The notes beneath the pieces are model-generated. The model worked only from the letters and a program-made list of their open reading frames with translations, had not been told where the DNA came from and searched no databases. This document shows positions 1 to 64,000 of a stretch of 64,000 nt of DNA, one piece after another. The stretch covers positions 7,453-71,452 of the forward strand of contig JAGCEZ010000055.1 in assembly GCA_017650365.1 (NCBI GenBank). The letters run 5' to 3'. The translations under genes and the position numbers were made by a program. This stretch comes from Fibrobacterales bacterium. GTDB lineage: Bacteria > Fibrobacterota > Fibrobacteria > Fibrobacterales > CADBQJ01. The stretch's first letter is position 1. Each line of letters opens with the position of its first letter.

Positions 1-1196
1 AGCGTCGTGCCGTAGGGGGACCCGACCTCCGCGATGGAGGCGATCTCCTGGCAGGCCTCGACGCCCTGGCCGTCGCGCACCTTCACGCCGGAGAGGTGCG
101 CGTAGACCGAATAGTAGCCCTCGGCGCCGTGCGTGAGGATGAGGCTGAGCCCCTGGCCCTGGATCGGGCCGACGTAGGCGACCGAGCCCTTCGCGACGGA
201 GCGCACGCGGGCGCCCTCGCGCGAGGCGATCTCCATGCCGAGGTTGCGCGTGACGGTTCCCAGGCCCGCGTGCTTCACGAGCCCGTAGGGCGCGGCGACC
301 TCGCCCACCACGGGCCAGCACCGCTTGAACGCCGGCGTCGCGCTCTTCCCGCGCGTCATGGCCGTGCGCGCCTTGACGGCCTTGCCGCTCCTGCGCGCGG
401 CCTCCTCCGCCTTCTTGCGCGCCGCCTCGAGCTTCGCGATCACCGCCAGCAGCGCCTTCTGCGACGCCTCGTGCTCGTCGATCAGCTGCTGGCGGCGCGA
501 GCGGTCGTCGCGCACCTGGGCGAGGCGCTTCTCGCGGTCGGCCTGGCGCGACTGCAGCTGCGCGTACTCCACGCGCCGCTCCGCGCGCAGCCTTTCGTTC
601 TCCGCGCGGCGCGACTTCAGGAGCGCCGCCTCGTCGTCGAGCTCGGCCAGGGAGCCCCGCAGGGACTCGATCAGGCGGCGGTCGCCGTCGAGCACGCGCT
701 GCCACATCCGGATCTCCGCCGGCGAGAGCCCGCGCTCCGCGGCGCGGAAGAGGAGCTCCGCCGAACGCGGGCGGCCCTTGCGGTACATGTCCCGCGCGCG
801 CCGACCCACCGCCGCGCGCTGCGCGGCGACGGCGCCCGAGAGCGAATCGACGCGCCGCGAATTCTCCTCGATCGCCGTCTGGAGAGAACGCTGCGTCTGG
901 TCCAGCGCGGCGACCAGCTGGCGCTGGCGGCGCACGCCGACGTTCAGCCGCGCGAGCTCTCCGGTCAGCCCCTCCTCCTGGCGCATCTTGTCGCGCACTT
1001 CCCTCTTCTCGCGCTCGATCTGCGCGCGGAGCTTCGCCAGCTCGCCCTGGTGCGTCTTCAGTTCGCGGTCGGCCTGCGTGGAGACCCGGACCGGGCGCTT
1101 CGCCGGGGCCTTCTTCCCCTTCGGCTTCGCGCCCCACGCCGTGGAGAGCGACAGCAGCAGGCAGAGCGCGAGGACGATCGCCTTCCGGGCCTTCAT
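1..1196 (-). CDS. EnvC-like murein-hydrolase activator (signal peptide, long coiled coil, degenerate LytM/M23 domain); C-terminus cut by the window edge
   Basis: Absent from the ORF track because it runs off the left edge. My translation of the minus strand from ATG 1196 gives MKARKAIVLALCLLLSLSTAWG (signal peptide). About 250 aa of R/E/L/Q-rich coiled coil follows, then an M23 fold: FKRCWPVVGEVAAPYGLVKHAGLGTVTRNLGMEIASREGARVRSVAKGSVAYVG..LILTHGAEGYYSVYAHLSG. ATGA overlap with the ftsX stop (1193-1196). Confidence 0.7.
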   Translation of the reverse strand, partial: MKARKAIVLALCLLLSLSTAWGAKPKGKKAPAKRPVRVSTQADRELKTHQGELAKLRAQIEREKREVRDKMRQEEGLTGELARLNVGVRRQRQLVAALDQTQRSLQTAIEENSRRVDSLSGAVAAQRAAVGRRARDMYRKGRPRSAELLFRAAERGLSPAEIRMWQRVLDGDRRLIESLRGSLAELDDEAALLKSRRAENERLRAERRVEYAQLQSRQADREKRLAQVRDDRSRRQQLIDEHEASQKALLAVIAKLEAARKKAEEAARRSGKAVKARTAMTRGKSATPAFKRCWPVVGEVAAPYGLVKHAGLGTVTRNLGMEIASREGARVRSVAKGSVAYVGPIQGQGLSLILTHGAEGYYSVYAHLSGVKVRDGQGVEACQEIASIAEVGSPYGTT

Positions 1197-2074
1197 TCCG
1201 CGGCCCTCTCGCGCAGGTGTCCGAGCACGGTCCGCGCCGAGGCGGAGGCGGCGACCAGGACGAGCAGCAGGACGATTCCCCCGCCGCACCGGCCCAGGGG
1301 CGCGAACCACTCCTCCCAGGCCGGGAAGCCGGAGGCGAGGCGCGCCATCGCGAACTCCCAGACCCCCCAGGCGGCCGAGCCCCCGAGGAGCGCGAGCGTG
1401 GCGGACTCGATCGCGAACGGCATGGCGATGGAGCGTTCGCCCGCCCCGACGTACTTCATGTTCTCGATCAGGAGCGCGCGGGCGTAGAGCGAGACGCGCA
1501 CCGCGTTCCCCAGGATGACGCGGAAGGCGAGGACCATCAGCAGGAGCAGCGCCCCGAGCAGGGTCTCCGCGCGGGCCTTCCACTCCGCGACGCGTTCCAG
1601 CGTCTCGAGCGAGGAGTTCGCGAACTCCACGCCGGGGAGCGCGGCCAGGGCGCCCGCCCACGGACGGTAGCGGAAGGCGTTCTTGAACTCCCCGGACGGC
1701 CAGACGTCGAAGGAGCGCGGGAGCGGGTTGTCGCCCGCGAGGTCGAGCGCGTCGGGCCCGAACGCCCGCGTGAACCGCTCCGCCGCGGCGCTCTTGTCCA
1801 CGAACAGGAGGTCGCCCGTCCCCTCGGTACCGCGGATCCTCTCCTCCAGCGCGGCGACCTCCGCGTCGGAGAGGTCGTCGGAGAGGAAGAGCTCCAGCTT
1901 CCAGGAATCCTCGGGCATCGGCGCCGCGCGGCGCACCACGAGGAACGCGGCCACGGTCCCCTCGAGCACGAGGGCGGCCAGAAGCACGGTGACGAGCGTG
2001 GGGAGGAGGAGACGGCGGTTCCGTCCCCAGCCGCGGAACGACTCGCGCAGAAGATGTGCGAAGTTCGAAAGCAT
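1193..2074 (-). CDS. ftsX: FtsX-like cell-division permease
   Basis: N-terminus ..LRESFRGWGRNRRLLLPTLVTVLLAALVL, a large periplasmic loop, then three C-terminal TM segments, which is the FtsX architecture. The track ORF starts at TTG 2092. ATG 2074 is preferred because it lies 15 nt downstream of a minus-strand TATTATTG box. Confidence 0.75.
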   Translation of the reverse strand: MLSNFAHLLRESFRGWGRNRRLLLPTLVTVLLAALVLEGTVAAFLVVRRAAPMPEDSWKLELFLSDDLSDAEVAALEERIRGTEGTGDLLFVDKSAAAERFTRAFGPDALDLAGDNPLPRSFDVWPSGEFKNAFRYRPWAGALAALPGVEFANSSLETLERVAEWKARAETLLGALLLLMVLAFRVILGNAVRVSLYARALLIENMKYVGAGERSIAMPFAIESATLALLGGSAAWGVWEFAMARLASGFPAWEEWFAPLGRCGGGIVLLLVLVAASASARTVLGHLRERAAE

Positions 2075-2099
2075 CCGATTTACCGATACCAATAATAGT

Positions 2100-2107
2100 T
2101 AGATTTA
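2100..2107 (+). promoter_or_regulatory. -7 type promoter box TAGATTTA upstream of tsaD
   Basis: Only AT-rich island in the 36-nt ftsX/tsaD divergent spacer. 21 nt before ATG 2129, with a GGAG SD in between. The mirror box TATTATTG (2097-2090) faces ftsX. Confidence 0.5.
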
Positions 2108-2128
2108 GGACCCTTTCCGGAGCGGAAG

Positions 2129-3145
2129 ATGATCGTGCTCGGCATCGAAAGTTCCTGCGACGAAACCGCCTGCGGCATCGTGGACGGCGACGGCAGGGTG
2201 CTGGCCAACGAACTCTACTCGCAGATCCCCGAACACGCGCCCTTCGGGGGCGTCGTCCCCGAAGTGGCCGCCCGCGCGCACCTCGAGAAGGTCGGCCCGA
2301 TCGTCCGGGCCGCGCTCGACAAGGCGGGAATCGCCCTTCCGGACGTGGACGTCGTTGCCTACACGCGCGGCCCGGGGCTCATGGGCCCGGTCCTCGTCGG
2401 GGCCTCGTTCGCGCGCGGGCTCGCCGCGGCGCTCGGAAAGCCGGCGGCCGGAATCAACCACCTCGAGGGCCACATCGCCGCGGCGAGGCTCTCGCACCCG
2501 GACCTGGAGCCCCCGTTCCTGGCCCTCACGGTCTCGGGCGGGCACACCCAGATCGACCGCGCGCTTCCGGGCTTCCGGTTCGAGACGCTCGGGCAGACGC
2601 GCGACGACGCCGCGGGCGAGGCGTTCGACAAGTGCGGGAAGCTGCTCGGGCTGGGCTACCCCGCCGGACCCTACGTCAGCCGCGAGGCGAAGAACGGAGA
2701 CCGCTCGGCGTTCCGCTTCCCGCGGGCCCTGCGCGGCGTCGACACGCTGGACTTCAGCTTCTCCGGGCTCAAGAGCGCGGTCCTGCGGCTCGTGGAGAGC
2801 CGGCCCGCCGAAGAGCTTCTCGCCCGCCGCGCGGACGTCTGCGCCGGGCTGGAGGAGGCGATCGTGGACATGCTGACCGAGCGCGCGCTGCAGGCGGGCC
2901 AGGCGACCGGAATCAAGACCCTCGCGGTCTGCGGCGGGGTCTCCGCGAACCCGAGACTGCGCGAAAAGCTCCCGGCCGAACTGGAGAAGCGCGGCATGAA
3001 GGCCCTCTTCCCCGACCTGCGCTACTGCACCGACAACGGCGCGATGATCGCCGGAGCCGCCCTTTTCCGCCTGAAATCGCAGTGTCTGGTTTTTGAACAT
3101 TTGCCGGTCTCCCCGGGGCTGGAACTCGGCGAATTTCTACAATAG
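2129..3145 (+). CDS. tsaD: tRNA N6-adenosine threonylcarbamoyltransferase TsaD
   Basis: MIVLGIESSCDETACGIVDG.. signature, 338 aa, colinear with the Kae1/TsaD family. GGAG-type SD precedes ATG 2129. Confidence 0.95.
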   Translation: MIVLGIESSCDETACGIVDGDGRVLANELYSQIPEHAPFGGVVPEVAARAHLEKVGPIVRAALDKAGIALPDVDVVAYTRGPGLMGPVLVGASFARGLAAALGKPAAGINHLEGHIAAARLSHPDLEPPFLALTVSGGHTQIDRALPGFRFETLGQTRDDAAGEAFDKCGKLLGLGYPAGPYVSREAKNGDRSAFRFPRALRGVDTLDFSFSGLKSAVLRLVESRPAEELLARRADVCAGLEEAIVDMLTERALQAGQATGIKTLAVCGGVSANPRLREKLPAELEKRGMKALFPDLRYCTDNGAMIAGAALFRLKSQCLVFEHLPVSPGLELGEFLQ

Positions 3146-3150
3146 AAGGC

Positions 3151-3822
3151 ATGAAGGCCCGTTTCGCGCCGCTTTTCCCGGTTTTCGCCGCCGCGCTCTT
3201 CGCGCAGGAGGCCGTCCCCGCCGCGTCTCCCGAATCCGGAACGCCCGCGGCACCGCAGGCCGTCGAAACGCAGGTCTCCGAAGCGCCCGCGCCCGCCGCC
3301 GGAGAGCAGGCCGCCGCGCCCGAATCCGCCGCTCCCGCCCCCGAGGCCGCTTCTCCCGCGGCCGAGGCTCCCGCACAAGCGCCCGTTGCCGAAGCCGTGG
3401 TTCCCGCGGCCGAGGCCGCGGCGCCCGCTCCCGCGCCCGAAGAAAAGAAGGCCGAGGAACGCCCCGTCCCCGCCCCGCTCGCCCCTCCCTCGGAGGAGCG
3501 CCTCTCCACCAGCGGGAACAACACGTTCCAGGACGTCGAGATCTTCGGCGACAACTGGCTCTTCTCCCCCACGATCTGGTCCGACATGCTCCGCATGGAC
3601 GACGCCGACGCGATGGTCCAGAAGAACATCGAGGAGAAGAAGTTCGCGAACGACGAGTACTTCATGCGCAACGTGGACCGCGAGGAGTTCGAGGAGGAGC
3701 GCGTGCTCCTGATGTTCGAGGAGAAGGCGCGGCGCTACGAGAAGTACCTGAAGAAGATGCGCGCGGAGATCGCCGCGGACAGCGCGGCGGCCGCCGGAAA
3801 CGCGGATTCCGCCGCGCGCTAG
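3151..3822 (+). CDS. Secreted hypothetical protein (signal peptide, about 90 aa Ala/Pro/Glu-rich linker, charged C-terminal domain)
   Basis: MKARFAPLFPVFAAALFA/QE signal peptide. High GC3. Starts 5 nt after the tsaD stop, with a GAAGG SD. No family recognised. Confidence 0.6.
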   Translation: MKARFAPLFPVFAAALFAQEAVPAASPESGTPAAPQAVETQVSEAPAPAAGEQAAAPESAAPAPEAASPAAEAPAQAPVAEAVVPAAEAAAPAPAPEEKKAEERPVPAPLAPPSEERLSTSGNNTFQDVEIFGDNWLFSPTIWSDMLRMDDADAMVQKNIEEKKFANDEYFMRNVDREEFEEERVLLMFEEKARRYEKYLKKMRAEIAADSAAAAGNADSAAR

Positions 3823-3842
3823 CCTCCCCCTCCCCCGTTTTC

Positions 3843-3850
3843 TACATTTG
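3843..3850 (+). promoter_or_regulatory. -7 type promoter box TACATTTG
   Basis: Perfect TAnnTTTG, 23 nt before TTG 3874, with GGGAGG at 3864-3869. Confidence 0.5.
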
Positions 3851-3873
3851 CGCCTCCGAGATCGGGAGGTCGC

Positions 3874-5751
3874 TTGCTTTCGCTGGAAACACATCTGGAC
3901 TCGGCGCCGAAGAGCGTCCTGGCCCCCATGCGCCGCCACTGGAACCTGGCGCCCGGCAGCGTGGTCTCCAACGCGGCGGTCGCGCAGGCCGTCCGCGAGC
4001 GCGCCTTCGACGCGGACCGGATCCAGGCCCTGCTCGAGCGGTGCACCCCCGCGCAGCGCGACGTCCTCTGGGCGGTCTACGGCTCCGGCGACCGCGGCCT
4101 TCCGGTCGAGTCGCTCCGCGCCGCCTTCCCCTCCGCCGAACGCCATCTCCTCGACGACACCGTCGAGGAGTTCCGGCGCGAACTGGTCGTCGCGCGGACG
4201 GGCGGAGGCAATCCGGTCCTGCACGGCTTCTCCGAGCTCTGGCCCGACCTGGCCGACCGCTTCGCCGACTCGGTCCCCGCGGCGGAGAAGGGCAGCCTCG
4301 CCGAAATCGGCTACGAGGCCTTCGCCGTCCAGCACCTCCTCCATCTCTTCGCCGCGCTCGCGAAGGCCCCCTGGAAGTGCACGCGCGAGGGGGCGGTCAA
4401 GCAGAGCGACCGCCGGGAGTACGACAAGTCGTTCCGCTTCGGGAAGCAGATCTCCCCGCGCCTCTTCACCGAGGTCGTGGACGGCAAGATCTCCCCGGCC
4501 ATGGGCGAGGAGCTGGCGCTCCTGCTCGAGCTTTCGCGCCGCCTGGGGTTCGTCGCCCGCGACGACGAGGGGATCCGCCTCCGCGCCCGGGCCGAGGCGG
4601 CCGCCCGCAAAAACTGCCGCGAGCTCTGGACCGCGCTGCTGGACGCCTGGACCGCGGCGCGGGGATTCTCCGCCGAAGGCCTGCGCACGCTGCTGAGGAC
4701 GCTCTCCACGCCGCGCCGCGCGCGCCCGTGGTGCAAGATCTGGTCGCTGCGCGAACGCCTGGACGCGGACCGGAAGCTGCGCTGGAGCGGGCTTCCCGCC
4801 CAGCTGCGCGAACTGGTCGTGCTGGGGATGGTCCGCCTGGGGACGGACGCCTCGGGGAGCGTGGAACTCCTGGGGCTGACGCAGTGCGCGTCCGTCTGGT
4901 GCGAGACCGGGAGCCTTCCGGCCGAGCTCGCGGAGGCCATGCCCGGATACGCGACCGCGAACTTCGAGGTCTTCGTCCCGATCACCTCCTGCGGCGAACA
5001 CGCCTGGACGCTGCACCGCGCGGCCGAACTGGCCGCGGACGAGCAGTTCCTGAAGTTCACGCTGACCGAGGAGCGGCTGCTGGAGGCCCTGCGCGGCGGC
5101 GTGGATCCGCACGACGTGCGCTCGCTCGCCGAATGGCTGAAGCTCCCCCGCGGCCCCGCGAAGACGCTGGAGGAGTGGCTGAAGTCGTTCGAGCGCTGCC
5201 GCCTGCTGCGCCCGCTGCTGCTGGAGGTGCGCGACGACGCGCTGCGCGGGAAGCTGATGGCGAGCCGCGCCCTCTCCGAATGGATCTCGTGCGAGATCGA
5301 CGGCTTCGGGCTGGTGCTCCGCGACGGAGCCGAGTCGGCCGTCCTCCCGATTCTGGAGAGCTACGGCCTGCATCCGCGCCTTCCCTCCGAGGAGGGCGCC
5401 CCCCTGCCGGACGAGCCCGCGCCCGAATCCGCGCCCGCCGCCAAGCCAGCGCCGGAGATCGACTGGAGCTGGAGCGACCCGCCGCCCGAAACCGCGCTCC
5501 GCTTCGGGGAAATCGACCTCTCCGGGAACGGGTTCGGCGAAAAGACCCCGGACCAGCGCCGGCGCCTGCTGCGCCACTGCGCGGTCAACCGGCTCGAGGC
5601 CACGCTCTGGTGGCGCGACCAGGAGGGGAAGCCGCCGAAGAAGATCCGCGTCGTCCTCGAGGACTGCGACGGCGACACGGTCTCCGGCTCCGACGAAAAG
5701 GGCCGCCCCGTCCGCGTGGAGATCGCGAAGATCGCGAACCTGCGGTTCTGA
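3874..5751 (+). CDS. Hypothetical protein with a segment resembling the XPB/Ssl2 N-terminal 'helicase-associated' domain; no helicase core
   Basis: 625-aa ORF with high GC3. TTG start preceded by GGGAGG (3864-3869) and a TACATTTG box (3843-3850). The segment LKFTLTEERLLEALRGGVDPHDVRSLAEWLKLPRGPAKTLEEWLKSFER resembles, from memory, the bacterial XPB-associated domain. Confidence 0.55.
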   Translation: MLSLETHLDSAPKSVLAPMRRHWNLAPGSVVSNAAVAQAVRERAFDADRIQALLERCTPAQRDVLWAVYGSGDRGLPVESLRAAFPSAERHLLDDTVEEFRRELVVARTGGGNPVLHGFSELWPDLADRFADSVPAAEKGSLAEIGYEAFAVQHLLHLFAALAKAPWKCTREGAVKQSDRREYDKSFRFGKQISPRLFTEVVDGKISPAMGEELALLLELSRRLGFVARDDEGIRLRARAEAAARKNCRELWTALLDAWTAARGFSAEGLRTLLRTLSTPRRARPWCKIWSLRERLDADRKLRWSGLPAQLRELVVLGMVRLGTDASGSVELLGLTQCASVWCETGSLPAELAEAMPGYATANFEVFVPITSCGEHAWTLHRAAELAADEQFLKFTLTEERLLEALRGGVDPHDVRSLAEWLKLPRGPAKTLEEWLKSFERCRLLRPLLLEVRDDALRGKLMASRALSEWISCEIDGFGLVLRDGAESAVLPILESYGLHPRLPSEEGAPLPDEPAPESAPAAKPAPEIDWSWSDPPPETALRFGEIDLSGNGFGEKTPDQRRRLLRHCAVNRLEATLWWRDQEGKPPKKIRVVLEDCDGDTVSGSDEKGRPVRVEIAKIANLRF

Positions 5752-5834
5752 TTCCCCCTCTTGGCGTTTTTGGGGATTTTAAGGCGTTTCATTGACATCG
5801 GGAGACCCCGTTTTTTGGCTATTATCTCGGTTCC

Positions 5835-8800
5835 ATGCCTTTCGTCCATCTGATCAACCACTCCGACTTCTCGATGCTCCGGTCGTCGATCCGGACCGAC
5901 GACATCGTCGCCAACGCGAAGCGCGACGCCGACGAACAGACCGTCTTCGAAGACCACGCGAACATGCGCCGGGAGAAGGACCCGGAGAACAAGGGGAAGT
6001 TCCTCGAGAAAGGGAGCATCCCCTTCTCCGGCGCGGCGGCGCTGACCGACCGCGGGAACATGTGCGGCGCGCTCGAGCTCTACTTCCCCGCGATCCAGGC
6101 GGGGATCAAGCCGATCCTGGGCTGCGAGCTGATCTACGCGCCCAAGGGGCGGCGCGACCTCTCCGACCCCGACATCGTCTGGCTCCTGGCCGAAAACAAC
6201 GAGGGCTACTACAACCTCATCGACCTCGTCTCGCAGGGCTACCTGAACGACTACAAGGACGAGCCGGTCGTGGACTGGAAGCGGATGACGGAGAAGAACA
6301 AGGGGCTCTTCGCCATCTACGGCGGGCGCCGCTCGCACCTGGGCCGGGCGCTCCTGGACGGGAACGCGAAGCTGGCGAAGGAGCGCGTGGACGCGCTGCG
6401 CGAGCTCTTCGACCACGACCACTTCTTCCTGACGATCCAGAACAACGGGGCCCCCGACGACAAAACGCTGATCGCGAAGACGGAGGAGCTCGCGGACGCG
6501 GAGGGGATCCAGGTCGTCGCCACCGGCGACAACCACTACGCCCGGCGCGAGGACCGGAAGGCCTGGCAGGTGCTGCGCTGCATCGCGCGGCGCGAGAAGC
6601 TGGCCGACTACAAGGACGAGTGGCCCGGCGAACTCCACTGCCGCACGGCCGACGAGATGGAGCTGCTCTTCCGCGACCGGCCCGACGCGATCGCCAACAC
6701 CGTGAAGATCGCCGACGCCTGCAACGTGGTCATCCGGACCAAGACCGGCTACGAGTTCTGGCCGGTGTTCCCGATCCCCGAGGGGTTCGCGGACGCGGAC
6801 GAATACCTGGCGCACATCACGTGGGAGCGCGCGCCGAAGCGCTACCCCGACATGACCGAGGAGCAGCGGACGCGCATCCAGAACGAGCTCGACATGATGA
6901 AGAAGATGCACGTGGCCGGCTACATGCTCATCGTGCAGGACTTCATCGTCTGGAGCAAGGAGCACGGCGTTCCGGTGGGCCCGGGCCGCGGCTCGGCGGC
7001 CGGCTCGGTGGTCGCCTACATCATCGGCATCACGAACATCGACCCCTTCTACTACGGGCTTCTGTTCGAACGGTTCCTGAACCCCGAGCGCGTGTCGATG
7101 CCGGACATCGACACCGACTTCTCCGACCTGGAGCGCGGCCGCGTGGTGGACTACGTGGCGGAGCGCTACGGGCAGGACTGCGTCGGGCAGATCATCACCT
7201 ACGGCCGCCTGAAGGCCAAGGCGGTGCTGATCGACGTGGCCAGCGTCCTGGGCATGAACCGGAACGAGTTCAACGCCGTCACGAAGAAGATCCCGGCGCT
7301 GATCAACGGCCTCCAGGCGCCTCCGAAGAAGAAGGAGGGGAAGTCGTACGTGGACGAGATGCCCGAGATGCGGGAGCTCTTCGTCAACGGGACGGAGCAG
7401 TACCGGCAGATCTGGGCGATCGCGCTGAAGCTGGAGAACCTCGTGCGGCAGGCGGGGGTGCACGCGGCGGCGGTCATCATCGCGCCGAAGCCGCTGCGCG
7501 AGCTGGCGCCGCTCTACCGGGCCGCGGGCGAAAAGACGCCGGCGATCCAGTACGACAAGCACTACGCGGAGGACATCGGCTTCCTCAAGATGGACTTCCT
7601 CGGCCTGCGCAACCTCTCGGTGATCACCGACGCGCTGGAGATGATCGAGGAGAACCACGGCGTCAAACTCGACATGGACCACGTGGACCTGACGGACCCG
7701 GAGGCGTTCAAGCTGATGCAGGAGGGGCGCACGATCGGCGTCTTCCAGTTCGAATCGCCGGGCATGCAGAAGTACCTGCGCACGCTGCGCCCGACGAGCA
7801 TCTTCGAGCTGATCGCCATGAACGCGCTCTACCGCCCGGGCCCGATCGAATCGATCCCGAGGTTCATCAAGCGCAAGAACGGCGAGGAGCCGATCGACTG
7901 CTACGACCCGAAGTTCGAGGGGATCCTCGGCGAGACCTACGGGGTGATCGTCTACCAGGAACAGGTGATGAAGCTCTCGCAGGAGCTCTCGGGCTTCTCG
8001 CTGGGCGAGGCGGACAACCTCCGGCGCGCGATGGCGAAGAAGAAGGGGATGGAGACCTTCGAGGGCAAGTTCAAGGACGGCGCCGTGGCCCGCGGCTTCC
8101 CCCGCGCGCTGGCGGAGAAGCTCTGGGACGTGCTGATCCCCTTCTCAAACTACGCGTTCAACAAGTCGCACTCCGCGGCCTACGGGTTCGTCGCGTTCCA
8201 GACCGCGTTCCTCAAGGCGCACTACCCCGCCGAGTTCATGGCCGCGAACATCACCTCCGAAATCGCGAACGCCGACCGCGTGGCCGTGCTGATCCAGGAG
8301 TGCCGCGACCTCGGAATCAAGGTGATCCCCCCGGACGTGAACCGGAACAAGGCGCAGTTCTCGGTGCTCGACGGCTGCCTGAACTACGGCCTCGCCGGGA
8401 TCCGCGGCATCGGGATGCCCGCCGCGCGCGCCATCGTCGCCGAACGCGCGAAGGGCGGCCCGTTCCGCTCGCTCTTCGACTTCGCGCGGCGCATGGCCGG
8501 CGAGAACCTGATCAACAAGAAGGCGCTGGAGTGCCTGACGATGGCGGGCGCCTTCGACGGGCTGGAGGGGACGCGCGCCTCGCAGTTCGCCTCGGTGGAC
8601 AAGGCGATCGACCACGGCGCCAAGTGCCTCCGCGAGAAGGAGAGCGCGCAGGTCAACCTCTTCGGCGACTTCGGCGGCGAAGGCCCGGCGCCCGAGGACC
8701 CGCAGCTCGAGAACGCGGCGCCGTGGAGCTCGCTCGAGCTCCTCGACAAGGAGAAGAAGGTCCTCGGGCTCTTCGTCTCCAGCCACCCGCTCGAGGACTA

Positions 8801-9461
8801 CGAGCTGGAGCTCCGGAGCTTCTCGACCGCCGAGCTGCTCCGGGACTTCCCCTTCTCCGACCTCCCCGAGGGGCTCCCCTGGAGGCAGCGCAACGACCCC
8901 TCCCTGAAGCACCGCGTCTTCGTCGGCGGGATGGTGGAGAAGTTCCAGGCGCGCGTCAGCGAAAAGGGGCAGAACGCCGGGAAGCCCTTCGGCTCGGGCG
9001 TGCTCGCCACGAAGGCGGGCGAGCACCTCGACTTCGTCTTCTGGCCGGACGTCTTCGCCGCCGTGCAGGACCGCGTCGCCCCGGAAAGCATCGTCCTGCT
9101 CTCGGGCTACCTCGAGCACCGCAGGGGCGGGGGCCCGGACGACGTCCAGCTCGTGGGCGAGAACGCCTGGTCGCTGGAGAGCGTGCTCCCCAAGCTGACC
9201 CGCGCCGTCCACGTGGACGTGGACCTCTCCGCGCAGGGCGCGGAGTTCCTGGACGAGCTGAACGAGTTCCTGGACGACTGCGCCCCCGAACCCGGGGAGC
9301 CCGCGGCGAAGATCGTCATCAACGCCGCGCTCCCGTCGAAGAAGCGCGTCCACGCGCTGCTCGACCAGAAGCACGCGGTCGCGGTCACGCGCGGCTTCGT
9401 CAAGTCGCTCGCCGCGCTCGCGGGCGGGACGTCGCGCATCCGGCTCGCGCGCGAAGTCTAG
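5835..9461 (+). CDS. dnaE: DNA polymerase III alpha subunit
   Basis: 1208 aa. N-terminal PHP domain (FVHLINHSDFSMLRSS), then palm/fingers (..GPGRGSAAGSVVAYIIGITNIDP.., PDIDTDF) and a C-terminal OB region. Confidence 0.95.
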   Translation: MPFVHLINHSDFSMLRSSIRTDDIVANAKRDADEQTVFEDHANMRREKDPENKGKFLEKGSIPFSGAAALTDRGNMCGALELYFPAIQAGIKPILGCELIYAPKGRRDLSDPDIVWLLAENNEGYYNLIDLVSQGYLNDYKDEPVVDWKRMTEKNKGLFAIYGGRRSHLGRALLDGNAKLAKERVDALRELFDHDHFFLTIQNNGAPDDKTLIAKTEELADAEGIQVVATGDNHYARREDRKAWQVLRCIARREKLADYKDEWPGELHCRTADEMELLFRDRPDAIANTVKIADACNVVIRTKTGYEFWPVFPIPEGFADADEYLAHITWERAPKRYPDMTEEQRTRIQNELDMMKKMHVAGYMLIVQDFIVWSKEHGVPVGPGRGSAAGSVVAYIIGITNIDPFYYGLLFERFLNPERVSMPDIDTDFSDLERGRVVDYVAERYGQDCVGQIITYGRLKAKAVLIDVASVLGMNRNEFNAVTKKIPALINGLQAPPKKKEGKSYVDEMPEMRELFVNGTEQYRQIWAIALKLENLVRQAGVHAAAVIIAPKPLRELAPLYRAAGEKTPAIQYDKHYAEDIGFLKMDFLGLRNLSVITDALEMIEENHGVKLDMDHVDLTDPEAFKLMQEGRTIGVFQFESPGMQKYLRTLRPTSIFELIAMNALYRPGPIESIPRFIKRKNGEEPIDCYDPKFEGILGETYGVIVYQEQVMKLSQELSGFSLGEADNLRRAMAKKKGMETFEGKFKDGAVARGFPRALAEKLWDVLIPFSNYAFNKSHSAAYGFVAFQTAFLKAHYPAEFMAANITSEIANADRVAVLIQECRDLGIKVIPPDVNRNKAQFSVLDGCLNYGLAGIRGIGMPAARAIVAERAKGGPFRSLFDFARRMAGENLINKKALECLTMAGAFDGLEGTRASQFASVDKAIDHGAKCLREKESAQVNLFGDFGGEGPAPEDPQLENAAPWSSLELLDKEKKVLGLFVSSHPLEDYELELRSFSTAELLRDFPFSDLPEGLPWRQRNDPSLKHRVFVGGMVEKFQARVSEKGQNAGKPFGSGVLATKAGEHLDFVFWPDVFAAVQDRVAPESIVLLSGYLEHRRGGGPDDVQLVGENAWSLESVLPKLTRAVHVDVDLSAQGAEFLDELNEFLDDCAPEPGEPAAKIVINAALPSKKRVHALLDQKHAVAVTRGFVKSLAALAGGTSRIRLAREV

Positions 9462-9489
9462 CGCGGAGCGGCGCGGACGCCGCGGCGGG

Positions 9490-10863
9490 CTACTCCTCGT
9501 GGAACGAGATGGCGCACTTCGGCGCGAAGACGAACTCGCCGCGCCGGCGCCGCACGATGATCAGCTCGGGATGGCTCTCCTCGAGCCGCGCCATCAGGCG
9601 GTTGAGCCGCCCCTCGAAGTTCGGGTTCGAGACGTCGAGCGTGATCTCCGCGTCGCGCTTGAACTCGCGGTTCTCGAACGTCGTCCGCCCGGTGAGGAGG
9701 TAGGTCTTCAGCACGCGCCGGAAGATCTTCGCGGGGACGTTGCGGATGAAGTGCTCGCCGTTGATGGTGACGCTGTCGTCGACCGAGTGGTAGACGACCT
9801 CGGTCTTCGCCGAAATCGACTGGAGAAGGGCCGAATGGAGCGCGTCGATCCTCCGCGCGGTCTTCTTGTCCTCCGACAGGAGCCCTTCGACCAGGAGCTT
9901 CAGCGGATTGGCCGGGCCCTTCTTCGCCGGGAAGGGGGCGTAGCGGATGCGCGCGAGATAGACCGGGGCGCCGCAGCAGCAGCCCGGGCGGACGCGGGGC
10001 GGAACGCCCTTCGGGAGCTTCTCCGCGAGGACGACGACCGGGGAGTCCACGTCGAGCGGGTCGCGCATCGGCAGCCCGAACGACTTCGCCGCGGCCGAGA
10101 AGGCCTTGACCGCGCCGACCTCGCTCCCCTTCCAGAACGCCTTCTTCCCGCGGATCTCCAGGCCGGGGAGGAGGGTTTCGGCGGGAAGCACGTCGGCCAT
10201 CAGGTCGAGCTCCTCGTAGGGGGGCATCCCGAAGACCTCGGGCAGGTGCCGCAGCCAGGGGCAGAACCAGCGCGAGACGTCGAAGGGGATGCCCGTCGAC
10301 TCGTCCGCGTCGAAGAGGAACCAGGCCTCCGACGACGTCTTCCCGGGGCGGATCTCGATCAGCTCGTTGGTGCTGTGCGGGAAGAAGGTGCGGCTCAGCC
10401 GCTCGAACCGCTCCAGCAGGAACTCGCGGCGGTCCGGCGCGGCCAGCATGTCGCCCAGGTGGGGGTTGACCAGCGCCAGCCAGGCCTCCGCGGAGAAGAA
10501 CCGCCAGGGATGGACGCCGGAGTAGAAGGTCTTCACGAACTCGTCGAAGTCGATCCGCTCGTCGGCGCAGAACTCCTCCAGGGCTCCGAAGATCCTCCGG
10601 GCGACCTCGACCGGGACGGGCATCTCGGGGTCGCAGAGCAGCTGGATCTTCCGGAACGCGTCGAGGACGACCCCGTTGCGCTCCACGGGGATCCGGTCGA
10701 GGAAGCGCCCGATCTGCGGAGCGGAGAAGGAGAGGAGCATCGCCTTGTAGACGTGCCGGACGACGCTGATTTCGGGCGTCCCGTCGGCGGAGACGTCGTT
10801 TCCCAGGAATCCGGGGACGGAGGCCGGGGGAAGGAGGATCGTGTTGTTGGCCTGGAGCTTCAC
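9490..10863 (-). CDS. Putative transcriptional regulator: unrecognised about 350-aa N-terminal domain plus OmpR/PhoB-like winged-helix C-terminus
   Basis: C-terminus ..VTINGEHFIRNVPAKIFRRVLKTYLLTGRTTFENREFKRDAEITLDVSNPNFEGRLNRLMARLEESHPELIIVRRRRGEFVF follows the trans_reg_C pattern. GTG 10863 sits 5 nt after a minus-strand TATATTTA box, and codons 10741-10863 have high GC3. Alternative start ATG 10740. Confidence 0.6.
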   Translation of the reverse strand: MKLQANNTILLPPASVPGFLGNDVSADGTPEISVVRHVYKAMLLSFSAPQIGRFLDRIPVERNGVVLDAFRKIQLLCDPEMPVPVEVARRIFGALEEFCADERIDFDEFVKTFYSGVHPWRFFSAEAWLALVNPHLGDMLAAPDRREFLLERFERLSRTFFPHSTNELIEIRPGKTSSEAWFLFDADESTGIPFDVSRWFCPWLRHLPEVFGMPPYEELDLMADVLPAETLLPGLEIRGKKAFWKGSEVGAVKAFSAAAKSFGLPMRDPLDVDSPVVVLAEKLPKGVPPRVRPGCCCGAPVYLARIRYAPFPAKKGPANPLKLLVEGLLSEDKKTARRIDALHSALLQSISAKTEVVYHSVDDSVTINGEHFIRNVPAKIFRRVLKTYLLTGRTTFENREFKRDAEITLDVSNPNFEGRLNRLMARLEESHPELIIVRRRRGEFVFAPKCAISFHEE

Positions 10864-10868
10864 ATGGG

Positions 10869-10876
10869 TAAATATA
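10869..10876 (-). promoter_or_regulatory. -7 box TATATTTA for the divergent regulator gene (leaderless geometry)
   Basis: Minus strand reads TATATTTA-cccat-GTG(10863). Confidence 0.55.
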
Positions 10877-10880
10877 TTTG
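10873..10880 (+). promoter_or_regulatory. -7 box TATATTTG for mutL (leaderless geometry)
   Basis: Perfect TAnnTTTG, 4 nt before GTG 10885. Overlaps the opposite-strand box by 4 bp. Confidence 0.55.
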
Positions 10881-10884
10881 GTTT

Positions 10885-12723
10885 GTGGCTCCGCGCATCC
10901 GATTTCTTCCCGAAGAATGCATCAACCAGATCGCCGCGGGCGAGGTGATCGAACGCCCCGCCTCCGTGGTCAAGGAGCTGGCGGAGAACGCGCTGGACGC
11001 CGGCGCGCGCAGAATCACCGTCCAGATCGCCGGCGGAGGCCGGGAGCTGGTCCGGATCGTGGACGACGGCTGCGGGATCCCCCGCGGGGACGTCGCCGTC
11101 TGCGCGCTGAGGCACACCACCTCCAAGCTCTCGGACGCCCGCGAGCTCTTCGGGATCCGGACCAACGGGTTCCGGGGCGAGGCCCTCGCCTCCATCGCCG
11201 CCGTGGCCCGGCTGAAGATCCAGACCCGCACGGAGGACGAGGAGGCCGGCTCCGAGCTGGTCGTCTCGCCCGGGCGCGAGCCCGAGGTCCGCGACTGCGC
11301 GCGCGAGCGCGGGACGACGGTCACGGTGGAGGACCTCTTCCTCAACGCCCCCGTCCGCGCCAAGTTCCTCTCCTCCCCAGCCGCCGAGACGGGCCGGATC
11401 CTCGACGTGCTCCAGCGCCTCGCCCTGGCCAACCCCGAAGTCGCGTTCCGGCTGCGGCAGGACGACCGCGACCTCCTTCTCGCCGGCCCGGGCGACCTCG
11501 CGCGCCGGACGAAGGAGATCCTCGACCCCGCGATCTCCGGCAACCTCCTTCCGGTCGAATGGGAGGAGGAGGGCGTCCGGATCTCCGGGTTCGTCGGGAA
11601 CGAGAGGACCCTGAAGGCGCGGCGCGCGCACCAGTACCTGTTCCTCGACCGCCGCCCGATCTGGAACGCGGCGCTCTTCCGCGCCGTCGCGCTGGGCGCC
11701 GAGGCGCTGCACGGAAACCCGGCCGCGGTCCTCTTCTTCTCGCTTCCGCCCGAAGAGGTGGACGTGAACGTGCACCCCGCGAAGCGGGAGGTGCGGTTCG
11801 CGCACGAAAGCCGGCTGTTCGAGATCGCGGTCCACGCGGTGCGGGCCGCCCTGGCCGGGCGCGTGGAATGGGCGCCCGCCCCGGAACAGGCGCCCGGGAA
11901 CGGGCCCGCTCCCGCGCCGGATCCCGGACCCGCGCCCGCGGAGAGGCCCGTCCCCCGCGGCGTCCCCGCGGGACGGGCGGCCGCCGCCTGGAAGGACTTC
12001 GCGTGGCGCGTGGAGGAGGCCCCGAAGGACGAGATCAAGGAGCTTTCGCGCGACCTCTTCGCCGAGGCGGAGGAGCGCGAGAAGGCGCTCCGCATGCCCG
12101 AGCGCGACCGGATCGCGGGGATCGACGCCGCGGAGTCCGGGGAACCCGCCGCGAACTTCCTCCAGGTCGGGAACTCCTTCGTCGTCGCGCCCTACGCCGG
12201 AGGGCTGCTGCTGATCGACCAGCGCGCCGCCCACCAGCGCATCCTCTTCGAGCAGGCGCGGAGGCGGATGCAGCGCCGCGAGAACCGCTCGCAGCAGCTG
12301 CTCTTCCCCGAACTGCTGGAGCTGAGCCCCGCGCAGAGCCACTGGGTCTCGAGCTCGCTCGAATCGCTTTCGCTCGTCGGGTTCGAGGTGGAGCACTTCG
12401 GCGCGAACTCCTGGCAGCTCCGCGCCACGCCGCCGGACATGACCGTCGGGAACGCCGTGGAGACCCTCAAGGGGATGGCCGACGACGCAGAAGAGGCGGA
12501 CCCGAAGATCGAGGAGGACTTCTGCGACCGTCTCGCGCTCTCCTTCGCGAAGAAGGCCTCCATCGACGAACGCGCCCTCTCCCCCGAGGAGACGGCCGCG
12601 CTCGTGGACGACCTCTTCGCCACCGAGAACCCCTACGTCGCGCCCGACGGCTCCTCCGTCGTCGTCAAGCTGACTTTGGACGAGATCCGCGACAGCTTCC
12701 GCAGAAAGGGACCGCGCGGATGA
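10885..12723 (+). CDS. mutL: DNA mismatch repair protein MutL (endonuclease motifs degenerate)
   Basis: N-terminal GHKL ATPase: IRFLPEECINQIAAGEVIERPASVVKELAENALDAGA..VDDGCGI. GTG 10885 is 4 nt after a TATATTTG box. The upstream in-frame ATG 10864 is followed by low-GC3 codons (atg ggt aaa tat att tgg ttt). Confidence 0.9.
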   Translation: MAPRIRFLPEECINQIAAGEVIERPASVVKELAENALDAGARRITVQIAGGGRELVRIVDDGCGIPRGDVAVCALRHTTSKLSDARELFGIRTNGFRGEALASIAAVARLKIQTRTEDEEAGSELVVSPGREPEVRDCARERGTTVTVEDLFLNAPVRAKFLSSPAAETGRILDVLQRLALANPEVAFRLRQDDRDLLLAGPGDLARRTKEILDPAISGNLLPVEWEEEGVRISGFVGNERTLKARRAHQYLFLDRRPIWNAALFRAVALGAEALHGNPAAVLFFSLPPEEVDVNVHPAKREVRFAHESRLFEIAVHAVRAALAGRVEWAPAPEQAPGNGPAPAPDPGPAPAERPVPRGVPAGRAAAAWKDFAWRVEEAPKDEIKELSRDLFAEAEEREKALRMPERDRIAGIDAAESGEPAANFLQVGNSFVVAPYAGGLLLIDQRAAHQRILFEQARRRMQRRENRSQQLLFPELLELSPAQSHWVSSSLESLSLVGFEVEHFGANSWQLRATPPDMTVGNAVETLKGMADDAEEADPKIEEDFCDRLALSFAKKASIDERALSPEETAALVDDLFATENPYVAPDGSSVVVKLTLDEIRDSFRRKGPRG

Positions 12724-14411
12724 ACGCGTCGCGCGCCGCGGCCCTGGCCCTCGCTCCGGCCCTCCTCGCCCTCGCCCCGGCCCGCGCCGCCGAGGACCCG
12801 GTCCTGCCGTGGATGGAGTCGAAGCTGGAGGAGCTCGCGCCCGAGCTGGCTTCGCGCGCGGAGGACCCGGTCCTGCAGCTGCAGCTCTTCGTGGAAGACG
12901 CCGTGGACTGGACCGTCGCCGCGGACCGCGGCTCCCTCGTCTCCGAAAAGAGCGAGAACCGCCGGACCCTCCAGGCCAACGTGGTCCTGGGCGACTCCGC
13001 CTTCAGCAGCCGCCGGCCTCTCTACTGGGACGAGACCGTTCCCCCGAACCCGGGGAGCGCGGCCGCGCTTCCGGTGGACGCGTTCTCGGAGAAGCAGGCG
13101 GACCGCGCGGTCCGGCAGGCCTTCTTCTGGGCGCTGCAGGGCGCGCGCGCCCATTTCGCGCGGCTGAAGAGCGAGCGGAACGCGCTGGTCGCGGAGGAGA
13201 ACGCCGGGCTGGACCTCGCGCCCGCGGCGAAGGCGGACCTCGTCGACACCGCCGGACTGGCCCCGGTCGATTCCGCGGCGCGCGCCCTCCTGCGCGGGCG
13301 GATCCTCGCGCTTTCGCGCCGCTTCCTCGGGATCCCCTGGCTCCACAGGTCCGGGATCGAGCTCTCCTGCGCGGGCGAAGTCGCGCGCAAGGCCTTCAGC
13401 GGGCTGCCCGCCACGCGCGACGTCCGGCGGCTCTGCGACCTGAACGTCACGGTGGCCACGAGCACGGACGACGGCATGATCCTGGCGCAGAACCGGACCT
13501 GGAGCTTCGCCTCCGTCCCGCGCGACGTGGACACGGCCGCGGTCGGCCGCGCGGTCGACTCGCTCCTCCTCCGGCTCGACTCGCTGCGCGGCGCGAAGGT
13601 CGGCGAGCCCTACGCCGGGCCCGTGATCCTCGACGGGCCCGCGGCCGCGGTCTACGTGCACGAGGTGCTCGGACACCGGCTCGAAAGCCACCGGCTCCGC
13701 AAGAAGACCGACGGGCAGACGTTCCTGCGCAAGCGCGGGGAATCCGTCGCCGCGCCCGAGTTCTCGCTCGTCGACGACCCCACGGTCGCCGAATGGGACG
13801 GGGAGGCGGTGCACGGCTTCTACCGCGTGGACGAGGAAGGGACGCCCGCGCGCCGCGCCGAGCTCGTCCGCGACGGGAAGCTGGTCGGGTTCCTCGACGG
13901 GCGCGCCACGCTCAGCCCCGAAGACTCCTCCAACGGCCACGGGCGCGGATTCCCGCAGATCTCGCGCATGGGGACGACGATCCTCGCCACGTCGAAGCCG
14001 GTCCCGCGCGAAGAGCTGCGCGCCCGCTTCCTGAAGGCGCTGGCCGAACGCGGGCTCCCCTACGGCCTGGTCGTCCACGACCTGCAGGAGGGCTACACCC
14101 TCACCGGACGGAGCTATCCGCAGACCTTCCGGCTCCACGCCCTCTCCGCCACGCGCGTCTGGGCCGACGGCCGTCCCGACGAGCTTGTCCGGGGCGTCAA
14201 CCTCTCCGGATCCCCGCTGAGCTCGCTCGCGCAGCTCGTCGCCGCGTCGGACAGGATGTCGCTCTTCAACGGCTGGTGCGGCGCCGAAAACGGCTGGGTC
14301 CCCGTCTCCTCCATCGCGCCCGACCTGCTGTTCGCGACCCTCGAGGCCGAGATCCAGCCGACGCGCTCCGTCCCGAAGCCGCAACTGCCGCCGCCGGAGG
14401 AAAAGCCGTGA
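12720..14411 (+). CDS. TldD-family metalloprotease with signal peptide
   Basis: MNASRAAALALAPALLALAPARA/AE signal peptide. HEVLGHRLE metal-binding motif typical of TldD. ATGA overlap with the mutL stop. Confidence 0.85.
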   Translation: MNASRAAALALAPALLALAPARAAEDPVLPWMESKLEELAPELASRAEDPVLQLQLFVEDAVDWTVAADRGSLVSEKSENRRTLQANVVLGDSAFSSRRPLYWDETVPPNPGSAAALPVDAFSEKQADRAVRQAFFWALQGARAHFARLKSERNALVAEENAGLDLAPAAKADLVDTAGLAPVDSAARALLRGRILALSRRFLGIPWLHRSGIELSCAGEVARKAFSGLPATRDVRRLCDLNVTVATSTDDGMILAQNRTWSFASVPRDVDTAAVGRAVDSLLLRLDSLRGAKVGEPYAGPVILDGPAAAVYVHEVLGHRLESHRLRKKTDGQTFLRKRGESVAAPEFSLVDDPTVAEWDGEAVHGFYRVDEEGTPARRAELVRDGKLVGFLDGRATLSPEDSSNGHGRGFPQISRMGTTILATSKPVPREELRARFLKALAERGLPYGLVVHDLQEGYTLTGRSYPQTFRLHALSATRVWADGRPDELVRGVNLSGSPLSSLAQLVAASDRMSLFNGWCGAENGWVPVSSIAPDLLFATLEAEIQPTRSVPKPQLPPPEEKP

Positions 14412-16090
14412 AGCGCGCCTCGCTTTCCGCGCTCCTCTTCGGCGCGCTTCTCTCCGCGGAGGCCGGCGCGGCCGCCTCGCCCGACGCGATCGTCGCGGCG
14501 CTCAGGGACGAGATCCGCCGCGCGGAGGACTCCCTGGTCTCGGCCGACGGCGCGCGCCCGCACTACCTCGCCGCCCGGTACACCGTCCACCGGACCCGGG
14601 TCTTCGCCGCGGAACGCGGGGAACCGCTCCCCGGATCGCGCCAGGACTTCACGGACCTGGTGGCCGAGATCCGCGTCGGCTCGCCGGAGCTCGACGACGG
14701 CCGCTTCGAGGGAACCCCGACCGAACCCTTCCCCTTCGACAGCCCGCTTCCGCGCGACGGGAGCCCGACGCTGCTGCGCCGCGCGCTCTGGCTGCTCTTC
14801 GACGACGGCTTCCGCCAGGCCGCGCGCACGCTGGCCGAAAAGCGCGAGTGGCTGAAGACGCATCCGCAGCTGCGGCCGGAGGGCCCGGACTTCGTCCCGC
14901 CCGAACCGCGCACGGCCGTCGACACGCTCCCGCCGTTCTCGCCCGACGCCGCGGAAATCAAGTCGAAGCTGGCGGAGATCAGCTCCTTCGCGCTGGAGTT
15001 CCCCGAACTGGTCGAGGCGCCCGTGGCGCTGCAGATCGTGGAGAGCCGGCGCTACGTCGTGGACAACCTGGGAACCGTGTCGATCTCCGACGACCGCGAG
15101 TTCCGCGCGGTCGCCGCGGTCCTGACGCAGGCGGAGGACGGGACTCCGCTCTGGGACTGGTGGAAGGAGGCCTCGCCCGTCTGGAGCGAGCTCGACCTCG
15201 CGCCGGCGAAGCGGATCCTCTCCGAACGCGCCCGGAACCTCGTCGCGCTGCGCGGAGCCGCGCCCGGCGAAGGCTACCGCGGGCCGGTGCTCTTCGAAGG
15301 CGAGGCCGCGGCGCAGCTCGTCTGGTACGCGCTGGGCGAACCGCTCTGCGCCGGCGAGGCGGAGATGCAGCTGGGCGAATACGCGCCGCCCCGCATCCTG
15401 CTGACGACGCTCGGGCACCGTCTGCTGCCCAAGGGGTTCTCGCTGGACGACGTCCCCTCGCTCTCCTCCTTCCTCGGGCGCACGCCGCCCGGGCGCTACC
15501 GCGCGGACCACGAGGGCTCCCCCGCGCGCGACCTGGCCCTGATCCGGAACGGCATCCTCGAGGAGCTCCCCGCCGGGCTCGCCCCGCTCCGCGGGCAGGC
15601 GCGCGGAAACGGACACTTCCGGTTCGGGCAGGCCTACCCGGGCACGCTGCTCTTCTCCTGCTCCCCCGAGCGCGAGACCAGGGACGTCGGCGCGGCCTAC
15701 CTCCAGGCGGTGCGCGACGAGGGCAACCCCTCCGGAATCGCGGTGGAGCGGTTCGAGGACTCCGACGCGGCCTCGCTGCTCTCCTCGCCCCTCGCGGACG
15801 GGATCCGCTCGAAGCTCTCGGTCTCCTCGCTCAACGTCACGCAGCTCCCCGCGCCCACGGCGATGGTCTCCGTCGCCGCGGACGGCTCCCGGACGCCCGT
15901 CCGCCCGCTGGAATTCGCGACCATGGGGATCTCCTCCTTCCGCGACTGGACCCTCTGCGGCCGTGACTACGCGCTCCACTCGCCCGGGCTGAACTCCGCA
16001 GTGGCCGCGCCCCCGCTCGCCATCGGCTTCGCCACGCTGCAGCTTCCCGCGCCCCAGAGCCGGGAGTCCATGGACTGGATCCTGAAGTAG
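14408..16090 (+). CDS. PmbA/TldE-like partner protein (no HExxH) with signal peptide
   Basis: GTG start in a GTGA overlap with the TldD-like stop. (M)KRASLSALLFGALLSAEA signal peptide. Similar length and architecture to the upstream paralog, without the metal motif. Confidence 0.72.
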   Translation: MKRASLSALLFGALLSAEAGAAASPDAIVAALRDEIRRAEDSLVSADGARPHYLAARYTVHRTRVFAAERGEPLPGSRQDFTDLVAEIRVGSPELDDGRFEGTPTEPFPFDSPLPRDGSPTLLRRALWLLFDDGFRQAARTLAEKREWLKTHPQLRPEGPDFVPPEPRTAVDTLPPFSPDAAEIKSKLAEISSFALEFPELVEAPVALQIVESRRYVVDNLGTVSISDDREFRAVAAVLTQAEDGTPLWDWWKEASPVWSELDLAPAKRILSERARNLVALRGAAPGEGYRGPVLFEGEAAAQLVWYALGEPLCAGEAEMQLGEYAPPRILLTTLGHRLLPKGFSLDDVPSLSSFLGRTPPGRYRADHEGSPARDLALIRNGILEELPAGLAPLRGQARGNGHFRFGQAYPGTLLFSCSPERETRDVGAAYLQAVRDEGNPSGIAVERFEDSDAASLLSSPLADGIRSKLSVSSLNVTQLPAPTAMVSVAADGSRTPVRPLEFATMGISSFRDWTLCGRDYALHSPGLNSAVAAPPLAIGFATLQLPAPQSRESMDWILK

Positions 16091-16107
16091 CCGTTTCCGC
16101 GCCAAGC

Positions 16108-16143
16108 AATAAAAGCCCCCCGCCGGAGCGGGGGGCGCTTTGT
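16108..16143. terminator. Bidirectional intrinsic terminator between the convergent PmbA-like gene and ftsZ
   Basis: aataaaa-GCCCCCCGC-cgga-GCGGGGGGC-gctttgt: a perfect 9-bp GC stem (16115-16123 / 16128-16136). The U-run is strong in the ftsZ direction (TTTTATT) and weaker in the plus direction. Confidence 0.8.
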
Positions 16144-16164
16144 ATCGAGGGAGACAAAACAGTC

Positions 16165-17412
16165 CTAGTTGAAGCGCATCTGGCGCAGGAACGCCGGCGT
16201 TTCGCGGTCGTCCATCTGGTAGCCCTGGAACTTCGCGGGTTCGGGTTCGGGATCGGCGGCCTCTTCGCGCACGCCCTCCTCGCTGACGAACCGCGGTTCG
16301 GCCGCGGGGGCGGAGAGCTCCTCGCGGGCGGCTTCGTAGGCGTCGGTGACGTTCTGCGCGGTGCAGGCGATCTCCTCGACGGCGGGCGCCGCGGGAAGCT
16401 CGACGATCACGGGCTCCTCGGCCGCGGGCGCGGCGGCGGGGCGCGGACGGGGGTTGAACTCGAAGCCCGTGGCGATGATCGTGACCGAGATGCGGTCGCC
16501 CATCGTCGGGTCGACGACGGCGCCGAAGATGGTGTTGGTCGCCACGTCCTCGCCGACCTGTTCCTGGATGTAGGACATGACGTCGTTCACGTCCATCATC
16601 GTCAGCTGGTCGGAGCCGCAGATGTTCACCAGCAGCCCGGTGGCGCCGGAGACGGAGACGTTGCCGAGCAGCGGGCACTCGAGAGCGATCTGCGCGGCGC
16701 GCTTGCCGCGGTCCTCGCCGCTGGCCTCGCCCATGCCCATCAGGGCGTCGCCGCCCTGCTCCATCACGGTGCGCACGTCCTGGAAGTCCACGTTGATCAG
16801 GCCGCCGCGGACGATGATGTTGGTCACGCCGCGCACGGCGTTGCCCAGCACGTCGTCCACCTTGGCGAAGGCCTCCTGGAAGCTGACCTTGGCGTCGACG
16901 ATCGAGAGGAGGTTCTGGTTGCTGATCGTGATCAGCGTGTCGACCGCGCCCGAGAGGGTCTCGATCCCGGCGAGCGCGTTGCGCTTGCGGACGGGGCCTT
17001 CCCAGATGAAGGGCTTGGTGACCACGGCCACGGAGAGGATGCCCATCTCGCGGCAGATCTCCGCGACGACCGGCGCCGCGCCCGTGCCCGTGCCGCCGCC
17101 CATGCCCGCGGCGATGAAGACCATGTCGGCCCCTTCGAGCAGCTGCTTCACCTCCTCGCGGTGGTTCTCGACCGCCTCGGCGCCCTTTTCGGGCTTGCCG
17201 CCCGCGCCGAGCGCGCCGATCGACAGCTTCTTCGAGGCGAGCGACTGGTCCAGCGCCTGCGAGTCGGTGTTGATGGCGATGAAGTCCACCCCTTCCAGTC
17301 CGCTGCGGACCATGTGGTTGAGGCTGTTCCCGCCGGCTCCGCCGACGCCGACGACCTTGATCTTGGCGCGGCCGGCGACGTTTCCGGAATCGTCGAATTC
17401 GATGGTACCCAT
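16165..17412 (-). CDS. ftsZ: Cell division GTPase FtsZ
   Basis: ..IKVVGVGGAGGNSLNHM.., GGGTGTGAAPVVA tubulin signature, C-terminal DDRETPAFLRQ peptide. Confidence 0.97.
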   Translation of the reverse strand: MGTIEFDDSGNVAGRAKIKVVGVGGAGGNSLNHMVRSGLEGVDFIAINTDSQALDQSLASKKLSIGALGAGGKPEKGAEAVENHREEVKQLLEGADMVFIAAGMGGGTGTGAAPVVAEICREMGILSVAVVTKPFIWEGPVRKRNALAGIETLSGAVDTLITISNQNLLSIVDAKVSFQEAFAKVDDVLGNAVRGVTNIIVRGGLINVDFQDVRTVMEQGGDALMGMGEASGEDRGKRAAQIALECPLLGNVSVSGATGLLVNICGSDQLTMMDVNDVMSYIQEQVGEDVATNTIFGAVVDPTMGDRISVTIIATGFEFNPRPRPAAAPAAEEPVIVELPAAPAVEEIACTAQNVTDAYEAAREELSAPAAEPRFVSEEGVREEAADPEPEPAKFQGYQMDDRETPAFLRQMRFN

Positions 17413-17446
17413 GGTGTGTCTCCCTGTTGGTTGGTTGTTGTTTGTT

Positions 17447-18724
17447 TCAGAAGATCCTGCGGAGGACGCCCCAGACGGCCTGGAGCGCTCCCGAACCCGC
17501 CTTGGCGACGGAATTTCCCTTCGAGGTCTGGCGCGCGGCCTTCGCCGCCAGATGGACCAGCCCGATGCCCTCGGTGTGGCACGGCTTGAGCGTCGAGCAG
17601 CGCAGCCCTTCCGTGCCCGTCTGCGTGACGCCGATTTCGACCGGAAGCTTGAGCACCTCCGCCGCGAGCTCCTTGATCCCGAAGAGGGACGCGCCGCCGC
17701 CGACCAGGACGGCCCCGGCCACCAGCTTGTCGCGGACCTTCTTCGCGTCGAGCTGGGCGCCCACGTCCTCGAAGATCTCGCGGATGCGGGGCTCGATGTA
17801 TCCGACGAGCTCGGAGCGCTTCACTTCGTGCGCGGGGCGGTTCCCGATGCCGGGGACCTTGACCGTGCAGTCCTCCACCTGGGAGATGCGGCAGGCGCCG
17901 TGCATGCACTTGATCTCCTCGGCGCAGTCCTCGTTGGCGTGCAGCCCCACGGCGAGGTCCCTCGTCACCGTGTCCCCCCCGAAGGGGATGGCGTGCGCGT
18001 AGCGGAGCGTCCCGTCGACGAAGACGGCGATGTTGGTGGAGCTGGAGCCGAGGTCGATCAGCACGACGCCCGCGTCCTTCTCCTCCTCGCTCAGCACCGC
18101 CTCGGCGCAGGCGAGGGTGCCCAGGTGGTAGCCGGCGACCTCGAGCTCGGCGCATTCCACCGCCTTGAACAGGTTGTCGCGGTTCTGCGGGTTGACCAGG
18201 ACCAGCTGGACCTTGGCCTCCAGGCGGACGCCCGTGCAGCCGCACGGGTCGGGGACGCGGTTCCCGTCCAGCATGTACTCGTTGGGGATCACGTCGAGGA
18301 TCTCGCGGTCGGAGGGAAGCTGGATGGCGGAGGACTGCTCGATCACCCGCGCGCGGTCGGTCTGGGTGATCTCCCGGTCGCCGGTCTTGGAGATGGTGAT
18401 CTGGCCGTTGCCCTCCATCGTGGTGGAGCTGCGCGCGGCGATGCCCACGGTCACGCGCCTGACGTCGACGCCCGCGACCTTCTCCGCCTCGGCCACGGCC
18501 TTCTGGATCGCCGCGGCGGCGCGCCGGACGTTGAGCACGGCGCCCGCGTTGATGCCGTTCTCGTCGCCGGAGTCGGATTCCCCCACGCCCACGATGTTGG
18601 GCAGGTCCGAATCGGGGACGATCTCCCCGATGACCACCTTGATCTTGGACGAGCCGACGTCCAGCCCGACGACGATCTGGTTCTCCGTCCTCGTCTTCAC
18701 CGTTCCCGTCTTGTCACGAGACAT
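17447..18724 (-). CDS. ftsA: Cell division protein FtsA
   Basis: ..IVVGLDVGSSKIKVVIGE.. actin-like fold. ATG 18724 is preceded by GGGGGG 7 nt upstream. The track start 18730 is a TTG. Confidence 0.92.
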   Translation of the reverse strand: MSRDKTGTVKTRTENQIVVGLDVGSSKIKVVIGEIVPDSDLPNIVGVGESDSGDENGINAGAVLNVRRAAAAIQKAVAEAEKVAGVDVRRVTVGIAARSSTTMEGNGQITISKTGDREITQTDRARVIEQSSAIQLPSDREILDVIPNEYMLDGNRVPDPCGCTGVRLEAKVQLVLVNPQNRDNLFKAVECAELEVAGYHLGTLACAEAVLSEEEKDAGVVLIDLGSSSTNIAVFVDGTLRYAHAIPFGGDTVTRDLAVGLHANEDCAEEIKCMHGACRISQVEDCTVKVPGIGNRPAHEVKRSELVGYIEPRIREIFEDVGAQLDAKKVRDKLVAGAVLVGGGASLFGIKELAAEVLKLPVEIGVTQTGTEGLRCSTLKPCHTEGIGLVHLAAKAARQTSKGNSVAKAGSGALQAVWGVLRRIF

Positions 18725-19535
18725 ACGCAAACCCCCCGAATCTCATGTCGACCGTTTTCGCCTGCTGCAGGTCAGGCCTGTTCTCCAGATGCCGGCGATA
18801 GCGCCGCAGGGCCACGACGCCCTCTTCGTCCAGCGCGATCGTCACGCGGTGCCGGCCCGAGGAGAGCCAGACGTCCGCGAATTCCCCGCGGCCCCGGGGG
18901 CGGACGACCGAAAGGTCGCTCCACAGCTCCGGGACCTCCTTCGCCTTCTCCAGGAAGCGCGACACGCGGGTCCAGTTCGTTTTCCCCTCCGCCTCGACCA
19001 GCGGAAGCTCGTAGTCCTCGCGGCGCCCCATGCGCGCCACGCGCGCGTCCAGGGGCTCCACCTTCCCGCCGGAGGAGAGCACCCACCACGTCCCGGAGCC
19101 CTTCGGCCGGAAACGCGCGAGCAGGGGCTCCTCCCTCACCTCCAGGACGAGCAGCCCCTCCTGGATCTCGCGCCGCACGGAGACGCTTCCGCCCTTCACG
19201 CCGTCGAGCACCGCGGCGCGGACCGACGCGAGGCTGACCTGCTCCATGGGCATCCCCTTCTCCAGCCCGAGGCGGCCCATCAGGCTCTCGCCGCAGGCGA
19301 TCTCGCCGCGGCACTCCACCGCGCGCAGCACGCCGCCGCCGCTGCGGTGCCACCACGACAGCGCGCCCCAGGCGCACACGGCGGCAAGCGAAAGGCAGAC
19401 GGCGCCGAACATTCCGAGGCGTCCGGCGCGCAGGGCGCGGCGGACGGCGGCGACCAGGGCCGCGGCCCGCTCCGCGCGCCGCCGCTCGATCTCGCGGAGC
19501 TCGTTCGTCCCGATTCTGCGCCTGGTTCCGATCAT
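18714..19535 (-). CDS. ftsQ: Cell division protein FtsQ (single TM plus POTRA-like region)
   Basis: Position between murC and ftsA. Arg-rich cytoplasmic head, TM segment GMFGAVCLSLAAVCAWGALSWW, periplasmic domain. ATGA overlap with the murC stop. Confidence 0.75.
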   Translation of the reverse strand: MIGTRRRIGTNELREIERRRAERAAALVAAVRRALRAGRLGMFGAVCLSLAAVCAWGALSWWHRSGGGVLRAVECRGEIACGESLMGRLGLEKGMPMEQVSLASVRAAVLDGVKGGSVSVRREIQEGLLVLEVREEPLLARFRPKGSGTWWVLSSGGKVEPLDARVARMGRREDYELPLVEAEGKTNWTRVSRFLEKAKEVPELWSDLSVVRPRGRGEFADVWLSSGRHRVTIALDEEGVVALRRYRRHLENRPDLQQAKTVDMRFGGFAYVS

Positions 19536-20920
19536 TTTCCGAGGGCCTCCAGGATCGGGGCGCACATTCCGCCGACGTCGCCGGCGCCCATCACGACGAC
19601 GATGTCGCCGCTCTCCGTCTTCTCCTTCAGGACGGCGGGCGCGTCGGAGAGCGCGCCGAGCTCGACCACGTTGCGGTGCCCGCGCCGGCGGGCCGCCTCC
19701 ACGACGAGCGCGGAGGTGATCCCCTCGATCGGCTTTTCGCGCGCCCCGTAGATCGGCGCGACGACGAGGAGGTCGGCGTTGAGGAACGCGGCGCCGAAGG
19801 CCTCGGCCTGGTCGCGCGTCCGGGTGTAGAGGTGCGGCTGGAAGAGGACCGCGACGCGCCTTCCGGGCCAGTTCTCGCGGGCAGCGGCGAGCGTGGCCTC
19901 CGCTTCGCGCGGATGGTGCGCGTAGTCCTCGAAGACGTCGATCCCGCCGGCGCTCCCCTTGCGCTCGAACCGGCGGCGGACCCCGGCGAACTGCGGAAGC
20001 GCCTTGAGCGCGGCCTCGAGCGGCACGCCCTCCTCGCATGTGACGGCGACGGCCGCCAGGGCGTTGAGCACGTTGTGGCGCCCGGGGACGCCGACGACGA
20101 CCTCGCCGCGGTTCTCGCCGCGGACGATCAGGGCGAAGCGCGAGGAGGCGCCTTCGGGGCGCACGTCCGCCGCGCGGTAGTCGGCCTGCGCCGAGAAGCC
20201 GTAGGAGACGACGCGGCGGCGCAGCTTCGGCACCACTTCGCGCACGCCGGGGTCGTCGATGCAGGCGACCGCGTAGCCGTAGAACGGGATCTTGTTCGCG
20301 AACGCCACGAAGGCGCCGCGGATCGACTCGATGTCGCCGTAGCAGTCGAGGTGGTCGGCGTCCACGTTGGTCAGGACCGCCACGGAGGGGTTCATCTCGA
20401 GGAAGGAGCGGTCGTACTCGTCGGCCTCGGCGATGAGGTAGTCGCTCTCGCCGTACTGCGCGCCGCCGCCCAGCTTGTCCACGATCCCGCCGACGATGAT
20501 GGTCGGGCGCAGGTCGGCCTGGTTCCAGATCTGGCCGATCATCGAGGTGGTGGTGGTCTTGCCGTGCGTCCCCGCGACGGCGATCGAATACTTCAGGCGC
20601 ATGAGCTCGCCGAGCATCTCCGCGCGGCGGATCACCGGGATCCCGCGCTCCACGCCCGCGAGGCGCTCGGGGTTGTCCTTCGGGACGGCCGAGGAGTAGA
20701 CCACGAGGTCCGCGTCCTTCACCCATTCCGCGCTGTGCCCGACGTGCACCTTGATCCCGAGCCTCTCCAGGCGGCGGAGCGTCTCGCCGTCGCGCGCGTC
20801 GGAGCCGGAGACCTCGAAGCCGTGGGCCTTGAGCACTTCGGCGATGCCGTTCATCCCCGCTCCGCCGATGCCGACGAAGTGGATCTTCCTGAACCGGGAC
20901 GATGCGACGTTTCCGATCAT
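19532..20920 (-). CDS. murC: UDP-N-acetylmuramate--L-alanine ligase
   Basis: KIHFVGIGGAGMNGIAEVL.., GTHGKTTTTSM P-loop. ATGA overlap with the murG stop. Confidence 0.93.
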   Translation of the reverse strand: MIGNVASSRFRKIHFVGIGGAGMNGIAEVLKAHGFEVSGSDARDGETLRRLERLGIKVHVGHSAEWVKDADLVVYSSAVPKDNPERLAGVERGIPVIRRAEMLGELMRLKYSIAVAGTHGKTTTTSMIGQIWNQADLRPTIIVGGIVDKLGGGAQYGESDYLIAEADEYDRSFLEMNPSVAVLTNVDADHLDCYGDIESIRGAFVAFANKIPFYGYAVACIDDPGVREVVPKLRRRVVSYGFSAQADYRAADVRPEGASSRFALIVRGENRGEVVVGVPGRHNVLNALAAVAVTCEEGVPLEAALKALPQFAGVRRRFERKGSAGGIDVFEDYAHHPREAEATLAAARENWPGRRVAVLFQPHLYTRTRDQAEAFGAAFLNADLLVVAPIYGAREKPIEGITSALVVEAARRRGHRNVVELGALSDAPAVLKEKTESGDIVVVMGAGDVGGMCAPILEALGK

Positions 20921-21984
20921 CGTTCGACCTCCGCGTGGATCCGCTTCGCGATCTCCATCGCGCTGTCCGGATGCCCGAGCTCCAGCGCGGCCTTCCCCAT
21001 CGACTCCAGGCGGGCGGGGTCGTCGAGCAGCGAGGAGATCTTGTTCCAGAGGTCGTCGGGCTCGGACTCCAGCTCCACGAGCGCGGCGCCGGCGCGTTCC
21101 AGCGTCCGGGCGTTGTGCTCCTGGTGGTTCGCGGTGGCGAAGGGGAAGGGGACGAGGACCGTCGGCTTCCCGAAGGCGGTGATCTCGGCCAGCGTGGAGG
21201 CGCCGGCGCGGCAGACGACCAGCGTCGCGTTCTGCATGTAGGGATAGACCTGCGACACGAAGGCGGTCGGGTGGACGTTCGCGAATCCCTTCGTCGCCGC
21301 GGAGACCTCGTCGAACTGCGCGGGGCCGGTCTGCCAGACCATCGAGAGCCCGGGACGCGCGCCGATCTTCTCCGCGCATCCGAGCAGGCGGTCGTTCAGC
21401 CCCTTGGCGCCCTGCGATCCGCCCATCACCAGGATCCGCTCCGCCGCGCCCTCGAACTCCGCGGGCACGGGGAGCTTTTCGCCCACGGGGAGCGGGCGGA
21501 CGGGGTTGCCGGAGAGTTCGTGCGGGCACTTGAGCGCCTTCGCGGCGCTCTCGTCCGCGAGGAAGACCTTGCGCGCGAAGCGGCTGGACACGCGGTTCGC
21601 GACGCCGGCGACCGCGTTCTGCTCCTGCAGGTAGACCGGAATCCCGAGGATCCGCGCCGCGGCGGCGACCGGAAGCGAGACGTAGCCGCCGGTCGCGACC
21701 ACCACGTCGGGGCGCTCGCGGCGCACGGCCTTCAGCGCGGAGAAGAGCGAGCGGACCAGGCGGACGGGAAGGAGCAGGTTCGCGGCCAGGCTCCCGCGCT
21801 TCAGGGGCCAGGCGAGCACGGGGACGAAGGGCCAGCGGTCGCCGACCAGCCGGCGCTCCATGCCCTCCTCGCGCCCGGCGAACACGGCCGTGCCGAAGCC
21901 GGCCTTCTCCCAGGACTCCGCGAGGGCGATCGCGGGATAGACGTGGCCGCCGGTTCCGCCGCAGGCGAACATCGTTTTCTTCAT
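20917..21984 (-). CDS. murG: Lipid II synthase MurG (UDP-GlcNAc transferase)
   Basis: MKKTMFACGGTGGHVYPAIALAE.., ..VVCRAGASTLAEITAFGKPTVLVPFP..HQEHNA. ATGA overlap with the ftsW stop. Confidence 0.92.
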   Translation of the reverse strand: MKKTMFACGGTGGHVYPAIALAESWEKAGFGTAVFAGREEGMERRLVGDRWPFVPVLAWPLKRGSLAANLLLPVRLVRSLFSALKAVRRERPDVVVATGGYVSLPVAAAARILGIPVYLQEQNAVAGVANRVSSRFARKVFLADESAAKALKCPHELSGNPVRPLPVGEKLPVPAEFEGAAERILVMGGSQGAKGLNDRLLGCAEKIGARPGLSMVWQTGPAQFDEVSAATKGFANVHPTAFVSQVYPYMQNATLVVCRAGASTLAEITAFGKPTVLVPFPFATANHQEHNARTLERAGAALVELESEPDDLWNKISSLLDDPARLESMGKAALELGHPDSAMEIAKRIHAEVER

Positions 21985-23105
21985 GCCTTTTCTCCTTCCG
22001 TGGAGTTCTTGCGCGACAGGCCGAGGAGCACGCCGCAGGCGAACAGCGAGACCACCATGCTCGTTCCGCCGTAGCTGATCAGGGGCAGGGGCTGGCCGGT
22101 CGCCGGCCCGAGCTGGACGCAGACGCCGACGTGGATGAAGACGTTCAGCGCGAGCAGCATGGTCATCCCGAAGGCGACCAGGAGGCGGAACACGTCCTCC
22201 TGCCCGCGCGCGATCCTGACGCCGCGCCAGATCAGCACGCCGAAGAGGAAGAGGACGAGCGCGGCCCCGAGGAAGCCGAGCTGCTCCCCGAGCATCGAGA
22301 AGATCGCGTCCGTGAAGGGTTCCGAGACCTGGCCGTTCCCGAGCGCGCCGCGCCCGATGCCCGTCCCGGTCAGCTGCCCGTTGCCGAGCGCCTTGAGCAT
22401 GTCGCTCTGGTGCGTCGCGGCGTTCGCGGCCATCGTCCCGGCCTTGTCGCCCATGCCCAGGAGCGCGGCGATGCGGGCGCGGGAGTGCGCCTGGCTCATC
22501 AGGACGACGCCGATCGCGGGAAGCCCGCAGAGCGCGAGCAGGGCGATGTGGAAGAGCCGGCATCCCCAGACGAAGAGCATCCCGATCCCGATTCCCGTCA
22601 CGATGAGGGCCATGGAGTTGCTCGGCTCGAGGACGAGGAGGAAGGCGACCAGCCCGACGGAGACCAGCGGCGGGAGCATGCCCTGCGAGAAGGAGTCCTT
22701 GAGATGCTCGGTCGCCTTGAGCTTGAACGCCAGGAAGAAGACGATCGCGATCTTCGCGATCTCGGAGGGCTGGACGCTCATCGGGCCGCGGAACCAGCGC
22801 TGGGCGCCGTTGAGGTTCTTCCCCAGCCCCGGCACGAGGACCAGGACGAGAAGGGCCACGGAGAGGACGAAAAGCGGGCGCGCGATCCTCTCCCACGACC
22901 TCGCGGGGACGAGGAGCGCGCCGAACATCACCGCGCACCCGGCGGCGACGTTGGCCAGGTGCTTCCAGAAGAAGTAGGAGGAGGCGAGGTCCCGGCGCTG
23001 CGCCATGTAGACGCTCGAACCGAAGACGATGGCCACGCCGAGCGCGAGCAGAACGAGCACGCACCCGAGCATGATCCTGTCCACCGGTCCCACGCGTCCG
23101 TCCAT
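21981..23105 (-). CDS. ftsW: SEDS-family peptidoglycan polymerase FtsW
   Basis: 374 aa, about 10 TM segments, SEDS motifs (..QPSEIAKIAIVFFLA.., ..PLPLISYGGTSMVV..), located in the dcw cluster. Confidence 0.9.
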   Translation of the reverse strand: MDGRVGPVDRIMLGCVLVLLALGVAIVFGSSVYMAQRRDLASSYFFWKHLANVAAGCAVMFGALLVPARSWERIARPLFVLSVALLVLVLVPGLGKNLNGAQRWFRGPMSVQPSEIAKIAIVFFLAFKLKATEHLKDSFSQGMLPPLVSVGLVAFLLVLEPSNSMALIVTGIGIGMLFVWGCRLFHIALLALCGLPAIGVVLMSQAHSRARIAALLGMGDKAGTMAANAATHQSDMLKALGNGQLTGTGIGRGALGNGQVSEPFTDAIFSMLGEQLGFLGAALVLFLFGVLIWRGVRIARGQEDVFRLLVAFGMTMLLALNVFIHVGVCVQLGPATGQPLPLISYGGTSMVVSLFACGVLLGLSRKNSTEGEKA

Positions 23106-23108
23106 CGG

Positions 23109-24002
23109 CTACGCCTCCGAAACCGTCCTGGCCCATTCCGCGCCGAGCCTGAGCGCCTCGACCTCGGCGCACCCCACCGCCGGGAAGCAGACGACCGCCG
23201 TCTCCCCGTCGGAGATCTTCAGCGCCTTCGCGAGGGCCGACTTCATCGACGAGACCGCGTAGACGTCCATGCTGCGGCGGAGGACGCTCCGCTGCGCGCG
23301 CGGAAGCGACATCAGGTGGATCAGCGTGCAGTCGCCGGAGATCATCAGCTCCTCGAGCCGGGAGTCCAGGACGACGAAGTTCCCGCCGAGCACGACGAAG
23401 GCCGGCCCGGGCATCCAGCGCAGCGCCCTGCGGACGTCGTCCTGGGAGCGGAAGGCGTGGCCGTCCAGGAAGCGGATCCCGGCGACGCGCCCGACTTCGC
23501 GCAGGCGGCCGTTCCCCATGCAGCAGGAGAGGAGCGCCTCGCGCATGCGTTCCGGCGACGCGCCCTGCCACGCCGCCCACTGCAGCGCGCAGACCGCGAC
23601 GTCCAGCCACGAGGGGTCGGGAAGCGTGATCTCGTCGACCACGGCGATCACGCGCGCGCAGCGGTTCGTGACGAGCGACACCATTCCGTCGCGCACGCGG
23701 ACGCTTCCGTCCTCCGCGTCGAGCTCGCGCGCCGCGCCGAGGACCGCCGCGCAGAACGCGCGGTCGAGCCGCAGCACCGAGAAGCCGTCCGTGATCTCCA
23801 GCGACTCCGCGTCCGGCTCGCCGGCGATTTCGGCGATTTCCGGCTTCCCTTCGCGCTCCGCGGCGTTCCACAGGTCGAGGAAGAACGACTGCCACCCGCG
23901 CGCGGGCGTCGCCTCCAGGCGGGCGTCCTTCAGCATCCAGAGCTGTTCGCGCCGGGCGAGGATCCCGTCGGCGGCGTCGGTCTTTTCCATCAGCGCGTTC
24001 AT
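23109..24002 (-). CDS. MurD-like protein lacking the N-terminal Rossmann domain and ATP-binding P-loop (probable pseudoenzyme)
   Basis: 297 aa. The C-terminal two thirds are colinear with E. coli MurD as recalled from memory: [20 protein letters not shown] vs [20 protein letters not shown]; VVLGG vs LLLGG; [29 protein letters not shown] vs [29 protein letters not shown]. No GxxGKT/S motif. Intact ORF with very high GC3 and an ATGA overlap with the murF stop. Confidence 0.6.
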   Translation of the reverse strand: [297 protein letters not shown]

Positions 24003-25378
24003 CTGCGTTCCTCCCGGGTTTCGAGCGTTTCGACCACGCGGTCCAGCCGCATCGAGTGCGATGCCTTCACGAGCACCAGGTCGCCCGGACAGGCGGATCC
24101 GGCGACGATTCCGCCGGCCTCCTCCGCGTCCGCGCAGTGAATCCACGCCGCGGGGTCGAGCCCGGCCTCCACGGCCGCCTCGCCCAGCCTCTTCGAGATC
24201 TTCCCGACCGTCACCAGGCGGTCGAATCCGTTCGCGGGCACCAGCGCGCCCGTCTCCGCGTGCATCTCCGCGGCGCCTTCGCCCAGCTCCAGCATGTCGC
24301 CCAGGACCGCGATCCGGTTCCCGGAGACGCGCATCCGGCCCACGGTCTCCAGCGCGGCGCGCATCGACGTGGGGTTGGCGTTGTAGCAGTCCGCGGCCAC
24401 GCGCACGCCGCCGGCCTCGCGCAGCTGCATCCGCATCTCCGCGCCGCGGAAGTTCCGGAGCGCGGCGGCCATCTCGCCCTTCGGCACCTTGCAGACGGTC
24501 CCGACGGCGATCGCGCCCAGCGCGTCGTAGAGCGAATGGACGCCGGGGACCGAAAGCCGGAACTCCGTGCGGCCGATGACGAAGCGGGCGCAGGCGTTCT
24601 CGTCCCACGTCAGGTTCTTCGGGCGCACCTGCCCGCGGTTCACGCCGAAGGTCAGGAGCCGGTGCCGCGTCGTGGAGCGCAGGCGGCAGAGCATGTCGTC
24701 GTCGGCGTTGACCACGAGCCAGCCGCCCTGGCGCAGCCCCTGCGCGATCGAGCTCTTCTCGCGGAACACGCCGCGGCGGTCGCCGAAGAACTCGAGGTGC
24801 GAGTCGCCGACCATCGTGATCAGCGCGACGTCGGGCAGGACCGCGTTCGTCAGCGAGGCGATCTCGCCGGGGTGGTTCGTCCCCATCTCCACGACCGCGT
24901 AGCGGTGCTCGTGCTTCAGGCGGAAGAGCGTGAGCGGCACGCCGACCTGGTTGTTGAAGTTCCCCTCCGTCGCGATTCCCTTCCAGCGGCGCGAGAGGAT
25001 GGCGTGGACCATCTCCTTGGTCGTGGTCTTGCCGTTGCTGCCGGTGATCGCGATCTTGCGCGCGGCGAACTTCTTCCCGTACCAGGAGGCGAGCGAGAGC
25101 AGCGCCTCGGCGGTGTTCTTCACCGGGACGTAGGCCGCGATCTCGCCCTTCTGGCGGGCAACCCATTTTTCGTCGACGATCGCCATGGCAGCTCCTCGCG
25201 CCAGCACCTGGCGCACGAAATCGTGTCCGTCGAACCGTTCGCCCTTCAGGGCCAGGAAGACCGAGCCCTCGCCCGCCTTCCTCGAGTCCAGGCAGAGGTC
25301 CACCGGGAGGTCGAGCGCCGCCGCGGCCGCGCCGCAGACCGGCGCGCCGAGGGCTCCCGGAAGTTCCGCTATTTTCAT
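23999..25378 (-). CDS. murF: UDP-MurNAc-tripeptide--D-Ala-D-Ala ligase
   Basis: MKIAELPGALG..DSRKAGEGSVFLALKGERFDGHDF.., ITGSNGKTTTKEM. Alternative GTG start at 25390 (GTGA overlap with the murE stop). Confidence 0.9.
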   Translation of the reverse strand: MKIAELPGALGAPVCGAAAAALDLPVDLCLDSRKAGEGSVFLALKGERFDGHDFVRQVLARGAAMAIVDEKWVARQKGEIAAYVPVKNTAEALLSLASWYGKKFAARKIAITGSNGKTTTKEMVHAILSRRWKGIATEGNFNNQVGVPLTLFRLKHEHRYAVVEMGTNHPGEIASLTNAVLPDVALITMVGDSHLEFFGDRRGVFREKSSIAQGLRQGGWLVVNADDDMLCRLRSTTRHRLLTFGVNRGQVRPKNLTWDENACARFVIGRTEFRLSVPGVHSLYDALGAIAVGTVCKVPKGEMAAALRNFRGAEMRMQLREAGGVRVAADCYNANPTSMRAALETVGRMRVSGNRIAVLGDMLELGEGAAEMHAETGALVPANGFDRLVTVGKISKRLGEAAVEAGLDPAAWIHCADAEEAGGIVAGSACPGDLVLVKASHSMRLDRVVETLETREERR

Positions 25379-25386
25379 GTCGAGTT

Positions 25387-26829
25387 TCACTTCCGGCCCT
25401 CCCAGGCCTTTCCGGCCTCCACGGCGTCGTCGAACGGAACCCGCTCGTCGCCGAAGATCTGGTAGTTCTCGTGCCCCTTGCCCGCGAGGAGGAGGACGTC
25501 CCCTTCGCGCAGGGACTCCACGCCCAGGGCGATCGCGCGACGGCGGTCGGGCTCGACCGTGCAGCGCGTCCCCGCGGGGATCCCGGGCTTCACGTCCCCG
25601 ATGATCGCCAGCGGGTCCTCGTGGCGCGGGTTGTCGGACGTGAGGATCAGTTCGTCGGCCCACTTCGCCGCGGCCGCGCCCATCTTCGGGCGCTTGGTCC
25701 GGTCGCGGTCCCCGCCGCATCCGAACAGGACGACCAGGCGGCCGCGCGCGTTCGGGCGGAGCGCCTGGAGGACGCGTTCGATCGCGTCGGGCGTGTGGGC
25801 GTAGTCCACGACCACGGTCCCGCGCCCTTCGAGGACGACCTGCATGCGCCCGGGCACGCGGACCTTCTCGAAGCCCTCCTCGACCGCGCGGAGGGGGACG
25901 CCGGCGGCCAGGGCCCAGGCCGCGGCGCCGAGGAGGTTCTCCTGGTTGAACGCGCCGGGAAGGGGGCTGCGGAGCAGCAGCTCGCCCGCGGGCGTGGCCA
26001 CGCGCATGCGCTGCGAAAGCCCGGTTCCCTCGTCGGCGAGCAGCGCGACGTCCGCGGTCCTGTCGACGCGCGAGACGCGCCAGGCCGAGGAGCCCAGTTC
26101 GCGCGCGAGGCGGGCGCCGTATTCCGAATCGACGTTGACCGCGGCGCGGCCGCCCGCTTCGAGGAAGTCCGTGAAGAGGCGCAGCTTCGCGCGGTAGTAG
26201 TTCTCCATGTCCCCGTGGTAGTCGAGGTGGTCCTGCGTGAGGTTCGTGAAGGCGGCCGCGGAGACGCGCAGGTTCCCGAGTCGGCCCTGGTCGAGCGCGT
26301 GGGAGGAGGCCTCGAAGACGAGGTCGCGGATTCCCTCGTCCCGGACGGACGCGGCGAACCGGTGGAAGTCGAGGAGTCCGGGCGTGGTGAGCCGCGCCTG
26401 CTCCGCGCGGTTTCCGATCCGGTTCGAGACCGTGCCGAGGAGCCCGCAGGGGCGGCCCGCGGCGCGCAGCGCCGCCTCCATGAGGAAGGTGGAGGTCGTC
26501 TTGCCGTTCGTCCCGGTGACCGCCCAGAGCTTCAGCTCCGGCGAGGGCAGGCCCCACATGCGCGAGGCGAGGTCCGCCATCCTCCCGCCGATGTTTTCGC
26601 AGCGCAGGATCCGCGCGCCGTCCCCTTCGCCCTCGACGAGCGCGGCGGCGGCGCCCGCGGCGAACGCGGCGTCCACGTAGCGGGCGCCGTCGTCGGCGTG
26701 GCCGGCGCGCGCCAGGAAGAGGTCGCCCGGGACCACGCGGCGCGAATCGTCCTGGAGGCCGGAGATCTCGATCCCCGCGGCGCTTTCCGGAACGTCGGCG
26801 AACCCGGCGAGAAGGTCCTTCAGCTTCAT
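25387..26829 (-). CDS. murE: UDP-MurNAc-L-Ala-D-Glu--2,6-diaminopimelate ligase
   Basis: VTGTNGKTTSTF P-loop. SDNPRHEDP (DNPR motif) indicates meso-DAP specificity. ATGA overlap with the ftsI stop. Confidence 0.92.
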   Translation of the reverse strand: MKLKDLLAGFADVPESAAGIEISGLQDDSRRVVPGDLFLARAGHADDGARYVDAAFAAGAAAALVEGEGDGARILRCENIGGRMADLASRMWGLPSPELKLWAVTGTNGKTTSTFLMEAALRAAGRPCGLLGTVSNRIGNRAEQARLTTPGLLDFHRFAASVRDEGIRDLVFEASSHALDQGRLGNLRVSAAAFTNLTQDHLDYHGDMENYYRAKLRLFTDFLEAGGRAAVNVDSEYGARLARELGSSAWRVSRVDRTADVALLADEGTGLSQRMRVATPAGELLLRSPLPGAFNQENLLGAAAWALAAGVPLRAVEEGFEKVRVPGRMQVVLEGRGTVVVDYAHTPDAIERVLQALRPNARGRLVVLFGCGGDRDRTKRPKMGAAAAKWADELILTSDNPRHEDPLAIIGDVKPGIPAGTRCTVEPDRRRAIALGVESLREGDVLLLAGKGHENYQIFGDERVPFDDAVEAGKAWEGRK

Positions 26830-28613
26830 GCGGCCTCCTGCAGCTTCAGAAGGCACTTGCGGCCCTCGGTCTCCACCTTGCCCACGCGGCCGGCGCCCTC
26901 CCACGACACGGTCCAGCCGCGGCGTTCGAGCACCTCCACCGCCTCGCGCAGCGGCCATCCGACGAGGTCGCCGGGGACGGCGGGCCGCCTGTCGCAGCTC
27001 GTCCTCCCGCAGGGGACCGCCTTCGCGCGCTCGCCCTCGGGAATCCCCTCCGCGACCCTGTCCTCCAGCGCGAACGGCGTTCCGCCGAGCTCGGGGGAGA
27101 AGCGGATGCGCTCCATGATGTTCCTGAAGATCGGACCGGCGGCGCGGCCGCCCACGGTCGAGACCTTCGGCTCGTCCACCATCGCGTAGACGACGAGCTC
27201 GGGATTGTCCACGGGGAACATCCCGACGAAGCTCGCGACGTTCAGGTCGCGCCGCTTCACGCCGTCCACGTACTTCTCCGCGGTGCCGGTCTTGCCCGCC
27301 GCCGGGAAGCGCGGGTCGTGCAGGTTGCCCGCCGTGCCGCCCTTCGCGACCACGCCGGCCATCATCGTCCGCAGGCGCGCGGCGGTCTCCGAGGAGATCA
27401 CCCGGCGGCGCGCCTCGGGCTCGGCCTTCGACAGCGTCTCGCCCGTCGCCCCGTCGCGGATCTCGCGCACCAGGCGGGGCTCCATCAGCTTCCCGCCGTT
27501 GGCGATCGCGCCGTAGGCCAGCGCCACCTGCAGGGGCGTCACCATGAACTCGTGCCCGAACGCGATCGTCGGGAGCGAGACGCCGCTCCAGTCCTTCACG
27601 TTGCGGAGCTGGCCGCGTTCCTCGCCGCGCAGCGGGACGCCCGTGGCCATCCCGACGCCGAACATCGTCAGGTACTTGTAGAGCTTCCTGCTCCCGATCC
27701 GCTCCGACAGCTGCGCGAAGGCGACGTTCGAGGACTGCGCGATCGCCTCGGCGAAGGAGATGCGCCCCATCTTGTGCGAGTCGCGGATGCAGTTGCCGTA
27801 GATCCTGTAGCAGCCGCTGCTGACGTCGAAGGTGTCCTTTTCGGAGACGAGGTTCTCCTCGAGCGCGACGGCCGCGGTCAGCCCCTTGGCCACCGAGCCG
27901 GGCTCGTAGGTCATCGCGATCGCGTCGTTGCGCAGCCGCTCGGGCGTGGTCGATTCCGGGTTGTCGGGGTCGAAGCCGGGATAGCTCGCCATCGCCAGGA
28001 TCTCGCCGGTGTAGGGCTGCAGCACGATCGCCACGCCGCGGCTCGCGCCCATCGCCTCCACGCCGTCGCGAAGCGCGCCCTCGGCGATCGCCTGAATCCG
28101 GCGGTCGATCGTCAGCACGACGTCGCGCCCGGGGACGGGCAGCTTCTCGCCGTCCTCCACGAGGTCCACCTCGCGGCCGCGCGCGTCCTTGCGCCAGTCG
28201 CGCCAGCCGTCCACGCCGCGCAGCGAGTCGTTGAACATCTGCTCCAGCCCGCTCGTCCCCACGCCGTCGCGGTTGACGTTGCCCAGCACCACCGCGCCCA
28301 CCGACTGCCACGGATGGATGCGGCGCATCTCGCGCGCCGTCCGCTTCCCGTTCGCGCCGCCGGCCCGGAAGGAGTACTCCGCGTTCCCGGCGAGCAGCTC
28401 GCCGTTGCGGTCCAGGAGCCGGCCGCGGCTCGCCCGCAGGACCTCGCGCTTGCTCATCCCGCTCTCCACCATGGCGCGGTAGCGGCTCCCCTGCACCACC
28501 TGGATCCGGAACGCCTGCGCGAGGAAGAGGCCGAGCACGGCGAACATCGCGGCCATCGCCATCGTCAGGCGGGCGTCGCGTCCGAGCGCGGGGAGAAGGG
28601 AGACGCTCTTCAT
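26826..28613 (-). CDS. ftsI: Class B penicillin-binding protein FtsI/PBP3 with C-terminal PASTA-like domain
   Basis: SVAK (SxxK), SSN and KTGTAE motifs. C-terminal ..VPGDLVGWPLREAVEVLERRGWTVSWEG.. ATGA overlap with the ftsL stop. Confidence 0.9.
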   Translation of the reverse strand: MKSVSLLPALGRDARLTMAMAAMFAVLGLFLAQAFRIQVVQGSRYRAMVESGMSKREVLRASRGRLLDRNGELLAGNAEYSFRAGGANGKRTAREMRRIHPWQSVGAVVLGNVNRDGVGTSGLEQMFNDSLRGVDGWRDWRKDARGREVDLVEDGEKLPVPGRDVVLTIDRRIQAIAEGALRDGVEAMGASRGVAIVLQPYTGEILAMASYPGFDPDNPESTTPERLRNDAIAMTYEPGSVAKGLTAAVALEENLVSEKDTFDVSSGCYRIYGNCIRDSHKMGRISFAEAIAQSSNVAFAQLSERIGSRKLYKYLTMFGVGMATGVPLRGEERGQLRNVKDWSGVSLPTIAFGHEFMVTPLQVALAYGAIANGGKLMEPRLVREIRDGATGETLSKAEPEARRRVISSETAARLRTMMAGVVAKGGTAGNLHDPRFPAAGKTGTAEKYVDGVKRRDLNVASFVGMFPVDNPELVVYAMVDEPKVSTVGGRAAGPIFRNIMERIRFSPELGGTPFALEDRVAEGIPEGERAKAVPCGRTSCDRRPAVPGDLVGWPLREAVEVLERRGWTVSWEGAGRVGKVETEGRKCLLKLQEAA

Positions 28614-28891
28614 CTCGCGGCCTCCCCGATGTTCACCGGAAGCTCGAGGTAGTCCAGCCCGAACCGTTCGCGCCCGGCCTTCTCCACGGAATCCCGGCTG
28701 AGGAAGGCCTTCGCGCCGCGGTCGAGCACCGCCAGGCGGTTGCGCAGCAGCTCCGATTCGGCGCGGAGCTCGCGCTGGTCCCGCAGCGCGTCGGTGTAGC
28801 CGACCTGCAGGGCGACGCGCGCGCTGAGGAGCACGCTCGTCGCCACGACGAGCGCCACGAACGCGAGAAGCGCCTGGATCTGCCTGTTCAT
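28610..28891 (-). CDS. ftsL: FtsL-like small bitopic division protein
   Basis: 93 aa: MNRQIQALLAFVALVVATSVLLSA (TM) followed by a Leu/Arg-rich helix. Canonical position between rsmH and ftsI. ATGA overlap with the rsmH stop. The longer track ORF (to 29056) overlaps rsmH. Confidence 0.6.
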   Translation of the reverse strand: MNRQIQALLAFVALVVATSVLLSARVALQVGYTDALRDQRELRAESELLRNRLAVLDRGAKAFLSRDSVEKAGRERFGLDYLELPVNIGEAAR

Positions 28892-29805
28892 AGCTTTTCG
28901 CACGCCCTCAGCTTGGCCGAACGCGAACGCGGGTTCGACCGTTGTTCCTCTTCCGACGGGACGACCGGACGGCGGGTCAGGACCTTCGCCGTCGCGCGGT
29001 TCCCGCCGCACCTGCACACCGGGAGGCCGGGAGGGCAGACGCAATCCTTCGCCCACTCCGCCATCGCCTGCTTCACGCAGCGGTCCTCCACGCTGTGGTA
29101 GCTCATCACCACGAGCCGCCCGCCCCTGCGCAGCAGCGAGCGCGCGGCCTCGAGACCGCTCCGCAGCTGCCCGATCTCGTCGTTCACCTCGATGCGGAGC
29201 GCCTGGAGGATCCGCGCCGCGGCGTCGTCCGCGCGTCCGCGCGCGACCGACCGCGCCGCCTCGAGCACGCTCTCCATCCGCAGCTCGCCGTCGCGCTCCA
29301 CGGCCGCGAAGAGGATCCGCGCCGCGCGCGCCGCGGGCCTCAGGTCGGCGTTGCGGACCAGGGCGTCCTTCAGTTCCCTTTCGCCGACGCGCGCGATCCA
29401 GCGCGCCGCGTCCTCGCCCGCGCTCTGGTCCATCCGCAGGTCCGCCTTCTCGCTCCTGCGGAACGAGAACCCGCGCGAGGGCTCGTCCACCTGGTGGGAG
29501 GAGATCCCGAGGTCCATCAGCACGCCGTCCGCGGATTCCGGCTCGAGCACCGAGGCCATCTCGCCGAAGGGAAGGCGGTGCGCCGTCCAGCGCGGGTCGT
29601 CGCCGATGCGCGCCGTGGCGGCCGCGATCGCGTCAGGGTCGCGGTCGAACGAATCCAGGCGCCCGTCCGGACCCAGTCTGCCGAGGATCGCCGAAGAGTG
29701 GCCGCCGCCGCCGAGGGTGCAGTCCACGTAGCGTCCGGAGGGGCCGATCGCCAGCCACTCCATGCATTCGTCGAGCATTACGGGAAGATGGTAGCCGCTA
29801 TTCAT
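28888..29805 (-). CDS. rsmH: 16S rRNA m4C1402 methyltransferase RsmH
   Basis: MNSGYHLPVMLDECMEWL..YVDCTLGGGGHS..; 8-nt overlap with the mraZ 3' end. Confidence 0.93.
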   Translation of the reverse strand: MNSGYHLPVMLDECMEWLAIGPSGRYVDCTLGGGGHSSAILGRLGPDGRLDSFDRDPDAIAAATARIGDDPRWTAHRLPFGEMASVLEPESADGVLMDLGISSHQVDEPSRGFSFRRSEKADLRMDQSAGEDAARWIARVGERELKDALVRNADLRPAARAARILFAAVERDGELRMESVLEAARSVARGRADDAAARILQALRIEVNDEIGQLRSGLEAARSLLRRGGRLVVMSYHSVEDRCVKQAMAEWAKDCVCPPGLPVCRCGGNRATAKVLTRRPVVPSEEEQRSNPRSRSAKLRACEKL

Positions 29806-30271
29806 CCTCTCCTTCCCGCTGACGCAACGCCATCATCGCGTCGTCAAATTCCTTGTGGTCGGCATCGGAGTCGCCGGAGACGAGCTTCGCGAAGCGTTCC
29901 GGATTGCAGAGGACGACGGTGTCCAGCATTCCGGCGAAGACCACGGTGGACTCGATGCGAGCCCACTGCAGAAGTTCTCGGGAGAGGGTGATTCGGTTCT
30001 GGCTATCGAGGATGCTTGGTCTGGCGGTCGCGATCATTTTCTTGACGGCCGCGATTTCGGTTTCGGTCCGCGCGCGCTTCAGGAGCGCGCGGCTCCGCGT
30101 CGCCCAAAGTCCCATCGGGTAGAGCTCGAGCTCACCGTTCTGGGAAATCGCGACGACGACCTGGTTTTCGTGCTTTGGGTCCAAGCACTTGCGGAGTTCG
30201 CGCGGGAAGCTGCAGCGCAGCTTCTCGTCTACCTTCGCCTGACTGTTGCCTTGAAAGAAGTCCAGCAACAT
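29798..30271 (-). CDS. mraZ: Transcriptional regulator MraZ
   Basis: 157 aa with two DxxxR motifs (VDEKLR, LDSQNR). First gene of the dcw cluster. Confidence 0.88.
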   Translation of the reverse strand: MLLDFFQGNSQAKVDEKLRCSFPRELRKCLDPKHENQVVVAISQNGELELYPMGLWATRSRALLKRARTETEIAAVKKMIATARPSILDSQNRITLSRELLQWARIESTVVFAGMLDTVVLCNPERFAKLVSGDSDADHKEFDDAMMALRQREGEDE

Positions 30272-30292
30272 GTCCTATCTACCTCGATACTA

Positions 30293-30338
30293 CCCACAAT
30301 ACACCACTACTCCCAAAATATAACCACAGTTCCCCACC
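30293..30338 (-). promoter_or_regulatory. Array of 10-bp-phased GTGG direct repeats (putative MraZ boxes) flanking the mraZ -7 box
   Basis: Minus strand reads GTGGGGAACT GTGGTTATAT TTTGGGAGTA GTGGTGTATT GTGGGTAGTA. On the plus strand, CCAC occurs at 30294, 30304, 30324 and 30334, and the middle unit is replaced by TATATTTT (30322-30315). The array lies 22-67 nt upstream of the mraZ ATG. Confidence 0.6.
30315..30322 (-). promoter_or_regulatory. -7 box TATATTTT for mraZ/dcw operon
   Basis: Minus-strand TATATTTT, 43 nt upstream of the mraZ ATG, embedded in the GTGG repeat array. Confidence 0.45.
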
Positions 30339-30427
30339 ATCGACCGAAAAAATTCCCCCGCCGGCGAAAAAGCCTCGTCAGCCGGCGTCTCGTTGAACAT
30401 TTGTGCAGTGGTTTCGGAGCCGTAGAT

Positions 30428-30458
30428 ATGAAAAGGCCCCTTCCAAGCGGAAGGGGCC
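30428..30458 (-). terminator. Intrinsic terminator downstream of PFOR
   Basis: Minus strand: GGCCCCTTCC-gctt-GGAAGGGGCC-TTTTCAT. Perfect 10-bp stem (30435-30444 / 30449-30458) followed by a U-run, 25 nt after the PFOR stop. Confidence 0.8.
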
Positions 30459-30482
30459 TTCGGTTCCGTTCTCCGGAGCGGT

Positions 30483-33400
30483 CTAGACCGCGCCGCCCTT
30501 GGCCATGTTTTCGTAGAACGCGTAGCGCGCGTCCACTTCGGCCTGGAGCTCGTCGGCGAGCTTCTTGGCCACCTCGGGGTTGGAGCGGGTCAGCCGCTTG
30601 TAGCGGTTTTCCGTGTAGATGTATTCCGCCACGGGGATCGTGGGCTTCTTGCTGTCGAGGACAAGCGGGGCCTTGCCTTCGGCGGCGAGAGCCGGATTGT
30701 AGCGGAGCAGCGGCCAGTAGCCGGAATCGACCGCCATCTTCTGGTGGGCGAGCTGGCTGTTCAGGTCGAAGCCGTGGTTGATGCACGGGCAGTAGGCGAT
30801 GATCAGCGAAGGACCGTGGTGCGCCTCGGCTTCCTGGAACGTCTTGAGCGCCTGCGCGTCGTTGGCGCCGATCGCCACGCGGCCGACGTAGACGTTCTTG
30901 TAGCTCATGGCGATCAGCCCGAGGTCCTTCTTGCCCGCCCGCTTGCCGGCGCTCGCGAAGAGCGCGACCGCGCCGCGGTTGGTCGCCTTGGAGGCCTGCC
31001 CGCCGGTGTTCGAGTAGACTTCGGTGTCGAGCACGAGGATGTTCACGTCCTCGCCGGTCGCCATCACGTGGTCCAGCCCGCCGTAGCCGATGTCGTAGGC
31101 CCAGCCGTCGCCGCCCATAATCCAGACCGACTTCTTCACCAGGTAGTCGGCGTACTCGTCGCGCAGCGCGGCGGCCTTTTCGCAGTCGGCGCCCTTCAGG
31201 GCCTCCTTCAGCTTCGCGACGTTCTCGCGCTGGGCCTGGATGCCCGCTTCGTCGTCCTGGCTCTGGGTCTTGAGGGCTTCCACGAGGTCGGCCGGGAGCT
31301 TCTCGGCGCATTCGTCGAGAAGCGAGAGGGCCTGCGTCGCGTGCTTCGTGATCGCGAGGCGCATGCCCAGGCCGAACTCGGCGTTGTCTTCGAAGAGGCT
31401 GTTCGCCCAGGCCGGGCCGCGGCCCGCGCGGTCCTTCGCCCACGGGGTGGTGGGGAGGTTGCCGCCGTAGATCGAGGAGCAGCCGGTGGCGTTGGCGACC
31501 ACCATGCGGTCGCCGAAGAGCTGGCTCACCAGGCGCACGTAGGCGGTTTCGCCGCAGCCCGCGCACGAGCCGGAGAACTCGAACAGCGGTTCCAGCAGCA
31601 TCGCCTGCTTCACCACGTTCTTGTTCACCTTGGTGCGGTCGAACTCGGGCAGGTCGACGAAGAAGTCCCAGCACTTGCCTTCGCGGACCTTGATCGGTTC
31701 CTGCGGCACCATGTTGATCGCCTTCTTCTCCGGATCGGCCTTGTCCTTGCCGATGCAGGCCTGCGTGCAGACGCCGCAGCCGGTGCAGTCGTAGCTGGAG
31801 ACGGAGAGGACGAACGCGGGCTTGTCGGAGCCCTCGAGCTTGAAGCCCTTGGCGGGCGCGCTCTTGAAGCCCTCGGGGGCCTTCGCGAGGAGCGATTCGT
31901 CCACGACCTTCACGCGGATCGCCGCGTGCGGGCAGACCATCGCGCACTTGCCGCACTGGACGCAGGCGTCGGGGTTCCAGCTCGGGATCGCCAGCGCGAG
32001 GTCGCGCTTTTCGAACTTCGTCGTCCCGGTCGGGAAGACGCCGTCCACCGGCATCTTGGAGACGGGGAGCTTCTCGCCGTTGCCGCGGATGATCTCCGCG
32101 GTCACTTCGTTCACGAAGGCCGGGGCGTCGCCGTGGATCGGGGCGCGGAACTCCTCCTTGCTCGTGACGGCCGCGGGGACCTTCACCTCGTGGAGGTTGG
32201 CGAGCGAGGCGTCGATCGCGTCCCAGTTCTTCTGGACCACTTCCTGGCCCTTCTTCGCGTAGGTCTTCTCGGCGTACTTCTTGATGTACTTGATCGCGGT
32301 CTCCGCGTCGAGCACGTTGCCGAGCTTGCTGAAGAAGCAGGTCTGCATCACGGTGTTGATGCGGCGGCCCATGCCGGTCTTCTCGGCGACGGCGTAGGCG
32401 TCGATCACGAAGACCTTGAGCTGCTTTTCGACCATCGCGGCCTGCACCGGGCGGGGGAAGGTGTCCCAGACCGTCTCGGCGGAGTGCGGCGTGTTGATCA
32501 GCACGGTCGCGCCCTTCTTCGCGTACTTCAGCATGTCCACCGAGCCCAGGTGGGGCGTGTGGTGGATCGCCACGAAGTCGGCTTCGTTCTCGCCGATCAG
32601 GTAGGGGGCGTCGATGACGCTCTTGCCGAAGCGGAGGTGCGAGGTGGTCATCGAGCCGGACTTCTTCGAGTCGTACACGAAGTAGCCCTGCGCGTAGTTC
32701 TCGGTCTCGTTGCCGAGGATCTTGATGGAGTTCTTGTTCGCGCCGACGGTGCCGTCGGAGCCCAGGCCGAAGAACATGGCCTGGAAGAAGTCGCTCTCCA
32801 GCTTGAAGGAGGGGTCGACGGTCAGGCTGGTGCCGCAGACGTCGTCGTCGATGCCGACGGTGAAGCGGGACTTCGGAGCGTCCTTGGAGAGCTCGTCGAA
32901 GATCGCCTTGACCATCGCCGGGGTGAACTCCTTGGAGGAGAGGCCGTAGCGGCCGCCGATCATCTTCGGCATGGCCATGGCGCCGGACATCACGGCTTCG
33001 GAGACGGCGGTCAGCGCGTCCTGGAAGAGGGGTTCGCCGGCGGAGCCCGGTTCCTTCACGCGGTCGAGGACGGCGATCTTCTTCACCGTCTTCGGGAGCG
33101 CGGCCACGAAGGCCTCCATCGGGAAGGGGCGGTAGAGGCGGACGTTGACGAGGCCGACCTTTTCGCCCTTGGAGTTCAGGTACTTGACCGTGTCGCCGAT
33201 GGTGCAGGTCGAGGAGCCCATCGAGACGATCACGCGGTCGGCGTCCGGAGCGCCGACGTAGTCGACGATGTGGAACTGGCGGCCGGTGAAGCCGGCGACC
33301 TTGTCCATGTACTTCTGGACGATCCCGGGGACCTTCGCGTAGAAGGGGTTGACCGTCTCGCGGCCCTGGAAGTAGACGTCCGGGTTCTGCGCGGTGCCGC

Positions 33401-34046
33401 GCATGGTCGGGCGGTCGGGGGTCATCGCGCGTTCGCGGCAGGCCTTGACGTACTTGTCGTCGATCACGTCGCGGATGACGTTGTCGTCGAGCGCCTCGAT
33501 CTTCATCACCTCGTGCGAGGTGCGGAAGCCGTCGAAGAAGTGCATGAAGGGGACGCGGCTTTCGAGCGTGGCGGCGTGGGCCACGAGGGCGAGGTCCTGG
33601 CACTCCTGCACCGAGGAGGAGGCGAGCATCGCGAAGCCGGTCTGGCGGCAGGCCATCACGTCGGAGTGGTCGCCGAAGATGGAGAGGCCCTGCATGGCCA
33701 GGGCGCGGGCGGTGACGTGGAAGACCGTGGGGGTCAGCTCGCCGGCGATCTTGTACATGTTCGGGATCATCAGGAGCAGGCCCTGGGAGGCCGTGAAGGT
33801 CGTGGTGAGGGCCCCGGCCTGCAGCGCGCCGTGGACGGTGCCGGCGGCGCCGCCTTCGGACTGCATTTCGAACACGCGCGGCACCTGGCCCCAGATGTTC
33901 TTCTGCCCCGCGGCGCTCCAGTCGTCGGAGTGCTCCGCCATCGGGCTGGAGGGGGTGATGGGGTAGATGGCGATGACTTCGCTGAGCTTATGGGCGACGC
34001 GGGCCGTGGCCTCGTTGCCGTCCATGGCGACCATTTTCTTGGACAT
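30483..34046 (-). CDS. nifJ: Pyruvate:ferredoxin (flavodoxin) oxidoreductase, single-polypeptide NifJ/YdbK type
   Basis: 1187 aa. [38 protein letters not shown].., two 4Fe-4S motifs ([25 protein letters not shown]), TPP region [16 protein letters not shown]. Confidence 0.96.
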
Positions 34047-34114
34047 AATCTCTCCGGAAGACGTGAACCGGGAACGTCCGGCGGACGGAGGGCCCGCAGG
34101 GCGTTTGGACTGCC

Positions 34115-34122
34115 GAAATCTA
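34115..34122 (-). promoter_or_regulatory. -7 box TAGATTTC for PFOR
   Basis: Minus-strand TTAGATTTCGG, 68 nt upstream of ATG 34046. Same octamer as upstream of both GH18 genes. Confidence 0.5.
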
Positions 34123-34197
34123 ATTTTTCCTCTTCCCGGGAACCCGCCCTCCCCCGACTTTTGCGATTTTCCCCTAGTTTTTCCCTCGTTTCCCGAG

Positions 34198-34205
34198 TAT
34201 CTTTA
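34198..34205 (+). promoter_or_regulatory. Candidate -7 box TATCTTTA for the nuo operon
   Basis: 53 nt before the nuoA ATG. An alternative TAGTTTTT lies at 34175-34182. Confidence 0.35.
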
Positions 34206-34258
34206 TTCTAAAATTGCGCCCGACATTGGCAAATGGCCTTTTCCCGACCGGAAGGTTT

Positions 34259-34642
34259 ATGTCTTCTTACGCGATTTTGGCATTTTTCCTCTTTCTGGGA
34301 GCCGTGCTCGCGTGGGGAGCCATGCTCACGGGCCACCTCCTCTCCCCCAAAACGCCCCGAACCCCCTTCCAGCGGGAAGCCTACGAGTGCGGAAACTCCA
34401 CGATCGGCCCCACCCGCGTCCGCTTCCGCGTCGGCTACGTCTTCTTCGCGCTGCTCTTCCTGGTCTTCGACATCGAGACCCTCCTGCTCTTCCCCGCCGT
34501 CTCCGCGCTCTCCGCGTCGCTCCGCGGCGAAGAGACCGGGATCGCCCCCCTGCTGGCCGCGGGCGAGGTGCTGCTCTTCGTCGCCGTCCTCTCGTTCGGG
34601 CTCGTCTGGGCCTGGCGGAAAGGAGCCCTGAAATGGGACTGA
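34259..34642 (+). CDS. nuoA: NADH-quinone oxidoreductase subunit A
   Basis: [38 protein letters not shown] 34259 is preceded by GGAAGG. The track ORF starts at an upstream TTG. Confidence 0.85.
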
Positions 34643-35898
34643 TGGAGAACGTGCCGAAGGTCCTCGACCCGCTTCCCGGCGGAAGCCGCCTGGCCGACGC
34701 CGTGGACTACGTGGTCAACTGGGCCCGCTCCCGCTCCATCTGGCCGCTCACCTTCGGCACCTCCTGCTGCGCGATCGAGATGATGGCCGCCTCCATGGCC
34801 CGCTACGACATCTCCCGGTTCGGCTCCGAGGTCTTCCGCGCCTCCCCGCGCCAGGCCGACCTCTTCATCGTGGCCGGGACGATCGTGGAGAAGATGGCCG
34901 AGCCGCTGGTCCGCCTCTACGAGCAGATGCCCGGCCCGAAGTGGGTCATCGCGATGGGCTCCTGCACGATCTCCGGCGGCCCTTTTTATTATGACAACTA
35001 CTCCGTCGTGAAGGGCGTCGACCGGCTGATCCCGGTCGACGTCTTCGTTCCCGGCTGCCCGCCCCGCCCCGAAGCGCTGCTGAACGGGCTGGTCCTCCTG
35101 CAGGAGAAGATCCGGAAGGAGACGCTCCGGAACCCCCGCCGCCCGGGCGAACCGCTCTCCGCGCCCGCCGAGGACCGCTGGGCCAGGGCCAAGGAGGCCT
35201 GGGAGGAGCTCGAGCGGATCAAGGACGAGCAGATGGCGGAGGCCCGCGCGAAGTTCGCGGCCGAGCACCCGGACTACAAGCCCCCGAAGCCGCCGCGCGC
35301 GGAGAAGCCCGCCTTCCCCGAGGTCGCGCGCGAACCCGCGCCGCACGCCGGCTGGAACGCCCGCGCGGTCGCCGATGCCGTCCACGCCCGCTTCCCCGAA
35401 CTGAAGCTCTTCCGGCTGGGCGACGTCGCGCCCGAAGTCCTGGAGGCGCGGCCCGCGGACTGGATCCCCTCGTTCGAGGTCCCGTCCGGAAAGCTGCTCG
35501 AAGTCGCGCGCTGGCTCAAGGACGGCGAGCTGAAGATGGACTTCCCGCTCCTCCTCACCTCGGTGGACCGCCTGGACCGCTTCGAGCTCGTGGCGCAGCT
35601 GATGAACTCGAGCACGTCGGCGCGCGTGGAGCTCCGCGTCCCGGTCGAGAAGATCTTCCCCGAAGGCGGAAGCTACGCCGCCGGGGAGAAGAACCAGAAG
35701 TACGGCGCGACGGCCCCGTCGCTCGTCCCCGTCTGGCCCGGCATGGGCTGGCACGAACGCGAGATCTACGACCTGATGGGGATCCGCTTCGAGGGGAACC
35801 CCGACATGCGCCGCATCTTCCTGGAGGAGGATTTCCCCGGACATCCCCTCCGCAAGGACTTCGACATGCCCGGACGGGCGATCCCGAGGCACGCATGA
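34633..35898 (+). CDS. nuoBC: Fused NuoB-NuoC subunit with an about 78-aa charged/Pro-rich linker
   Basis: NuoB part: [34 protein letters not shown] (N2 cluster Cys residues). Linker approx 35119-35352. NuoC part: ..[46 protein letters not shown]. One uninterrupted frame of 421 aa. Confidence 0.88.
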
Positions 35899-37049
35899 CC
35901 GCGCGGACGCGACAGACCCTCCCCCCGGGCTTCCTGCTTCCCGTCCGCGACGGGGAGACCGACGAGTTCTACCTCAACCTCGGCCCGCAGCACCCCTCCA
36001 CGCACGGCGCGCTGCGCGTCGTGGTCCGGCTCGACGGCGAGACGATCCGCGAAGTGGTTCCGCGCCTCGGCTACATCCACCGCGGGATCGAGTACCAGGC
36101 CGAGCGCGACAACGTCCTGCAGTTCGTCCACTTCGCCGACCGGTTCGACTACCTCACCGCGCTCCAGAACGAGCACGCCGTCTGCCTGGCGGCCGAGAAG
36201 GCGCTGGGGATCGGCGTCCCCGAACGGGGCGAATGGATCCGCGTCGTCGCGGACGAGCTGACCCGCATCTCCTCGCACCTGATCTTCCTCGGCTCCTTCG
36301 GCACCGACCTCGGCGGCACGACGACGTTCCTCTACGCCTTCAAGATGCGCGAAGCCGTCACGCAGCTCTTCGACGAGCTCTGCGGCGCGCGGCTGACGAC
36401 GAACTTCCTGCGCCCCGGCGGCTGCGCGCGCGACCTGCCCGAAGGCTTCGTCCAGAAGACGCGGGCGGCGCTCGAAACGGTGAAGCGCGGCATGGACGAG
36501 TGGGACGTCTTCCTCTCGGGCAACGTGATCTTCCAGGAGCGGACGCGCGGCGTCGGGATCCTCCCCGCGGACCGCGCGGTCGCGCTCGGCTGCTCGGGCC
36601 CCGTGCTCCGCGGCTCCGGCGTGGAGTTCGACCTGCGGAAGAAGGAGCCCTATTCCCTCTACTCCAAGTTCGACTTCGACGTCCCCGTCGGGAGCGTCGG
36701 CGACTGCTGGGACCGCTACGCCGTGCGCGTCGAGGAGATCCGGCAGAGCGCGCGCATCCTCGAACAGGCGCTCGACGACGTTCCCGAAGGGCCGTGGCGC
36801 TCGAAGGAGAAGGTCTCCTGGCGCCTGGACGAGGGCTCCTGGTGGAGCGAGGTCGAGACCGCCAAGGGGATCCTGGGCGTCCAGCTCGAATCGCAGGGGA
36901 AGAGCGACAAGCCCTGGCGGATCAAGGTCCGCTCGCCGAGCTTCTCCAACCTCATGGCGCTCGACGAGATGTGCCGCGGACAGAAGGTCGCCGACCTCGT
37001 CGCGATCCTCGGGTCGATCGACCCCGTCATTCCGGAGGTGGACCGGTGA
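35895..37049 (+). CDS. nuoD: NADH-quinone oxidoreductase subunit D
   Basis: ..[25 protein letters not shown].. ATGA overlap with the nuoBC stop. Confidence 0.93.
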
Positions 37050-38143
37050 ACGCGCTGGACCTCTCCGTCAACCACCCCGTCGGCGACTTCGTCCGCGAAG
37101 TCCTCTTCCCGAACTGCCCGGACCTCGCGTGGGCGGCCAACGGCCTAATCGCCGCCGTCGCGCTGGTCCTCTTCCCGGTCTTCCTCTCCGCGCCGTTCCT
37201 GATCTGGATGGAGCGCAAGGTCTGCGCCCACATGCAGGCGCGGCTCGGCCCGATGCGCCACGGCCCGCACGGCGCGTTCCAGACGATCGCGGACGTGATG
37301 AAGCTGCTCTTCAAGGAGATCGCCCTTCCCGGGAAGATCGACCGTCTCCCCTACCTCCTCGCGCCGGCGATCCCGCTCACCGCCTCGTTCCTCTCGCTCG
37401 CCGTGATTCCGTGGGACCACGACCTGCAGGTCGCCGACCCGGAGCAGGGGATCCTCTACCTCCTCGCCGTCGGCGCGCTCGGGATCCTCGGGATCCTCGT
37501 CGGCGCCTGGGCCTCCAACAGCAAGTTCGCGCTCCTGGGCGCCATGCGCGCCGGCGCGCAGATGCTCTCCTACGAGGTCTCGCTCGGGATCCTGATGCTG
37601 CTGGTCGCGCTCCTTTCCGGCGAAAGCTCGCTGCGCGAGATCGTCCTCTCGCAGCAGGGGACCGCGCTGGACTGGTGGATCTTCAAGGCGCCGGTCGTCG
37701 GGTTCCTCGCCTTCGTCCTCTACCTCGTCTCCTCCACCGCCGAGCTCAACCGCGGCCCGTTCGACCTCGTGGAGGCCGAGCAGGAGCTGACCGCGGGCTA
37801 CCAGACCGAATACTCCGGCATGGGCTTCGCGATGTTCTATCTCGCCGAGTACGTCAACATGGTGATCCAGGCCGCGCTCGTCTCGACCTTCTTCCTCGGC
37901 GGCTTCCTCCCCCTGCAGATCGGGATCGCGCCCGTCGACGGGATCCTCGCGGCCGCGCCCGGAATCGTCTGGATGGTCGCGAAGATCCTCCTGGTCGTCT
38001 TCGTCTACATGTGGTTCCGCTGGAGCTTCCCGCGCCCGCGCATCGACCAGCTGCTCGCGCTGGAGTGGAAGACCCTCGTCCCGGCGAACCTCGTTCTCTT
38101 CGCGCTCGGCGTCCTGCTCGTGTCGCAAGGATGGATACTGTAA
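37046..38143 (+). CDS. nuoH: NADH-quinone oxidoreductase subunit H
   Basis: ..FLIWMERKVCAHMQARLGPMRHGPHGAFQTIADVMKLLFKE.. GTG start in a GTGA overlap with the nuoD stop. Confidence 0.92.
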   Translation: MNALDLSVNHPVGDFVREVLFPNCPDLAWAANGLIAAVALVLFPVFLSAPFLIWMERKVCAHMQARLGPMRHGPHGAFQTIADVMKLLFKEIALPGKIDRLPYLLAPAIPLTASFLSLAVIPWDHDLQVADPEQGILYLLAVGALGILGILVGAWASNSKFALLGAMRAGAQMLSYEVSLGILMLLVALLSGESSLREIVLSQQGTALDWWIFKAPVVGFLAFVLYLVSSTAELNRGPFDLVEAEQELTAGYQTEYSGMGFAMFYLAEYVNMVIQAALVSTFFLGGFLPLQIGIAPVDGILAAAPGIVWMVAKILLVVFVYMWFRWSFPRPRIDQLLALEWKTLVPANLVLFALGVLLVSQGWIL

Positions 38144-38616
38144 TGGCGAAAATCGTCGTCTCCAGGCCTCCGGAAGACGGGCGGATCCGCAGGATCGCGC
38201 GCGGGATCCTCTCCCTGGCCAAGGGGATGGGGGTGACGATGGGCTACTTCCTCCGCCCCTCGCGCGTCGTCACGGAACAGTACCCCGAGAACCGGAAAAC
38301 GCTCAAGATGACCGAACGTTTCCGCGGGAACCTGGAGATGGTCCACGACGAGAACGGCGAGCACGACTGCATCGCCTGCGGGATGTGCGAACGCGCCTGC
38401 CCCAACGCCTCCATCTCGGTGCTTCCCACCAAGAGCCTCGCCGGGAAGAAGGTCCTCGGGCAGTACCTCTGGCGCATGGACTCGTGCACGCTCTGCGGGC
38501 TCTGCGTGGAGGCCTGCCCCACGAACGCGCTGCGGATGGGACGCGAATTCGAGAACGCGACGGACGACAGGAAGACGCTCGTCCGCGTCCTCAACCGGAA
38601 GGAGGGCCGCTCGTGA
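38143..38616 (+). CDS. nuoI: NADH-quinone oxidoreductase subunit I (2x[4Fe-4S])
   Basis: CIACGMCERACP and CTLCGLCVEACP. The ATG overlaps the nuoH TAA by 1 nt. Confidence 0.9.
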   Translation: MAKIVVSRPPEDGRIRRIARGILSLAKGMGVTMGYFLRPSRVVTEQYPENRKTLKMTERFRGNLEMVHDENGEHDCIACGMCERACPNASISVLPTKSLAGKKVLGQYLWRMDSCTLCGLCVEACPTNALRMGREFENATDDRKTLVRVLNRKEGRS

Positions 38617-39158
38617 ACGCGGATCCCGTTTTCCTCGCGGTCGCCGCCGCGATGGTCGCAGGCGCGCTGGGAACCGCGCTGTGCAAGAACGTCCTGCACG
38701 CGGCGCTCTCGCTCGTCCTCTGCTTCTTCGCGACCGCGATCCTCTACCTGCTGCTCCACGCGGAGTTCAACGCCCTCGCGCAGACCATGGTCTACGTCGG
38801 CGGAATCCTGGTCTTCATGGTCTTCGCGATCCTGATGACCTCGCGTCTGGGCGAGAAGGACCTGGAATCCGGGGCGGGGCGGCGCGCGGCCGCCTTGCTC
38901 GTCTCCGGCGCCTTCCTCTTCGCCGTCGTCCAGGCCGTCTCCGGCGCCGAGGAGCTCCTCTCCCTGCGCAAGGCGGCCAACGAGGGCTTCGCCTCGTTCG
39001 GCGACGTCGGGCGCCTGCTCCTCTCCCCCGCCGAGGGCGGCCAGCTGGTCGCCTTCGAACTCGCGACCGCGCTCCTGCTGGCCGCGCTCGTCGGGGTCGT
39101 CGCCGTGGCGCGCCGCCCCGCCCCGAAATCCGATCCCGAAGAGGAGGAACGCCGATGA
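38613..39158 (+). CDS. nuoJ: NADH-quinone oxidoreductase subunit J
   Basis: GTGA overlap with the nuoI stop. ..HAEFNALAQTMVYVGGILVFMVFAILM.. membrane protein, in the conserved operon position. Confidence 0.85.
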   Translation: MNADPVFLAVAAAMVAGALGTALCKNVLHAALSLVLCFFATAILYLLLHAEFNALAQTMVYVGGILVFMVFAILMTSRLGEKDLESGAGRRAAALLVSGAFLFAVVQAVSGAEELLSLRKAANEGFASFGDVGRLLLSPAEGGQLVAFELATALLLAALVGVVAVARRPAPKSDPEEEERR

Positions 39159-39469
39159 CCGGATTCTCCCTCTCCGCGGTCCTGGTCCTCGCGGCCCTGC
39201 TCTTCGCCGTCGGGCTCTACGGCCTGCTGAGCCGCCGGAACCTGATCGGCATGCTGCTCTGCGTCGAGCTGATGCTCAACGCCGCGAACGTCAACCTGGT
39301 CGCCTTCGCGCGCTTCGAAAGCGGAGACCCCGCCTCCGGCGCGCTCCTCTCCGTCTTCTCCATCGCGATCGCCGGCGCCGAGATGGCCGTGGCGCTCGCG
39401 ATCCTGGTCGCCATGCACCGCCGGCGCCGCACGCTCGACGCCGACGAACTCAACGAGCTGCAGGGGTAG
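39155..39469 (+). CDS. nuoK: NADH-quinone oxidoreductase subunit K
   Basis: 104 aa. ..NLIGMLLCVELMLNAANVNLVAF.. ATGA overlap with the nuoJ stop. Confidence 0.9.
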   Translation: MTGFSLSAVLVLAALLFAVGLYGLLSRRNLIGMLLCVELMLNAANVNLVAFARFESGDPASGALLSVFSIAIAGAEMAVALAILVAMHRRRRTLDADELNELQG

Positions 39470-39472
39470 GAA

Positions 39473-41455
39473 ATGGAAAACGCCGCCGCCCTCCCCTTCG
39501 CCCTGCGCCACGTCTGGATCGTCCTGGCGCTGCCGCTGCTCTCCTTCGTCCTGAACGGGCTCTGGACCTGCCGGAAGAAGGAGTCGTGGAGCGGCCCGAT
39601 TTCGACCGTCCTGGCCGGCGCCAACTGGATCTTCGGCACGCTCTGCGTCTGGCAGTGGTGGAAGGCCTCCGCGGGGCTCCCGGGCCGTTCGATGGTCCCG
39701 TGGTCGTTCGACTGGCTGACGTTCGGGCAGCTCGGGACGTTCCGCCCGCTGACCGCCGGGATCGGCGCCCTGCTCGACCCGATCTCCGCGATGATGGTCT
39801 TCGTCGTCGCCACGATCGCCTTCTTCGTCCACGTCTACTCCATCGGCTACATGCGCGAAGACCCGGCCCGCGGCCGCTTCTTCCCGCTGCTCTCGCTCTT
39901 CGCCTTCGCGATGCTCGGCCTGGTCCTGGCGACCAACGTCTTCCAGATGTACGTCTTCTGGGAGCTCGTCGGCGTCTCCTCCTACCAGCTGATCGGCTTC
40001 TGGTACCACAAGCCCTCGGCGGTCGCCGCGTCGAAGAAGGCGTTCATCGTCACCCGCTTCGCCGACGCCTTCTTCCTGCTGGGAATCGTGGTCCTCGCCT
40101 GGGTCGTCCGCAGCTTCGACTTCTCCGTCCTCAACTCCGCCGCCGCGGCCGAAGCGCTCCTGCGCCCGGTCTCCTTCGGCTTCTTCGAGGCGCCCGCCCT
40201 GCCGGTCGCCGCAGCGCTGGTCTTCGCCGGCGGCTGGGGCAAGTCGGCGATGTTCCCGCTCCACATCTGGCTGCCCGACGCGATGGAGGGCCCCACGCCG
40301 GTCTCCTCCATCATCCACTCCGCGACGATGGTCGTCGCCGGCGTCTTCCTCTCCGCGCGGATGTTCCCGCTCTTCTCCGCGGTCCCCTCCGTCATGGGGC
40401 TGATCGCCTTCGTCGGGGCCTTCACCGCCGCCTTCGCGGCCGTCGTCGCGATCGCGCAGCAGGACATCAAGCGCATCCTCGCCTTCTCCACGCTCTCGCA
40501 GATCGGCTACATGCTCTTCGCGCTCGGCGCGGCGGCCGTCTGCGGCGGCGGGGTCCTCGTCGCCGGATACTCCGCGTCGATGTTCCACGTCTTCACGCAC
40601 GCCTTCTTCAAGTGCCTGCTCTTCCTGGTCGCCGGGTCGGTGATCCACGTCGCGGGGAACAACATGCTCTCGTGCATGGGCGGCCTCCGGACGAAGATGC
40701 CGCTCACCTACCTCTCCGCGCTCGCCGCGACGCTCGCCATCTCCGGGATCCCGCCCTTCTCCGGGTTCTGGTCGAAGGACGAGATCGTCGCCTCCGCGTT
40801 CCAGGCCGGGCACCCGGTCCTCGGGACGGTCGGGCTGCTCGTGGGGGCGCTCACCGCCTTCTACATGTTCCGCTTCTTCTTCCTGATCTTCCACGGCGAA
40901 GCGCGGAGCGACCGTTCGCACGCGCACGAGGACCGCTGGATGACCTTCCCGATCGTCTGCCTCGCGATCCCCTCGCTCTGCGCCGGCATCCTCGCGAAGC
41001 CGCTGTTCGAAAGCGCGTTCAGGCCGCGGCTCCTGCCCTGGGTCCAGGCCGTCGAGGGGACGCACGCGGCGTTCGTCCCCGTCGCCGCGACGCTGCTCGC
41101 GCTCCTGGGCGCGGTCGCGGCCTGGTTCCTCTACTGCGGACCGAAGGCGGACGTCGCCCGCGCGCTCGACGCGGAGCACCGCCCCGCCTGGTACCGGCTG
41201 GTCTACCGCAAGTTCTGCATCGACGAGATCTGGCTCTTCGTCGTGCGGAGGATCCTCTTCGAACGCGTCGCCGCGCCGATCAAGTGGTTCGACCGCAAGA
41301 TCGTGGACGGGGCGATGAACCTCGTCGGCAAGTCCGTCGTCCTGGCGGGCTGGTGCGTGAACGCCCTCCAGAACGGCAGCCTGGCGACCGCGCTCGCCTT
41401 CGCCGCCGGCGGCTTCATCCTCGTCTGGCTCCTGGCCGGAAACCTCTTCCCGTAG
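39473..41455 (+). CDS. nuoL: NADH-quinone oxidoreductase subunit L
   Basis: 660 aa antiporter-like subunit. ..YVFWELVGVSSYQLIGFWYHKPSA.., ..WLPDAMEGPTPVSSIIHSATMVVAGVF.. Confidence 0.92.
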   Translation: MENAAALPFALRHVWIVLALPLLSFVLNGLWTCRKKESWSGPISTVLAGANWIFGTLCVWQWWKASAGLPGRSMVPWSFDWLTFGQLGTFRPLTAGIGALLDPISAMMVFVVATIAFFVHVYSIGYMREDPARGRFFPLLSLFAFAMLGLVLATNVFQMYVFWELVGVSSYQLIGFWYHKPSAVAASKKAFIVTRFADAFFLLGIVVLAWVVRSFDFSVLNSAAAAEALLRPVSFGFFEAPALPVAAALVFAGGWGKSAMFPLHIWLPDAMEGPTPVSSIIHSATMVVAGVFLSARMFPLFSAVPSVMGLIAFVGAFTAAFAAVVAIAQQDIKRILAFSTLSQIGYMLFALGAAAVCGGGVLVAGYSASMFHVFTHAFFKCLLFLVAGSVIHVAGNNMLSCMGGLRTKMPLTYLSALAATLAISGIPPFSGFWSKDEIVASAFQAGHPVLGTVGLLVGALTAFYMFRFFFLIFHGEARSDRSHAHEDRWMTFPIVCLAIPSLCAGILAKPLFESAFRPRLLPWVQAVEGTHAAFVPVAATLLALLGAVAAWFLYCGPKADVARALDAEHRPAWYRLVYRKFCIDEIWLFVVRRILFERVAAPIKWFDRKIVDGAMNLVGKSVVLAGWCVNALQNGSLATALAFAAGGFILVWLLAGNLFP

Positions 41456-41465
41456 CGAGGCGCCG

Positions 41466-42986
41466 ATGTCGAGTCCCCTTCTCCTCTCCGCAATCTGGGT
41501 CGTGCCGCTCCTCGCGGCCTTCGCCACGCTCTTCCTGAAGCGCGACGACCACCTCGCGGTCAAGCTGGTCCACGCCGTCTGCCACGGCGGCAACCTCCTC
41601 CTGGCGATCAGCCTCCTCGTCTCCTTCCTCGCGGAGACGGAGGGCGCGCTCCCGGCGTCGGGCACCGTCACGCAGCTCCATTTCGCGATGGACAGGATCT
41701 GGATCCCCGCGCTCAACATCCACTACAACGTCGGCGTGGACGGGCTCTCCATGCTGATGATCCTCCTGACCGCCATGATCATCTTCGCGGGCGTCTTCGC
41801 GAGCTGGGGGATCAGGGACCGCGCGCGGGAGTTCTTCATTCTCCTGGACCTGCTGGTGGCCGGCGTCTACGGCACCTTCATGAGCTTCGACCTCTTCGCG
41901 CTCTTCCTCTTCTACGAAGTGGCCGTGCTCCCGATGTACCTGCTGATCGGCGTCTGGGGGACGGGGCGGAAGGAATACTCCGCGATGAAGCTGACGCTGA
42001 TGCTCGTCGCGGGCTCGGCGCTCCTGATGGGCGGGATCCTCGCGCTCTACTTCGGGAGCCACCTGCAGACGTTCGACCTGAACGTCCTGTCGCAGTACCC
42101 CTTCCCGCGCTCCTTCCAGCGGCTCTTCTTCCCGATCCTCTTCTTCGGGTTCGGCGTCCTCTCCGCGATCTTCCCCTTCCACACCTGGTCGCCCGACGGC
42201 CACGCGAGCGCGCCCACCGCGGTCTCGATGCTCCACGCCGGCGTGCTGATGAAGCTCGGCGGCTACGGCATCCTCCGCGTGGCGATGTACGTCCTGCCCG
42301 AGGGGGCGACGGAATGGTTCCCCTGGCTGATCCTCCCGATCGCGGTGAACGTCGCCTACGGCCCCTTCGTCGCCCTGCGCCAGCGCGACCTGAAGTACAT
42401 CACCGCCTACTCCTCGGTCTCGCACCTCGGCCTGGTGCTGCTCGGGCTCGCGGTCTGCACCTTCACCGGCATCAAGGGCTCCGCGATGCAGATGATCTCG
42501 CACGGCCTCCTCACCGGGCTCTTCTTCGCGCTGATCGGGATGATCTACGGCCGCACGCACACGCGCAACGTGGACGAGATGGGCGGCCTGATGAAGAGGA
42601 TGCCGTTCCTGGGCGTCTCGTTCGTGCTGGCGGGCTTCGCGGGGCTCGGGCTTCCGGGCCTCTCCGGCTTCGTGGCCGAATCGACGATCTTCCTCGGCGC
42701 CTTCGAGAACCCCTCCGCGGTCGTCCGCGGCTGCACGGTCGTCGCGATCCTGAGCATCGTCACCACCGCGGTCTACATCCTCCGCGCGGCCAACCGCATG
42801 CTCCACGGCCCGCTGCCCGAAAGGTTCGGGACGCTGACCGACGCGGTCTGGAACGAACGGCTCGCCGTGATCGTCCTCCTGATCGGCCTCTTCGGCATGG
42901 GCCTCTTCCCGGGCTGGATCGCCGACGCGCTCGACGGTTCCGTCGCCCCCCTGTTCAACAACCTCGTCCGGGCGGTGGTTCCATGA
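41466..42986 (+). CDS. nuoM: NADH-quinone oxidoreductase subunit M
   Basis: 506 aa. ..FPFHTWSPDGHASAPTAVSMLHAGVLMKLGGYG.. Confidence 0.92.
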   Translation: MSSPLLLSAIWVVPLLAAFATLFLKRDDHLAVKLVHAVCHGGNLLLAISLLVSFLAETEGALPASGTVTQLHFAMDRIWIPALNIHYNVGVDGLSMLMILLTAMIIFAGVFASWGIRDRAREFFILLDLLVAGVYGTFMSFDLFALFLFYEVAVLPMYLLIGVWGTGRKEYSAMKLTLMLVAGSALLMGGILALYFGSHLQTFDLNVLSQYPFPRSFQRLFFPILFFGFGVLSAIFPFHTWSPDGHASAPTAVSMLHAGVLMKLGGYGILRVAMYVLPEGATEWFPWLILPIAVNVAYGPFVALRQRDLKYITAYSSVSHLGLVLLGLAVCTFTGIKGSAMQMISHGLLTGLFFALIGMIYGRTHTRNVDEMGGLMKRMPFLGVSFVLAGFAGLGLPGLSGFVAESTIFLGAFENPSAVVRGCTVVAILSIVTTAVYILRAANRMLHGPLPERFGTLTDAVWNERLAVIVLLIGLFGMGLFPGWIADALDGSVAPLFNNLVRAVVP

Positions 42987-44416
42987 CGCTGCCGAGCATC
43001 CTTCCCGACGTCGCGCTCCTGGCGCTCGCCGCCCTCCTGCTTCTGGCCGGGCTGGCCGGGAACGAAAAGTCCGAACGGCTCGCCTTCCCCGCGGCGATCG
43101 GCGGGACCGCGCTCCTCTTCCTCCTCTCGCTCCTCGTCCAGCCCTCCCCGGAGAAGTTCCTCGGCTGCTGGAGCGTCACCCCGGCCGGGCTCCACTTCCG
43201 CCAGCTCTTCCTCTTCGCGACGCTCCTGGTCGAGGCGTTCGCGCGCTCCTACTTCCGCCGCGGCGGCGACGGGAAGGGACCGCTGGAGCGCGGGAGCGAG
43301 TTCCTCGCGACGCTGCACCTGGTCCTGCTCGGCGCGTTCGCCGTCGTCTCGGTCGACAACCTGCTCGCGCTCTTCGTCGGGCTTGAGCTCGCCACCATTC
43401 CGCTCTACTGCCTCGTCGCGTGGAGGGCGGGCGACCGCCGCGGGGGCGAGGCCGCCGTGAAGTACGTCGTCATGGGCGCCGGCGCCTCCTGCTTCGACCT
43501 CTTCTCCTTCTCCTACCTCTACGGCCTCGCCGGCTCGCTCGACTTCGGCGCGGTCGCCACGCGCGTCGCCTCCATCCAGGACGGCTCCGGCTCCTCGGGC
43601 CTGCTGCGCGTCGCCGTCGCGGCGCTCTTCGCGGGCGTCGGCTTCAAGCTGACGATCTTCCCCTTCCAGATGTGGGCCCCGGACGTCTACGAGGGGGCGC
43701 CCACGCCGGTCACGCTCCTCCTCTCCGTCGTCTCCAAGTCGGCCGCGGTCGCCTTCCTGCTCGTCCTGATGCACGGCCCGCTCGCCCCCGCGCTCGCCAA
43801 GACGCAGGAGCTGGTCCTCCTCCTCTCCGCGCTGACGATGACCGTCGGCAACCTCGGCGCCATCCACCAGCGCCACCTGCGCCGCTTCATGGCCTACTCC
43901 TCCGTCGCGCAGGCCGGCTTCATCCTCGCCGCGCTCGTCGGGCCGGCGGACCGCGCGACGGGCGCCGCGCTCTTCTACCTCTTCGTCTACGCCGCGACCA
44001 ACACGCTCGCCTTCGCCGTCTTCGCCGTCGCGGGCGAGGAGCGCGGCGAGACCTTCGAATGCCTGCGCGGCCTCTCCCGGCGCTCGCCCGCGCTCGCCGG
44101 GATCCTCGCGGTCTGCATGTTCTCGCTCGCGGGAATCCCCCCGGTCGCCGGGTTCGTCGGGAAGTTCTTCCTCTTCTCCTCCGCGGCCTCCGCGGGGCAT
44201 TACCTCTTCGTCGTCTTCGCCGCGCTCAACGGCACGCTCTCGCTCTACTACTACCTGCACGTGCTCCGCGAGGCCTACATCGTCCCCGAAGAGGAGGGGA
44301 AGGAAAACGGGGCGCTCCGCGTCGACCCGCTCCAGAAAGTCCTGCTCGGGTGCCTCCTCCTCGCCGTGGTCCTCCTGGGCCTCCTGCCGCAGCTCTCCGA
44401 CTTCCTCTCGCGCTAG
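42983..44416 (+). CDS. nuoN: NADH-quinone oxidoreductase subunit N
   Basis: ATGA overlap with the nuoM stop. ..FPFQMWAPDVYEGAPTPVTLLLSVVSKSAAV.. Confidence 0.9.
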   Translation: MTLPSILPDVALLALAALLLLAGLAGNEKSERLAFPAAIGGTALLFLLSLLVQPSPEKFLGCWSVTPAGLHFRQLFLFATLLVEAFARSYFRRGGDGKGPLERGSEFLATLHLVLLGAFAVVSVDNLLALFVGLELATIPLYCLVAWRAGDRRGGEAAVKYVVMGAGASCFDLFSFSYLYGLAGSLDFGAVATRVASIQDGSGSSGLLRVAVAALFAGVGFKLTIFPFQMWAPDVYEGAPTPVTLLLSVVSKSAAVAFLLVLMHGPLAPALAKTQELVLLLSALTMTVGNLGAIHQRHLRRFMAYSSVAQAGFILAALVGPADRATGAALFYLFVYAATNTLAFAVFAVAGEERGETFECLRGLSRRSPALAGILAVCMFSLAGIPPVAGFVGKFFLFSSAASAGHYLFVVFAALNGTLSLYYYLHVLREAYIVPEEEGKENGALRVDPLQKVLLGCLLLAVVLLGLLPQLSDFLSR

Positions 44417-44429
44417 GCGCGGGAGGGGC

Positions 44430-45122
44430 TCAGATTTCGACCAGGGTCGGCTCGTAGGCGACTTCGTAGCGTTCGTCGAGCCTGGAGACGTTGCAGACTC
44501 TGCTGGATTCGAAATCGACGCCGCCGTGCCGTCCCGTGTGGATGTGCCCGCAGAAGACGAAGCGCGGACGCTTCGCGGCGATGGCATTGGCCAGTTCCGG
44601 CGAACCGAACGGCCCGGCGCCGGTCTGGAGCGAAAAGTCAACGTCGCATTCGGGGATGTGCGGCGGGGAATGCGTCACCAGCACGTCGAGATCGGCCGGA
44701 ATCTTCGAGAAACGGCGCTTGAGCGCGGCCGGATCGGCCTCGAACGCCCACGACCAGGAGATGATCGGCACCCACGGCGTGCCGTAGAACTTCACGCCGT
44801 CGATTTCCACGCCCTTGTCGACGAGGAAATGGACGTTCGGCGAAAAACCGTATTTCCAGTCGAAGCCGCGGATTCCCCTGAACCGCTTGCGCGCAATCGG
44901 AAAGAAGTCGTGGTTGCCGGGAATGACGACGAAACGCACGTCGGGATGGGCGGACGTCCATTCGCGAAAGCGCGTGTTGATCCACTGCCTCTGGAGATCG
45001 ATGTTCCAGGGGTCGAACCCCCTCAACGGCGCGATGTCGCCCGCGATGACGACGACGTCGGCTCCCTTCGGGTCAAGCCCTTCCAGGTTGCCGTGCAAAT
45101 CCGATGTGGCCAGAATCCTCAT
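44430..45122 (-). CDS. Calcineurin-like metallophosphoesterase
   Basis: MRILATSDLHGNL.., VVIAGDIAP, VIPGNHDF, VTHSPP, CGHIHTG motifs. GGAAGGAGAG SD. Confidence 0.85.
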   Translation of the reverse strand: MRILATSDLHGNLEGLDPKGADVVVIAGDIAPLRGFDPWNIDLQRQWINTRFREWTSAHPDVRFVVIPGNHDFFPIARKRFRGIRGFDWKYGFSPNVHFLVDKGVEIDGVKFYGTPWVPIISWSWAFEADPAALKRRFSKIPADLDVLVTHSPPHIPECDVDFSLQTGAGPFGSPELANAIAAKRPRFVFCGHIHTGRHGGVDFESSRVCNVSRLDERYEVAYEPTLVEI

Positions 45123-45295
45123 GTCTCTCCTTCCCCCGTTTCTGCATCCAATCTATAAAGCGGTAGCCGGAAAACGGAACAAACATCTCCTGTTCCGTGC
45201 GGCAGGCTTTAAACGGAAGTTTATCCGGCCAAAACCTCCTCCTGTTTTTACAGGATAAGCTTCCTTTTGGCCATATATCAACTTCCCCGTTTGGC

Positions 45296-45303
45296 TATTT
45301 TTT
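45296..45303 (+). promoter_or_regulatory. Candidate -7 box TATTTTTT for lipoprotein A
   Basis: 32 nt before ATG 45336, with an AGAGG SD between. Confidence 0.4.
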
Positions 45304-45335
45304 CCGGGGAAACGAACCAACCACCAGAGGTCCCC

Positions 45336-46523
45336 ATGACCGCTCGCAATTCGCTTCTCTCCCTCGCCGCCGCCCTCGCGCTCGGCTGCCTCGTCTCCTG
45401 CGGAGACTCCACGGGCGGATCCGGCGGATCGAACGGTTCGGGCAGCGTCTCCGGCGTCAAAAGCAGCATCAAGGTCGTGGGCGACACCATCCGCTACACC
45501 GAAGAGCGGACCGTCAAGATCTACTCCGTCGACGAAGAGGCGCGCGTCATGCTCGCCAGATCGCCCCAGGAGAACTACTGCGTCCGCGAAGACGGAGTCC
45601 TGTCGTGGGAGACCGTGAAGGAACTCCCCGACACGATGACGCTCTCATACAGCTTCGGCACGATCCCCGGCGAACTCGTCGGGTTCCTGGAGCAGAATGG
45701 CTACGACGTCGAAGGCCGGGTCGTGCTTTACCTGTTCGAAGACGAATACTACGCGAACATCTTCCTGGGGAGAGACTCCTCCACCATCTTCGGCGAATGG
45801 CAGGAGACCCCCTGCTACGTTGATCTGGACTACTACGGCGGCGGCGTCGGTTGCGACGACACCGTCGTCGAAGGGACCTTGAAGATCGGGAATGGCTCGG
45901 TGACGGAAAAGAGCACGACCAGCGTCTCCAAGAACTACTGGATGTACGACAAGCCCTTCCGCTCCGCCTTCATGGGCTCGCTCTACGAACGGCTGGCCAC
46001 GGGCCGCGCCTGGCCCCAGCTCTACCCGCACGAGATGTTTACGGAAGACTCCGTCGAAGTCCTGAAGGTCATGGGCGACTACATGATTGCGGTCAAGGAA
46101 CAGACGGCGAAGTCGCAGACGTTCGAAATCGACGGAAAGAGCTACACGGCCAGGATTCTCAAGAGTTCCGCCGACTACCGCGGCTACGCCGGCGGCCTGG
46201 ACTACTCCGTCGACATGGAAGTCGCCGACGAATCCGAGACCTGCCGGATCACCGTCCGCTCGATTTCCAAAGTCGACGGGGAATACTGCGCCGACAAGTA
46301 TATGGACAACTACGAATGGGACTCCGAGTGGGACTACGACGACAACGAGTTCGAATACGCGGACGCGATTCTCTGGAGCAACGCCGAAGAACACGGCGCC
46401 TGTCTGAAGCGCATCGCCGCCCGCGGGAGCGACGCCGCGCCCGCCGTCGCCAAGGCCGCCCGCAGGACCGCCGCGAACAAGATCCAGATCCGCCCCGCCA
46501 AGAAACGGCTCTTCGCCCGCTAG
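45336..46523 (+). CDS. Lipoprotein of unknown family (paralog A)
   Basis: MTARNSLLSLAAALALGCLVSC/GDS lipobox, Gly/Ser linker. Colinear with the downstream paralog (shared GDTIRY.EER, LGRDSS..FGEW, TPCY, EKSQTF, GGLDYS, ETCRI, GNEFEYAD, AC.KRIAA). AGAGG SD before ATG 45336. Confidence 0.7.
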   Translation: MTARNSLLSLAAALALGCLVSCGDSTGGSGGSNGSGSVSGVKSSIKVVGDTIRYTEERTVKIYSVDEEARVMLARSPQENYCVREDGVLSWETVKELPDTMTLSYSFGTIPGELVGFLEQNGYDVEGRVVLYLFEDEYYANIFLGRDSSTIFGEWQETPCYVDLDYYGGGVGCDDTVVEGTLKIGNGSVTEKSTTSVSKNYWMYDKPFRSAFMGSLYERLATGRAWPQLYPHEMFTEDSVEVLKVMGDYMIAVKEQTAKSQTFEIDGKSYTARILKSSADYRGYAGGLDYSVDMEVADESETCRITVRSISKVDGEYCADKYMDNYEWDSEWDYDDNEFEYADAILWSNAEEHGACLKRIAARGSDAAPAVAKAARRTAANKIQIRPAKKRLFAR

Positions 46524-46553
46524 CCGGGCGCGCCGACCACGTTCGTTTCGGAG

Positions 46554-47687
46554 ATGTCGATGAACATGCGCAGACTTTCCCTCTCCCTCGCCGGCGCGCT
46601 CGCGCTCGGCGCCCTCGTCTCCTGCGGCGACTCCGGCAGCGGCTCCTCCTCCGGCGAAGGCGGATCCGGCGGCGGTTCGGGCGCCTCCTCCGGAGACGTC
46701 AAGCGGTCCGTCGAGATCAAAGGCGACACCATCCGCTACGCCGAGGAGCGCGGCGCGAAGGTCTTCGCGCACGACGAGTCCGCGCGCGTCCTCTCGGTCG
46801 CCTCGCCCGTCGACGAGTACTGCGTCCTCGAAGGCGCCTCCGTCTCCTGGAAGGCCGTGCGGGAATATCCCGACACGACGACGTTCTCCTGGTCCTTCGG
46901 CGCGGTCACGACCGAGATGGCCGGCATCCTCAAGGGGCTGGGCTACGACGTCGACGGCAAGGTCCTCCTCGTCCTGGAGGAAGCCGGGTTCGAGGGCCAG
47001 GGCGACATCCTGCTGGGCCGCGACTCCTCCTCCGTCTTCGGCGAATGGGCCTACACGCCCTGCTACACGGACGCAAGCGGCGGCTTCCGCTGCTCCAACC
47101 GCCACGTCGAGGGAAGCCTGAAGATCGGCAAGAGCTCCATGACGCGGAAGGAGTCCTACGACGTCGCCAAGGGCGACTACCTCTACGACGACCCCTTCGG
47201 GTCGCGCTTCATGAGCCTTCTCTACGACAACCTCGCCGGCGGCAACTACTTCGCCGAGCTCGAGGCGGGCGACCTCTTCCTGGAGGACACCGGGGCGGTC
47301 GCGCGCAGCGTCGCGAACGACGGCGTCGAGATCACGGCGCGGGCGGAGAAGTCGCAGACGTTCAAGATCGGGCTGAAGACCTACACGGTCGAAGTCCTCA
47401 AGAGCTCCGGCGAGTTCCGGAAGGCGACCGGCGGGCTCGACTACTCCGCGGTCGTCGAAGTCTCCGACGGATCAGAGACCTGCCGGATCGACATCCGCTC
47501 GGTCACCGCGGTCGGCGAAGACCTCTGCGCCGGCAAGAACATGGATGGTTTCAAGTGGAGCCGCGGCGAGGACGTCGACGGGAACGAGTTCGAATACGCG
47601 GACGGAATCGTCCTGGGCGACGCCGCCGCGCACGAAGCCTGCATGAAGCGCATCGCCGCGATCGGTCCCGACCCGGCCGGGCGCTAG
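46554..47687 (+). CDS. Lipoprotein of unknown family (paralog B)
   Basis: ..RRLSLSLAGALALGALVSC/GDS lipobox. Same conserved blocks as paralog A. Start ambiguous among ATG 46554/46560/46566, with a GGAG at 46550-46553 favouring 46560. Confidence 0.7.
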   Translation: MSMNMRRLSLSLAGALALGALVSCGDSGSGSSSGEGGSGGGSGASSGDVKRSVEIKGDTIRYAEERGAKVFAHDESARVLSVASPVDEYCVLEGASVSWKAVREYPDTTTFSWSFGAVTTEMAGILKGLGYDVDGKVLLVLEEAGFEGQGDILLGRDSSSVFGEWAYTPCYTDASGGFRCSNRHVEGSLKIGKSSMTRKESYDVAKGDYLYDDPFGSRFMSLLYDNLAGGNYFAELEAGDLFLEDTGAVARSVANDGVEITARAEKSQTFKIGLKTYTVEVLKSSGEFRKATGGLDYSAVVEVSDGSETCRIDIRSVTAVGEDLCAGKNMDGFKWSRGEDVDGNEFEYADGIVLGDAAAHEACMKRIAAIGPDPAGR

Positions 47688-47693
47688 CGCGGT

Positions 47694-48806
47694 TCAGCGG
47701 CGGCCGAAGAACCGCCTGCAGGGCTTCTCGATTCCGTAGTGCAGCGCGGCCGCCAGGGCGCACGTCCAGACGGCCGCGACCGCCAGCCTCGCGAAATCGC
47801 CGGCTCCGTCCAGAAGATCCGTGTTCGCCTCGAGGATTTCGACCGGACGCCACGAGAAGAACTGCGCCAGGAAGAACGCGTAGGCGTTCTCGGCCAGGAC
47901 CCCGGCCGCCTTCGGGACGCGATTCCCGCCGTGGCGCGTTTCAAGCCTCGCGCACAGGTACAGCACGGTCCCGAAGCAGGGGATGGCGGCGAAGTTGAAC
48001 AGTTCGACGCACGAGCGCAGGTTCCGGACCCAGAGTTCGATTCCCAGCGGCAGCGCGAGGCAGCAGGCGAAGACCGCCCACCGGAGGTTCACCGGGATTT
48101 CCTTGCCGGAATCTTCGGCGAAGAGCCTGCCGACGACCACGCCGATCGAAAACTCCGCCAGGCGCAGCAGCGGGTTCGCGTAGATGTCCGCGAAGCCGAA
48201 GCGGTAGGCGGGCAGGAACGCGTAGCTCGAAACGCAGTAGAGGGCGCCCGCCAGCAGAAGGGCGTTCCGGCGGGACGCGCCCGCGACGACCGCGGAAACG
48301 TAGGGATAGAAGAGATAGCAGACGAAGATGCAGGAGACGAACCACGTCCCGTCGTTGTGCAGGAACGAGAACGAGCCGGCGAAGACGGACTGGAGCATCG
48401 GGAGCTCCACGGGCGCCGCGACGAGGTTGTCCAGCGGCCCGACGGCGCCGGCGGCGCGCATGCCCGGAATCCGGGACGCCGCGAACCCGTCCAGGAGCCA
48501 GAGGGCGTAGACGGCGGCGTAGAGCGGGTAGATCGCCGCGAGCCGCCTCTTCAGGAACGCGCCGACGTCGCCGAGGCCGGGACCTTGCGCGAACCTTCCC
48601 CTTCTCCAGTCGACGTAGTAGAGGCAGAAGCCGCTCAGCATGAAGAAGGCCACCATGAAGACGTGGCCCTTGCCGACGAAGCGGTCCAGGAACCCGTAGT
48701 CGACGCCGAGCTGGATGTTCGAGTGGAAGAGGAACACCATCAGCGCGCAGAGGGCCCTGAAGAGGTCGATCGAACGCAGGCGTCCGCCGCGCGGCGCGTT
48801 TTCCAT
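47694..48806 (-). CDS. Acyltransferase family 3 (OafA-like) integral membrane protein
   Basis: ..RLRSIDLFRALCALMVFLFHSNIQLG.., about 10 TM segments, 370 aa. Confidence 0.85.
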   Translation of the reverse strand: MENAPRGGRLRSIDLFRALCALMVFLFHSNIQLGVDYGFLDRFVGKGHVFMVAFFMLSGFCLYYVDWRRGRFAQGPGLGDVGAFLKRRLAAIYPLYAAVYALWLLDGFAASRIPGMRAAGAVGPLDNLVAAPVELPMLQSVFAGSFSFLHNDGTWFVSCIFVCYLFYPYVSAVVAGASRRNALLLAGALYCVSSYAFLPAYRFGFADIYANPLLRLAEFSIGVVVGRLFAEDSGKEIPVNLRWAVFACCLALPLGIELWVRNLRSCVELFNFAAIPCFGTVLYLCARLETRHGGNRVPKAAGVLAENAYAFFLAQFFSWRPVEILEANTDLLDGAGDFARLAVAAVWTCALAAALHYGIEKPCRRFFGRR

Positions 48807-48816
48807 GCGGGCTTTC

Positions 48817-50067
48817 CTACCGGGCTTTCCGGAGACCGGGTCCGGGAATCGTCATTTCGGGCGCGGAGGCGCTGCGGCGCGCGACGAGGCGACGCTGCAG
48901 GCCCGCGAAATCGGGGGCGGGCGGAGGCGCGGGCCGCGCGGCGGAGGAGTCCGGGAGCGCGGAGGCGGAGGAGTCCGCCGCGGAGGAACCGGCCGGGGCG
49001 CGCGCCAGCGCGTAGGCGGCCGCGAGCTGTTCGTCCGGATCGGAGACGAGCGTGTCGGGCTCGATCCCGACGCCGTGGTACGTCCTGCCGTCGGCCGCGG
49101 AGAAGATCACCATCGACGTGACCGACAGCATGCCGCCGTGCGGCCCGTCGAGCAGGCTCTGCCCGATTCCCTTGCCGTAGCTGCGCGTTCCGACGACCGG
49201 GATCTTCGGGTCGGCGGCGGACTGGACGGAGGTGGCCACGAGCTCGGCGCAGCTGGCCGACCCGCTGTCCTGCAGGACGACCCAGCGGCGCCCTTCGCCG
49301 CGGCCGCCGTCGGCGCCGACGACCGTGGTGTACTCGGGCACGTCCGCGTTCAGGCGCGACCAGCCGCGCCAGAGGACGAAAAAGGGCTGCGCGCCCAGAA
49401 TCTCGTCCGCGACCCCCATGCAGGCCGCGTAGTCGCCGCCGGGATTGCCGCGCAGGTCGAGGATCGTCGCCCTGTCCGACGCCGTAGCGTCGAGCGCGTC
49501 GAGGAACTCGCTCCACGTGCCCGCGGTGTCGCCCGATTCGCGCCCGACGGAGTGTCTCCGGAAACTGGAGATCTGGACGAGCGCGACCTCGTCGTCGAGC
49601 CGCTCCACGAAGACCGTCGTGTCCACGGTCGCCTCGTCCGCCGTCCAGTAGGCGTGGGCCTGCGCGGAGTCGAGATAGCGCGAGAACGGATCCAGGAACC
49701 CTTCGGACGCGCCGACGGCCCGGACGTCGGAGAGCACCTCGGGAATCGAGCCGTACCTCCACCAGTCGCCCAGGCCCGGGCCGTAGGGGTGGAGGAACGC
49801 CGTGTAGTACCAGACGAAGTAGAACTCCTCCAGCGGGGCGCCGGTCAGCGCGTTGCGCGCGGAGGAGGGGCGCGAAGCCTCCAGGGTTCCGGCCGGGGTT
49901 CCGGGACCGGGGATCTCCCCGCCGTCTCCGGGCTTCGACGACGACAGGCCGCCGCCCCCGCCGACCGAGACCGCGGTCGGGCCGTCGTTCGCGGAGCACG
50001 AGAGGAGAAGCGCAGCCGACGCGGCGAGGAAGAGAAGAAGCGCGCGGAACGTCCGGTTCTTCGCCAT
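48817..50067 (-). CDS. S41-family (C-terminal processing type) serine peptidase, lipoprotein
   Basis: LLLSC/SAND lipobox. ILDLRGNPGG, DSGSASCAELVA (nucleophile Ser region) and GTRSYGKGIGQ (Lys) motifs. Confidence 0.8.
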   Translation of the reverse strand: MAKNRTFRALLLFLAASAALLLSCSANDGPTAVSVGGGGGLSSSKPGDGGEIPGPGTPAGTLEASRPSSARNALTGAPLEEFYFVWYYTAFLHPYGPGLGDWWRYGSIPEVLSDVRAVGASEGFLDPFSRYLDSAQAHAYWTADEATVDTTVFVERLDDEVALVQISSFRRHSVGRESGDTAGTWSEFLDALDATASDRATILDLRGNPGGDYAACMGVADEILGAQPFFVLWRGWSRLNADVPEYTTVVGADGGRGEGRRWVVLQDSGSASCAELVATSVQSAADPKIPVVGTRSYGKGIGQSLLDGPHGGMLSVTSMVIFSAADGRTYHGVGIEPDTLVSDPDEQLAAAYALARAPAGSSAADSSASALPDSSAARPAPPPAPDFAGLQRRLVARRSASAPEMTIPGPGLRKAR

Positions 50068-50077
50068 CCGGAACCTC

Positions 50078-50656
50078 CTATTCCCCGCGGCCCTCTTCCC
50101 GCCCCTCGCGGGCGGCGAGCCTCGCCTTCCGCCGTTCGGCGCGGTCGCGCAGGAACTTCGCGTTCTTCGCGCGCATCGCCCAGTAGGCGAGGAAGTAGAA
50201 GAGGACGGCGAATGCCGTCGCCACGATCGTCATCCCGACGACGAAGGCGAGGAGGTGGTCGCCGGCCACGGAGGCGAGCATCTTCAGCGTTTCGGGCGTC
50301 TCCGCCAGGCTCATCCCCTTCAGCGTCCCCAGGAGGTCGATCGCCAGGGGGCGCGTCTCGACGATGTGCCGCCCGGTCCAGTAGCCCAGCGGGTAGAAGA
50401 AGGGGAAGATCGTCGGGGGGACGGCGATGAAGGAGCTGATGCAGCCCGGGAGCTTCGGGAGCTTGAAGAGTTCGAGCGTGGCGATGGTGAGGACGAGCGC
50501 GACGCCGAAGGTCGGCATCAGCCCGATGAAGACGCCGACGGCCACGGAGAGCGCGACGGGGTTGGCCCCCTCGCGGCGCGGCAGCATCTTGTGCCACCAG
50601 AGCCGCCCCAGCCGGGGGAGCTTCGGGTGCTTGAGCCGGACGTTTCCGAAAATCAT
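50078..50656 (-). CDS. DUF2062-family membrane protein
   Basis: MIFGNVRLKHPKL..NPVALSVAVGVFIGLMPTFGVALVLTIA.. ATGA overlap with the DJ-1 stop. The longer track ORF (to 51274) is out of frame with the DJ-1 gene. Confidence 0.7.
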   Translation of the reverse strand: MIFGNVRLKHPKLPRLGRLWWHKMLPRREGANPVALSVAVGVFIGLMPTFGVALVLTIATLELFKLPKLPGCISSFIAVPPTIFPFFYPLGYWTGRHIVETRPLAIDLLGTLKGMSLAETPETLKMLASVAGDHLLAFVVGMTIVATAFAVLFYFLAYWAMRAKNAKFLRDRAERRKARLAAREGREEGRGE

Positions 50657-51213
50657 GCGAACAGCGCCGAAACTCGGACCTTTTCCGCGGTCTCTTTCCC
50701 CTCGAGCGCCTCGAGGAGGGCGAGCCCGAACTCCGCGGCCGTCCCGGCCCCGCGGCTCGTGATCAGGTTTCCGTCCACGACGACGCGGTCCTGCAGATAG
50801 GTCAGGGAACCGTCGTCGAGCTTCGCCTGTTCCGCGGGGAAGCTGGTGATCCTGCGGCCTTTCAGGATCCCGGCGCGCTTCAGGACTCGGGGCGCCGCGC
50901 AGATCGCGGCCACGATCCGGCCCTTCGAGGCGTACGTCCAGACGATCTCCAGGACCCGCTCGTCCGCTTCGAGGCGCGCGGTTCCGGGCCCGCCGCCCGG
51001 GAGGAGCACCGCGTCGAAACCGTCCGCGGAGACCTCGTCCAGCGTCGAATCGGCGGAAACGGAGATGCCGTGGGCGCCTTCGACGTCCCACGATCCGTCG
51101 TCGGCGATCGAGCAGAGGACCACCTCGACGCCGCCGCGGCGCAGAACGTCGACCGGAACGACCAGTTCGGTCTCCTCGAATCCCTCGGCCATCAGGGCGA
51201 GCACGCGTTTCAT
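50653..51213 (-). CDS. DJ-1/PfpI (YajL/ThiJ-like) family protein
   Basis: MKRVLALMAEGFEETELVVPVDVLRRGG.., nucleophile elbow AAICAAP, ..ITSRGAGTAAEFGLALLE.. Confidence 0.88.
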   Translation of the reverse strand: MKRVLALMAEGFEETELVVPVDVLRRGGVEVVLCSIADDGSWDVEGAHGISVSADSTLDEVSADGFDAVLLPGGGPGTARLEADERVLEIVWTYASKGRIVAAICAAPRVLKRAGILKGRRITSFPAEQAKLDDGSLTYLQDRVVVDGNLITSRGAGTAAEFGLALLEALEGKETAEKVRVSALFA

Positions 51214-51218
51214 ATCGG

Positions 51219-51226
51219 CAAAGATA
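51219..51226 (-). promoter_or_regulatory. -7 box TATCTTTG for the DJ-1 operon (leaderless geometry)
   Basis: Minus strand reads TATCTTTG-ccgat-ATG(51213); perfect TAnnTTTG. Confidence 0.6.
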
Positions 51227-51235
51227 GGAAGTTTC

Positions 51236-51243
51236 TAGTTTTG
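51236..51243 (+). promoter_or_regulatory. -7 box TAGTTTTG for hslO-thrH (leaderless geometry)
   Basis: TAGTTTTG-cgccc-GTG(51249); perfect TAnnTTTG. Confidence 0.6.
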
Positions 51244-51248
51244 CGCCC

Positions 51249-52121
51249 GTGAAAGAGACCATCATCCGGGCCACCGGAAAGACCGTTCCCCTCCGCTATG
51301 TCGTCGTCTCGCTCCGCGAGGCGATGGACGAGATCGGCGCCCGCCACGGGGCCGAGGGCTGGATGCTCGAACGGATGTCCGAGTGCGCCATCGCATCGTT
51401 CTTCCTCAGCTCCTCGCTCAAGTGCGCGGGGGCGCTCAGCCTGATCACCTACTGGGACGGCGAGGTTTCGCGCATCGAGTCCGACACCACGCCCATGGGC
51501 CTGGTCCGGGCCCGCGCCATCCACGACGAGGTCCTCGCGCTGGGACCGCGCGTCCCCAAGGCGACCCCGGTCCGGATGGAGACCCGCCGCTTCGACGAAA
51601 AGGGCAAGATCCTCGCCCACAGCGTGGTCAACATGGGCAAGGCCTCCGTCGCGCAGAACCTGGCGGTCTACCTCTTCCAGTCCGAACAGGTGAAGGCGGC
51701 CGTCGGCATCCAGGCCGTCGCCGACCCGGAAAATCCCGCCCGCCTGAAGATGGCCGCCGGCTGGATGATCGAGGCCTTCCCCGACTGCGACGCCGCGTCG
51801 CTGGCCAAGGCCGAGGAGGTCGCGCGGAACCTTCCGCCCCTCGAGGCCTTCCTGACGCCCGAAGGGTTCGACGAGCACGCCCTGCTCTCCGCGCTCGCCG
51901 GGGACGTGGACGTGCAGATCCACCGCGAAATCGACCCGAAGCCCTTCTGCCCCTGCTCGCGCGAACGGATGCGCAACAACGTCATCGCGCTCGGGAAGAA
52001 GCAGCTCCTGGCCCTCCGCGACGAACAGCACGGCGCGCAGGCGGTCTGCGAATTCTGCCGCACCGAATACGACTTCACCGAGGCCGACCTCGACGAGATG
52101 ATCCGGGGACTGGGGAAATGA
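51249..52121 (+). CDS. hslO: Redox-regulated chaperone Hsp33
   Basis: C-terminal zinc switch CPCS..(25 aa)..CEFCRTEYDF. GTG start 5 nt after a TAGTTTTG box. Confidence 0.88.
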   Translation: MKETIIRATGKTVPLRYVVVSLREAMDEIGARHGAEGWMLERMSECAIASFFLSSSLKCAGALSLITYWDGEVSRIESDTTPMGLVRARAIHDEVLALGPRVPKATPVRMETRRFDEKGKILAHSVVNMGKASVAQNLAVYLFQSEQVKAAVGIQAVADPENPARLKMAAGWMIEAFPDCDAASLAKAEEVARNLPPLEAFLTPEGFDEHALLSALAGDVDVQIHREIDPKPFCPCSRERMRNNVIALGKKQLLALRDEQHGAQAVCEFCRTEYDFTEADLDEMIRGLGK

Positions 52122-52732
52122 GCGAAAAGCAGAACATCGTCGTGATGGACCTCGAAGGGGTCCTCGTCCCCGAAATCTGGATCGCCTTCGCCGAAAAGAC
52201 CGGCATCCCCGAACTCCGCCGGACCACGCGCGACGAGCCCGACTACGACAAGCTGATGCGCGGCCGCCTGAAGATCCTCGACGACCGCGGGCTCGGCCTG
52301 CCCGACATCCAGGAGACGATCGGCTCCCTCCGCCCGCTCGACGGCGCGAAGGAGTTCATCTCCCGGCTCCGCGAAGAGACGCAGGTGATCATCCTCTCCG
52401 ACACCTTCGAGCAGTTCGCCGCGCCGCTGATGAAGCAGCTCGGCTGGCCGACCCTCCTCTGCCACCGGCTGGTGACCGACGAAACGGGCCGCATCGTGGA
52501 CTACAGGCTGCGGATGCAGAACCAGAAGATGCGCGCCGTGGAGGCGCTCCAGTCGCTCAACTACCGCGTGATCGCCTTCGGAGACTCCTTCAACGACACG
52601 GCGATGATCGGCAAGGCCGACTGCGGCTACCTCTTCCACGCGCCGCAGAACATCCGGGAGCGGTTCCCGCAGTTCCCCGCGTTCGACGACTACCCCGAGC
52701 TGCTGGCCGAAATCGAGTCGCAGCTGCGCTGA
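52118..52732 (+). CDS. thrH: ThrH-type HAD phosphoserine phosphatase/homoserine phosphotransferase
   Basis: MDLEGVLVPEIWIAFAEKTGI..ILSDTF..LLCH..FGDSFNDTAM..LFHAP is near-colinear with Pseudomonas ThrH as recalled from memory. ATGA overlap with the hslO stop. Confidence 0.88.
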   Translation: MSEKQNIVVMDLEGVLVPEIWIAFAEKTGIPELRRTTRDEPDYDKLMRGRLKILDDRGLGLPDIQETIGSLRPLDGAKEFISRLREETQVIILSDTFEQFAAPLMKQLGWPTLLCHRLVTDETGRIVDYRLRMQNQKMRAVEALQSLNYRVIAFGDSFNDTAMIGKADCGYLFHAPQNIRERFPQFPAFDDYPELLAEIESQLR

Positions 52733-52779
52733 ACGCGGCGAAATCGCCTCAAAAACCGAAATTCCGGCGCGAGAACGGA

Positions 52780-52808
52780 GTGGCCACAGCGGTGACCACT
52801 TCTTTTTT
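52780..52808 (+). terminator. Intrinsic terminator after thrH
   Basis: GTGGCCAC-agcg-GTGACCAC (8-bp stem with one C/A mismatch) followed by TTCTTTTTT. Confidence 0.65.
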
Positions 52809-52849
52809 AGGAAGCCCTTGGACAGGAGGCGGGCGCCCCTTTGTCTCGC

Positions 52850-52857
52850 TATTTTTA
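52850..52857 (+). promoter_or_regulatory. -7 box TATTTTTA before the candidate small ORF
   Basis: TATTTTTA-caaac-ATG(52863). Confidence 0.45.
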
Positions 52858-52862
52858 CAAAC

Positions 52863-53072
52863 ATGAAGACGCAGGAACTCCGTACTCTCGTCGAAGCCTC
52901 CTCCGCCACGATGGTCGCCAGCCATCAGGCCAAGCTTCGGATGTACCGGAACGAAATCGACCGGCTGATCGCCCAGCCCGCCGCGCCCGCCTTCCCGACG
53001 CCCCGGGCCCGCCGCAGGGCGCTGAGCCGTTTCGTTCCGCAGTTCGTCCTCTTCTGGATTCTCTTCCGCTGA
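52863..53072 (+). CDS. Candidate small (69 aa) leaderless protein with hydrophobic C-terminal tail
   Basis: The ATG is exactly 5 nt after TATTTTTA (52850-52857), the same geometry as hslO and DJ-1. About 85% G/C at third codon positions. MKTQELRTLVEASSATMVASHQAKLRMYRNEIDRLIAQ..FVPQFVLFWILFR. No homolog recognised. Confidence 0.4.
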   Translation: MKTQELRTLVEASSATMVASHQAKLRMYRNEIDRLIAQPAAPAFPTPRARRRALSRFVPQFVLFWILFR

Positions 53073-53166
53073 GAAGAGTCTCCGGACCGGCGCGTTGGAC
53101 GAAACTCCCCCTTTTTCGTTCGTGCGAAGGGGAGGAAACGGGCCGATTTTCCTAATTTCCTCCAAG

Positions 53167-54009
53167 ATGAGCAGCCAGCACCGTTTTCCGCGTTTCCGTC
53201 CCGTTTTCGGCGTTTTGGCCCTTCTCTGCGCCTTCGCCTGGGGAGCGGAACCCGCTTCGGAACCCGTTTCCGGGGCCGCGGACATCGACGGCGGCTCCAC
53301 GAATCCGGCCGCCGCCCAGGCCGAAAAGAAGTCCTTCCGCACCTATCTCTTCGAGGATCTCCTCCCCGTTTCGCCCGAAGAGTACATCTCCAAGGGGCGG
53401 ATCACGGCGGGCACCCAGGTCTCGCTGATGCAGGCGACCATCAGCGACCTCGACATCTCGCTGGCCGACATCTACGAACTGGACGGCTACATCCTGAACG
53501 TGGAGGCCTTCGGCGCCTGGTTCTTCCGCGACGCCGTGGCCGTGGGGCTCCGCGCCGGCTACAGCCGCACCGAATACACCTTCGACTTCGAGGTGAACGA
53601 GGACCTGACCGACCTGGCGCAGGACCGCGACTTCGTCAGCAACGGCTTCTCGCTCACCCCCTACCTGCGCTACTACCTCAAGCTCTTCCCCACGAGCGCG
53701 TTCTACTTCTTCAGCGAAATCGACCTGACCTACGAATACTCCACCGGTCTTTCCGCGGTGGACGACGGGGAGAACCTCGACAAGACGCGCACCACGACGC
53801 ACGTCATCGAGGCGGGCGTCAACCCCGGCGTGGCGATCTTCATCCTGAAGGGGTTCGCCTTCGAGACCTCCGTCGGCCTGCTGGGCCTGAGCACCGGCAT
53901 CCGCGAAATCGAGACCAACGGGACGTCGAAGAGCGAGATCGTCACGAACATCATCAACTTCAGGATCAACCTGCTGGCGCTCAACTTCTCGCTGGCCTAC
54001 TACTTCTAG
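53167..54009 (+). CDS. Small outer-membrane beta-barrel protein
   Basis: Signal peptide ..VFGVLALLCAFAWG/AE. Alternating amphipathic strands. C-terminal ..NFSLAYYF with a terminal aromatic residue, typical of OMP barrels. Confidence 0.65.
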   Translation: MSSQHRFPRFRPVFGVLALLCAFAWGAEPASEPVSGAADIDGGSTNPAAAQAEKKSFRTYLFEDLLPVSPEEYISKGRITAGTQVSLMQATISDLDISLADIYELDGYILNVEAFGAWFFRDAVAVGLRAGYSRTEYTFDFEVNEDLTDLAQDRDFVSNGFSLTPYLRYYLKLFPTSAFYFFSEIDLTYEYSTGLSAVDDGENLDKTRTTTHVIEAGVNPGVAIFILKGFAFETSVGLLGLSTGIREIETNGTSKSEIVTNIINFRINLLALNFSLAYYF

Positions 54010-54021
54010 GGAGGGGGAACG

Positions 54022-55314
54022 ATGACCGCGCGCACACGTCTTCTTCTCCCCGCGGTTTCCGCCGCGCTCGCCCTGCTCTGCGCCCTGGCCGCCTGCTCCG
54101 ACGGGACCGGCGCCGAAGAGAAGCGCGAACCTGTCGAGGCGAGCGTCTCCCTCGGCAAGACCGAGATCTCCGACTTCTCCGAATTCCGCGTGGAGTGCGC
54201 CGTGAAGGGAAAGGCCGCGGGCGACACCGTCAAGCTGGCGTTCGAGCTGCCCGAGGGCTTCTCGCTCCGCTACGCCGCCGACGACGACCCCTTCGACCCC
54301 GAGCTGGGCGGGACTCTCCGCGGCGGCGACAAGGTCGTCCTCTCCGACAAGCTGCATCTGGTGCTGCTCGACGAACTCGACGTGATCGTCTCCATCATCG
54401 TCGTCAAGCCCGAGAAGAAGCCGAGCTCCTCCGCGAAGGGAAGTTCTGAAAAGGGCTCCTCCGGAAAGGGCGACTCCTCCGGCTCCGGCTCGTCCGAAGA
54501 GGGCGGTTCCTCCGGCGAGGGAGGTTCCTCCGATTCCGGCTCCTCCGTCGAGGAATCCTCCGGCTCCGGGTCCTCCGAAGCCCTCTCCTCCTCCGAAGAG
54601 AGCAGCTCCTCGTCGGAGGCCGTTCCCGAGCCGCAGCTTCCCGGCTGGACCGCCGCGGCCTGGGGCACCACATCGAACGCGATGGCGACCGAGAAGGACA
54701 ATCGGATCATTGGCTCGGGCGACCATTACCAGGGAAGCGCGAACGCGCAGATCTCCGCCGACCGGATCGTCCTGACCACCGCCGCCTCCAAAAAGCGCAC
54801 CTGCGGCATCGGCATCTGCGGCAGCTGGAGCAGCCGCAACTCCACCGGACTGCTCTTCACCGGATCGGTCTCCGCCGGCGACGCGCAGGCGATGTACAAC
54901 GCCAGCGGGAGCGCATCGGACTTCAGGGGAATCCTCTCCTTCTCCGGCATCCCCTTCGCCGGGAAGCCCGCGGCGTTCGAAGCGAGCTACTCCTACGAGC
55001 ACGTGAACGCGAACGGGCAGCGCGGGCTGATCGTCGTTCTGCTCCTGAACGGCTCCACGCTCGTGGGCTCCGCCGCCAAGGAGATTGGAAGCGCGGAAAC
55101 CCAGCAGAACCTCCAGGTGCCCTTCGTCTACGGCGACGGCGCCTGGTACGACTCCTCGCTCCTCGTCCCCGCCGGTCTGCAGCGCGGCACCGGCTCGGAA
55201 GAGGTGACCTCGGCCGTCGCCCTCTTCGCGTCGAGCGGGACCGGCGCGGGCGACGTGGGCGCGGGATCGTCGTTGACCGTCTCCTCCTTCCGTCTGATCT
55301 ACGGAGGGCCCTAG
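54022..55314 (+). CDS. Lipoprotein with Ser/Gly-rich linker and C-terminal PCMD-like (putative carbohydrate metabolism) domain
   Basis: LCALAAC/SDG lipobox. About 65-aa S/G/E linker. The C-terminal region shares ..GIPFAGKPAAFEASYSY.. and a ..LTVSSFRLIYG ending with the downstream PCMD-like gene. GGAGGGGG SD. Confidence 0.68.
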   Translation: MTARTRLLLPAVSAALALLCALAACSDGTGAEEKREPVEASVSLGKTEISDFSEFRVECAVKGKAAGDTVKLAFELPEGFSLRYAADDDPFDPELGGTLRGGDKVVLSDKLHLVLLDELDVIVSIIVVKPEKKPSSSAKGSSEKGSSGKGDSSGSGSSEEGGSSGEGGSSDSGSSVEESSGSGSSEALSSSEESSSSSEAVPEPQLPGWTAAAWGTTSNAMATEKDNRIIGSGDHYQGSANAQISADRIVLTTAASKKRTCGIGICGSWSSRNSTGLLFTGSVSAGDAQAMYNASGSASDFRGILSFSGIPFAGKPAAFEASYSYEHVNANGQRGLIVVLLLNGSTLVGSAAKEIGSAETQQNLQVPFVYGDGAWYDSSLLVPAGLQRGTGSEEVTSAVALFASSGTGAGDVGAGSSLTVSSFRLIYGGP

Positions 55315-55316
55315 CC

Positions 55317-57200
55317 ATGAAACGGTTCCCGGCCCTTCTCTCCGCGGCGGCGCTGCTCCTTCTGGGGGCGTGCGAAGCCGCCTACGACACCTTCGGCGAC
55401 TCGGACTACAACGCGCTCGACGACTTCGGCTACGCCGAGCAGGAGGGGACGACCAGCGTCGACCTCGAGGCGCACCTCTTCCGCTCCTTCGTGACCGACT
55501 CCGTCCGCCCCGACTCGCTCACGCTCCGCTCGCTGAAGAAGAGCTCGCTCTCCTCGGTCCACCGCGTGCTCAGCAAGATCGACGGCGTGCCCGCCGACTC
55601 GGCGGAACGCGACTCGCTGGCCCGCTGGGTGGCGATCGCGAAGCGGCCCTACGAAAAGGGCGACCGCGTGCAGCTGCCGAAGAGCGGAAAGATCTACCTG
55701 GTCTCGGTCTCGGAATCGGGCCGGCGCGACCTCTGGCTCTCGCAGGTGGAGGTGACCCTGGAAGGGGGCGAGGGCGAAGGCGGCGGAAACGGCGGCGAAG
55801 GCGGGAGCGGCGGCCAGGGCGGCGGCGACAAGCCCAGGCCGAAGAGCGGCGACGTCTCGCTCTCCGTGACGCTCGTCGGGCAAGTGGGCGCGAACGTCTT
55901 CCCCGGCGGCGAAGGGCTGCCCGACACGCTCGCGGCGATGGTCCCCGCCGGCGTGCCGCTGACCGCGCTCGAAGTGGCTTCCGTCAAGCTGGGCGCAGGC
56001 GCCGCCGTCGAGCCCGACCCCTACGGCGTCTCCGACTTCTCCTCGCCCGTCGCGTTCCGCGTGACCGCCGAAGACGGCGCGACGAAGGACTACCTGCTGG
56101 TGGCGGCCAACGCGCCCGAGGACTTCGTGGCCTCGCCTCCCCCGCGGCTCCTCTCCTTCTCCAGCGGGACGAACGCCGTGACGATCGACACCGTCGCCCG
56201 CACGGTCTTCGTCGAGACGGAGTACCTGGCCGACCTGAAGGCCGTGCCCGTCTCCTTCTCGCTGAGCGAGAACGCGACGGCGACCGGGCTCGTCTCCGGC
56301 GGAACCGCCGACCTCTCGCGCCCGGTCGTCCTGACGGTGGCCAACGACATGGGGCTGACCGCGGAATACCGCGTGCAGGCAGGCTGCCAGATTCCCTTCT
56401 CGGACTTCGACAGCTGGACCTCCACCAACCGGACCGTGATGACGGGCCATTGGACCGTCCCGGGGAGCTCCGCGACCTTCGACACCCTCTGGGACAACGG
56501 CAACCAGTACGGCGTGGCGCTCGTGGGCGACATCATCCTCTCGCAGAGGCAGAGCAGCGGAAGCCGCGTCTACGCCCATCTGGAGACCGTCAACAAGGTC
56601 AAGCTGGCCAGCGGGAACCTCTTCACCGCGAAAATGAACCCCAAGGGAGTGGGCGCGCTCAACATGTCCTCGTACAAGGACGGCAACGAGCTGATCGACT
56701 TCGGGCGCCCCTTCGCCGGCCGTCCGACCGCGATCGAGTTCACGGCGAAGTACTCCCCCGCGGGACAGGACTCCTGCGACCTCTACGTGCTGCTGGAGAA
56801 CCGGGGCGACCGCAACAGCAACGTCGGCCGCAGCACCGCGCAGAAGAACTACCTCGTGGCCTCGGCCTGGTACCGCTCCACCACCGACCACGACGCCTCG
56901 CTCCCCGACGTGGAGTCGATTTCCGAACCGGACGCCGACGGGTTCCGCACGATCCGCCTCCGGCTGAAATACGGCGAGCCGCTGGCGGGCTCCCCCATCT
57001 TCCGCTCGGCCGCCTTCGCGACCTCGCTCGAAAACAAGAACGGGATCTTCAACGCCGTCACCCGGGGCGACGCCTACGCCGACTACGACGTGACCCACAT
57101 CCGCGTCGTGATGGCCTCGAGCGCCGACGGCAACCACTACAACGGTTCCGCGGGATCCGCGCTCGACGTGGACGAAGTGCGCCTGGTCTACGGCGACTGA
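55317..57200 (+). CDS. Lipoprotein with two cadherin-like beta-sandwich repeats and a C-terminal PCMD domain
   Basis: LLLLGAC/EA lipobox. ..SDFSSPVAFRVTAEDGATKDYLLV.. and ..LSRPVVLTVANDMGLTAEYRVQ.. repeats. PCMD pattern IPFSDFDSW..LWDNGNQ..LFTAKMN..FGRPFAGRPTAIEFTAKYSP..LDVDEVRLVYG. Confidence 0.75.
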   Translation: MKRFPALLSAAALLLLGACEAAYDTFGDSDYNALDDFGYAEQEGTTSVDLEAHLFRSFVTDSVRPDSLTLRSLKKSSLSSVHRVLSKIDGVPADSAERDSLARWVAIAKRPYEKGDRVQLPKSGKIYLVSVSESGRRDLWLSQVEVTLEGGEGEGGGNGGEGGSGGQGGGDKPRPKSGDVSLSVTLVGQVGANVFPGGEGLPDTLAAMVPAGVPLTALEVASVKLGAGAAVEPDPYGVSDFSSPVAFRVTAEDGATKDYLLVAANAPEDFVASPPPRLLSFSSGTNAVTIDTVARTVFVETEYLADLKAVPVSFSLSENATATGLVSGGTADLSRPVVLTVANDMGLTAEYRVQAGCQIPFSDFDSWTSTNRTVMTGHWTVPGSSATFDTLWDNGNQYGVALVGDIILSQRQSSGSRVYAHLETVNKVKLASGNLFTAKMNPKGVGALNMSSYKDGNELIDFGRPFAGRPTAIEFTAKYSPAGQDSCDLYVLLENRGDRNSNVGRSTAQKNYLVASAWYRSTTDHDASLPDVESISEPDADGFRTIRLRLKYGEPLAGSPIFRSAAFATSLENKNGIFNAVTRGDAYADYDVTHIRVVMASSADGNHYNGSAGSALDVDEVRLVYGD

Positions 57201-57294
57201 CCGGACCCGGCGGGGACTTTCCGAAATCCTTTTTTCGGCCTACTCGAACGGCTCCGCAAGCCCGGTTTTACAAAGCCCGGGCCCGCGCAAGGGG

Positions 57295-57302
57295 TAGATT
57301 TC
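57295..57302 (+). promoter_or_regulatory. -7 box TAGATTTC for GH18 paralog 1
   Basis: GGGGTAGATTTCGG, 34 nt before the ATG. Conserved with the paralog 2 upstream region. Confidence 0.5.
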
Positions 57303-57336
57303 GGTCAAAGACCTCCCGCAGCCCAAGGGGACAGAC

Positions 57337-58890
57337 ATGAAATTCCCGGCCCTTTCCGCCGCCACCGTCCTTTCCGCCCTGCTCGCGTCCGCGGCGCTGA
57401 CCGCCTGCGGCGACTCGGGGACCTCCAACTCCGGCGGTTCCGGCTCCGGCGACGCGAAGTTCCGGGCCGAGGAGTACTGCTTCCTCAACGCGGACCTCGC
57501 GGCGTCGCTCGGCGTTTCGGACTGCGCCGCCCTGACCGACGAGCAGCGCGCGGAGTTCGAAGGACACTACGAGGCGTCCGGCAAGGCCGAAGGGCGCTGG
57601 TGGAACGTCCGGGCGCAATGCTCGGACCGTCTGGAAGCCGACGTCCCGCTCCCCTGCTCCGCCGACTCGATCGCGGCGCTCCGCAAGTGCTCCGACGACG
57701 GATGCCCGGAGGCGCTGGAGGCCTGCATGGCCGGCGTCTCCGCCCTCTCGTCCGCCCTCCCCTGCGACTTCGGGACGGTGCAGTACTTCCGCGCCTGCCA
57801 GGCGGCGAAAAGCGCGCTGTGCCTCGGGCTGACCATGCGCGACGCCGACTACCTCGCAGCCAGCTGGCTCCTCGAAGGCAAAAAGGAGGAATGGGCCTAC
57901 ACGAACGTCCCCGCGGACTTCAGCGCCTCCGGCTACTGCGACCTCAACCCCGCGGTCAAGGCGATCTACGGCCCGGACTGCGACGAGCGGACCGTCTCCT
58001 GGCACTACGTCCTCTTCGGAAAGCCGCAGGGGCTGCAGTACAAGACCGAGGAGATCGTCGATCCCTACGCGGACTACCGGGCGATTGCGAACGAACCCGC
58101 GTTCAAGATCGTCGGCTACGTCCAGACCGGCACCTCGGGCGGATGGAACGCGGACCACTACAAACACGCGACGCACCTCGTGGTCTTCGGACCGGAGACG
58201 AACGCGAACGGCGACATCGTCTGGAAGGGAACCTCCCCCGAAGACCTGAAGGCCTGGGGCTACTACGGATCCAAGACCGACACCCGCGTCATGGTCGCGA
58301 TCGGCGGATGGGGCAAGTCGAACGGCTTCACGGCCATGGCGAACAGCGCGACGGCGCGCGAGAACTTCGTGAACCAGCTGGCCGCGCTCAAGGACTACCA
58401 CGTCTACGGCGTCGACATCGACTGGGAGAACGACGGCAACACCTGGCCCTACCCCGGTTCCGGCGTCAACGCCCTGCTGTCCGACATGGCGGCGAAGCTG
58501 CATCCGCTGGGGATGAAGATCAGCATCGCCCTCGCCTCCACGACCGCGGGCGGGCTGAACGCGACCGGGGCCGCCGCCGTCGACTGGATCAACGTGATGT
58601 GCTACGACGGCAGCAACCACGGGACCTTCGCCAAGATCGCCTCCTGCAAGGAGACCTACGCCGGATACCAGTCGAAATCGGTGATCGGCGTGCCGTTCTA
58701 CGTCGGCAACACCGCGTACAGCAAGGGCGCCTCGAGCGAAGTGGTCGGCCTGGACGGGATGGCGACGGCGACGAACTCCATCAAGAGCTGGGGCCCCGGC
58801 ATCATGATCTGGGACCTCAGCCACGACAAGACCGATCCGGAATCCTCGCTGTTGGTCAAAATCGCCGAAACGGCGGGCTACAATCCCTAA
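57337..58890 (+). CDS. GH18-like (chitinase/endo-beta-N-acetylglucosaminidase family) lipoprotein, paralog 1
   Basis: AALTAC/GDS lipobox. Cys-rich N-terminal module. GH18 core ..VMVAIGGWGKSNGF.. and YGVDIDWEN (DxDxE catalytic motif), ..WINVMCYD.., ..GIMIWDLSHD.. Confidence 0.8.
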   Translation: MKFPALSAATVLSALLASAALTACGDSGTSNSGGSGSGDAKFRAEEYCFLNADLAASLGVSDCAALTDEQRAEFEGHYEASGKAEGRWWNVRAQCSDRLEADVPLPCSADSIAALRKCSDDGCPEALEACMAGVSALSSALPCDFGTVQYFRACQAAKSALCLGLTMRDADYLAASWLLEGKKEEWAYTNVPADFSASGYCDLNPAVKAIYGPDCDERTVSWHYVLFGKPQGLQYKTEEIVDPYADYRAIANEPAFKIVGYVQTGTSGGWNADHYKHATHLVVFGPETNANGDIVWKGTSPEDLKAWGYYGSKTDTRVMVAIGGWGKSNGFTAMANSATARENFVNQLAALKDYHVYGVDIDWENDGNTWPYPGSGVNALLSDMAAKLHPLGMKISIALASTTAGGLNATGAAAVDWINVMCYDGSNHGTFAKIASCKETYAGYQSKSVIGVPFYVGNTAYSKGASSEVVGLDGMATATNSIKSWGPGIMIWDLSHDKTDPESSLLVKIAETAGYNP

Positions 58891-58934
58891 AACGCCCTCA
58901 AAAGAGGACGGGAACAGGTGAATTTTGCCTTTAC
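58891..58934 (+). other. Decayed relic of the DTW-gene 5' end, carried along by the GH18 tandem duplication
   Basis: 'aacgcc..gGTGAATTTTGCCTTTAc' after the GH18-1 stop aligns with 'aacgct..cGGGAATTTTGCCTTTGc' after the GH18-2 stop, which is the real DTW N-terminus REFCLC. The register is offset by one codon (30 vs 33 nt from the stop). Confidence 0.55.
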
Positions 58935-58961
58935 CCGGCGAATTCGGCCGCGGCGAGGGGC

Positions 58962-58969
58962 TAGATTTC
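58962..58969 (+). promoter_or_regulatory. -7 box TAGATTTC for GH18 paralog 2
   Basis: GGGGCTAGATTTCC, 38 nt before the ATG. Confidence 0.5.
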
Positions 58970-59007
58970 CAGAAGATGCACATCCCGCCTTTCCAAGGGG
59001 GAGAACG

Positions 59008-60882
59008 ATGAAACACGCGCTCATTTCCGGTTCCCTCGGCCTGTTGGCCGGCGCAGGCCTTCTCGTCGCCTGCGGCGAGTCGGGCGGCTCCTCGCCCACC
59101 CCCGTCCAAGGGGGGATCGACTCCTGCGTCGGCGAATACGCCGGGCAGATTCCCGCCGACTTCTCGGCCAGCGGCTACGCCGCGGCCAATCCCGACCTCG
59201 CCGCAGCCATCTGCATCGACGGCGCCTGCGACGGCGCCGACGAATGCCGCGACCTCGTCCGGCACTGGGTCAACTACGGCCAGGGCGAAGGCCGGACCTA
59301 CGACGCCCCCGTCGTCCCCTCCTCCGAGACGGGCTCGTCGGAAGGCGGGAGCTCCGAAGGGGGCAATTCCGCCGGAACGCCGTCCAGCTCCTCGATCAAG
59401 GCCTTCTCCTCCGCGGCCCCGGGCACGCTGCCCGCGGAATTCCGCGCCGAGGAGTACTGCTTCCTCAACACCGACGTCGCGGGCGTTCTCGGCGTCTCGA
59501 ACTGCACGGGCCTGACCGACGGACAGCGCGGGCAGCTCGAAAACCACTACCTCTCCTCCGGCGCCTCCGAAGGGCGCTGGTGGAACGTCGAAGTGCAGTG
59601 TTCGCAGCGCGCCCTCTACGAAGCGCAGCTTCCCTGCTCCGCCGACTCGATCGCCGCGCTCCGCAAATGCACCGACGCGGAATGCCAGTCCAAGCTCTCG
59701 GCCTGCATGGCGGGCGTCCACGAACTCGCCGCCTCCGAGCTGCCCTGCGACTTCGGCAAGGTGAACTACTTCCGCGCCTGCCAGAACGCGCAGAGCAAGC
59801 TCTGCCTCGCGTCGACCTACACCGAAACCGACTACCTCGCCGCCAGCTGGTTCCTCGAAGGGCGCGAGAACGGCTGGGCCTACACGAACGTCCCCGCGGA
59901 CTTCAGCGCCTCCGGCTACTGCGACCTCAACCCCTCGGTCAAGGCGATCTACGGCCCGACCTGCGACCAGCAGACCGCCGCCTGGCACTACGTCCTCTTC
60001 GGCAAGTCGCAGAACCTGCAGTACAAGAGCCAGGAGATCGTCGACCCCTTCGCCGACTACACGCCCATCACCACCGAGCCGTCGTTCAAGATCGTCGGCT
60101 ATGTCCAGAGCGGCACCAACGGCGGATGGAACGCGGACTACTACAAGAAGGCGACCCACCTGGTCATCTTCGGACCAGAGGTGGATGCCAATGGCAACAT
60201 CGTCTGGATAGGAACGAGCAAGGACGACCTGAAGTACTGGGCCTACCAGGGATCCAAGACCGACACCCGCATCATGGTCGCCATCGGCGGTGCGGATGGT
60301 ACTGCCCGGGGTGGTCGAAACAAGTCCGCCAACTTCTCCGCCATCGCCAATGCCGGTGCTGCCCAGACCAACTTCCTCAACCAACTCGCCGAGCTCAAGG
60401 ACTACTGGGTCTGGGGCGTGGACATCGACCGCGAAGACGTCTGGCCCTACGGAGCCGGACTGGATCAGCTTGTTCCCGCGATCTACAACAAAATCCACCC
60501 GCTGGGGATGAAGGTCACCGTCGCCACGGGCAGCCAAAACAACGGCCTCGGCGCCTGGGGCAGCGTCGACTGGGTCAACGTGATGTGCTACGACTTCAAC
60601 GGCAACGCGTCGAGTTGCCCCGGCACCTGCATGAACTCCAGCAGCTACCCGACCCACAAAAGCCAGACCGCCATCGGCGTCCCCTTCTACACAGGCGCCG
60701 GCTCATACCTTTCCGGCGCCACCAACGATCTGGTCAGCTTGAGCGGCATCGCCACGGCCACCTCCAACATCAAGAACAACGGCTTCGCGGGCATCATGAT
60801 CTGGGACCTCTCCCAGGACAAGACCGACGCGAGCAACTCGTTGCTCTACAAGATCGCCGCGACGGCGGGGTACAATCCCTGA
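59008..60882 (+). CDS. GH18-like lipoprotein, paralog 2 (extra N-terminal repeat plus Ser/Gly linker)
   Basis: GLLVAC/GES lipobox. ATG 59008 follows AAGGGGGAGA. GH18 core ..IMVAIGG.., WGVDIDRED (DxDxE retained, W->R), ..WVNVMCYD.., ..GIMIWDLSQD.. Confidence 0.8.
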   Translation: MKHALISGSLGLLAGAGLLVACGESGGSSPTPVQGGIDSCVGEYAGQIPADFSASGYAAANPDLAAAICIDGACDGADECRDLVRHWVNYGQGEGRTYDAPVVPSSETGSSEGGSSEGGNSAGTPSSSSIKAFSSAAPGTLPAEFRAEEYCFLNTDVAGVLGVSNCTGLTDGQRGQLENHYLSSGASEGRWWNVEVQCSQRALYEAQLPCSADSIAALRKCTDAECQSKLSACMAGVHELAASELPCDFGKVNYFRACQNAQSKLCLASTYTETDYLAASWFLEGRENGWAYTNVPADFSASGYCDLNPSVKAIYGPTCDQQTAAWHYVLFGKSQNLQYKSQEIVDPFADYTPITTEPSFKIVGYVQSGTNGGWNADYYKKATHLVIFGPEVDANGNIVWIGTSKDDLKYWAYQGSKTDTRIMVAIGGADGTARGGRNKSANFSAIANAGAAQTNFLNQLAELKDYWVWGVDIDREDVWPYGAGLDQLVPAIYNKIHPLGMKVTVATGSQNNGLGAWGSVDWVNVMCYDFNGNASSCPGTCMNSSSYPTHKSQTAIGVPFYTGAGSYLSGATNDLVSLSGIATATSNIKNNGFAGIMIWDLSQDKTDASNSLLYKIAATAGYNP

Positions 60883-61542
60883 CCGAACGCTGCCTGAAAT
60901 GCTGGCGCACGCGGGAATTTTGCCTTTGCGGCAAAGTTCCCGTTTTCGACAGCTCCGTCCGCGTCGGCCTCCTGCGCCACCCCAACGAGCGGCGCAAGAC
61001 GATCGGCACGGCGATGCTCGCGCACACCTGCCTGAAGAACAGCTTCCTGCTCGACGGCGTGGACTTCTCGGAGGACAGGAGGCTCCGCGCCGAGCTGGAG
61101 CGGTTCGCGCCGGACGAGGTCGCGCTGCTCTTCCCCGGGCCGGCGGCGCGGCCGATCGAGGAGGCGCGCGGGACGCTGAAGTGCCTGCTCGCGCTGGACG
61201 GCACCTGGAACGAGGCGAAGAAGATCCTCCACTACACGCCGTTTCTGCAGACGCTGCCGCGCGTCGCCTTCGCGCCCGCGGAGCCGAGCACCTACCGCAT
61301 CCGGAAGGAGCCCCGGCCCGAGTGCGTCTCGACCATCGAGGCGATCGCGCACTCCCTGCGGGCGCTCGGCGAGGACGAGGAGGTTTCGCGGAACCTGAAG
61401 GCGGCCTTCGACCTGATGGTGGAACGTCAGCTGGCCTTCGGGCACTCCGCCCCGCGACAGAAGCTGAGCATGCAGCGTCGCGAGCAGCGGCTGCGCGAGG
61501 GGTTCGTCAACTGGTGGCTGATGAGCACGAACCCCGAGCAGG

Positions 61543-64000
<2,458 letters not shown>

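Follow-up and report, generated by a model that had tools for sequence, protein, structure and literature searches.

A TAnnTTT box as the probable main promoter element of a Fibrobacterales bacterium

Recurring boxes upstream of genes in the window

The 64,000-nucleotide stretch of DNA analyzed here (the window) comes from a 69% GC rumen Fibrobacterales genome that hosts a recurring TAnnTTT box upstream of genes as diverse as tsaD, dnaE, mutL and two tandem GH18 paralogs. A preliminary description of the window had listed 16 such boxes, all of which we found at the places and spacings it gave, 13 as strict TAnnTTTN sites and 3 as looser variants, and its gene names were confirmed by Pfam. Along the window, these boxes are as follows (distances run to the start codon):

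2090-2097, minus strand: ftsX, looser variant TATTATTG with A at position 5, 15 nt before ATG (2074)
2100-2107, plus strand: tsaD, TAGATTTA, 21 nt before ATG (2129) with a GGAG Shine-Dalgarno site in between
3843-3850, plus strand: ORF3874, TACATTTG, preceded by TTTTC, 23 nt before a TTG start
5820-5827, plus strand: dnaE, weak variant TATTATCT, 7 nt before ATG (5835)
10869-10876, minus strand: "regulator" (a 457-aa gene at 9490-10863), TATATTTA, 5 nt before GTG (10863), putative leaderless class
10873-10880, plus strand: mutL, TATATTTG, putative leaderless class, 4 nt before GTG (10885) if this start, chosen with knowledge of the box, is preferred over the publicly called ATG 10864
30315-30322, minus strand: mraZ at the head of the dcw cluster, TATATTTT, 43 nt before ATG (30271)
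34115-34122, minus strand: PFOR, TAGATTTC, 68 nt before ATG (34046)
34198-34205, plus strand: nuoA, TATCTTTA, 53 nt before ATG 34259 (the start in the preliminary description) or 98 nt with a start at 34304
45148-45155, minus strand: metallophosphoesterase, looser variant TAGATTGG with TTG replacing TTT, 25 nt before ATG (45122)
45296-45303, plus strand: lipoprotein gene 45336-46523, TATTTTTT, 32 nt before ATG
51219-51226, minus strand: DJ-1, TATCTTTG, 5 nt before ATG (51213), putative leaderless class
51236-51243, plus strand: hslO, TAGTTTTG, 5 nt before GTG (51249), putative leaderless class
52850-52857, plus strand: small ORF 52863-53072 (69 aa), TATTTTTA, 5 nt before ATG, putative leaderless class
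57295-57302, plus strand: GH18-1, TAGATTTC, 34 nt before ATG (57337)
58962-58969, plus strand: GH18-2, TAGATTTC, 38 nt before ATG (59008), a paralogous copy of the GH18-1 promoter

The ftsX and tsaD boxes lie back to back, while the mutL box overlaps that of the "regulator" gene on the opposite strand. Upstream of nuoA, two more boxes are found on the plus strand at 34121-34128 and 34175-34182. The mraZ box is followed by TGGGA/GTGGTG/TGTGGGT repeats, and the upstream PFOR gene has a terminator at 30430-30460.

Conservation of the box in Fibrobacterota

At the sequence level, comparison with relatives shows that the motif is conserved across Fibrobacterota, down to ca. 50% protein identity, while its flanks and "nn" positions drift. 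The ORF3874 box reads TACATTTG, TACTTTTG and TATTTTTG in relatives L004, L005 and L006 (74%, 56% and ca. 50% protein identity), with TA and TTTG constant and the nn positions and flanks varying. Both the tsaD and "regulator" boxes have the same letters in L004, and L006 carries TAGATTCT at tsaD, TATCATTG at ftsX and, for dnaE, TAGATTGT that likewise lies 7 nt before the ATG.

The short-spaced boxes keep their distance as well. For hslO, a box, 5 nt and the start codon are retained in L091 (TACCTTTG, GTG; 84% identity) and Fibrobacter L093 (TACATTTG, ATG; 43%) with different nn and spacer bases, and in L092 TAAATTGG stands 4 nt before GTG in the same TAnnTTGG form as the metallophosphoesterase variant. 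DJ-1 of L091 has TATCTTTG 5 nt before ATG with other spacer letters, and the positional homolog of the small ORF in this relative (79 aa) shows TAAATTTT at 5 nt from its ATG. In Fibrobacter L087, mutL is preceded by TATATTTT, 5 nt and an ATG; in the window, the GTG 10885 start yields the N-terminus VAPRIRFLPEECINQIAAGEV, which is the canonical MutL start.

The preliminary description had stressed the occurrence of the box in a high-GC genome, but a peculiarity of such genomes can be rejected, as the box is common to the phylum Fibrobacterota including members of 42-57% GC. The motif points to the FCB group, in agreement with the Fibrobacterales source: proteins encoded in the window are identical to those of an NCBI MAG labelled Fibrobacterales bacterium. 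Fibrobacterales are a sister lineage of Bacteroidota, and the motif therefore fits the taxonomy.

Enrichment and orientation

Across both strands of the whole window we counted 18 TAnnTTTN sites, 15 of them within intergenic DNA, which totals 2,012 bp (3.1% of the window), and only 3 in 62 kb of coding DNA, a comparison that the preliminary description had proposed as a check and that bears out its reading. Codon-order shuffles predict 3.65 ± 1.75 coding copies, so there is no extra avoidance inside genes. Since intergenic regions are relatively AT-rich (44-66% GC versus 69% overall) and TAnnTTTN has three free positions, a loose A/T pattern might recur by chance, yet shuffled intergenic DNA contains only 2.2 ± 1.5 (mononucleotide) or 4.0 ± 1.9 copies (dinucleotide-preserving), and 15 was reached by 0 of 2000 shuffles of either kind. 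Among 32 equally shaped A/T patterns, TAnnTTT ranks first in intergenic DNA, with a count of 8 for the runner-up. It again ranks first of 32 when the 80 nt preceding transcription units are examined, at 8-fold over expectation, and a Gibbs sampler run without prior recovered nTAnnTTT de novo in 12 of 19 upstream regions.

The boxes are also strand-locked, with 5 of 5 in unidirectional intergenic regions facing the downstream gene. Together with bimodal spacing (see below) and the constancy of TA and TTT in relatives amid drifting neighboring bases, these results rule out a compositional artifact at the level of the window and leave it barely credible overall. We note that the overall enrichment test discriminates weakly in AT-rich genomes (1.6x in Firmicutes versus 2.4x in Fibrobacterota).

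Two spacing classes and putative leaderless units

As previously proposed, the boxes fall into two spacing classes, which we delimit as 4-5 nt and at least 18 nt from the start codon. The strict boxes of the window have spacers of 4, 5, 5, 5, 5, 21, 23, 32, 34, 38, 43, 68 and 98 nt, with none of 6-20 nt. The short class comprises 5 of 20 transcription units in the window and 10 of 61 in other Fibrobacterota, compared with 8 of 175 in Bacteroidota (4.6%; Fisher p = 6e-4 for Fibrobacterota versus Bacteroidota), 1 of 52 in other FCB lineages and 0 of 431 outside the FCB group, with the cross-phylum gene starts taken from a simple purpose-written gene caller that was checked against reference calls on three loci only. 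This class is thus restricted to the FCB group, and its share in Bacteroidota agrees with the published leaderless fraction of 3.7-5.5% (PMC7366714, PMC9723704).

A spacer of 4-5 nt is as long as the interval reported between -7 box and transcription start site (PMC6847099) and therefore implies leaderless mRNAs. Around one-fifth of transcription units appear to begin directly at the start codon, though the exact transcription starts and the truly leaderless nature of this class are inferred from sequence. The predicted start codons are backed by domain boundaries, with Pfam matches beginning at residue 2 of DJ-1 and residue 4 of the hslO product Hsp33, and by the canonical MutL N-terminus noted above.

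Alternatively, the short-spaced boxes might be AT-rich translation-initiation signals on leadered mRNAs from promoters farther upstream, akin to the A/T enrichment centered 12-13 nt before starts in Bacteroidetes that has been ascribed to translation (PMC3155529). However, this heptamer, in an identical T(-16)/C(-13) context (see below), is also found at 18-70 nt, where a Shine-Dalgarno site lies in between and the heptamer hence cannot be a ribosome signal. The spacing moreover sharply matches the published box-to-start distance, and start codons of the divergent pairs are merely 21 and 35 nt apart, so that any other promoter would lie inside the opposite gene. With Shine-Dalgarno sites in 30 of 48 genes, the organism needs no substitute signal, and we regard a purely translational role of these boxes as improbable.

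Sequence of the box and the factor that reads it

The octamer TAnnTTTG invoked in the preliminary description holds up in its heptamer core TAnnTTT but not in its terminal G. This base occupies position 8 (-5) in 4 of 13 strict boxes of the window, a small sample in which the two GH18 boxes are not independent because their genes are tandem paralogs, and in 5 of 22 boxes of other Fibrobacterota. Without G bias at the eighth position, the unit is the heptamer. G is common at position 3 (TAGATTT), an A/T-rich patch lies around -18/-16, and there is an excess of T(-16) and C(-13) (24/35 versus 32% and 17/35 versus 19% in the Bacteroidota set). No clear -33 element was seen.

The missing hallmark G would also suit ordinary sigma-70-type -10 boxes (TAnnnT) that are T-rich by chance and read by a canonical RpoD rather than a Bacteroidota-like sigma factor. 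TAnnTTT is indeed a subset of TAnnnT, TATATT matches TATAAT at 5 of 6 positions, and the native purF promoter of Fibrobacter succinogenes supported reporter expression in E. coli (PMC7668255). Yet TAnnAT is not enriched in the window (4 versus 3.0 expected). Its frequency falls below expectation in other Fibrobacterota (0.7x) and Bacteroidota (0.6x), whereas Acidobacteriota, Firmicutes and Proteobacteria show no such deficit (1.1-1.3x). The box has no TTGACA partner at -35: TTGACA/TATAAT composites number 3 in 60 kb versus ca. 1.9 expected, none of them suitably placed. Though T at positions 5-7 was fixed by the choice of pattern, the 15 intergenic TAnnTTT copies stand against 0-4 for each other TAnnWWW form, and the layout of box, 4-5 nt and start codon is found in FCB lineages only. 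We therefore consider ordinary -10 boxes unlikely, while granting them some weight.

Short AT-rich sites are typical of nucleoid-associated proteins, but binding by such a protein or a global transcription factor instead of sigma is very hard to reconcile with an asymmetric, orientation-locked box that occurs once for each transcription unit, at distances typical of promoters, and before unrelated housekeeping genes throughout the phylum. In the window, these genes include tsaD, dnaE, mutL, the mraZ/dcw cluster, nuo and PFOR, which argues for the primary sigma factor; no sigma factor gene was present in the window or in the other loci examined.

In this Fibrobacterales bacterium, TAnnTTT thus probably serves as the main promoter element, recognized by the housekeeping sigma factor at both leadered and leaderless units. 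Enrichment, strand, conservation, spacing and taxonomy all support the earlier proposal of a Bacteroidota-type -7 element with these two classes. The heptamer would play the role of a -10 box, as counterpart of the Bacteroidota "-7 element", and would be bound by the primary sigma factor, with RNA polymerase starting 4-5 nt downstream of box position 8. With 18-70 nt between box and start codon, this would result in an mRNA leader of 15-65 nt that usually contains a GGAG-type Shine-Dalgarno site (e.g., tsaD, ORF3874, mraZ, PFOR, nuoA and GH18). When exactly 4-5 nt separate the box from ATG or GTG, as for mutL, its divergent neighbor, DJ-1, hslO and the small ORF, the 5' end of the transcript would be the start codon itself and translation would be leader-free.

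Comparison with known promoter systems

The box is a variant of an already known promoter type, though we found no paper describing promoters of Fibrobacterota. Bacteroidota lack Shine-Dalgarno sites, whereas these are retained here, and the putative leaderless fraction of Fibrobacterota is ca. 4-fold higher (15/81 versus 8/175). The primary sigma factor of Bacteroidota (sigma-ABfr) uses a -7 TAnnTTTG and a -33 TTTG element (Bayley 2000 and Vingadassalom 2005, as cited in PMC7366714 and PMC6847099), with dRNA-seq data from Bacteroides thetaiotaomicron and Flavobacterium psychrophilum and a box geometry of T-12 A-11 T-8 T-7 T-6 G-5 (PMC6847099, PMC9723704). Shared with this system are the TA-nn-TTT core as dominant motif before housekeeping genes, the implied start 4-5 nt downstream, the A/T-rich patch around -18/-16 and a minority of units with only 4-5 nt between box and start codon; a weak or absent -33 partner has also been reported for F. 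johnsoniae. By contrast, the nearly invariant G at -5 of Bacteroidota is not preferred in Fibrobacterota, box position 3 often holds G in contrast to the TAHHTTTG of F. johnsoniae, and the T(-16) and C(-13) enrichment distinguishes Fibrobacterota from the Bacteroidota set.

A second FCB lineage outside Bacteroidota with a TA-nn-T-rich box that is akin to the -7 element of Bacteroidota and lacks a terminal G is represented by Chlorobaculum tepidum, for which an RpoD motif TTG-N17-23-TA[ATC][ATC][AT]T and a grouping of RpoD with that of Bacteroidetes were reported in a preprint in which the word "leaderless" does not occur (bioRxiv 10.1101/172254). The Chlorobi consensus is a hexamer without G at positions 3-4, unlike the Fibrobacterales box, and includes an upstream TTG element of which none was seen here. 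Chlorobi also lack Shine-Dalgarno sites (PMC3155529), which the Fibrobacterales lineage has.

Outside the FCB group, leaderless units are known in Actinobacteria and Deinococcus, e.g., Mycobacterium (Cortes 2013 and Shell 2015, as cited in PMC6847099 and PMC12641261). They resemble the putative leaderless units predicted here from sequence in having a -10-type box at a fixed short distance from ATG or GTG, with both codons used, and in making up a sizeable share of transcription units, but they belong to other phyla and their box is TAnnnT rather than TAnnTTT. In mycobacteria, about one-quarter to one-third of genes are leaderless, and the putative fraction here of ca. 16-25% of units lies below that figure.

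Presence and enrichment of the box

Gene calling in the window (68.9% GC) with a codon log-odds model trained on its own long ORFs yielded around 50 genes that cover 96.9% of the sequence. A preliminary description had listed 16 genes preceded by an AT-rich octamer, TAnnTTTN (the box), and all 16 boxes are indeed found at the claimed positions and spacings, 13 of them as strict matches and three in looser form:

ftsX, TATTATTG
dnaE, TATTATCT
phosphoesterase, TAGATTGG

The gene names used there are borne out by Pfam matches for TsaD, FtsX, MutL, FtsZ, the MraZ-headed dcw cluster, PFOR, NuoA, the metallophosphoesterase, DJ-1, Hsp33 (hslO) and the two GH18 genes, and the identity of DnaE rests on the public gene call. 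The label "regulator" for the 457-aa gene divergent from mutL (9490-10863, minus strand) finds no support, as we found no Pfam match and no evidence for a regulatory role; a counterpart of 452 aa, likewise divergent from mutL and free of Pfam matches, is encoded in a Fibrobacter locus (L087, 16744-18102).

Counting inside and outside coding sequence on both strands, as had been suggested, gave 18 strict sites in total; the intergenic DNA, 2,012 bp in all, accounts for 15 of them. In shuffled intergenic sequence the count was 2.2 +/- 1.5 with mononucleotide shuffling and 4.0 +/- 1.9 when dinucleotides were preserved, so that TAnnTTT is enriched 4-7x, and none of 2000 shuffles of either type attained 15. 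TAnnTTT ranks first of the 32 A/T patterns that share its shape, with the runner-up at eight occurrences. Coding DNA does not avoid the box beyond what codon usage entails (three sites in genes vs 3.65 +/- 1.75 in codon-order shuffles). In motif discovery, another analysis that had been proposed, a Gibbs sampler run without any prior retrieved nTAnnTTT from 12 of 19 regions upstream of window genes, and the box points toward the downstream gene in all five unidirectional intergenic regions that hold one. Around 20 transcription units start in the window, 13 with a strict box, three with a variant and four with none (ftsZ and the units at 46554, 53215 and 61014), though the boxes of GH18-1 and GH18-2 should be read as a single event because these genes are tandem paralogs.

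Lineage of the window

The proteins of the window are identical to MBO7500482-MBO7500521, deposited as "MAG: ... [Fibrobacterales bacterium]", and the same sequences are present in ENA metagenome assemblies. The best named relatives of its DnaE come from Fibrobacterales and Fibrobacter (45-47% identity), and a further DnaE relative, P0005, is 68% identical. Synteny of ORF3874 with dnaE and of DJ-1, hslO and a HAD hydrolase gene is common to the window, Fibrobacter and Hallerella. The window thus belongs to a high-GC member of the Fibrobacterota, which give the FCB superphylum its F; in such a lineage a Bacteroidota-like promoter is taxonomically coherent and no anomaly. At 69%, the GC content of this lineage greatly exceeds that of the Fibrobacter and Hallerella loci that we retrieved (L087, L088, L009 and L093; 43-57%); with the relative L006 at 53% and L090 at 64%, it differs widely from one member of the group to another.

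Two spacing classes and their distribution across phyla

For comparison across phyla, we assembled test and control sets from a profile search of genome contigs with a DnaE alignment and from look-ups of exact proteins. The profile search returned loci from all phyla, only two of them from Fibrobacterota, and all these loci served as positive and negative controls; a search of genome contigs with DnaE alone returned no loci. Gene starts in all control loci were set by one simple caller that reproduced independent calls on three loci, and the spacer was taken as the distance that separates the start codon of the first gene of each transcription unit from the nearest TAnnTTTN.

The two spacing classes of the preliminary description were recovered in this way: spacers in the window are 4, 5, 5, 5 and 5 nt and then range from 21 to 98 nt. 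Other Fibrobacterota of 42-64% GC have one spacer of 2 nt, four of 4 nt, six of 5 nt, one each of 7 and 14 nt, and further ones of 18 nt and up. The class at 4-5 nt is distributed as follows.

Transcription units in the 4-5 nt class (box to start codon)
Window: 5/20 units
Other Fibrobacterota: 10/61 units
Bacteroidota: 8/175 units (4.6%)
Other FCB lineages: 1/52 units
Acidobacteriota: 0/172 units
Firmicutes: 0/116 units
Proteobacteria, Spirochaetes, Nitrospirae and PVC: 0/143 units

The difference between Fibrobacterota and Bacteroidota is significant (Fisher p = 6e-4), and the value for Bacteroidota agrees with the leaderless fractions published for B. thetaiotaomicron (3.7%, PMC7366714) and F. 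psychrophilum (5.5%, PMC9723704). In AT-rich genomes, overall enrichment of the box has little power to discriminate (other Fibrobacterota reach 2.4x and Firmicutes 1.6x), and more weight attaches to the spacing class. A one-site-per-sequence Gibbs sampler applied to pooled loci of other phyla missed even the known -7 box of Bacteroidota and returned poly-A there; we dropped it at this level and based the comparison across phyla on targeted spacing and ranking tests.

Putative leaderless genes and their start codons

The putative leaderless genes have spacers of 4-5 nt only and lack a Shine-Dalgarno site; in the window two of them start with ATG and three with GTG, and in other Fibrobacterota all start with ATG. 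In Bacteroidota the box spans -12 to -5, and another 4-5 nt separate it from the transcription start (PMC9723704, PMC6847099). Given this published distance, a start codon 4-5 nt past the box would supply the first base of the transcript, and the spacing suggests that the mRNA 5' end may coincide with the start codon in five genes of the window and ten of other Fibrobacterota.

The Pfam matches of DJ-1 and Hsp33 begin at residues 2 and 4, respectively, which independently backs their start codons. For mutL, a start at GTG 10885 yields the canonical N-terminus of MutL and agrees with the layout in Fibrobacter, and the public start at ATG 10864 abuts the start of the divergent gene and takes the TATATTTG box into the gene (10864-10884; 14599 in locus L001). 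Judged from the sequence, GTG 10885 is the better start, and the miscall probably reflects a start-site error that recurs systematically at leaderless genes of these MAGs.

Conservation in relatives

Boxes are retained in related contigs while the flanking bases drift. Homologs of ORF3874 are preceded by TACATTTG in L004 (74% amino acid identity), TACTTTTG in L005 (56%) and TATTTTTG in L006 (a relative of 53% GC), in all cases with TTTTC before the box and a TTG start after it. Relatives keep TAGATT at tsaD and TAT(T/C)ATTG at ftsX, and the weak dnaE box stays exactly 7 nt upstream of the ATG. The putative leaderless layout of hslO (box, spacer, start codon) reads:

Window: TAGTTTTG-CGCCC-GTG
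L091 (84% amino acid identity): TACCTTTG-GGGCC-GTG
Fibrobacter L093 (43% amino acid identity): TACATTTG-TGCCC-ATG
L092: TAAATTGG-ACCA-GTG

Likewise, Fibrobacter mutL (L087) shares the layout of its window counterpart with TATATTTT-ctgca-ATG, and L091 contains a positional homolog of the small ORF that follows the HAD hydrolase gene, again with box, 5 nt and ATG, though the protein is very divergent. This ORF (52863-53072, 69 aa; 4125-4364, 79 aa in L091) has no Pfam match and keeps its position, length, leaderless layout and a hydrophobic C-terminus, and it is far more divergent between the two loci than its neighbours (84% identical).

Relation to known promoters and the predicted sigma factor

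By both enrichment and conservation, TAnnTTT displays the T(-12), A(-11), T(-8), T(-7) and T(-6) of the Bacteroidota-type -7 element. An alignment of 13 window boxes and 22 boxes of other Fibrobacterota, a small number of promoters, also points to differences. The near-invariant G(-5) of Bacteroidota is not shared, as G occupies the eighth position in only 4/13 and 5/22 boxes, respectively, and all four bases occur there. Unlike the TAHHTTTG of F. johnsoniae, where G at -10 or -9 is all but absent, five of 13 window boxes are of the TAG type (four TAGATTT and one TAGTTTT); high GC content may account for this, since G(-10) reaches only ~5% in other Fibrobacterota. T(-16) and C(-13) are found in 24/35 and 17/35 promoters compared to 32% and 19% in the Bacteroidota set, and an A/T-rich patch around -18/-16 is like the one reported for F. 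johnsoniae (PMC6847099). No column stands out in the -33 region of this small set of 35 promoters beyond a weak T-richness from -41 to -38 in the window only; TTTG near -33 is reported to be weak in F. johnsoniae (PMC6847099). Within the FCB group, the box of Chlorobaculum tepidum, TA[ATC][ATC][AT]T, is related and likewise has no terminal G (bioRxiv 10.1101/172254). A form shortened by one base, TAnnTTGG, is found before hslO in L092 (1-95) and before the phosphoesterase gene of the window (45148-45155); it is reminiscent of TAnnTTGY, the SM5 motif of F. psychrophilum, which is distinct from the sigma-A motifs SM1-3 of that species (PMC9723704).

Composites of TTGACA-N16-18-TATAAT are not enriched (three in 60 kb vs ~1.9 in shuffles, none suitably placed). 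TAnnAT occurs at expectation in the window and is depleted in other Fibrobacterota (0.7x) and Bacteroidota (0.6x), compared to 1.1-1.3x in non-FCB groups. Shine-Dalgarno sites are kept in this lineage, unlike in Bacteroidetes and Chlorobi, with GGAG, GAGG or AGGA at -20 to -4 in 30/48 window genes; earlier surveys had detected them in Fibrobacteres and not in Bacteroidetes or Chlorobi (PMC3155529; PMC10783764).

We infer that the housekeeping sigma factor most likely recognizes TAnnTTT as a -10-equivalent element and that transcription would start 4-5 nt beyond the box. A box 18-70 nt from the start codon would then give a leadered mRNA, mostly with a GGAG-type ribosome site, and a box only 4-5 nt ahead of an ATG or GTG start a leaderless one. 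The window contains no sigma-70 family gene, and a region 2.4 regular expression found no sigma gene in the 90+ loci retrieved. It seems to us an evenly balanced proposition that a primary sigma factor similar to sigma-ABfr of Bacteroidota operates throughout the Fibrobacterota, reading TAnnTTT in a T(-16)/C(-13) context without need for G(-5), with 15-25% leaderless units (several-fold more than in Bacteroidota) and Shine-Dalgarno sites kept.

Our literature search, to which subscription journals were mostly inaccessible so that earlier descriptions may exist, found no promoter consensus, transcription start site map or leaderless genes for Fibrobacterota, and a pan-bacterial promoter survey of 2025 included none of them (PMC12641261). 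The box is best filed under the known FCB/Bacteroidota -7 promoter type, which would thereby extend to Fibrobacterota, where the putative leaderless class is notably larger. This would carry the promoter grammar of Bacteroidota to a third FCB phylum and mean that it can coexist with Shine-Dalgarno-led translation. If true, -7-type recognition arose before Fibrobacterota, Chlorobi and Bacteroidota split, and its origin is separate from the later loss of Shine-Dalgarno sites in the latter two. For a Gram-negative gut bacterium, so high a predicted leaderless fraction would be unusual. As an annotation rule for Fibrobacterota MAGs, the box would correct starts (mutL) and recover small leaderless ORFs, and it offers a starting point for promoter design in Fibrobacter, an important cellulose degrader of the rumen that to our knowledge is still poor in genetic tools.

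Local sequence context

Right after the TATATTTT box of mraZ, the predicted leader (30272-30314, minus strand) contains TGGGA, GTGGTG and TGTGGGT in a ~10-nt phase. These repeats resemble the MraZ operator repeats of E. coli and look like a candidate autoregulatory operator. A strong intrinsic terminator 3' of PFOR (30430-30460, minus strand; AAGGCCCCTTCC-GCTT-GGAAGGGGCCTT followed by a T run) lies just ahead of the same box, and together with the leader this context agrees with its reading as a promoter. Elsewhere, a 9-bp all-GC bidirectional hairpin (16115-16136) separates the convergent genes 14408-16090 and ftsZ, and Rfam and tRNA scans of the window gave no matches.

The GH18 genes (57337-58890 and 59008-60882) are 75-84% identical in register at the nucleotide level with a spacing of ~1983 nt. 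Each copy has a ggggTAGATTTC promoter in front and AATTTTGCCTTT on its 3' side, the latter with just these two occurrences (58921 and 60916) in the window. Another element, CCGTTTTC, recurs in intergenic DNA at 3835, 45170 (minus strand), 53181, 53201 and 60940; some copies are terminator tails, since at 60911-60947 it forms the T-tail of the hairpin GGGAATTTTGCC...GGCAAAGTTCCC.

The copy at 3835 adjoins the ORF3874 box and is kept as TTTTC in three relatives. We had considered a hairpin, GCCTCC...GGGAGGT (3852-3870), that would sequester the Shine-Dalgarno site of ORF3874 and dropped it because the predicted transcript folds no more stably than shuffled sequence (z = 0.82). ORF3874 itself encodes 625 aa with a weak Helicase_C_3 match and has a TTG start in the window, as in L004, L005 and L006. 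A protein of similar size is encoded directly upstream of dnaE in Hallerella (L088), L089 and L090, the last with a faint Helicase_C_3 match, and a word-based search of 5.8 billion proteins found only three clusters homologous to ORF3874.

What the first reader, a model, noticed from the sequence alone, without database searches (positions are those of the whole stretch)
12217..12657. MutL has lost the conserved endonuclease metal-binding motifs
MutL proteins from MutH-less bacteria carry DQHAxxExxxxE and CPHGRP motifs in the C-terminal domain. Here the homologous positions read DQRAAHQRILFE (12217-12252; His->Arg and first Glu->Gln) and APDGSS (12640-12657; Cys->Ala, His->Asp). The ACR/SCK motif region reads SFAKKASI, with no Cys. 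The N-terminal GHKL ATPase is intact. This predicts a nicking-deficient MutL, as in E. coli, outside the Gammaproteobacteria, where MutH normally supplies the nick. The implication is either an unknown strand-discrimination nuclease or a non-canonical role.
Basis: partly seen in the sequence, partly recalled or inferred. Interest (0 to 1): 0.55.

Follow-up and report, generated by a model that had tools for sequence, protein, structure and literature searches.

The report
MutL without its DNA-nicking site
The mismatch-repair protein MutL of this uncultured Fibrobacterales bacterium has lost every residue of its DNA-cutting site, as have all Fibrobacterota MutLs sampled and sampled Bacteroidota and Gemmatimonadota ones, so what cuts the DNA during mismatch repair in these bacteria is unknown.

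Summary
Window 10864-12723 (+) encodes a full-length MutL. Alignment to the B. subtilis, N. gonorrhoeae and Aquifex endonuclease domains places R454, Q458, K563, A593 and D595 at the five metal-ligand positions (B. subtilis H464, E468, C604, C635, H637). S597 sits at the catalytic Arg of CPHGRP.

The loss is neither an error nor private to this genome. All 11 near-identical public copies carry it, and so does every Fibrobacterota MutL examined. Bacteroidota isolates and Gemmatimonadota-type sequences also lack the Cys/Cys/His ligands.

In 62 canonical sequences these positions are invariant. In 180 ligand-less sequences they drift freely, while the fold, the dimerisation core and the beta-clamp motif stay conserved. 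No replacement site appears. The C-terminal domain is under purifying selection (dN/dS about 0.3).

The best reading is a catalytically dead matchmaker MutL that arose independently of E. coli's. No mutH, mutS, methylase or nuclease lies in the 64 kb, and the rest of the genome could not be searched. The source of the nick stays open.

A conserved divergent neighbour gene encodes a sensor plus winged-helix protein, not a nuclease.

The parts
10864..12723 (+). mutL coding sequence, 619 aa from ATG 10864. GTG 10885 is the more likely true start and gives 612 aa.
   Evidence: ORF and translation. Pfam HATPase_c_3, DNA_mis_repair and MutL_C. TIGR00585 462 bits against a cutoff of 180. PGAP-annotated near-identical proteins begin MAPRIRFLPEE.
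10933..11799 (+). Intact GHKL ATPase and transducer motifs: AAGEVIERPASVVKELAENALDAG (10933-11004), DDGCGI (11062-11079), GFRGEALASI (11167-11196), GTTVTV (11311-11328), NVHPAKREVRF (11767-11799).
   Evidence: Motif coordinates. These columns are nearly invariant across 47 relatives. N-terminal domain dN/dS is 0.27.
12217..12252 (+). Degenerate DQHA(X)2E(X)4E motif, DQRAAHQRILFE. The Asp and the last Glu are kept; His becomes Arg454 and the first Glu becomes Gln458.
   Evidence: Column entropies are 0 in canonical sequences and 2.5-2.6 bits in ligand-less sequences.
12292..12309 (+). Retained beta-clamp-binding motif QQLLFP, equivalent to B. subtilis QEMIVP and E. coli 482-QPLLIP-487.
   Evidence: Alignment. 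SQxLLFP is 82-99% conserved, column by column, in the ligand-less group and 69-98% in the canonical group. Motif definition from PMC6511837.
12541..12564 (+). Degenerate ACR/SCK motif, SFAKKASI. The Cys ligand is replaced by Lys563.
   Evidence: Column entropy is 2.82 bits in ligand-less sequences and 0 in canonical sequences.
12640..12657 (+). Degenerate C(P/N)HGRP motif, APDGSS. Cys becomes Ala593, His becomes Asp595, the catalytic Arg becomes Ser597 and the last Pro becomes Ser598. Pro594 and Gly596 are kept.
   Evidence: The essential role of the His is in PMC2744016 and of the Arg in PMC10366529.
9490..10863 (-). Divergently transcribed neighbour, 457 aa, with no Pfam or NCBIfam family. 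The predicted structure is an H-NOX-like sensor fold plus a C-terminal OmpR/BaeR-type winged helix. The pairing with mutL is conserved across Fibrobacterota. It is context only, not a nuclease.
   Evidence: Homologues sit next to mutL in 7 of 7 loci inspected and in 25 of 36 informative metagenome loci. No family hits. AlphaFold pLDDT 85. Foldseek to H-NOX E 2e-3, probability 0.99, and to BaeR probability 0.98. The C-terminal 96 aa are 41% identical to the C-terminus of Nitrospira GAF-domain proteins.
5835..9461 (+). dnaE (DNA polymerase III alpha), a conserved neighbour of the mutL region in this clade. Context only.
   Evidence: Precomputed Pfam PHP, DNA_pol3_alpha, finger and HHH_6. Also next to mutL in L003/L004, L005 (incomplete ORFs at that position, no Pfam on record), L006 and L007.
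12720..16090 (+). Two TldD/PmbA-like genes with signal peptides (12720-14411 and 14408-16090). The first start codon overlaps the mutL stop by 4 nt, so they are probably co-transcribed. Context only.
   Evidence: The same order occurs in L002, L003, L005 and L008.

Best explanation
This is the ordinary, functional mutL orthologue of an uncultured Fibrobacterales bacterium, but its C-terminal two-metal endonuclease site no longer exists. All five metal ligands and the catalytic arginine are replaced.

The loss is older than the radiation of Fibrobacterota. It is independent of the loss in MutH-using Gammaproteobacteria.

The protein keeps everything else a MutL needs: the ATP-driven N-terminal clamp, the C-terminal dimerisation fold and the beta-sliding-clamp docking motif. 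It therefore most likely works as a non-catalytic matchmaker, like E. coli MutL or eukaryotic MLH1. MutS would recruit it to a mismatch, it would be tethered to the replication clamp, and it would license excision on a strand break that it does not make itself.

The break would come from one of two sources, which I rate about equally likely:
- a separate nuclease, still unidentified, that took over the job before the site decayed, as MutH did in E. coli;
- pre-existing discontinuities in nascent DNA, such as Okazaki-fragment ends or the 3' end, used together with a UvrD-type helicase.

Shown here: the loss of the site, its spread across the clade, the relaxed constraint on exactly those positions, the purifying selection on the rest of the domain, and the retained clamp motif and ATPase. 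Inferred: the lack of nicking activity, a continuing role in mismatch repair, and the source of the nick.
For: - Ligand positions were mapped by sequence and by structure.
- In 62 canonical MutL C-terminal domains, H464, E468, C604, C635, H637 and R639 have zero entropy. In 180 ligand-less domains the same columns have 1.4-3.4 bits against a domain mean of 2.12. D462, E473, the clamp motif and the structural Gly, Pro and Phe columns stay conserved.
- No column is conserved only in the ligand-less group, so no substitute catalytic site is visible.
- dN/dS for the C-terminal domain is 0.32 against L002 and 0.18 against L003. The N-terminal domain gives 0.27.
- Identity to relatives stays high in the C-terminal domain (83, 71, 48 and 43%) while the linker decays.
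- All 11 near-identical copies and the homologues at 80%, 66% and 50% identity share the state. So do the 22 of 23 MutLs next to the conserved neighbour gene whose C-terminus could be read in metagenome loci.
- A neighbour-joining tree built on the N-terminal domain alone puts the window in a 109-leaf clade with Fibrobacter and Fibromonas, of which 106 leaves are ligand-less.
- The domain is 25-27% identical to the B. subtilis and Neisseria structures but only 14% to E. coli 1X9Z. This indicates an independent loss.
- Mutagenesis literature: the first Asp or first Glu of the DQHA motif, and the His and Arg of CPHGRP, are required for nicking or for in vivo repair (PMC2744016; PMC10366529).
- E. 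coli MutL, which is nuclease-less, also keeps a functional clamp motif (PMC6511837).
Against: - No biochemical data exist for any MutL of this clade.
- D452, H457, E463 and, in this lineage only, D595 could in principle bind Mn2+.
- Only 64 kb of the genome was available, so mutS, mutH, uvrD, dam or a second mutL paralogue could not be looked for.
- No candidate nuclease lies next to mutL in any Fibrobacterota locus inspected.
- I found no evidence that mutL inactivation gives a mutator phenotype in any of these phyla (searches were uninformative).
Confidence: 0.7

Rival explanations
1. The protein still nicks DNA through a non-canonical metal site built from the retained carboxylates and histidine (D452, H457, E463, and D595 in this lineage), for example an all-oxygen Mn2+/Mg2+ site replacing the Zn2+ pair.
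For: D462 and E473 equivalents stay conserved in the ligand-less group (entropy 0.82 and 0.52 bits). His637 is replaced by a potential ligand, Asp, in the window and its four closest relatives. The Asp of the DQHA motif is essential in canonical enzymes although it does not bind zinc (PMC10366529).
Against: The H637 column is the most variable of all in the group (3.36 bits; S, K and D lead), so Asp595 is not a conserved feature. The catalytic Arg is also lost here (S597). No group-specific conserved residue exists. D462 and E473 are equally conserved in canonical sequences, which fits a structural role in the helix.
Confidence: 0.1
2. This MutL is the non-catalytic half of a heterodimer, like MLH1. 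A second MutL paralogue with intact motifs, encoded elsewhere in the genome, supplies the active site.
For: This is the eukaryotic solution: MLH1 lacks the motifs and PMS2 or MLH3 carry them (PMC10366529). MLH1 C-terminal domains are recognisable structural neighbours. One canonical sequence (P0384) fell inside the ligand-less clade in the crude N-terminal tree.
Against: No second MutL appears among Fibrobacterota-named hits. The gene neighbourhood of P0384 is unrelated and lacks the clade's hallmark neighbour gene. Bacterial MutLs characterised so far are homodimers, and the dimerisation core is conserved here. This could not be tested genome-wide.
Confidence: 0.05
3. The protein has left mismatch repair. 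It would be a repurposed ATPase scaffold, for example controlling recombination or acting in a regulatory role linked to the conserved divergent sensor and winged-helix gene, or a gene on its way to being lost.
For: Loss of a site that is essential for repair in B. subtilis and Thermus (PMC6511837; PMC10366529). The gene is tightly and persistently linked to an uncharacterised DNA-binding protein.
Against: Both domains are under purifying selection. The ATPase and clamp motifs are fully conserved over a very deep radiation: 74 distinct 50%-identity clusters among the 144 nearest representatives. The same state occurs in whole phyla, including cultured Bacteroidota, which makes decay implausible. 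E. coli and MLH1 show that a nuclease-less MutL can be central to repair.
Confidence: 0.12
4. The substitutions are an assembly or sequencing artefact, or mark a pseudogene in a metagenome bin.
For: The window comes from an uncultured, 69% G+C organism known only from metagenome assemblies.
Against: The reading frame is intact over 619 codons. Eleven independently assembled cluster members have identical motif residues. The state is conserved in relatives at 80, 66 and 50% identity. dN/dS is well below 1.
Confidence: 0.01

Closest known systems
E. coli-type MutL (MutH-dependent, nuclease-less C-terminal domain; PDB 1X9Z)
   Same: It lacks the DQHA, ACR and CPHGRP metal ligands. It keeps the GHKL ATPase, the C-terminal dimerisation fold and an internal beta-clamp motif (QPLLIP against QQLLFP). 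Its presumed role is as a matchmaker rather than a cutter.
   Different: The window's C-terminal domain is only 14% identical to 1X9Z but 25-27% identical to endonuclease-type domains. It still shows the skeleton of the motifs (DQ.AAH.R.L.E and .P.G..), so the loss is independent. The organism belongs to Fibrobacterota, and MutH is reported only from gamma-proteobacteria (PMC3424549). No partner nuclease is known.
Bacterial MutL endonucleases (B. subtilis 3GAB/3KDK, N. gonorrhoeae 3NCV, Aquifex 5B42, Thermus)
   Same: These are the closest sequence and structural relatives of the C-terminal domain. They share the domain order, the position of the clamp-binding motif, the Asp and last Glu of the first motif, and the Pro and Gly of the last.
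   Different: All five metal ligands and the catalytic Arg are replaced: R454, Q458, K563, A593, D595 and S597. In the canonical group these six positions are invariant.
[quoted passage not shown]
   Same: A MutL-family protein with an intact ATPase and a C-terminal domain that lacks the endonuclease motifs. It is still indispensable for repair as a scaffold.
   Different: MLH1 works only as a heterodimer with PMS2, PMS1 or MLH3, which carry the site. No second MutL paralogue was seen for this clade, though a genome-wide search was not possible. Structural similarity is distant (Foldseek E 3e-4 to 2e-3).

Membership tests
MutL / MLH family (TIGR00585; Pfam HATPase_c_3 + DNA_mis_repair + MutL_C) | GHKL ATPase domain with motifs I-IV (E..N, DxGxG, GxxGxA, GT) | tested here: met
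   Pfam hits. Motifs are present at 10933-11328 and nearly invariant in relatives.
MutL / MLH family (TIGR00585; Pfam HATPase_c_3 + DNA_mis_repair + MutL_C) | Transducer (DNA_mis_repair) domain with the conserved Lys (HPxKxEVRF), and a C-terminal MutL_C dimerisation domain | tested here: met
   PF01119 E 2e-25 and PF08676 E 1e-27. TIGR00585 462 bits against a cutoff of 180. AlphaFold C-terminal domain pLDDT 92.6, matching MutL C-terminal domains.
MutL endonuclease (PMS2/MLH3-type; the 'DNA mismatch repair endonuclease MutL' of NCBI annotation) | DQHA(X)2E(X)4E with the metal-binding His and first Glu | tested here: not met
   The sequence is DQRAAHQRILFE, with His replaced by Arg454 and Glu by Gln458.
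MutL endonuclease (PMS2/MLH3-type; the 'DNA mismatch repair endonuclease MutL' of NCBI annotation) | ACR/SCK motif cysteine | tested here: not met
   The sequence is SFAKKASI, with Cys replaced by Lys563.
MutL endonuclease (PMS2/MLH3-type; the 'DNA mismatch repair endonuclease MutL' of NCBI annotation) | C(P/N)HGRP with the Cys and His ligands and the catalytic Arg | tested here: not met
   The sequence is APDGSS, with Cys replaced by Ala593, His by Asp595 and Arg by Ser597.
MutL endonuclease (PMS2/MLH3-type; the 'DNA mismatch repair endonuclease MutL' of NCBI annotation) | Internal beta-clamp/PCNA-binding motif Qxx[LI]xP in the regulatory subdomain | tested here: met
   QQLLFP at 12292-12309 aligns with B. 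subtilis QEMIVP.
MutL endonuclease (PMS2/MLH3-type; the 'DNA mismatch repair endonuclease MutL' of NCBI annotation) | Mn2+/Zn2+-dependent nicking of duplex DNA | not testable with these tools
   Requires the purified protein.
MutH-dependent (methyl-directed) MutL system of Gammaproteobacteria | MutL without the endonuclease motifs | tested here: met
MutH-dependent (methyl-directed) MutL system of Gammaproteobacteria | A mutH gene (PF02976) in the same genome | not testable with these tools
   Only 64 kb is available. tblastn with E. coli MutH finds nothing better than E 0.07, and there is no PF02976 among the window genes. The large-database MutH search listed only Enterobacteria. The literature limits MutH to gamma-proteobacteria (PMC3424549).
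MutH-dependent (methyl-directed) MutL system of Gammaproteobacteria | Dam (GATC) methylation as the strand signal | tested here: inconclusive
   No methyltransferase lies in the window. The observed/expected ratio for GATC is 1.02, which says nothing either way.
MutH-dependent (methyl-directed) MutL system of Gammaproteobacteria | C-terminal domain belonging to the E. coli-type sequence lineage | tested here: not met
   14% identity to 1X9Z against 25-27% to 3GAB and 3NCV. The organism is Fibrobacterales.

The most novel reading that the evidence does not exclude
Whole phyla of the FCB group run MutS-MutL mismatch repair with a catalytically dead MutL and without MutH. These are Fibrobacterota and, judging from Spirosoma, Aquiflexum, Chitinophagales, Saprospiraceae and Gemmatimonadota-type sequences, also Bacteroidota and Gemmatimonadota. 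They would therefore use a strand-incision or strand-discrimination factor that has not been discovered. That would be a third bacterial solution beside MutH and the MutL endonuclease. The conserved divergent sensor and winged-helix gene next to mutL in Fibrobacterota might belong to that system.
Probability: 0.35. Interest if true: 0.8.

Novelty: new variant of a known kind. Interest (0 to 1): 0.55.

Why it matters
The working rule in the field is that bacteria without MutH carry the nicking activity in MutL itself (for example PMC9159922, PMC11840563, PMC6511837). NCBI accordingly names all of these proteins 'DNA mismatch repair endonuclease MutL'.

Here that rule fails for an entire deep clade, and apparently for Bacteroidota, a dominant phylum of gut and ocean. 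If so, the step that starts excision and tells the new strand from the old is unknown for a large part of bacterial diversity, and the automatic annotation overstates the function.

The question is directly testable. Fibrobacter succinogenes, Flavobacterium johnsoniae and Bacteroides species can be cultured, and the latter two are genetically tractable.

No paper in the open-access library searched links the DQHA motif with Bacteroid* taxa. I could not read the one dedicated motif survey (Banasik and Sachadyn 2014), so the clade-wide absence may already have been noted there.

Tried and rejected
1. MutH in the large protein database.

2. The genome-contig scan with the single MutL protein. It used exact peptide patterns and returned only two unrelated loci.

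3. The conserved divergent neighbour (9490-10863) as the missing nuclease. Rejected. It has no nuclease family hit. Its fold is H-NOX-like plus an OmpR-type winged helix. The only invariant residues in its N-terminal part are one Asp and one Arg.

4. The small protein downstream of mutL in L005, L007 and L008. It carries a signal peptide, is absent from the window, and is not a repair candidate.

5. The 625-aa unknown protein upstream of dnaE (3874-5751). It gave only a sub-threshold Helicase_C_3 hit (22 bits against a cutoff of 34), with nothing in PDB or NCBIfam.

6. An alternative ligand set elsewhere in the C-terminal domain. The domain has one Cys and three His. C554 and H493 are not conserved beyond close relatives, H511 was not examined separately, and H457 is conserved in canonical sequences too and is not a ligand position.

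7. The canonical sequence P0384 nested in the ligand-less clade, considered as a possible paralogue or ancestral state. Its gene neighbourhood is unrelated, and its placement probably reflects the crude neighbour-joining tree.

8. Literature searches for a mutL mutator phenotype in Bacteroidota found nothing usable.

10. The GATC frequency as a hint of Dam-directed repair. The observed/expected ratio is 1.02, which is uninformative.
Full report
**What is in the sequence**

The finding lies inside a 619-codon ORF on the + strand, 10864-12723. Pfam finds the full MutL architecture: HATPase_c_3, DNA_mis_repair and MutL_C. TIGR00585 scores 462 bits against a cutoff of 180.

- 12217-12252 is DQRAAHQRILFE.
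- 12541-12564 is SFAKKASI.
- 12640-12657 is APDGSS.

NCBI's annotation of near-identical proteins starts at the GTG at 10885 (MAPRIRFLPEE...). That fits the usual MutL N-terminus better than the ATG at 10864. The window is 69% G+C.

**Are these the homologous positions?**

Yes. phmmer against all PDB sequences aligns the last 200 residues end to end with the B. subtilis MutL C-terminal domain (3GAB, E 2.4e-16) and with N. gonorrhoeae NgoL (3NCV, E 5.7e-10). The motifs are in register and without gaps:

| B. subtilis | Window |
|---|---|
| IIDQHAAQERIKYE | LIDQRAAHQRILFE |
| MMSCKGSIK | SFAKKASID |
| FTCPHGRPII | YVAPDGSSVV |

A MAFFT alignment with 27 relatives, B. subtilis, Neisseria and E. 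coli MutL gives the same register. An AlphaFold model of the domain is confident (pLDDT 92.6). Its best PDB matches are 3GAB, 3KDK and 3NCV (E 1e-13 to 1e-12, 25-27% identity), and E. coli 1X9Z is a much weaker match (E 8e-6, 14% identity).

In B. subtilis numbering the five metal ligands H464, E468, C604, C635 and H637 are R454, Q458, K563, A593 and D595. The arginine of CPHGRP is S597; it was shown in 2023 to be catalytic and essential in vivo (PMC10366529). D462 and the last Glu of the first motif are kept. The domain contains one Cys and three His. C554 and H493 are not conserved beyond the nearest relatives, H511 was not examined separately, and H457 is conserved in canonical sequences too and is not a ligand position. 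The GHKL motifs are all present.

**Not an artefact and not private to this genome**

The 90%-identity cluster of this protein has 11 members from independent assemblies. Two are named 'Fibrobacterales bacterium' (MBP5188285.1, MBO7500487.1). All 11 carry identical motif residues.

Among the 120 best homologues, the ligand state follows lineage:
- Every sequence of the Fibrobacterota type lacks both cysteines and the histidine of the last motif. This covers the relatives at 80, 66 and 50% identity and the named Fibrobacter, Fibromonadaceae and 'Fibrobacteria' proteins.
- Gemmatimonadota-named sequences keep an intact DQHAAHERVLFE but have lost both Cys and the His.
- A Saprospiraceae sequence has lost H464 and the Cys/Cys/His.
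- The Firmicutes and most of the Acidobacteria-type hits in the same list keep everything. Two of the latter, P0105 and P0111 (Pyrinomonadaceae-named), have partly degenerate sites.

An exhaustive HMMER search with the C-terminal domain over 1.84 billion cluster representatives found 11,280 hits. Of the 144 nearest representatives, each standing for a 50%-identity cluster, 58 have all five ligands and 74 have none of C604, C635 and H637. Ligand-less representatives with names include the isolates Spirosoma arcticum (WP_461050101.1) and Aquiflexum sp. (WP_373522934.1), and a Chitinophagales MAG. Bacteroidota are therefore affected too.

**Relaxed constraint on exactly the active-site positions**

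I split 257 aligned C-terminal domains into 62 canonical, 180 ligand-less and 15 mixed.

| Position (B. subtilis) | Entropy, canonical (bits) | Entropy, ligand-less (bits) |
|---|---|---|
| H464 | 0 | 2.58 |
| E468 | 0 | 2.50 |
| C604 | 0 | 2.82 |
| C635 | 0 | 1.40 (S, T or A) |
| H637 | 0 | 3.36 |
| R639 | 0 | 2.68 |
| Domain mean | 1.89 | 2.12 |

The columns that build the fold and the clamp interface are conserved equally in both groups. These are Q434, D452, Q453, A456, H457, L461, E463, SQxLLFP, G506/F507, P523, P590, P594, G596 and F612.

No column is conserved in the ligand-less group alone, so there is no sign of a substitute catalytic centre.

The domain is not decaying. Its identity to relatives (83, 71, 48 and 43%) follows the N-terminal domain (82, 73, 59 and 59%), whereas the linker falls to about 20%. 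Nei-Gojobori dN/dS is 0.32 for the C-terminal domain and 0.27 for the N-terminal domain against the 80% relative, and 0.18 against the 50% relative, where dS is saturated.

**Phylogenetic pattern**

I built a neighbour-joining tree on the N-terminal domain only, so that it is independent of the C-terminal state. It places the window with the Fibrobacter and Fibromonas sequences in a clade of 109 leaves, 106 of them ligand-less. The Gemmatimonadota-type and Bacteroidota-type ligand-less sequences sit among canonical sequences in the other half.

The tree is crude. It supports at least one ancient loss at the base of Fibrobacterota. It leaves open whether the FCB phyla share one loss or lost the site several times. 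The sequence affinity of the domain shows that the event is independent of the one in E. coli.

**Surroundings**

The 64 kb is ordinary chromosome. In order it carries a peptidase M23 gene, ftsX, tsaD, dnaE, mutL, two secreted TldD/PmbA-like genes, the dcw cluster from ftsZ to mraZ, a pyruvate:ferredoxin oxidoreductase-like gene, a nuo operon, glycoside-hydrolase lipoprotein genes and uvrA.

There is no mutS, mutH, DNA methyltransferase or recognisable nuclease. tblastn with a verified E. coli MutH sequence finds nothing better than E 0.07.

One neighbour stands out. A 457-aa gene lies on the opposite strand directly upstream of mutL (9490-10863). It has homologues in the same divergent position in all seven loci inspected, down to Fibrobacter sp. 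UWH4, at 29-78% identity. A metagenome scan with its alignment found 57 loci. Of 36 with a full-length homologue and enough upstream DNA, 25 have mutL divergently upstream. All 22 linked MutLs whose C-terminus could be read are ligand-less.

I tested this gene as the missing nuclease and rejected it:
- It matches no Pfam, NCBIfam or PDB sequence.
- Its confident model (pLDDT 85) resembles H-NOX sensor domains (E 2e-3, probability 0.99), followed by an OmpR/BaeR-type winged helix.
- Its best-conserved part is the C-terminal DNA-binding domain, which is shared with GAF-domain proteins of Nitrospira (41% identity).
- It looks like a one-component regulator.

**Mechanism**

The literature is unambiguous on several points:
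- The two catalytic metals sit in the site formed by DQHA(X)2E(X)4E, ACR and CPHGRP.
- Mutating the first Asp, the first Glu, the His or the Arg kills nicking or in vivo repair.

With five of five ligands and the Arg gone, and with those columns drifting freely across the clade, I conclude with about 85% confidence that this protein cannot nick DNA by the known mechanism.

Several features are retained under selection: the ATPase, the dimerisation fold and especially the beta-clamp motif. E. coli's nuclease-less MutL also keeps and uses that motif (PMC6511837). This points to a protein that still works at the replication fork as a matchmaker.

The nick must then come from elsewhere, either a dedicated but unidentified nuclease or pre-existing ends in nascent DNA. 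I cannot separate these two. Other readings are less likely but not excluded: a non-canonical residual site, an MLH1-like partnership with a second MutL, or a role outside repair.

**Comparison with what is known, and novelty**

A nuclease-less MutL is a known kind (E. coli MutL, MLH1). What differs here is the lineage, the independent origin from an endonuclease-type domain, and the absence of any known partner.

MutH is reported only from gamma-proteobacteria (PMC3424549). The field's stated rule is that bacteria lacking MutH have the nuclease in MutL (PMC9159922; PMC11840563; PMC6511837). NCBI names all these proteins 'DNA mismatch repair endonuclease MutL', which the sequence does not support.

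In the searchable open-access library, no paper combines MutL, DQHA and Bacteroid*, or MutL, 'endonuclease motif', Bacteroidetes and MutH. The one dedicated survey (Banasik and Sachadyn 2014) is not held, so prior notice of the pattern cannot be excluded.

For this window the feature is typical of its phylum rather than an oddity. Its interest lies in the clade-level question it exposes.

**Limits**

- No genome-wide search for mutH, mutS, nucS or a second mutL was possible.
- There is no biochemical or genetic evidence for any member of the clade.

Noticed in passing
window 9490-10863 (-); L002 998-2377, L003 3385-4761, L005 3288-4457, L006 8590-9888, L007 8564-9829, L008 8580-9890: An uncharacterised family of about 390-460 aa, with no Pfam or NCBIfam match, sits divergently next to mutL throughout Fibrobacterota: 7 of 7 inspected loci and 25 of 36 informative metagenome loci. 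The predicted fold is an H-NOX-like sensor plus an OmpR-type winged helix. It may be a regulator of mutL or a DNA-binding partner. Eleven more distant homologues are not linked to mutL.
   Followed up: yes
window 10861-10887: The start codons of the divergent gene (10863, minus strand) and of mutL lie 0 nt apart (ATG 10864) or 21 nt apart (GTG 10885). More distant relatives have a gap of 86-470 nt. Both promoters would then have to lie inside the other gene. The only A+T-rich patch is GGGTAAATATATTTGGTTT.
   Followed up: partly
window 12720-16090 (+): Two paralogous TldD/PmbA-like genes with signal peptides follow mutL. The first start overlaps the mutL stop (ATGA). The order dnaE, sensor gene, mutL, tldD-like, pmbA-like, ftsZ is conserved in several relatives (L002, L003, L005, L008).
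   Followed up: partly
window 3874-5751 (+); L007 2662-4539: A conserved 625-aa protein of unknown function lies directly upstream of dnaE. Its only hit is a sub-threshold match to Helicase_C_3 (PF13625, 22 bits against a cutoff of 34). Nothing was found in PDB or NCBIfam.
   Followed up: partly
L012 (Gemmatimonadota-type, GCA_965242885.1) 8001-9809; proteins P0063, P0069, P0096: These MutLs keep an intact DQHAAHERVLFE but have lost both cysteines and the histidine (SGH/SSH and TPRGRP/TPGGRP). This looks like an intermediate stage of decay of the site, or a one-metal remnant.
   Followed up: partly
L013 (Saprospiraceae) 7859-12388; L014 1962-5595: In two Bacteroidota loci, mutL is followed by two rhomboid protease genes. 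In L013 a protein of the endonuclease/exonuclease/phosphatase family (PF03372 plus DUF8431) comes next. This is a possible lead for a partner nuclease in that phylum, but it is absent from L014.
   Followed up: partly
proteins P0317, P0394, P0405 and others: A MutL variant with HGDPHGRP (Cys635 replaced by Asp) is otherwise canonical, as is a variant with Cys604 replaced by Lys. These are natural single-ligand substitutions that might still be active.
   Followed up: no
window 23109-24002 (-): In the dcw cluster this 297-aa ORF matches only the C-terminal half of MurD, and weakly (TIGR01087 24 bits against a cutoff of 212). No mraY-sized ORF is evident between murF (23999-25390) and ftsW (21981-23084).
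   Followed up: no
whole window: CTAG is strongly avoided (13 observed against 77 expected, ratio 0.17), and GTAC is also low (0.57). GATC is neutral (1.02).
   Followed up: no
L002 7681-9452 (-): The 80%-identity relative carries a PIF1-like helicase between the pmbA-like gene and ftsZ, called as two ORFs (97 aa and 493 aa). It may be a frameshift or a split gene. It is absent from the window.
   Followed up: no
window 53215-60882 (+): A cluster of lipoprotein-like genes includes a PCMD/DUF5018 protein and two GH18 (chitinase-family) proteins. This points to a glycan-degrading locus.
   Followed up: no

Follow-up and report, generated by a model that had tools for sequence, protein, structure and literature searches.

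A complex I operon without the genes for the NADH-oxidising module raises the question of where its electrons come from, and a gene for pyruvate:ferredoxin oxidoreductase (PFOR) lying back to back with it raises the further question of whether this neighbour supplies them. Such a pair lies in the 64-kb stretch of Fibrobacterales DNA analysed here, referred to below as the window. Judging from its sequence, the host is an uncultured high-GC (68% GC) Fibrobacterota relative, whose best named NuoB-C matches are those of Fibrobacter and Hallerella (~53% identity). Judging from its GH18 genes and Fib_succ_major neighbours, this member of a fermentative phylum seems to degrade polysaccharides (chitin).

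The nuo genes form a tightly packed operon, nuoA-(B-C)-D-H-I-J-K-L-M-N, at 34259-44416 on the plus strand. It starts with nuoA (127 aa, 34259-34642; PF00507), for which a 127-aa gene is also called in the comparison loci L001, L085 and L087, and continues with a nuoB-nuoC fusion (421 aa, 34633-35898; PF01058 and PF00329), nuoD (384 aa, 35895-37049; PF00346, and NF004739 at 430 against a cut-off of 360), nuoH (365 aa, 37046-38143; PF00146, E = 2.8e-106) and nuoI (157 aa, 38143-38616; Fer4 families). The membrane subunits follow as nuoJ (181 aa, 38613-39158; PF00499), nuoK (104 aa, 39155-39469; PF00420), the antiporter-like nuoL (660 aa, 39473-41455; PF00361 and PF00662, NF005141 at 573 against a cut-off of 556), nuoM (506 aa, 41466-42986; PF00361, TIGR01972 at 427 against 264) and, as the final gene, nuoN (477 aa, 42983-44416; PF00361, TIGR01770 at 347 against 333). 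From nuoA to nuoN the junctions measure -10, -4, -4, -1, -4, -4, +3, +10 and -4 nt, and a convergent metallophosphoesterase gene lies 13 nt past the end of nuoN. Inside or beside the operon there are no extra ORFs, and none of its genes codes for an accessory subunit of the NdhS type at which a donor could dock.

The residues expected of a working enzyme are in place. In the fused protein, NuoB occupies approximately residues 14-165 and NuoC residues 280-415, with a conserved 115-aa linker between them, a fusion that among the compared loci was seen only in Fibrobacterota. The N2-cluster cysteines of NuoB (C45, C46, C111 and C142) are invariant among 46 homologues. When NuoD was aligned to Nqo4 of T. 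thermophilus, the HPSTHG and GYIH motifs were kept, and the equivalents of the quinone-site residues His38 and Tyr87 of Nqo4 are intact. Its C-terminus reads DPVIPEVDR without Cys, and the hydrogenase cysteines and NiFe ligands are absent. NuoD resembles complex I much more closely than the Mbh or FHL hydrogenases, with 330 bits for the former and 180 and 127 bits, respectively, for the latter two. NuoI, which carries two CxxCxxCxxxC motifs and hence 2x[4Fe-4S], matches complex I subunit I/TYKY chains and, given the absence of NuoG, is the likely electron entry point. Because the quinone-site residues and Fe-S ligands are intact, we regard the enzyme as a genuine "headless" 11-subunit complex I, in which the Q-module as well as the proton-pumping module is intact and the NADH-oxidising module is absent.

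That absence was searched for directly. No homologue of NuoE, NuoF or NuoG was found in the 64 kb by tblastn with probes from the 14-subunit operon L066 (best E = 0.22), whereas these probes, serving as a positive control, picked up the three subunits in 25-27 comparison loci. Nor did any turn up within +/-10 kb in the Fibrobacterota loci used for comparison, 11 in number (L001-L008 and L085-L087). At the usual position of nuoEFG, nuoD and nuoH are joined directly by a 4-nt overlap, so that the operon forms a complete unit of 11 genes. Ferredoxin, flavodoxin and Rnf genes, as well as fumarate reductase and menaquinone genes, were also absent from the window.

The divergent neighbour, on the minus strand at 30483-34046, encodes an 1187-aa nifJ-type pyruvate:ferredoxin (flavodoxin) oxidoreductase. 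The protein matches the TIGR02176 equivalog with 1785.6 bits (cut-off 911) and shows the Pfam domains POR_N, PFOR_II, POR, EKR, 2x Fer4 and TPP_enzyme_C, so that a 2x[4Fe-4S] ferredoxin-like domain is internal to the protein. It is 98% identical to the copy in L001 and 97% to that in L085 (N-terminal 124 aa compared). The 212-bp intergenic region (34047-34258) contains both 5' UTRs and, as aligned with two relatives, two back-to-back promoter-like elements; it has no Rfam match. On the PFOR side, TAGATTTC (34115-34122, minus strand, 68 nt upstream of the PFOR ATG) resembles the -7 promoter box of the Bacteroidota/FCB type. The window has three copies where 0.3 would be expected, every copy being upstream of a correctly oriented gene (the other two precede GH18 genes), and the identical 8-mer precedes PFOR in L001 and L085. 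On the nuo side, TATCTTTA (34198-34205, plus strand, 53 nt upstream of the nuoA ATG) is a candidate -7 box and the putative promoter of nuo; its counterparts are TATCTTTA in L001 and TATTTTTA in L085. The two boxes are separate, conserved and 75 nt apart, and no shared operator between them is evident in the spacer, so that any co-regulation of PFOR and nuo would be hypothetical; the PFOR and nuo units would be divergently transcribed from two separate FCB-type promoters. What the first-pass annotation had claimed about the architecture of the locus, namely the 1187-aa PFOR 212 bp from a divergent nuo operon, the gene content and tight coupling of that operon, its lack of nuoE, nuoF and nuoG (for the 64-kb window) and a sequence box of PFOR's own, was thus borne out.

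We infer as follows what donates electrons to the headless Nuo, which way they flow and which terminal acceptor takes them. PFOR converts pyruvate to acetyl-CoA and CO2 and reduces a low-potential carrier (ferredoxin or flavodoxin), and would be one enzyme among those that supply the pool of reduced donor. The reduced carrier would hand its electrons to the NuoI clusters, which are exposed here; from there they would move on to N2 in NuoB and reach quinone at NuoD/NuoH while ions are pumped, and the menaquinol would then be spent by a terminal reductase, e.g., fumarate reductase, as in Fibrobacter. In F. succinogenes, a membrane fumarate reductase uses menaquinone (PMC3079729). With moderate confidence, we therefore favour a headless Nuo that acts as an ion-pumping ferredoxin/flavodoxin-to-menaquinone oxidoreductase, with PFOR as one enzyme filling its donor pool and the adjacency as a lineage-specific matter.

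To our knowledge, there is no biochemical proof of the donor for any non-cyanobacterial headless complex. The path from PFOR via ferredoxin and a headless Nuo to menaquinone is not a new idea; it has already been published, and is unproven, for related anaerobes, so that the present case extends an existing hypothesis to one more organism. In Phocaeicola vulgatus, reduced ferredoxin derived from PFOR was held to be oxidisable by the headless NDH (PMC11405475), a like proposal for Prevotella copri is credited to Franke & Deppenmeier 2018 where PMC10542786 cites it, and similar ferredoxin feeding was proposed for Melioribacter (PMC3534657) and Desulfitobacterium (PMC11238625). D. hafniense requires its rotenone-sensitive 11-subunit enzyme on pyruvate and lactate, PFOR being among the candidate partners (PMC11238625). 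The Nuo of B. fragilis does not oxidise NADH, and its donor was drawn as an unknown X (PMC7002350).

How much the adjacency itself adds depends on how widely it is kept. It is a lineage-specific arrangement, retained in the close relatives L001 and L085 (NuoB-C 92% and 76% identical) and lost at NuoB-C identities of 68% and below (L002-L004, L086, L087 and the Fibrobacter loci L005-L007); upstream of nuoA, the distant Fibrobacterota have unrelated genes instead, namely MgtE, a CDP-alcohol phosphatidyltransferase, a PIN toxin-antitoxin pair or RelA/SpoT. When only loci that extend 5 kb or more upstream are counted, PFOR is nearby in 3/38 headless loci and in 0/25 EFG-containing ones, a contrast that taken alone is not statistically strong, and the three positive loci represent about two independent lineages. 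PFOR-nuo pairs recur sporadically in Bacteroidota: PFOR, a DHOD-like gene and nuoA are co-directional in L022, and in L029 and L030, which have the Flavobacteriaceae layout, PFOR and a 2x[4Fe-4S] ferredoxin gene are followed by divergent korA, korB and nuoA. The metagenomic relatives L088-L090 retain korAB-nuo, and in L060 a ferredoxin gene and a CdhD gene lie immediately upstream of nuoA. The adjacency is compatible with functional coupling and mildly suggestive of it, but the function neither requires it nor is proved by it. Of the chain from PFOR through ferredoxin and Nuo to quinone that the first-pass annotation had proposed, the ferredoxin-to-quinone part stands as the most reasonable function, whereas the adjacency, kept in close relatives only, is weak evidence.

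The same distribution can be read as a neutral accident of rearrangement, with Nuo fed by another donor or by a pool that is not mainly PFOR's and with the PFOR ferredoxin re-oxidised elsewhere (e.g., by Rnf or a hydrogenase outside the window). The different nuoA neighbour in every more distant Fibrobacterota relative and the 35/38 headless loci without a nearby PFOR favour this reading. So does the argument that in Prevotella Rnf, not Nuo, balances reduced ferredoxin, the function of the incomplete Nuo being left open (PMC10542786), as does the use of Rnf and hydrogenases by other Fibrobacterota classes (PMC4814513). F. succinogenes, however, has no hydrogenase (PMC3079729). Moreover, the PFOR-nuo link survives the synteny break immediately beyond PFOR in L001, 2-oxoacid:ferredoxin oxidoreductase and ferredoxin genes adjoin headless nuo in at least two other lineages, and chance would place PFOR there only ~0.2 times per 38 loci. 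We consider a neutral accident rather unlikely, but not negligible.

The complex might also run in reverse, with the proton-motive force driving electrons from quinol to ferredoxin, which would then feed PFOR as a pyruvate synthase (and, in the Flavobacteriaceae layout, KorAB as well) so that CO2 is assimilated or anaplerosis served. In principle, PFOR and enzymes of the complex I type can work in either direction, and in the Flavobacteriaceae cluster nuo is joined by PFOR and by an oxidoreductase of the 2-oxoglutarate type, the two enzymes of the reverse TCA cycle that carboxylate with ferredoxin. That the 11-subunit enzyme might operate in reverse has been discussed (PMC11238625). Nevertheless, this appears improbable for a host that looks like a chitin degrader of a fermentative phylum, as the window contains no autotrophy genes and sugar fermentation thermodynamically favours the forward direction.

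It is very improbable that the operon encodes an ordinary NADH dehydrogenase whose nuoEFG lie elsewhere in the genome. Split nuo clusters exist, the ndh genes of Melioribacter being spread over three loci (PMC3534657), and our view is of 64 kb of the genome, but the nuoD/nuoH overlap and the conservation of the E/F/G-free unit throughout the Fibrobacterota loci argue against it, as do the lack of NADH:quinone activity in the orthologous B. fragilis type (PMC7002350) and the finding that stand-alone 'nuoEFG' sets in such genomes proved to be modules of a formate dehydrogenase or a hydrogenase (PMC11238625). Direct docking of PFOR as a substitute input module, its internal ferredoxin-like domain passing electrons to NuoI without a soluble carrier in a pyruvate:quinone oxidoreductase supercomplex, would fit that domain, the window's lack of a soluble ferredoxin gene, the persistence of the pair in L001 and the 'docking platform' idea of Moparthi & Hagerhall as quoted in PMC11238625, yet we find it highly doubtful, since PFOR and nuo are separate transcription units, PFOR is unlinked in most relatives with the same Nuo, and the small ferredoxin gene between PFOR and nuo in L029 and L030, the loci with the richest linkage, points to a soluble carrier.

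The favoured ferredoxin/flavodoxin-to-menaquinone enzyme can be compared with several known systems. The nuo operon of Fibrobacter and Hallerella is orthologous, with the same order and B-C fusion and subunit identities of ~40-60% (most 50-57%; nuoA and nuoJ lower), but GC content and lineage differ, and a gene other than PFOR lies upstream in Fibrobacter (e.g., RelA/SpoT in L007). Cyanobacterial and chloroplast NDH-1, a ferredoxin:plastoquinone oxidoreductase for which ferredoxin is the demonstrated donor, has the same 11 core subunits without NuoEFG, and our NuoD scores 314 bits against NdhH. The cyanobacterial enzyme needs subunits specific to oxygenic phototrophs (NdhS, V, O and others) to bind ferredoxin, whereas no additional ORFs lie in or next to the operon here. 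The flavodoxin-dependent complex I of Campylobacter and Helicobacter follows the same logic, with POR and OOR reducing a low-potential carrier from which a complex without NuoE and NuoF is fed (Weerakoon & Olson 2008, as cited in PMC10542786 and PMC7002350); the Campylobacter operon, however, retains NuoG, and two other genes stand in for nuoE and nuoF, whereas here nuoD and nuoH have nothing between them. Desulfitobacterium likewise has an 11-gene operon, on which growth with pyruvate and lactate depends as judged with rotenone and which was modelled as fed by PFOR and ferredoxin, but it belongs to the Firmicutes, and its PFOR and ferredoxin genes are not adjacent to nuo (PMC11238625). The headless NDH-1/Nuo of Bacteroidota (B. 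fragilis BF638R_0850-0841, Prevotella and Phocaeicola) differs in its hosts, which do not share the 68% GC seen here, in its fusion (C-D in Bacteroides, against B-C through the 115-aa linker as a Fibrobacterota trait) and in the described Bacteroides arrangement, which is not that of an immediate divergent PFOR neighbour. It nevertheless has the same A, B, C, D, H-N set with nuoD directly followed by nuoH and no EFG, comes from the same FCB superphylum, where -7 promoter boxes are of this style too, and has been assigned the same proposed role, namely to feed a menaquinone/fumarate reductase chain with electrons from a donor other than NADH (PMC7002350, PMC6560451, PMC11405475).

The pyruvate:ferredoxin oxidoreductase (PFOR) gene (30483-34046, minus strand, 1187 aa) and the nuo operon (34259-44416, plus strand) lie back to back on either side of a 212-bp spacer (34047-34258), according to the ORFs and the GC3-guided gene calls of the window, whose GC content is 68%. 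A PFOR was regarded as nifJ-type when a single chain of ~1170 aa scored above the TIGR02176 cut-off. The protein scored 1785.6 bits (cut-off 911), covered profile positions 1-1166 of 1167 and carried domains I-III, EKR, a ferredoxin domain and a TPP domain (Pfam) in one polypeptide, which places it in this type. The ten nuo genes encode NuoA, a NuoB-NuoC fusion, NuoD, H, I, J, K, L, M and N, and each subunit was matched by Pfam/NCBIfam models, giving the full A, B, C, D, H-N set in one operon. The junctions are, in order, -10, -4, -4, -1, -4, -4, +3, +10 and -4 nt.

The closest sequences to NuoB-C were near-identical metagenomic copies (99% and 92% identity), and the best named relatives were Fibrobacter and Hallerella (~53%), then "Ca. 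Fibrimonadales" (47%). Genes with the Fib_succ_major domain were present on a related contig. The window also encodes GH18 chitinases, a dcw cell-division cluster (MraZ, MraW, PBP), DnaE and UvrA. Plus-strand genes follow one another at 53215-60882, among them one for a PCMD/DUF5018 protein and two for GH18 glycoside hydrolases, and the run resembles a locus for the use of chitin or glycans. Several large ORFs (950, 625, 395 and 377 aa; 9490-12342, minus strand; 3874-5751 and 45336-47687, plus strand) had no Pfam match but coding-like GC3, and the 660 nt upstream of the UvrA-like gene (60883-61542) contained no called gene, tRNA or Rfam match.

The PFOR-nuo pair is kept in two close relatives, L001 and L085, which come from samples ERZ27297857 and ERZ27257207. 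The PFOR is 98% identical and NuoB-C 92% identical in L001, and in L085 the N-terminal 124 aa of PFOR are 97% identical and NuoB-C 76%. PFOR is thus much better conserved than Nuo, which could mean either that purifying selection on it is very strong or that the gene recently moved between these lineages. Synteny between L001 and the window stops ~80 nt past the PFOR stop codon (window 30401, L001 5768), leaving the pair intact; beyond the break the window continues into the dcw genes (mraZ, mraW, ftsL, PBP) and L001 into genes with the Fib_succ_major domain. As a clade-wide conserved pair, however, the arrangement did not hold: it was kept at 92% and 76% NuoB-C identity and lost at 68%, 58% and 54%, where the upstream neighbour of nuoA was MgtE, a CDP-alcohol phosphatidyltransferase and a PIN/antitoxin pair, respectively, and in Fibrobacter MAGs (~53%), where the neighbour was again not PFOR but, for example, RelA/SpoT. 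The 11-gene operon and the B-C fusion were kept throughout these Fibrobacterota genomes, whereas the PFOR pairing was not. The divergent pairing is thus lineage-specific, and it is consistent with, and mildly supports, an electron coupling between the two enzymes.

The spacer was searched for signals that the two units might share. The first-pass annotation had assigned PFOR a box of its own, and we located it as TAGATTTC at 34115-34122 on the minus strand, 68 nt ahead of the PFOR start codon; an identical 8-mer precedes both GH18 genes (57295, 58962). The best candidate for a nuo box is TATCTTTA at 34198-34205, and both boxes are kept in the two relatives with the same arrangement. The motif TAnnTTTN, which resembles the Bacteroidota -7 promoter element in form, occurred 18 times in the window (e.g., 2100, 3843, 30315, 45296, 51219, 51236, 52850, 57295, 58962), and 13 of these occurrences fell within the ~2.9 kb of intergenic sequence (4.5%), nearly all facing a gene that begins 5-130 nt from them. 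This concentration and orientation suggest that FCB-type promoters are in use in this high-GC relative of Fibrobacterota, and because the intergenic concentration of the FCB motif is so strong we preferred it to a sigma-70 reading of the spacer, which gave a lone weak match in the wrong direction. Since the predicted PFOR and nuo boxes are distinct and both conserved, each unit most likely has its own promoter in the spacer, the two standing back to back with 75 nt between them. Rfam returned no riboswitch or known RNA in the spacer, and repeat analysis gave only short chance-level repeats and no convincing shared operator. The only longer repeat was a 16-nt inverted repeat spanning the spacer, in which the initiation regions of PFOR (34042-34057, CCGGAGAGATTATGTC) and nuoA (34248-34263, CCGGAAGGTTTATGTC) are near-identical in opposite orientation, and these are probably merely similar Shine-Dalgarno/ATG contexts. 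Co-regulation of PFOR and nuo is possible but not indicated.

Neighbours of nuo in other genomes were surveyed around NuoB homologues, in 80 loci from species-representative genomes and 80 from metagenomes, and a locus entered the neighbour counts only if its upstream sequence reached 5 kb. A Roseivirgaceae MAG (L022, 4783-9962) has PFOR within 10 kb of the operon: PFOR, a 330-aa DHO_dh-family protein and a headless nuoA (that is, of an operon without nuoE, nuoF and nuoG) are consecutive and co-directional, with small gaps between them, so that this PFOR could be co-transcribed with the nuo operon. Two Flavobacteriaceae MAGs, of Salegentibacter (L029, 2556-9968) and Mariniflexile (L030, 630-8142), carry PFOR and a 116-aa 2x[4Fe-4S] ferredoxin on one strand and, divergently on the other, a KorA/KorB-type 2-oxoacid:ferredoxin oxidoreductase followed by nuoA-nuoN without EFG. 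The korAB-nuo junction persists in their closest metagenomic relatives (L088-L090), and a cluster of the PFOR/ferredoxin/korAB/nuo type was also present in L089 and L090, the latter having ferredoxin and korAB with no PFOR within 10 kb. In a deltaproteobacterial MAG (L060, 7837-9313), a gene like CdhD, the delta subunit of CO dehydrogenase/acetyl-CoA synthase, and a 114-aa 2x[4Fe-4S] ferredoxin stand directly upstream of a headless nuoA. Separately, four Desulfobacterota loci (L049, L051, L058, L062) have nuoD followed directly by nuoH, yet NuoE/F/G-like genes elsewhere in the same 20 kb, a layout that matches neither the 11-subunit operons nor the classical 14-subunit ones.

PFOR was found in 3 and KorA in 3 of the 38 headless loci and neither in the 25 EFG-containing ones, so that 4/38 against 0/25 had one or the other (L029 and L030 have both); the contrast is in the right direction, with counts too small for significance. 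By a rough estimate, which takes one PFOR per genome of ~4 Mb and neighbourhoods of 20 kb, ~0.2 PFOR would be expected by chance in 38 loci, and the loci with PFOR or KorA collapse to about two independent lineages besides that of the window. From these counts, the association of PFOR with headless nuo appears real but rare. The occurrence of PFOR, KorAB and ferredoxin genes beside headless nuo in a few independent lineages, and beside none of the 25 sampled operons of the NADH type, points in the same direction as the published donor hypothesis, and it is a small body of evidence.

The chain that the first-pass annotation had drawn from PFOR through ferredoxin and Nuo to quinone is already in print: the gene anatomy beneath it was confirmed here, but the idea is not new and the pairing is not clade-wide. 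For Phocaeicola vulgatus, the headless NDH was explicitly assigned reduced ferredoxin from PFOR as donor (PMC11405475), and the same chain had been put forward for P. copri (Franke & Deppenmeier 2018, cited in PMC10542786 and PMC6560451). Reduced ferredoxin was suggested as the donor in Melioribacter (PMC3534657), and for D. hafniense a ferredoxin-shuttle model, with PFOR as a candidate source, was built on proteomics and rotenone experiments (PMC11238625). In B. fragilis, deletion of nuo leaves NADH:quinone activity unchanged, and Nuo is drawn with an unknown donor, feeding menaquinone and fumarate reductase (PMC7002350). The F. succinogenes genome has no hydrogenase and has a membrane fumarate reductase linked to menaquinone (PMC3079729), and this combination leaves room in Fibrobacter for Nuo as a sink for ferredoxin or flavodoxin, although no Fibrobacter-specific statement to this effect was found in the literature searched.

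We slightly favour, as the electron path, a proton-pumping headless complex I that would draw electrons from a low-potential carrier, supplied in part by PFOR, and hand them to menaquinone. The main rival, which we consider a real though clearly lesser possibility, is that the PFOR-nuo adjacency is neutral, with Nuo served by another donor or ferredoxin drained by another sink. The loss of the pairing in relatives that keep the operon fits such neutrality, as does Prevotella, where Rnf was shown to handle reduced ferredoxin and the role of the incomplete Nuo was left open (Zhang et al., PMC10542786); the excess of PFOR over chance next to headless nuo speaks against it. The window itself encodes no ferredoxin, flavodoxin, Rnf, hydrogenase or fumarate reductase, and a six-frame search of it for Cys motifs of a stand-alone ferredoxin returned just NuoI and PFOR. 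Operation of the complex in reverse seems quite improbable. Equally doubtful is a stronger claim, that the adjacency marks physical as well as metabolic coupling: either the two-cluster ferredoxin domain of PFOR or a dedicated ferredoxin would dock on the exposed NuoI, forming a proton-pumping pyruvate:menaquinone oxidoreductase. If such docking were true, the sporadic Bacteroidota PFOR/ferredoxin/KorAB-nuo clusters would be further cases of this modular entry point into respiration ('2-oxoacid:quinone'). Docking of PFOR itself on the headless complex accords with its built-in ferredoxin domain and less well with the patchy pairing, and we think it very unlikely.

EFG-less complex I is widespread in anaerobes (Bacteroidota, Fibrobacterota, Chlorobiota, several Firmicutes and Chloroflexi), and its donor affects the ATP gain of gut and rumen fermenters from succinate and propionate formation. 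The window contributes one further lineage with the headless enzyme and a small amount of gene-neighbourhood evidence. Among the most useful by-products of the analysis is the Flavobacteriaceae layout (PFOR and ferredoxin opposite korAB and nuo), which may be a better experimental entry than the uncultured organism of the window.

Another is the Fibrobacterota-specific NuoB-NuoC fusion (34633-35898) with its conserved linker. The fusion was present in every Fibrobacterota locus examined (the window, L001-L008 and L085-L087), and NuoB was separate (roughly 160-270 aa) in all other ~150 loci of the two scans with a readable NuoB ORF, which belong to other phyla. The linker spans ~115 aa, about residues 165-280 of the protein, with conserved W190, E194, K197, R205, F208 and P213. 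It had no sequence match in the PDB, and the AlphaFold2 model, of mediocre quality (pLDDT 67), shows a single long helix (182-211) and then a coil rich in Pro and Lys. We considered the linker as a donor-docking domain and set this aside, as nothing connects it to ferredoxin binding.

The predicted subunits identify the complex itself as a genuine quinone-reducing complex I that bears the antiporter module and lacks the NADH module, i.e., the headless 11-subunit type. The cluster N2 ligands of NuoB (C45, C46, C111, C142) were invariant among 46 homologues, and NuoI has two CxxCxxCxxxC motifs. NuoD could be aligned end to end with T. thermophilus Nqo4 and cyanobacterial NdhH, and its quinone site is intact: the histidine of HPSTHG and the tyrosine of GY(I/L)H are both in place. 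Its C-terminus, DPVIPEVDR, contains no Cys, and the NiFe cysteines of hydrogenase large subunits are missing. With scores of 330 bits for Nqo4 and 314 bits for NdhH against only 127-194 bits for the Mbh, Mrp-type and FHL subunits in the PDB, and with no NiFe Cys motif, a Group 4 membrane-bound [NiFe] hydrogenase (Mbh/Ech/FHL) was rejected. So was an F420H2 dehydrogenase (Fpo): the FpoD, H, I and L models fell far under their cut-offs (FpoD 345 against 600) while the Nuo models passed, and the window has no FpoF-like gene. NuoE, F and G probes from a Pfam-checked 14-subunit operon (L066) gave no tblastn match in the 64-kb window (best E = 0.22), whereas they found their targets in 25-27 comparison loci serving as positive controls. 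The PFOR/nuoEFG-less layout and its tight packing are therefore as first described, by gene calls, Pfam/NCBIfam and tblastn alike. A nuoEFG set elsewhere in the genome, beyond the stretch that these probes covered, would restore an NADH-type enzyme and is highly improbable.

Comparison with known systems separates the complex from two further types. In cyanobacterial-type NDH-1, genes for ferredoxin-docking accessory subunits (NdhS, NdhV, NdhO, others) accompany the core genes or lie close to them, whereas here no extra ORFs occur in or flanking the operon, whose neighbours are PFOR and a metallophosphoesterase. Campylobacter-type complex I keeps NuoG and has two substitute genes at the nuoE/nuoF positions between nuoD and nuoH; in the window the 4-nt overlap of nuoD and nuoH, exactly at the nuoEFG place of 14-subunit operons, leaves no room for substitutes, and the window has no NuoG homologue. 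That the window complex would take ferredoxin, flavodoxin or another donor in place of NADH is suggested by analogy with the Nuo of B. fragilis (PMC7002350).
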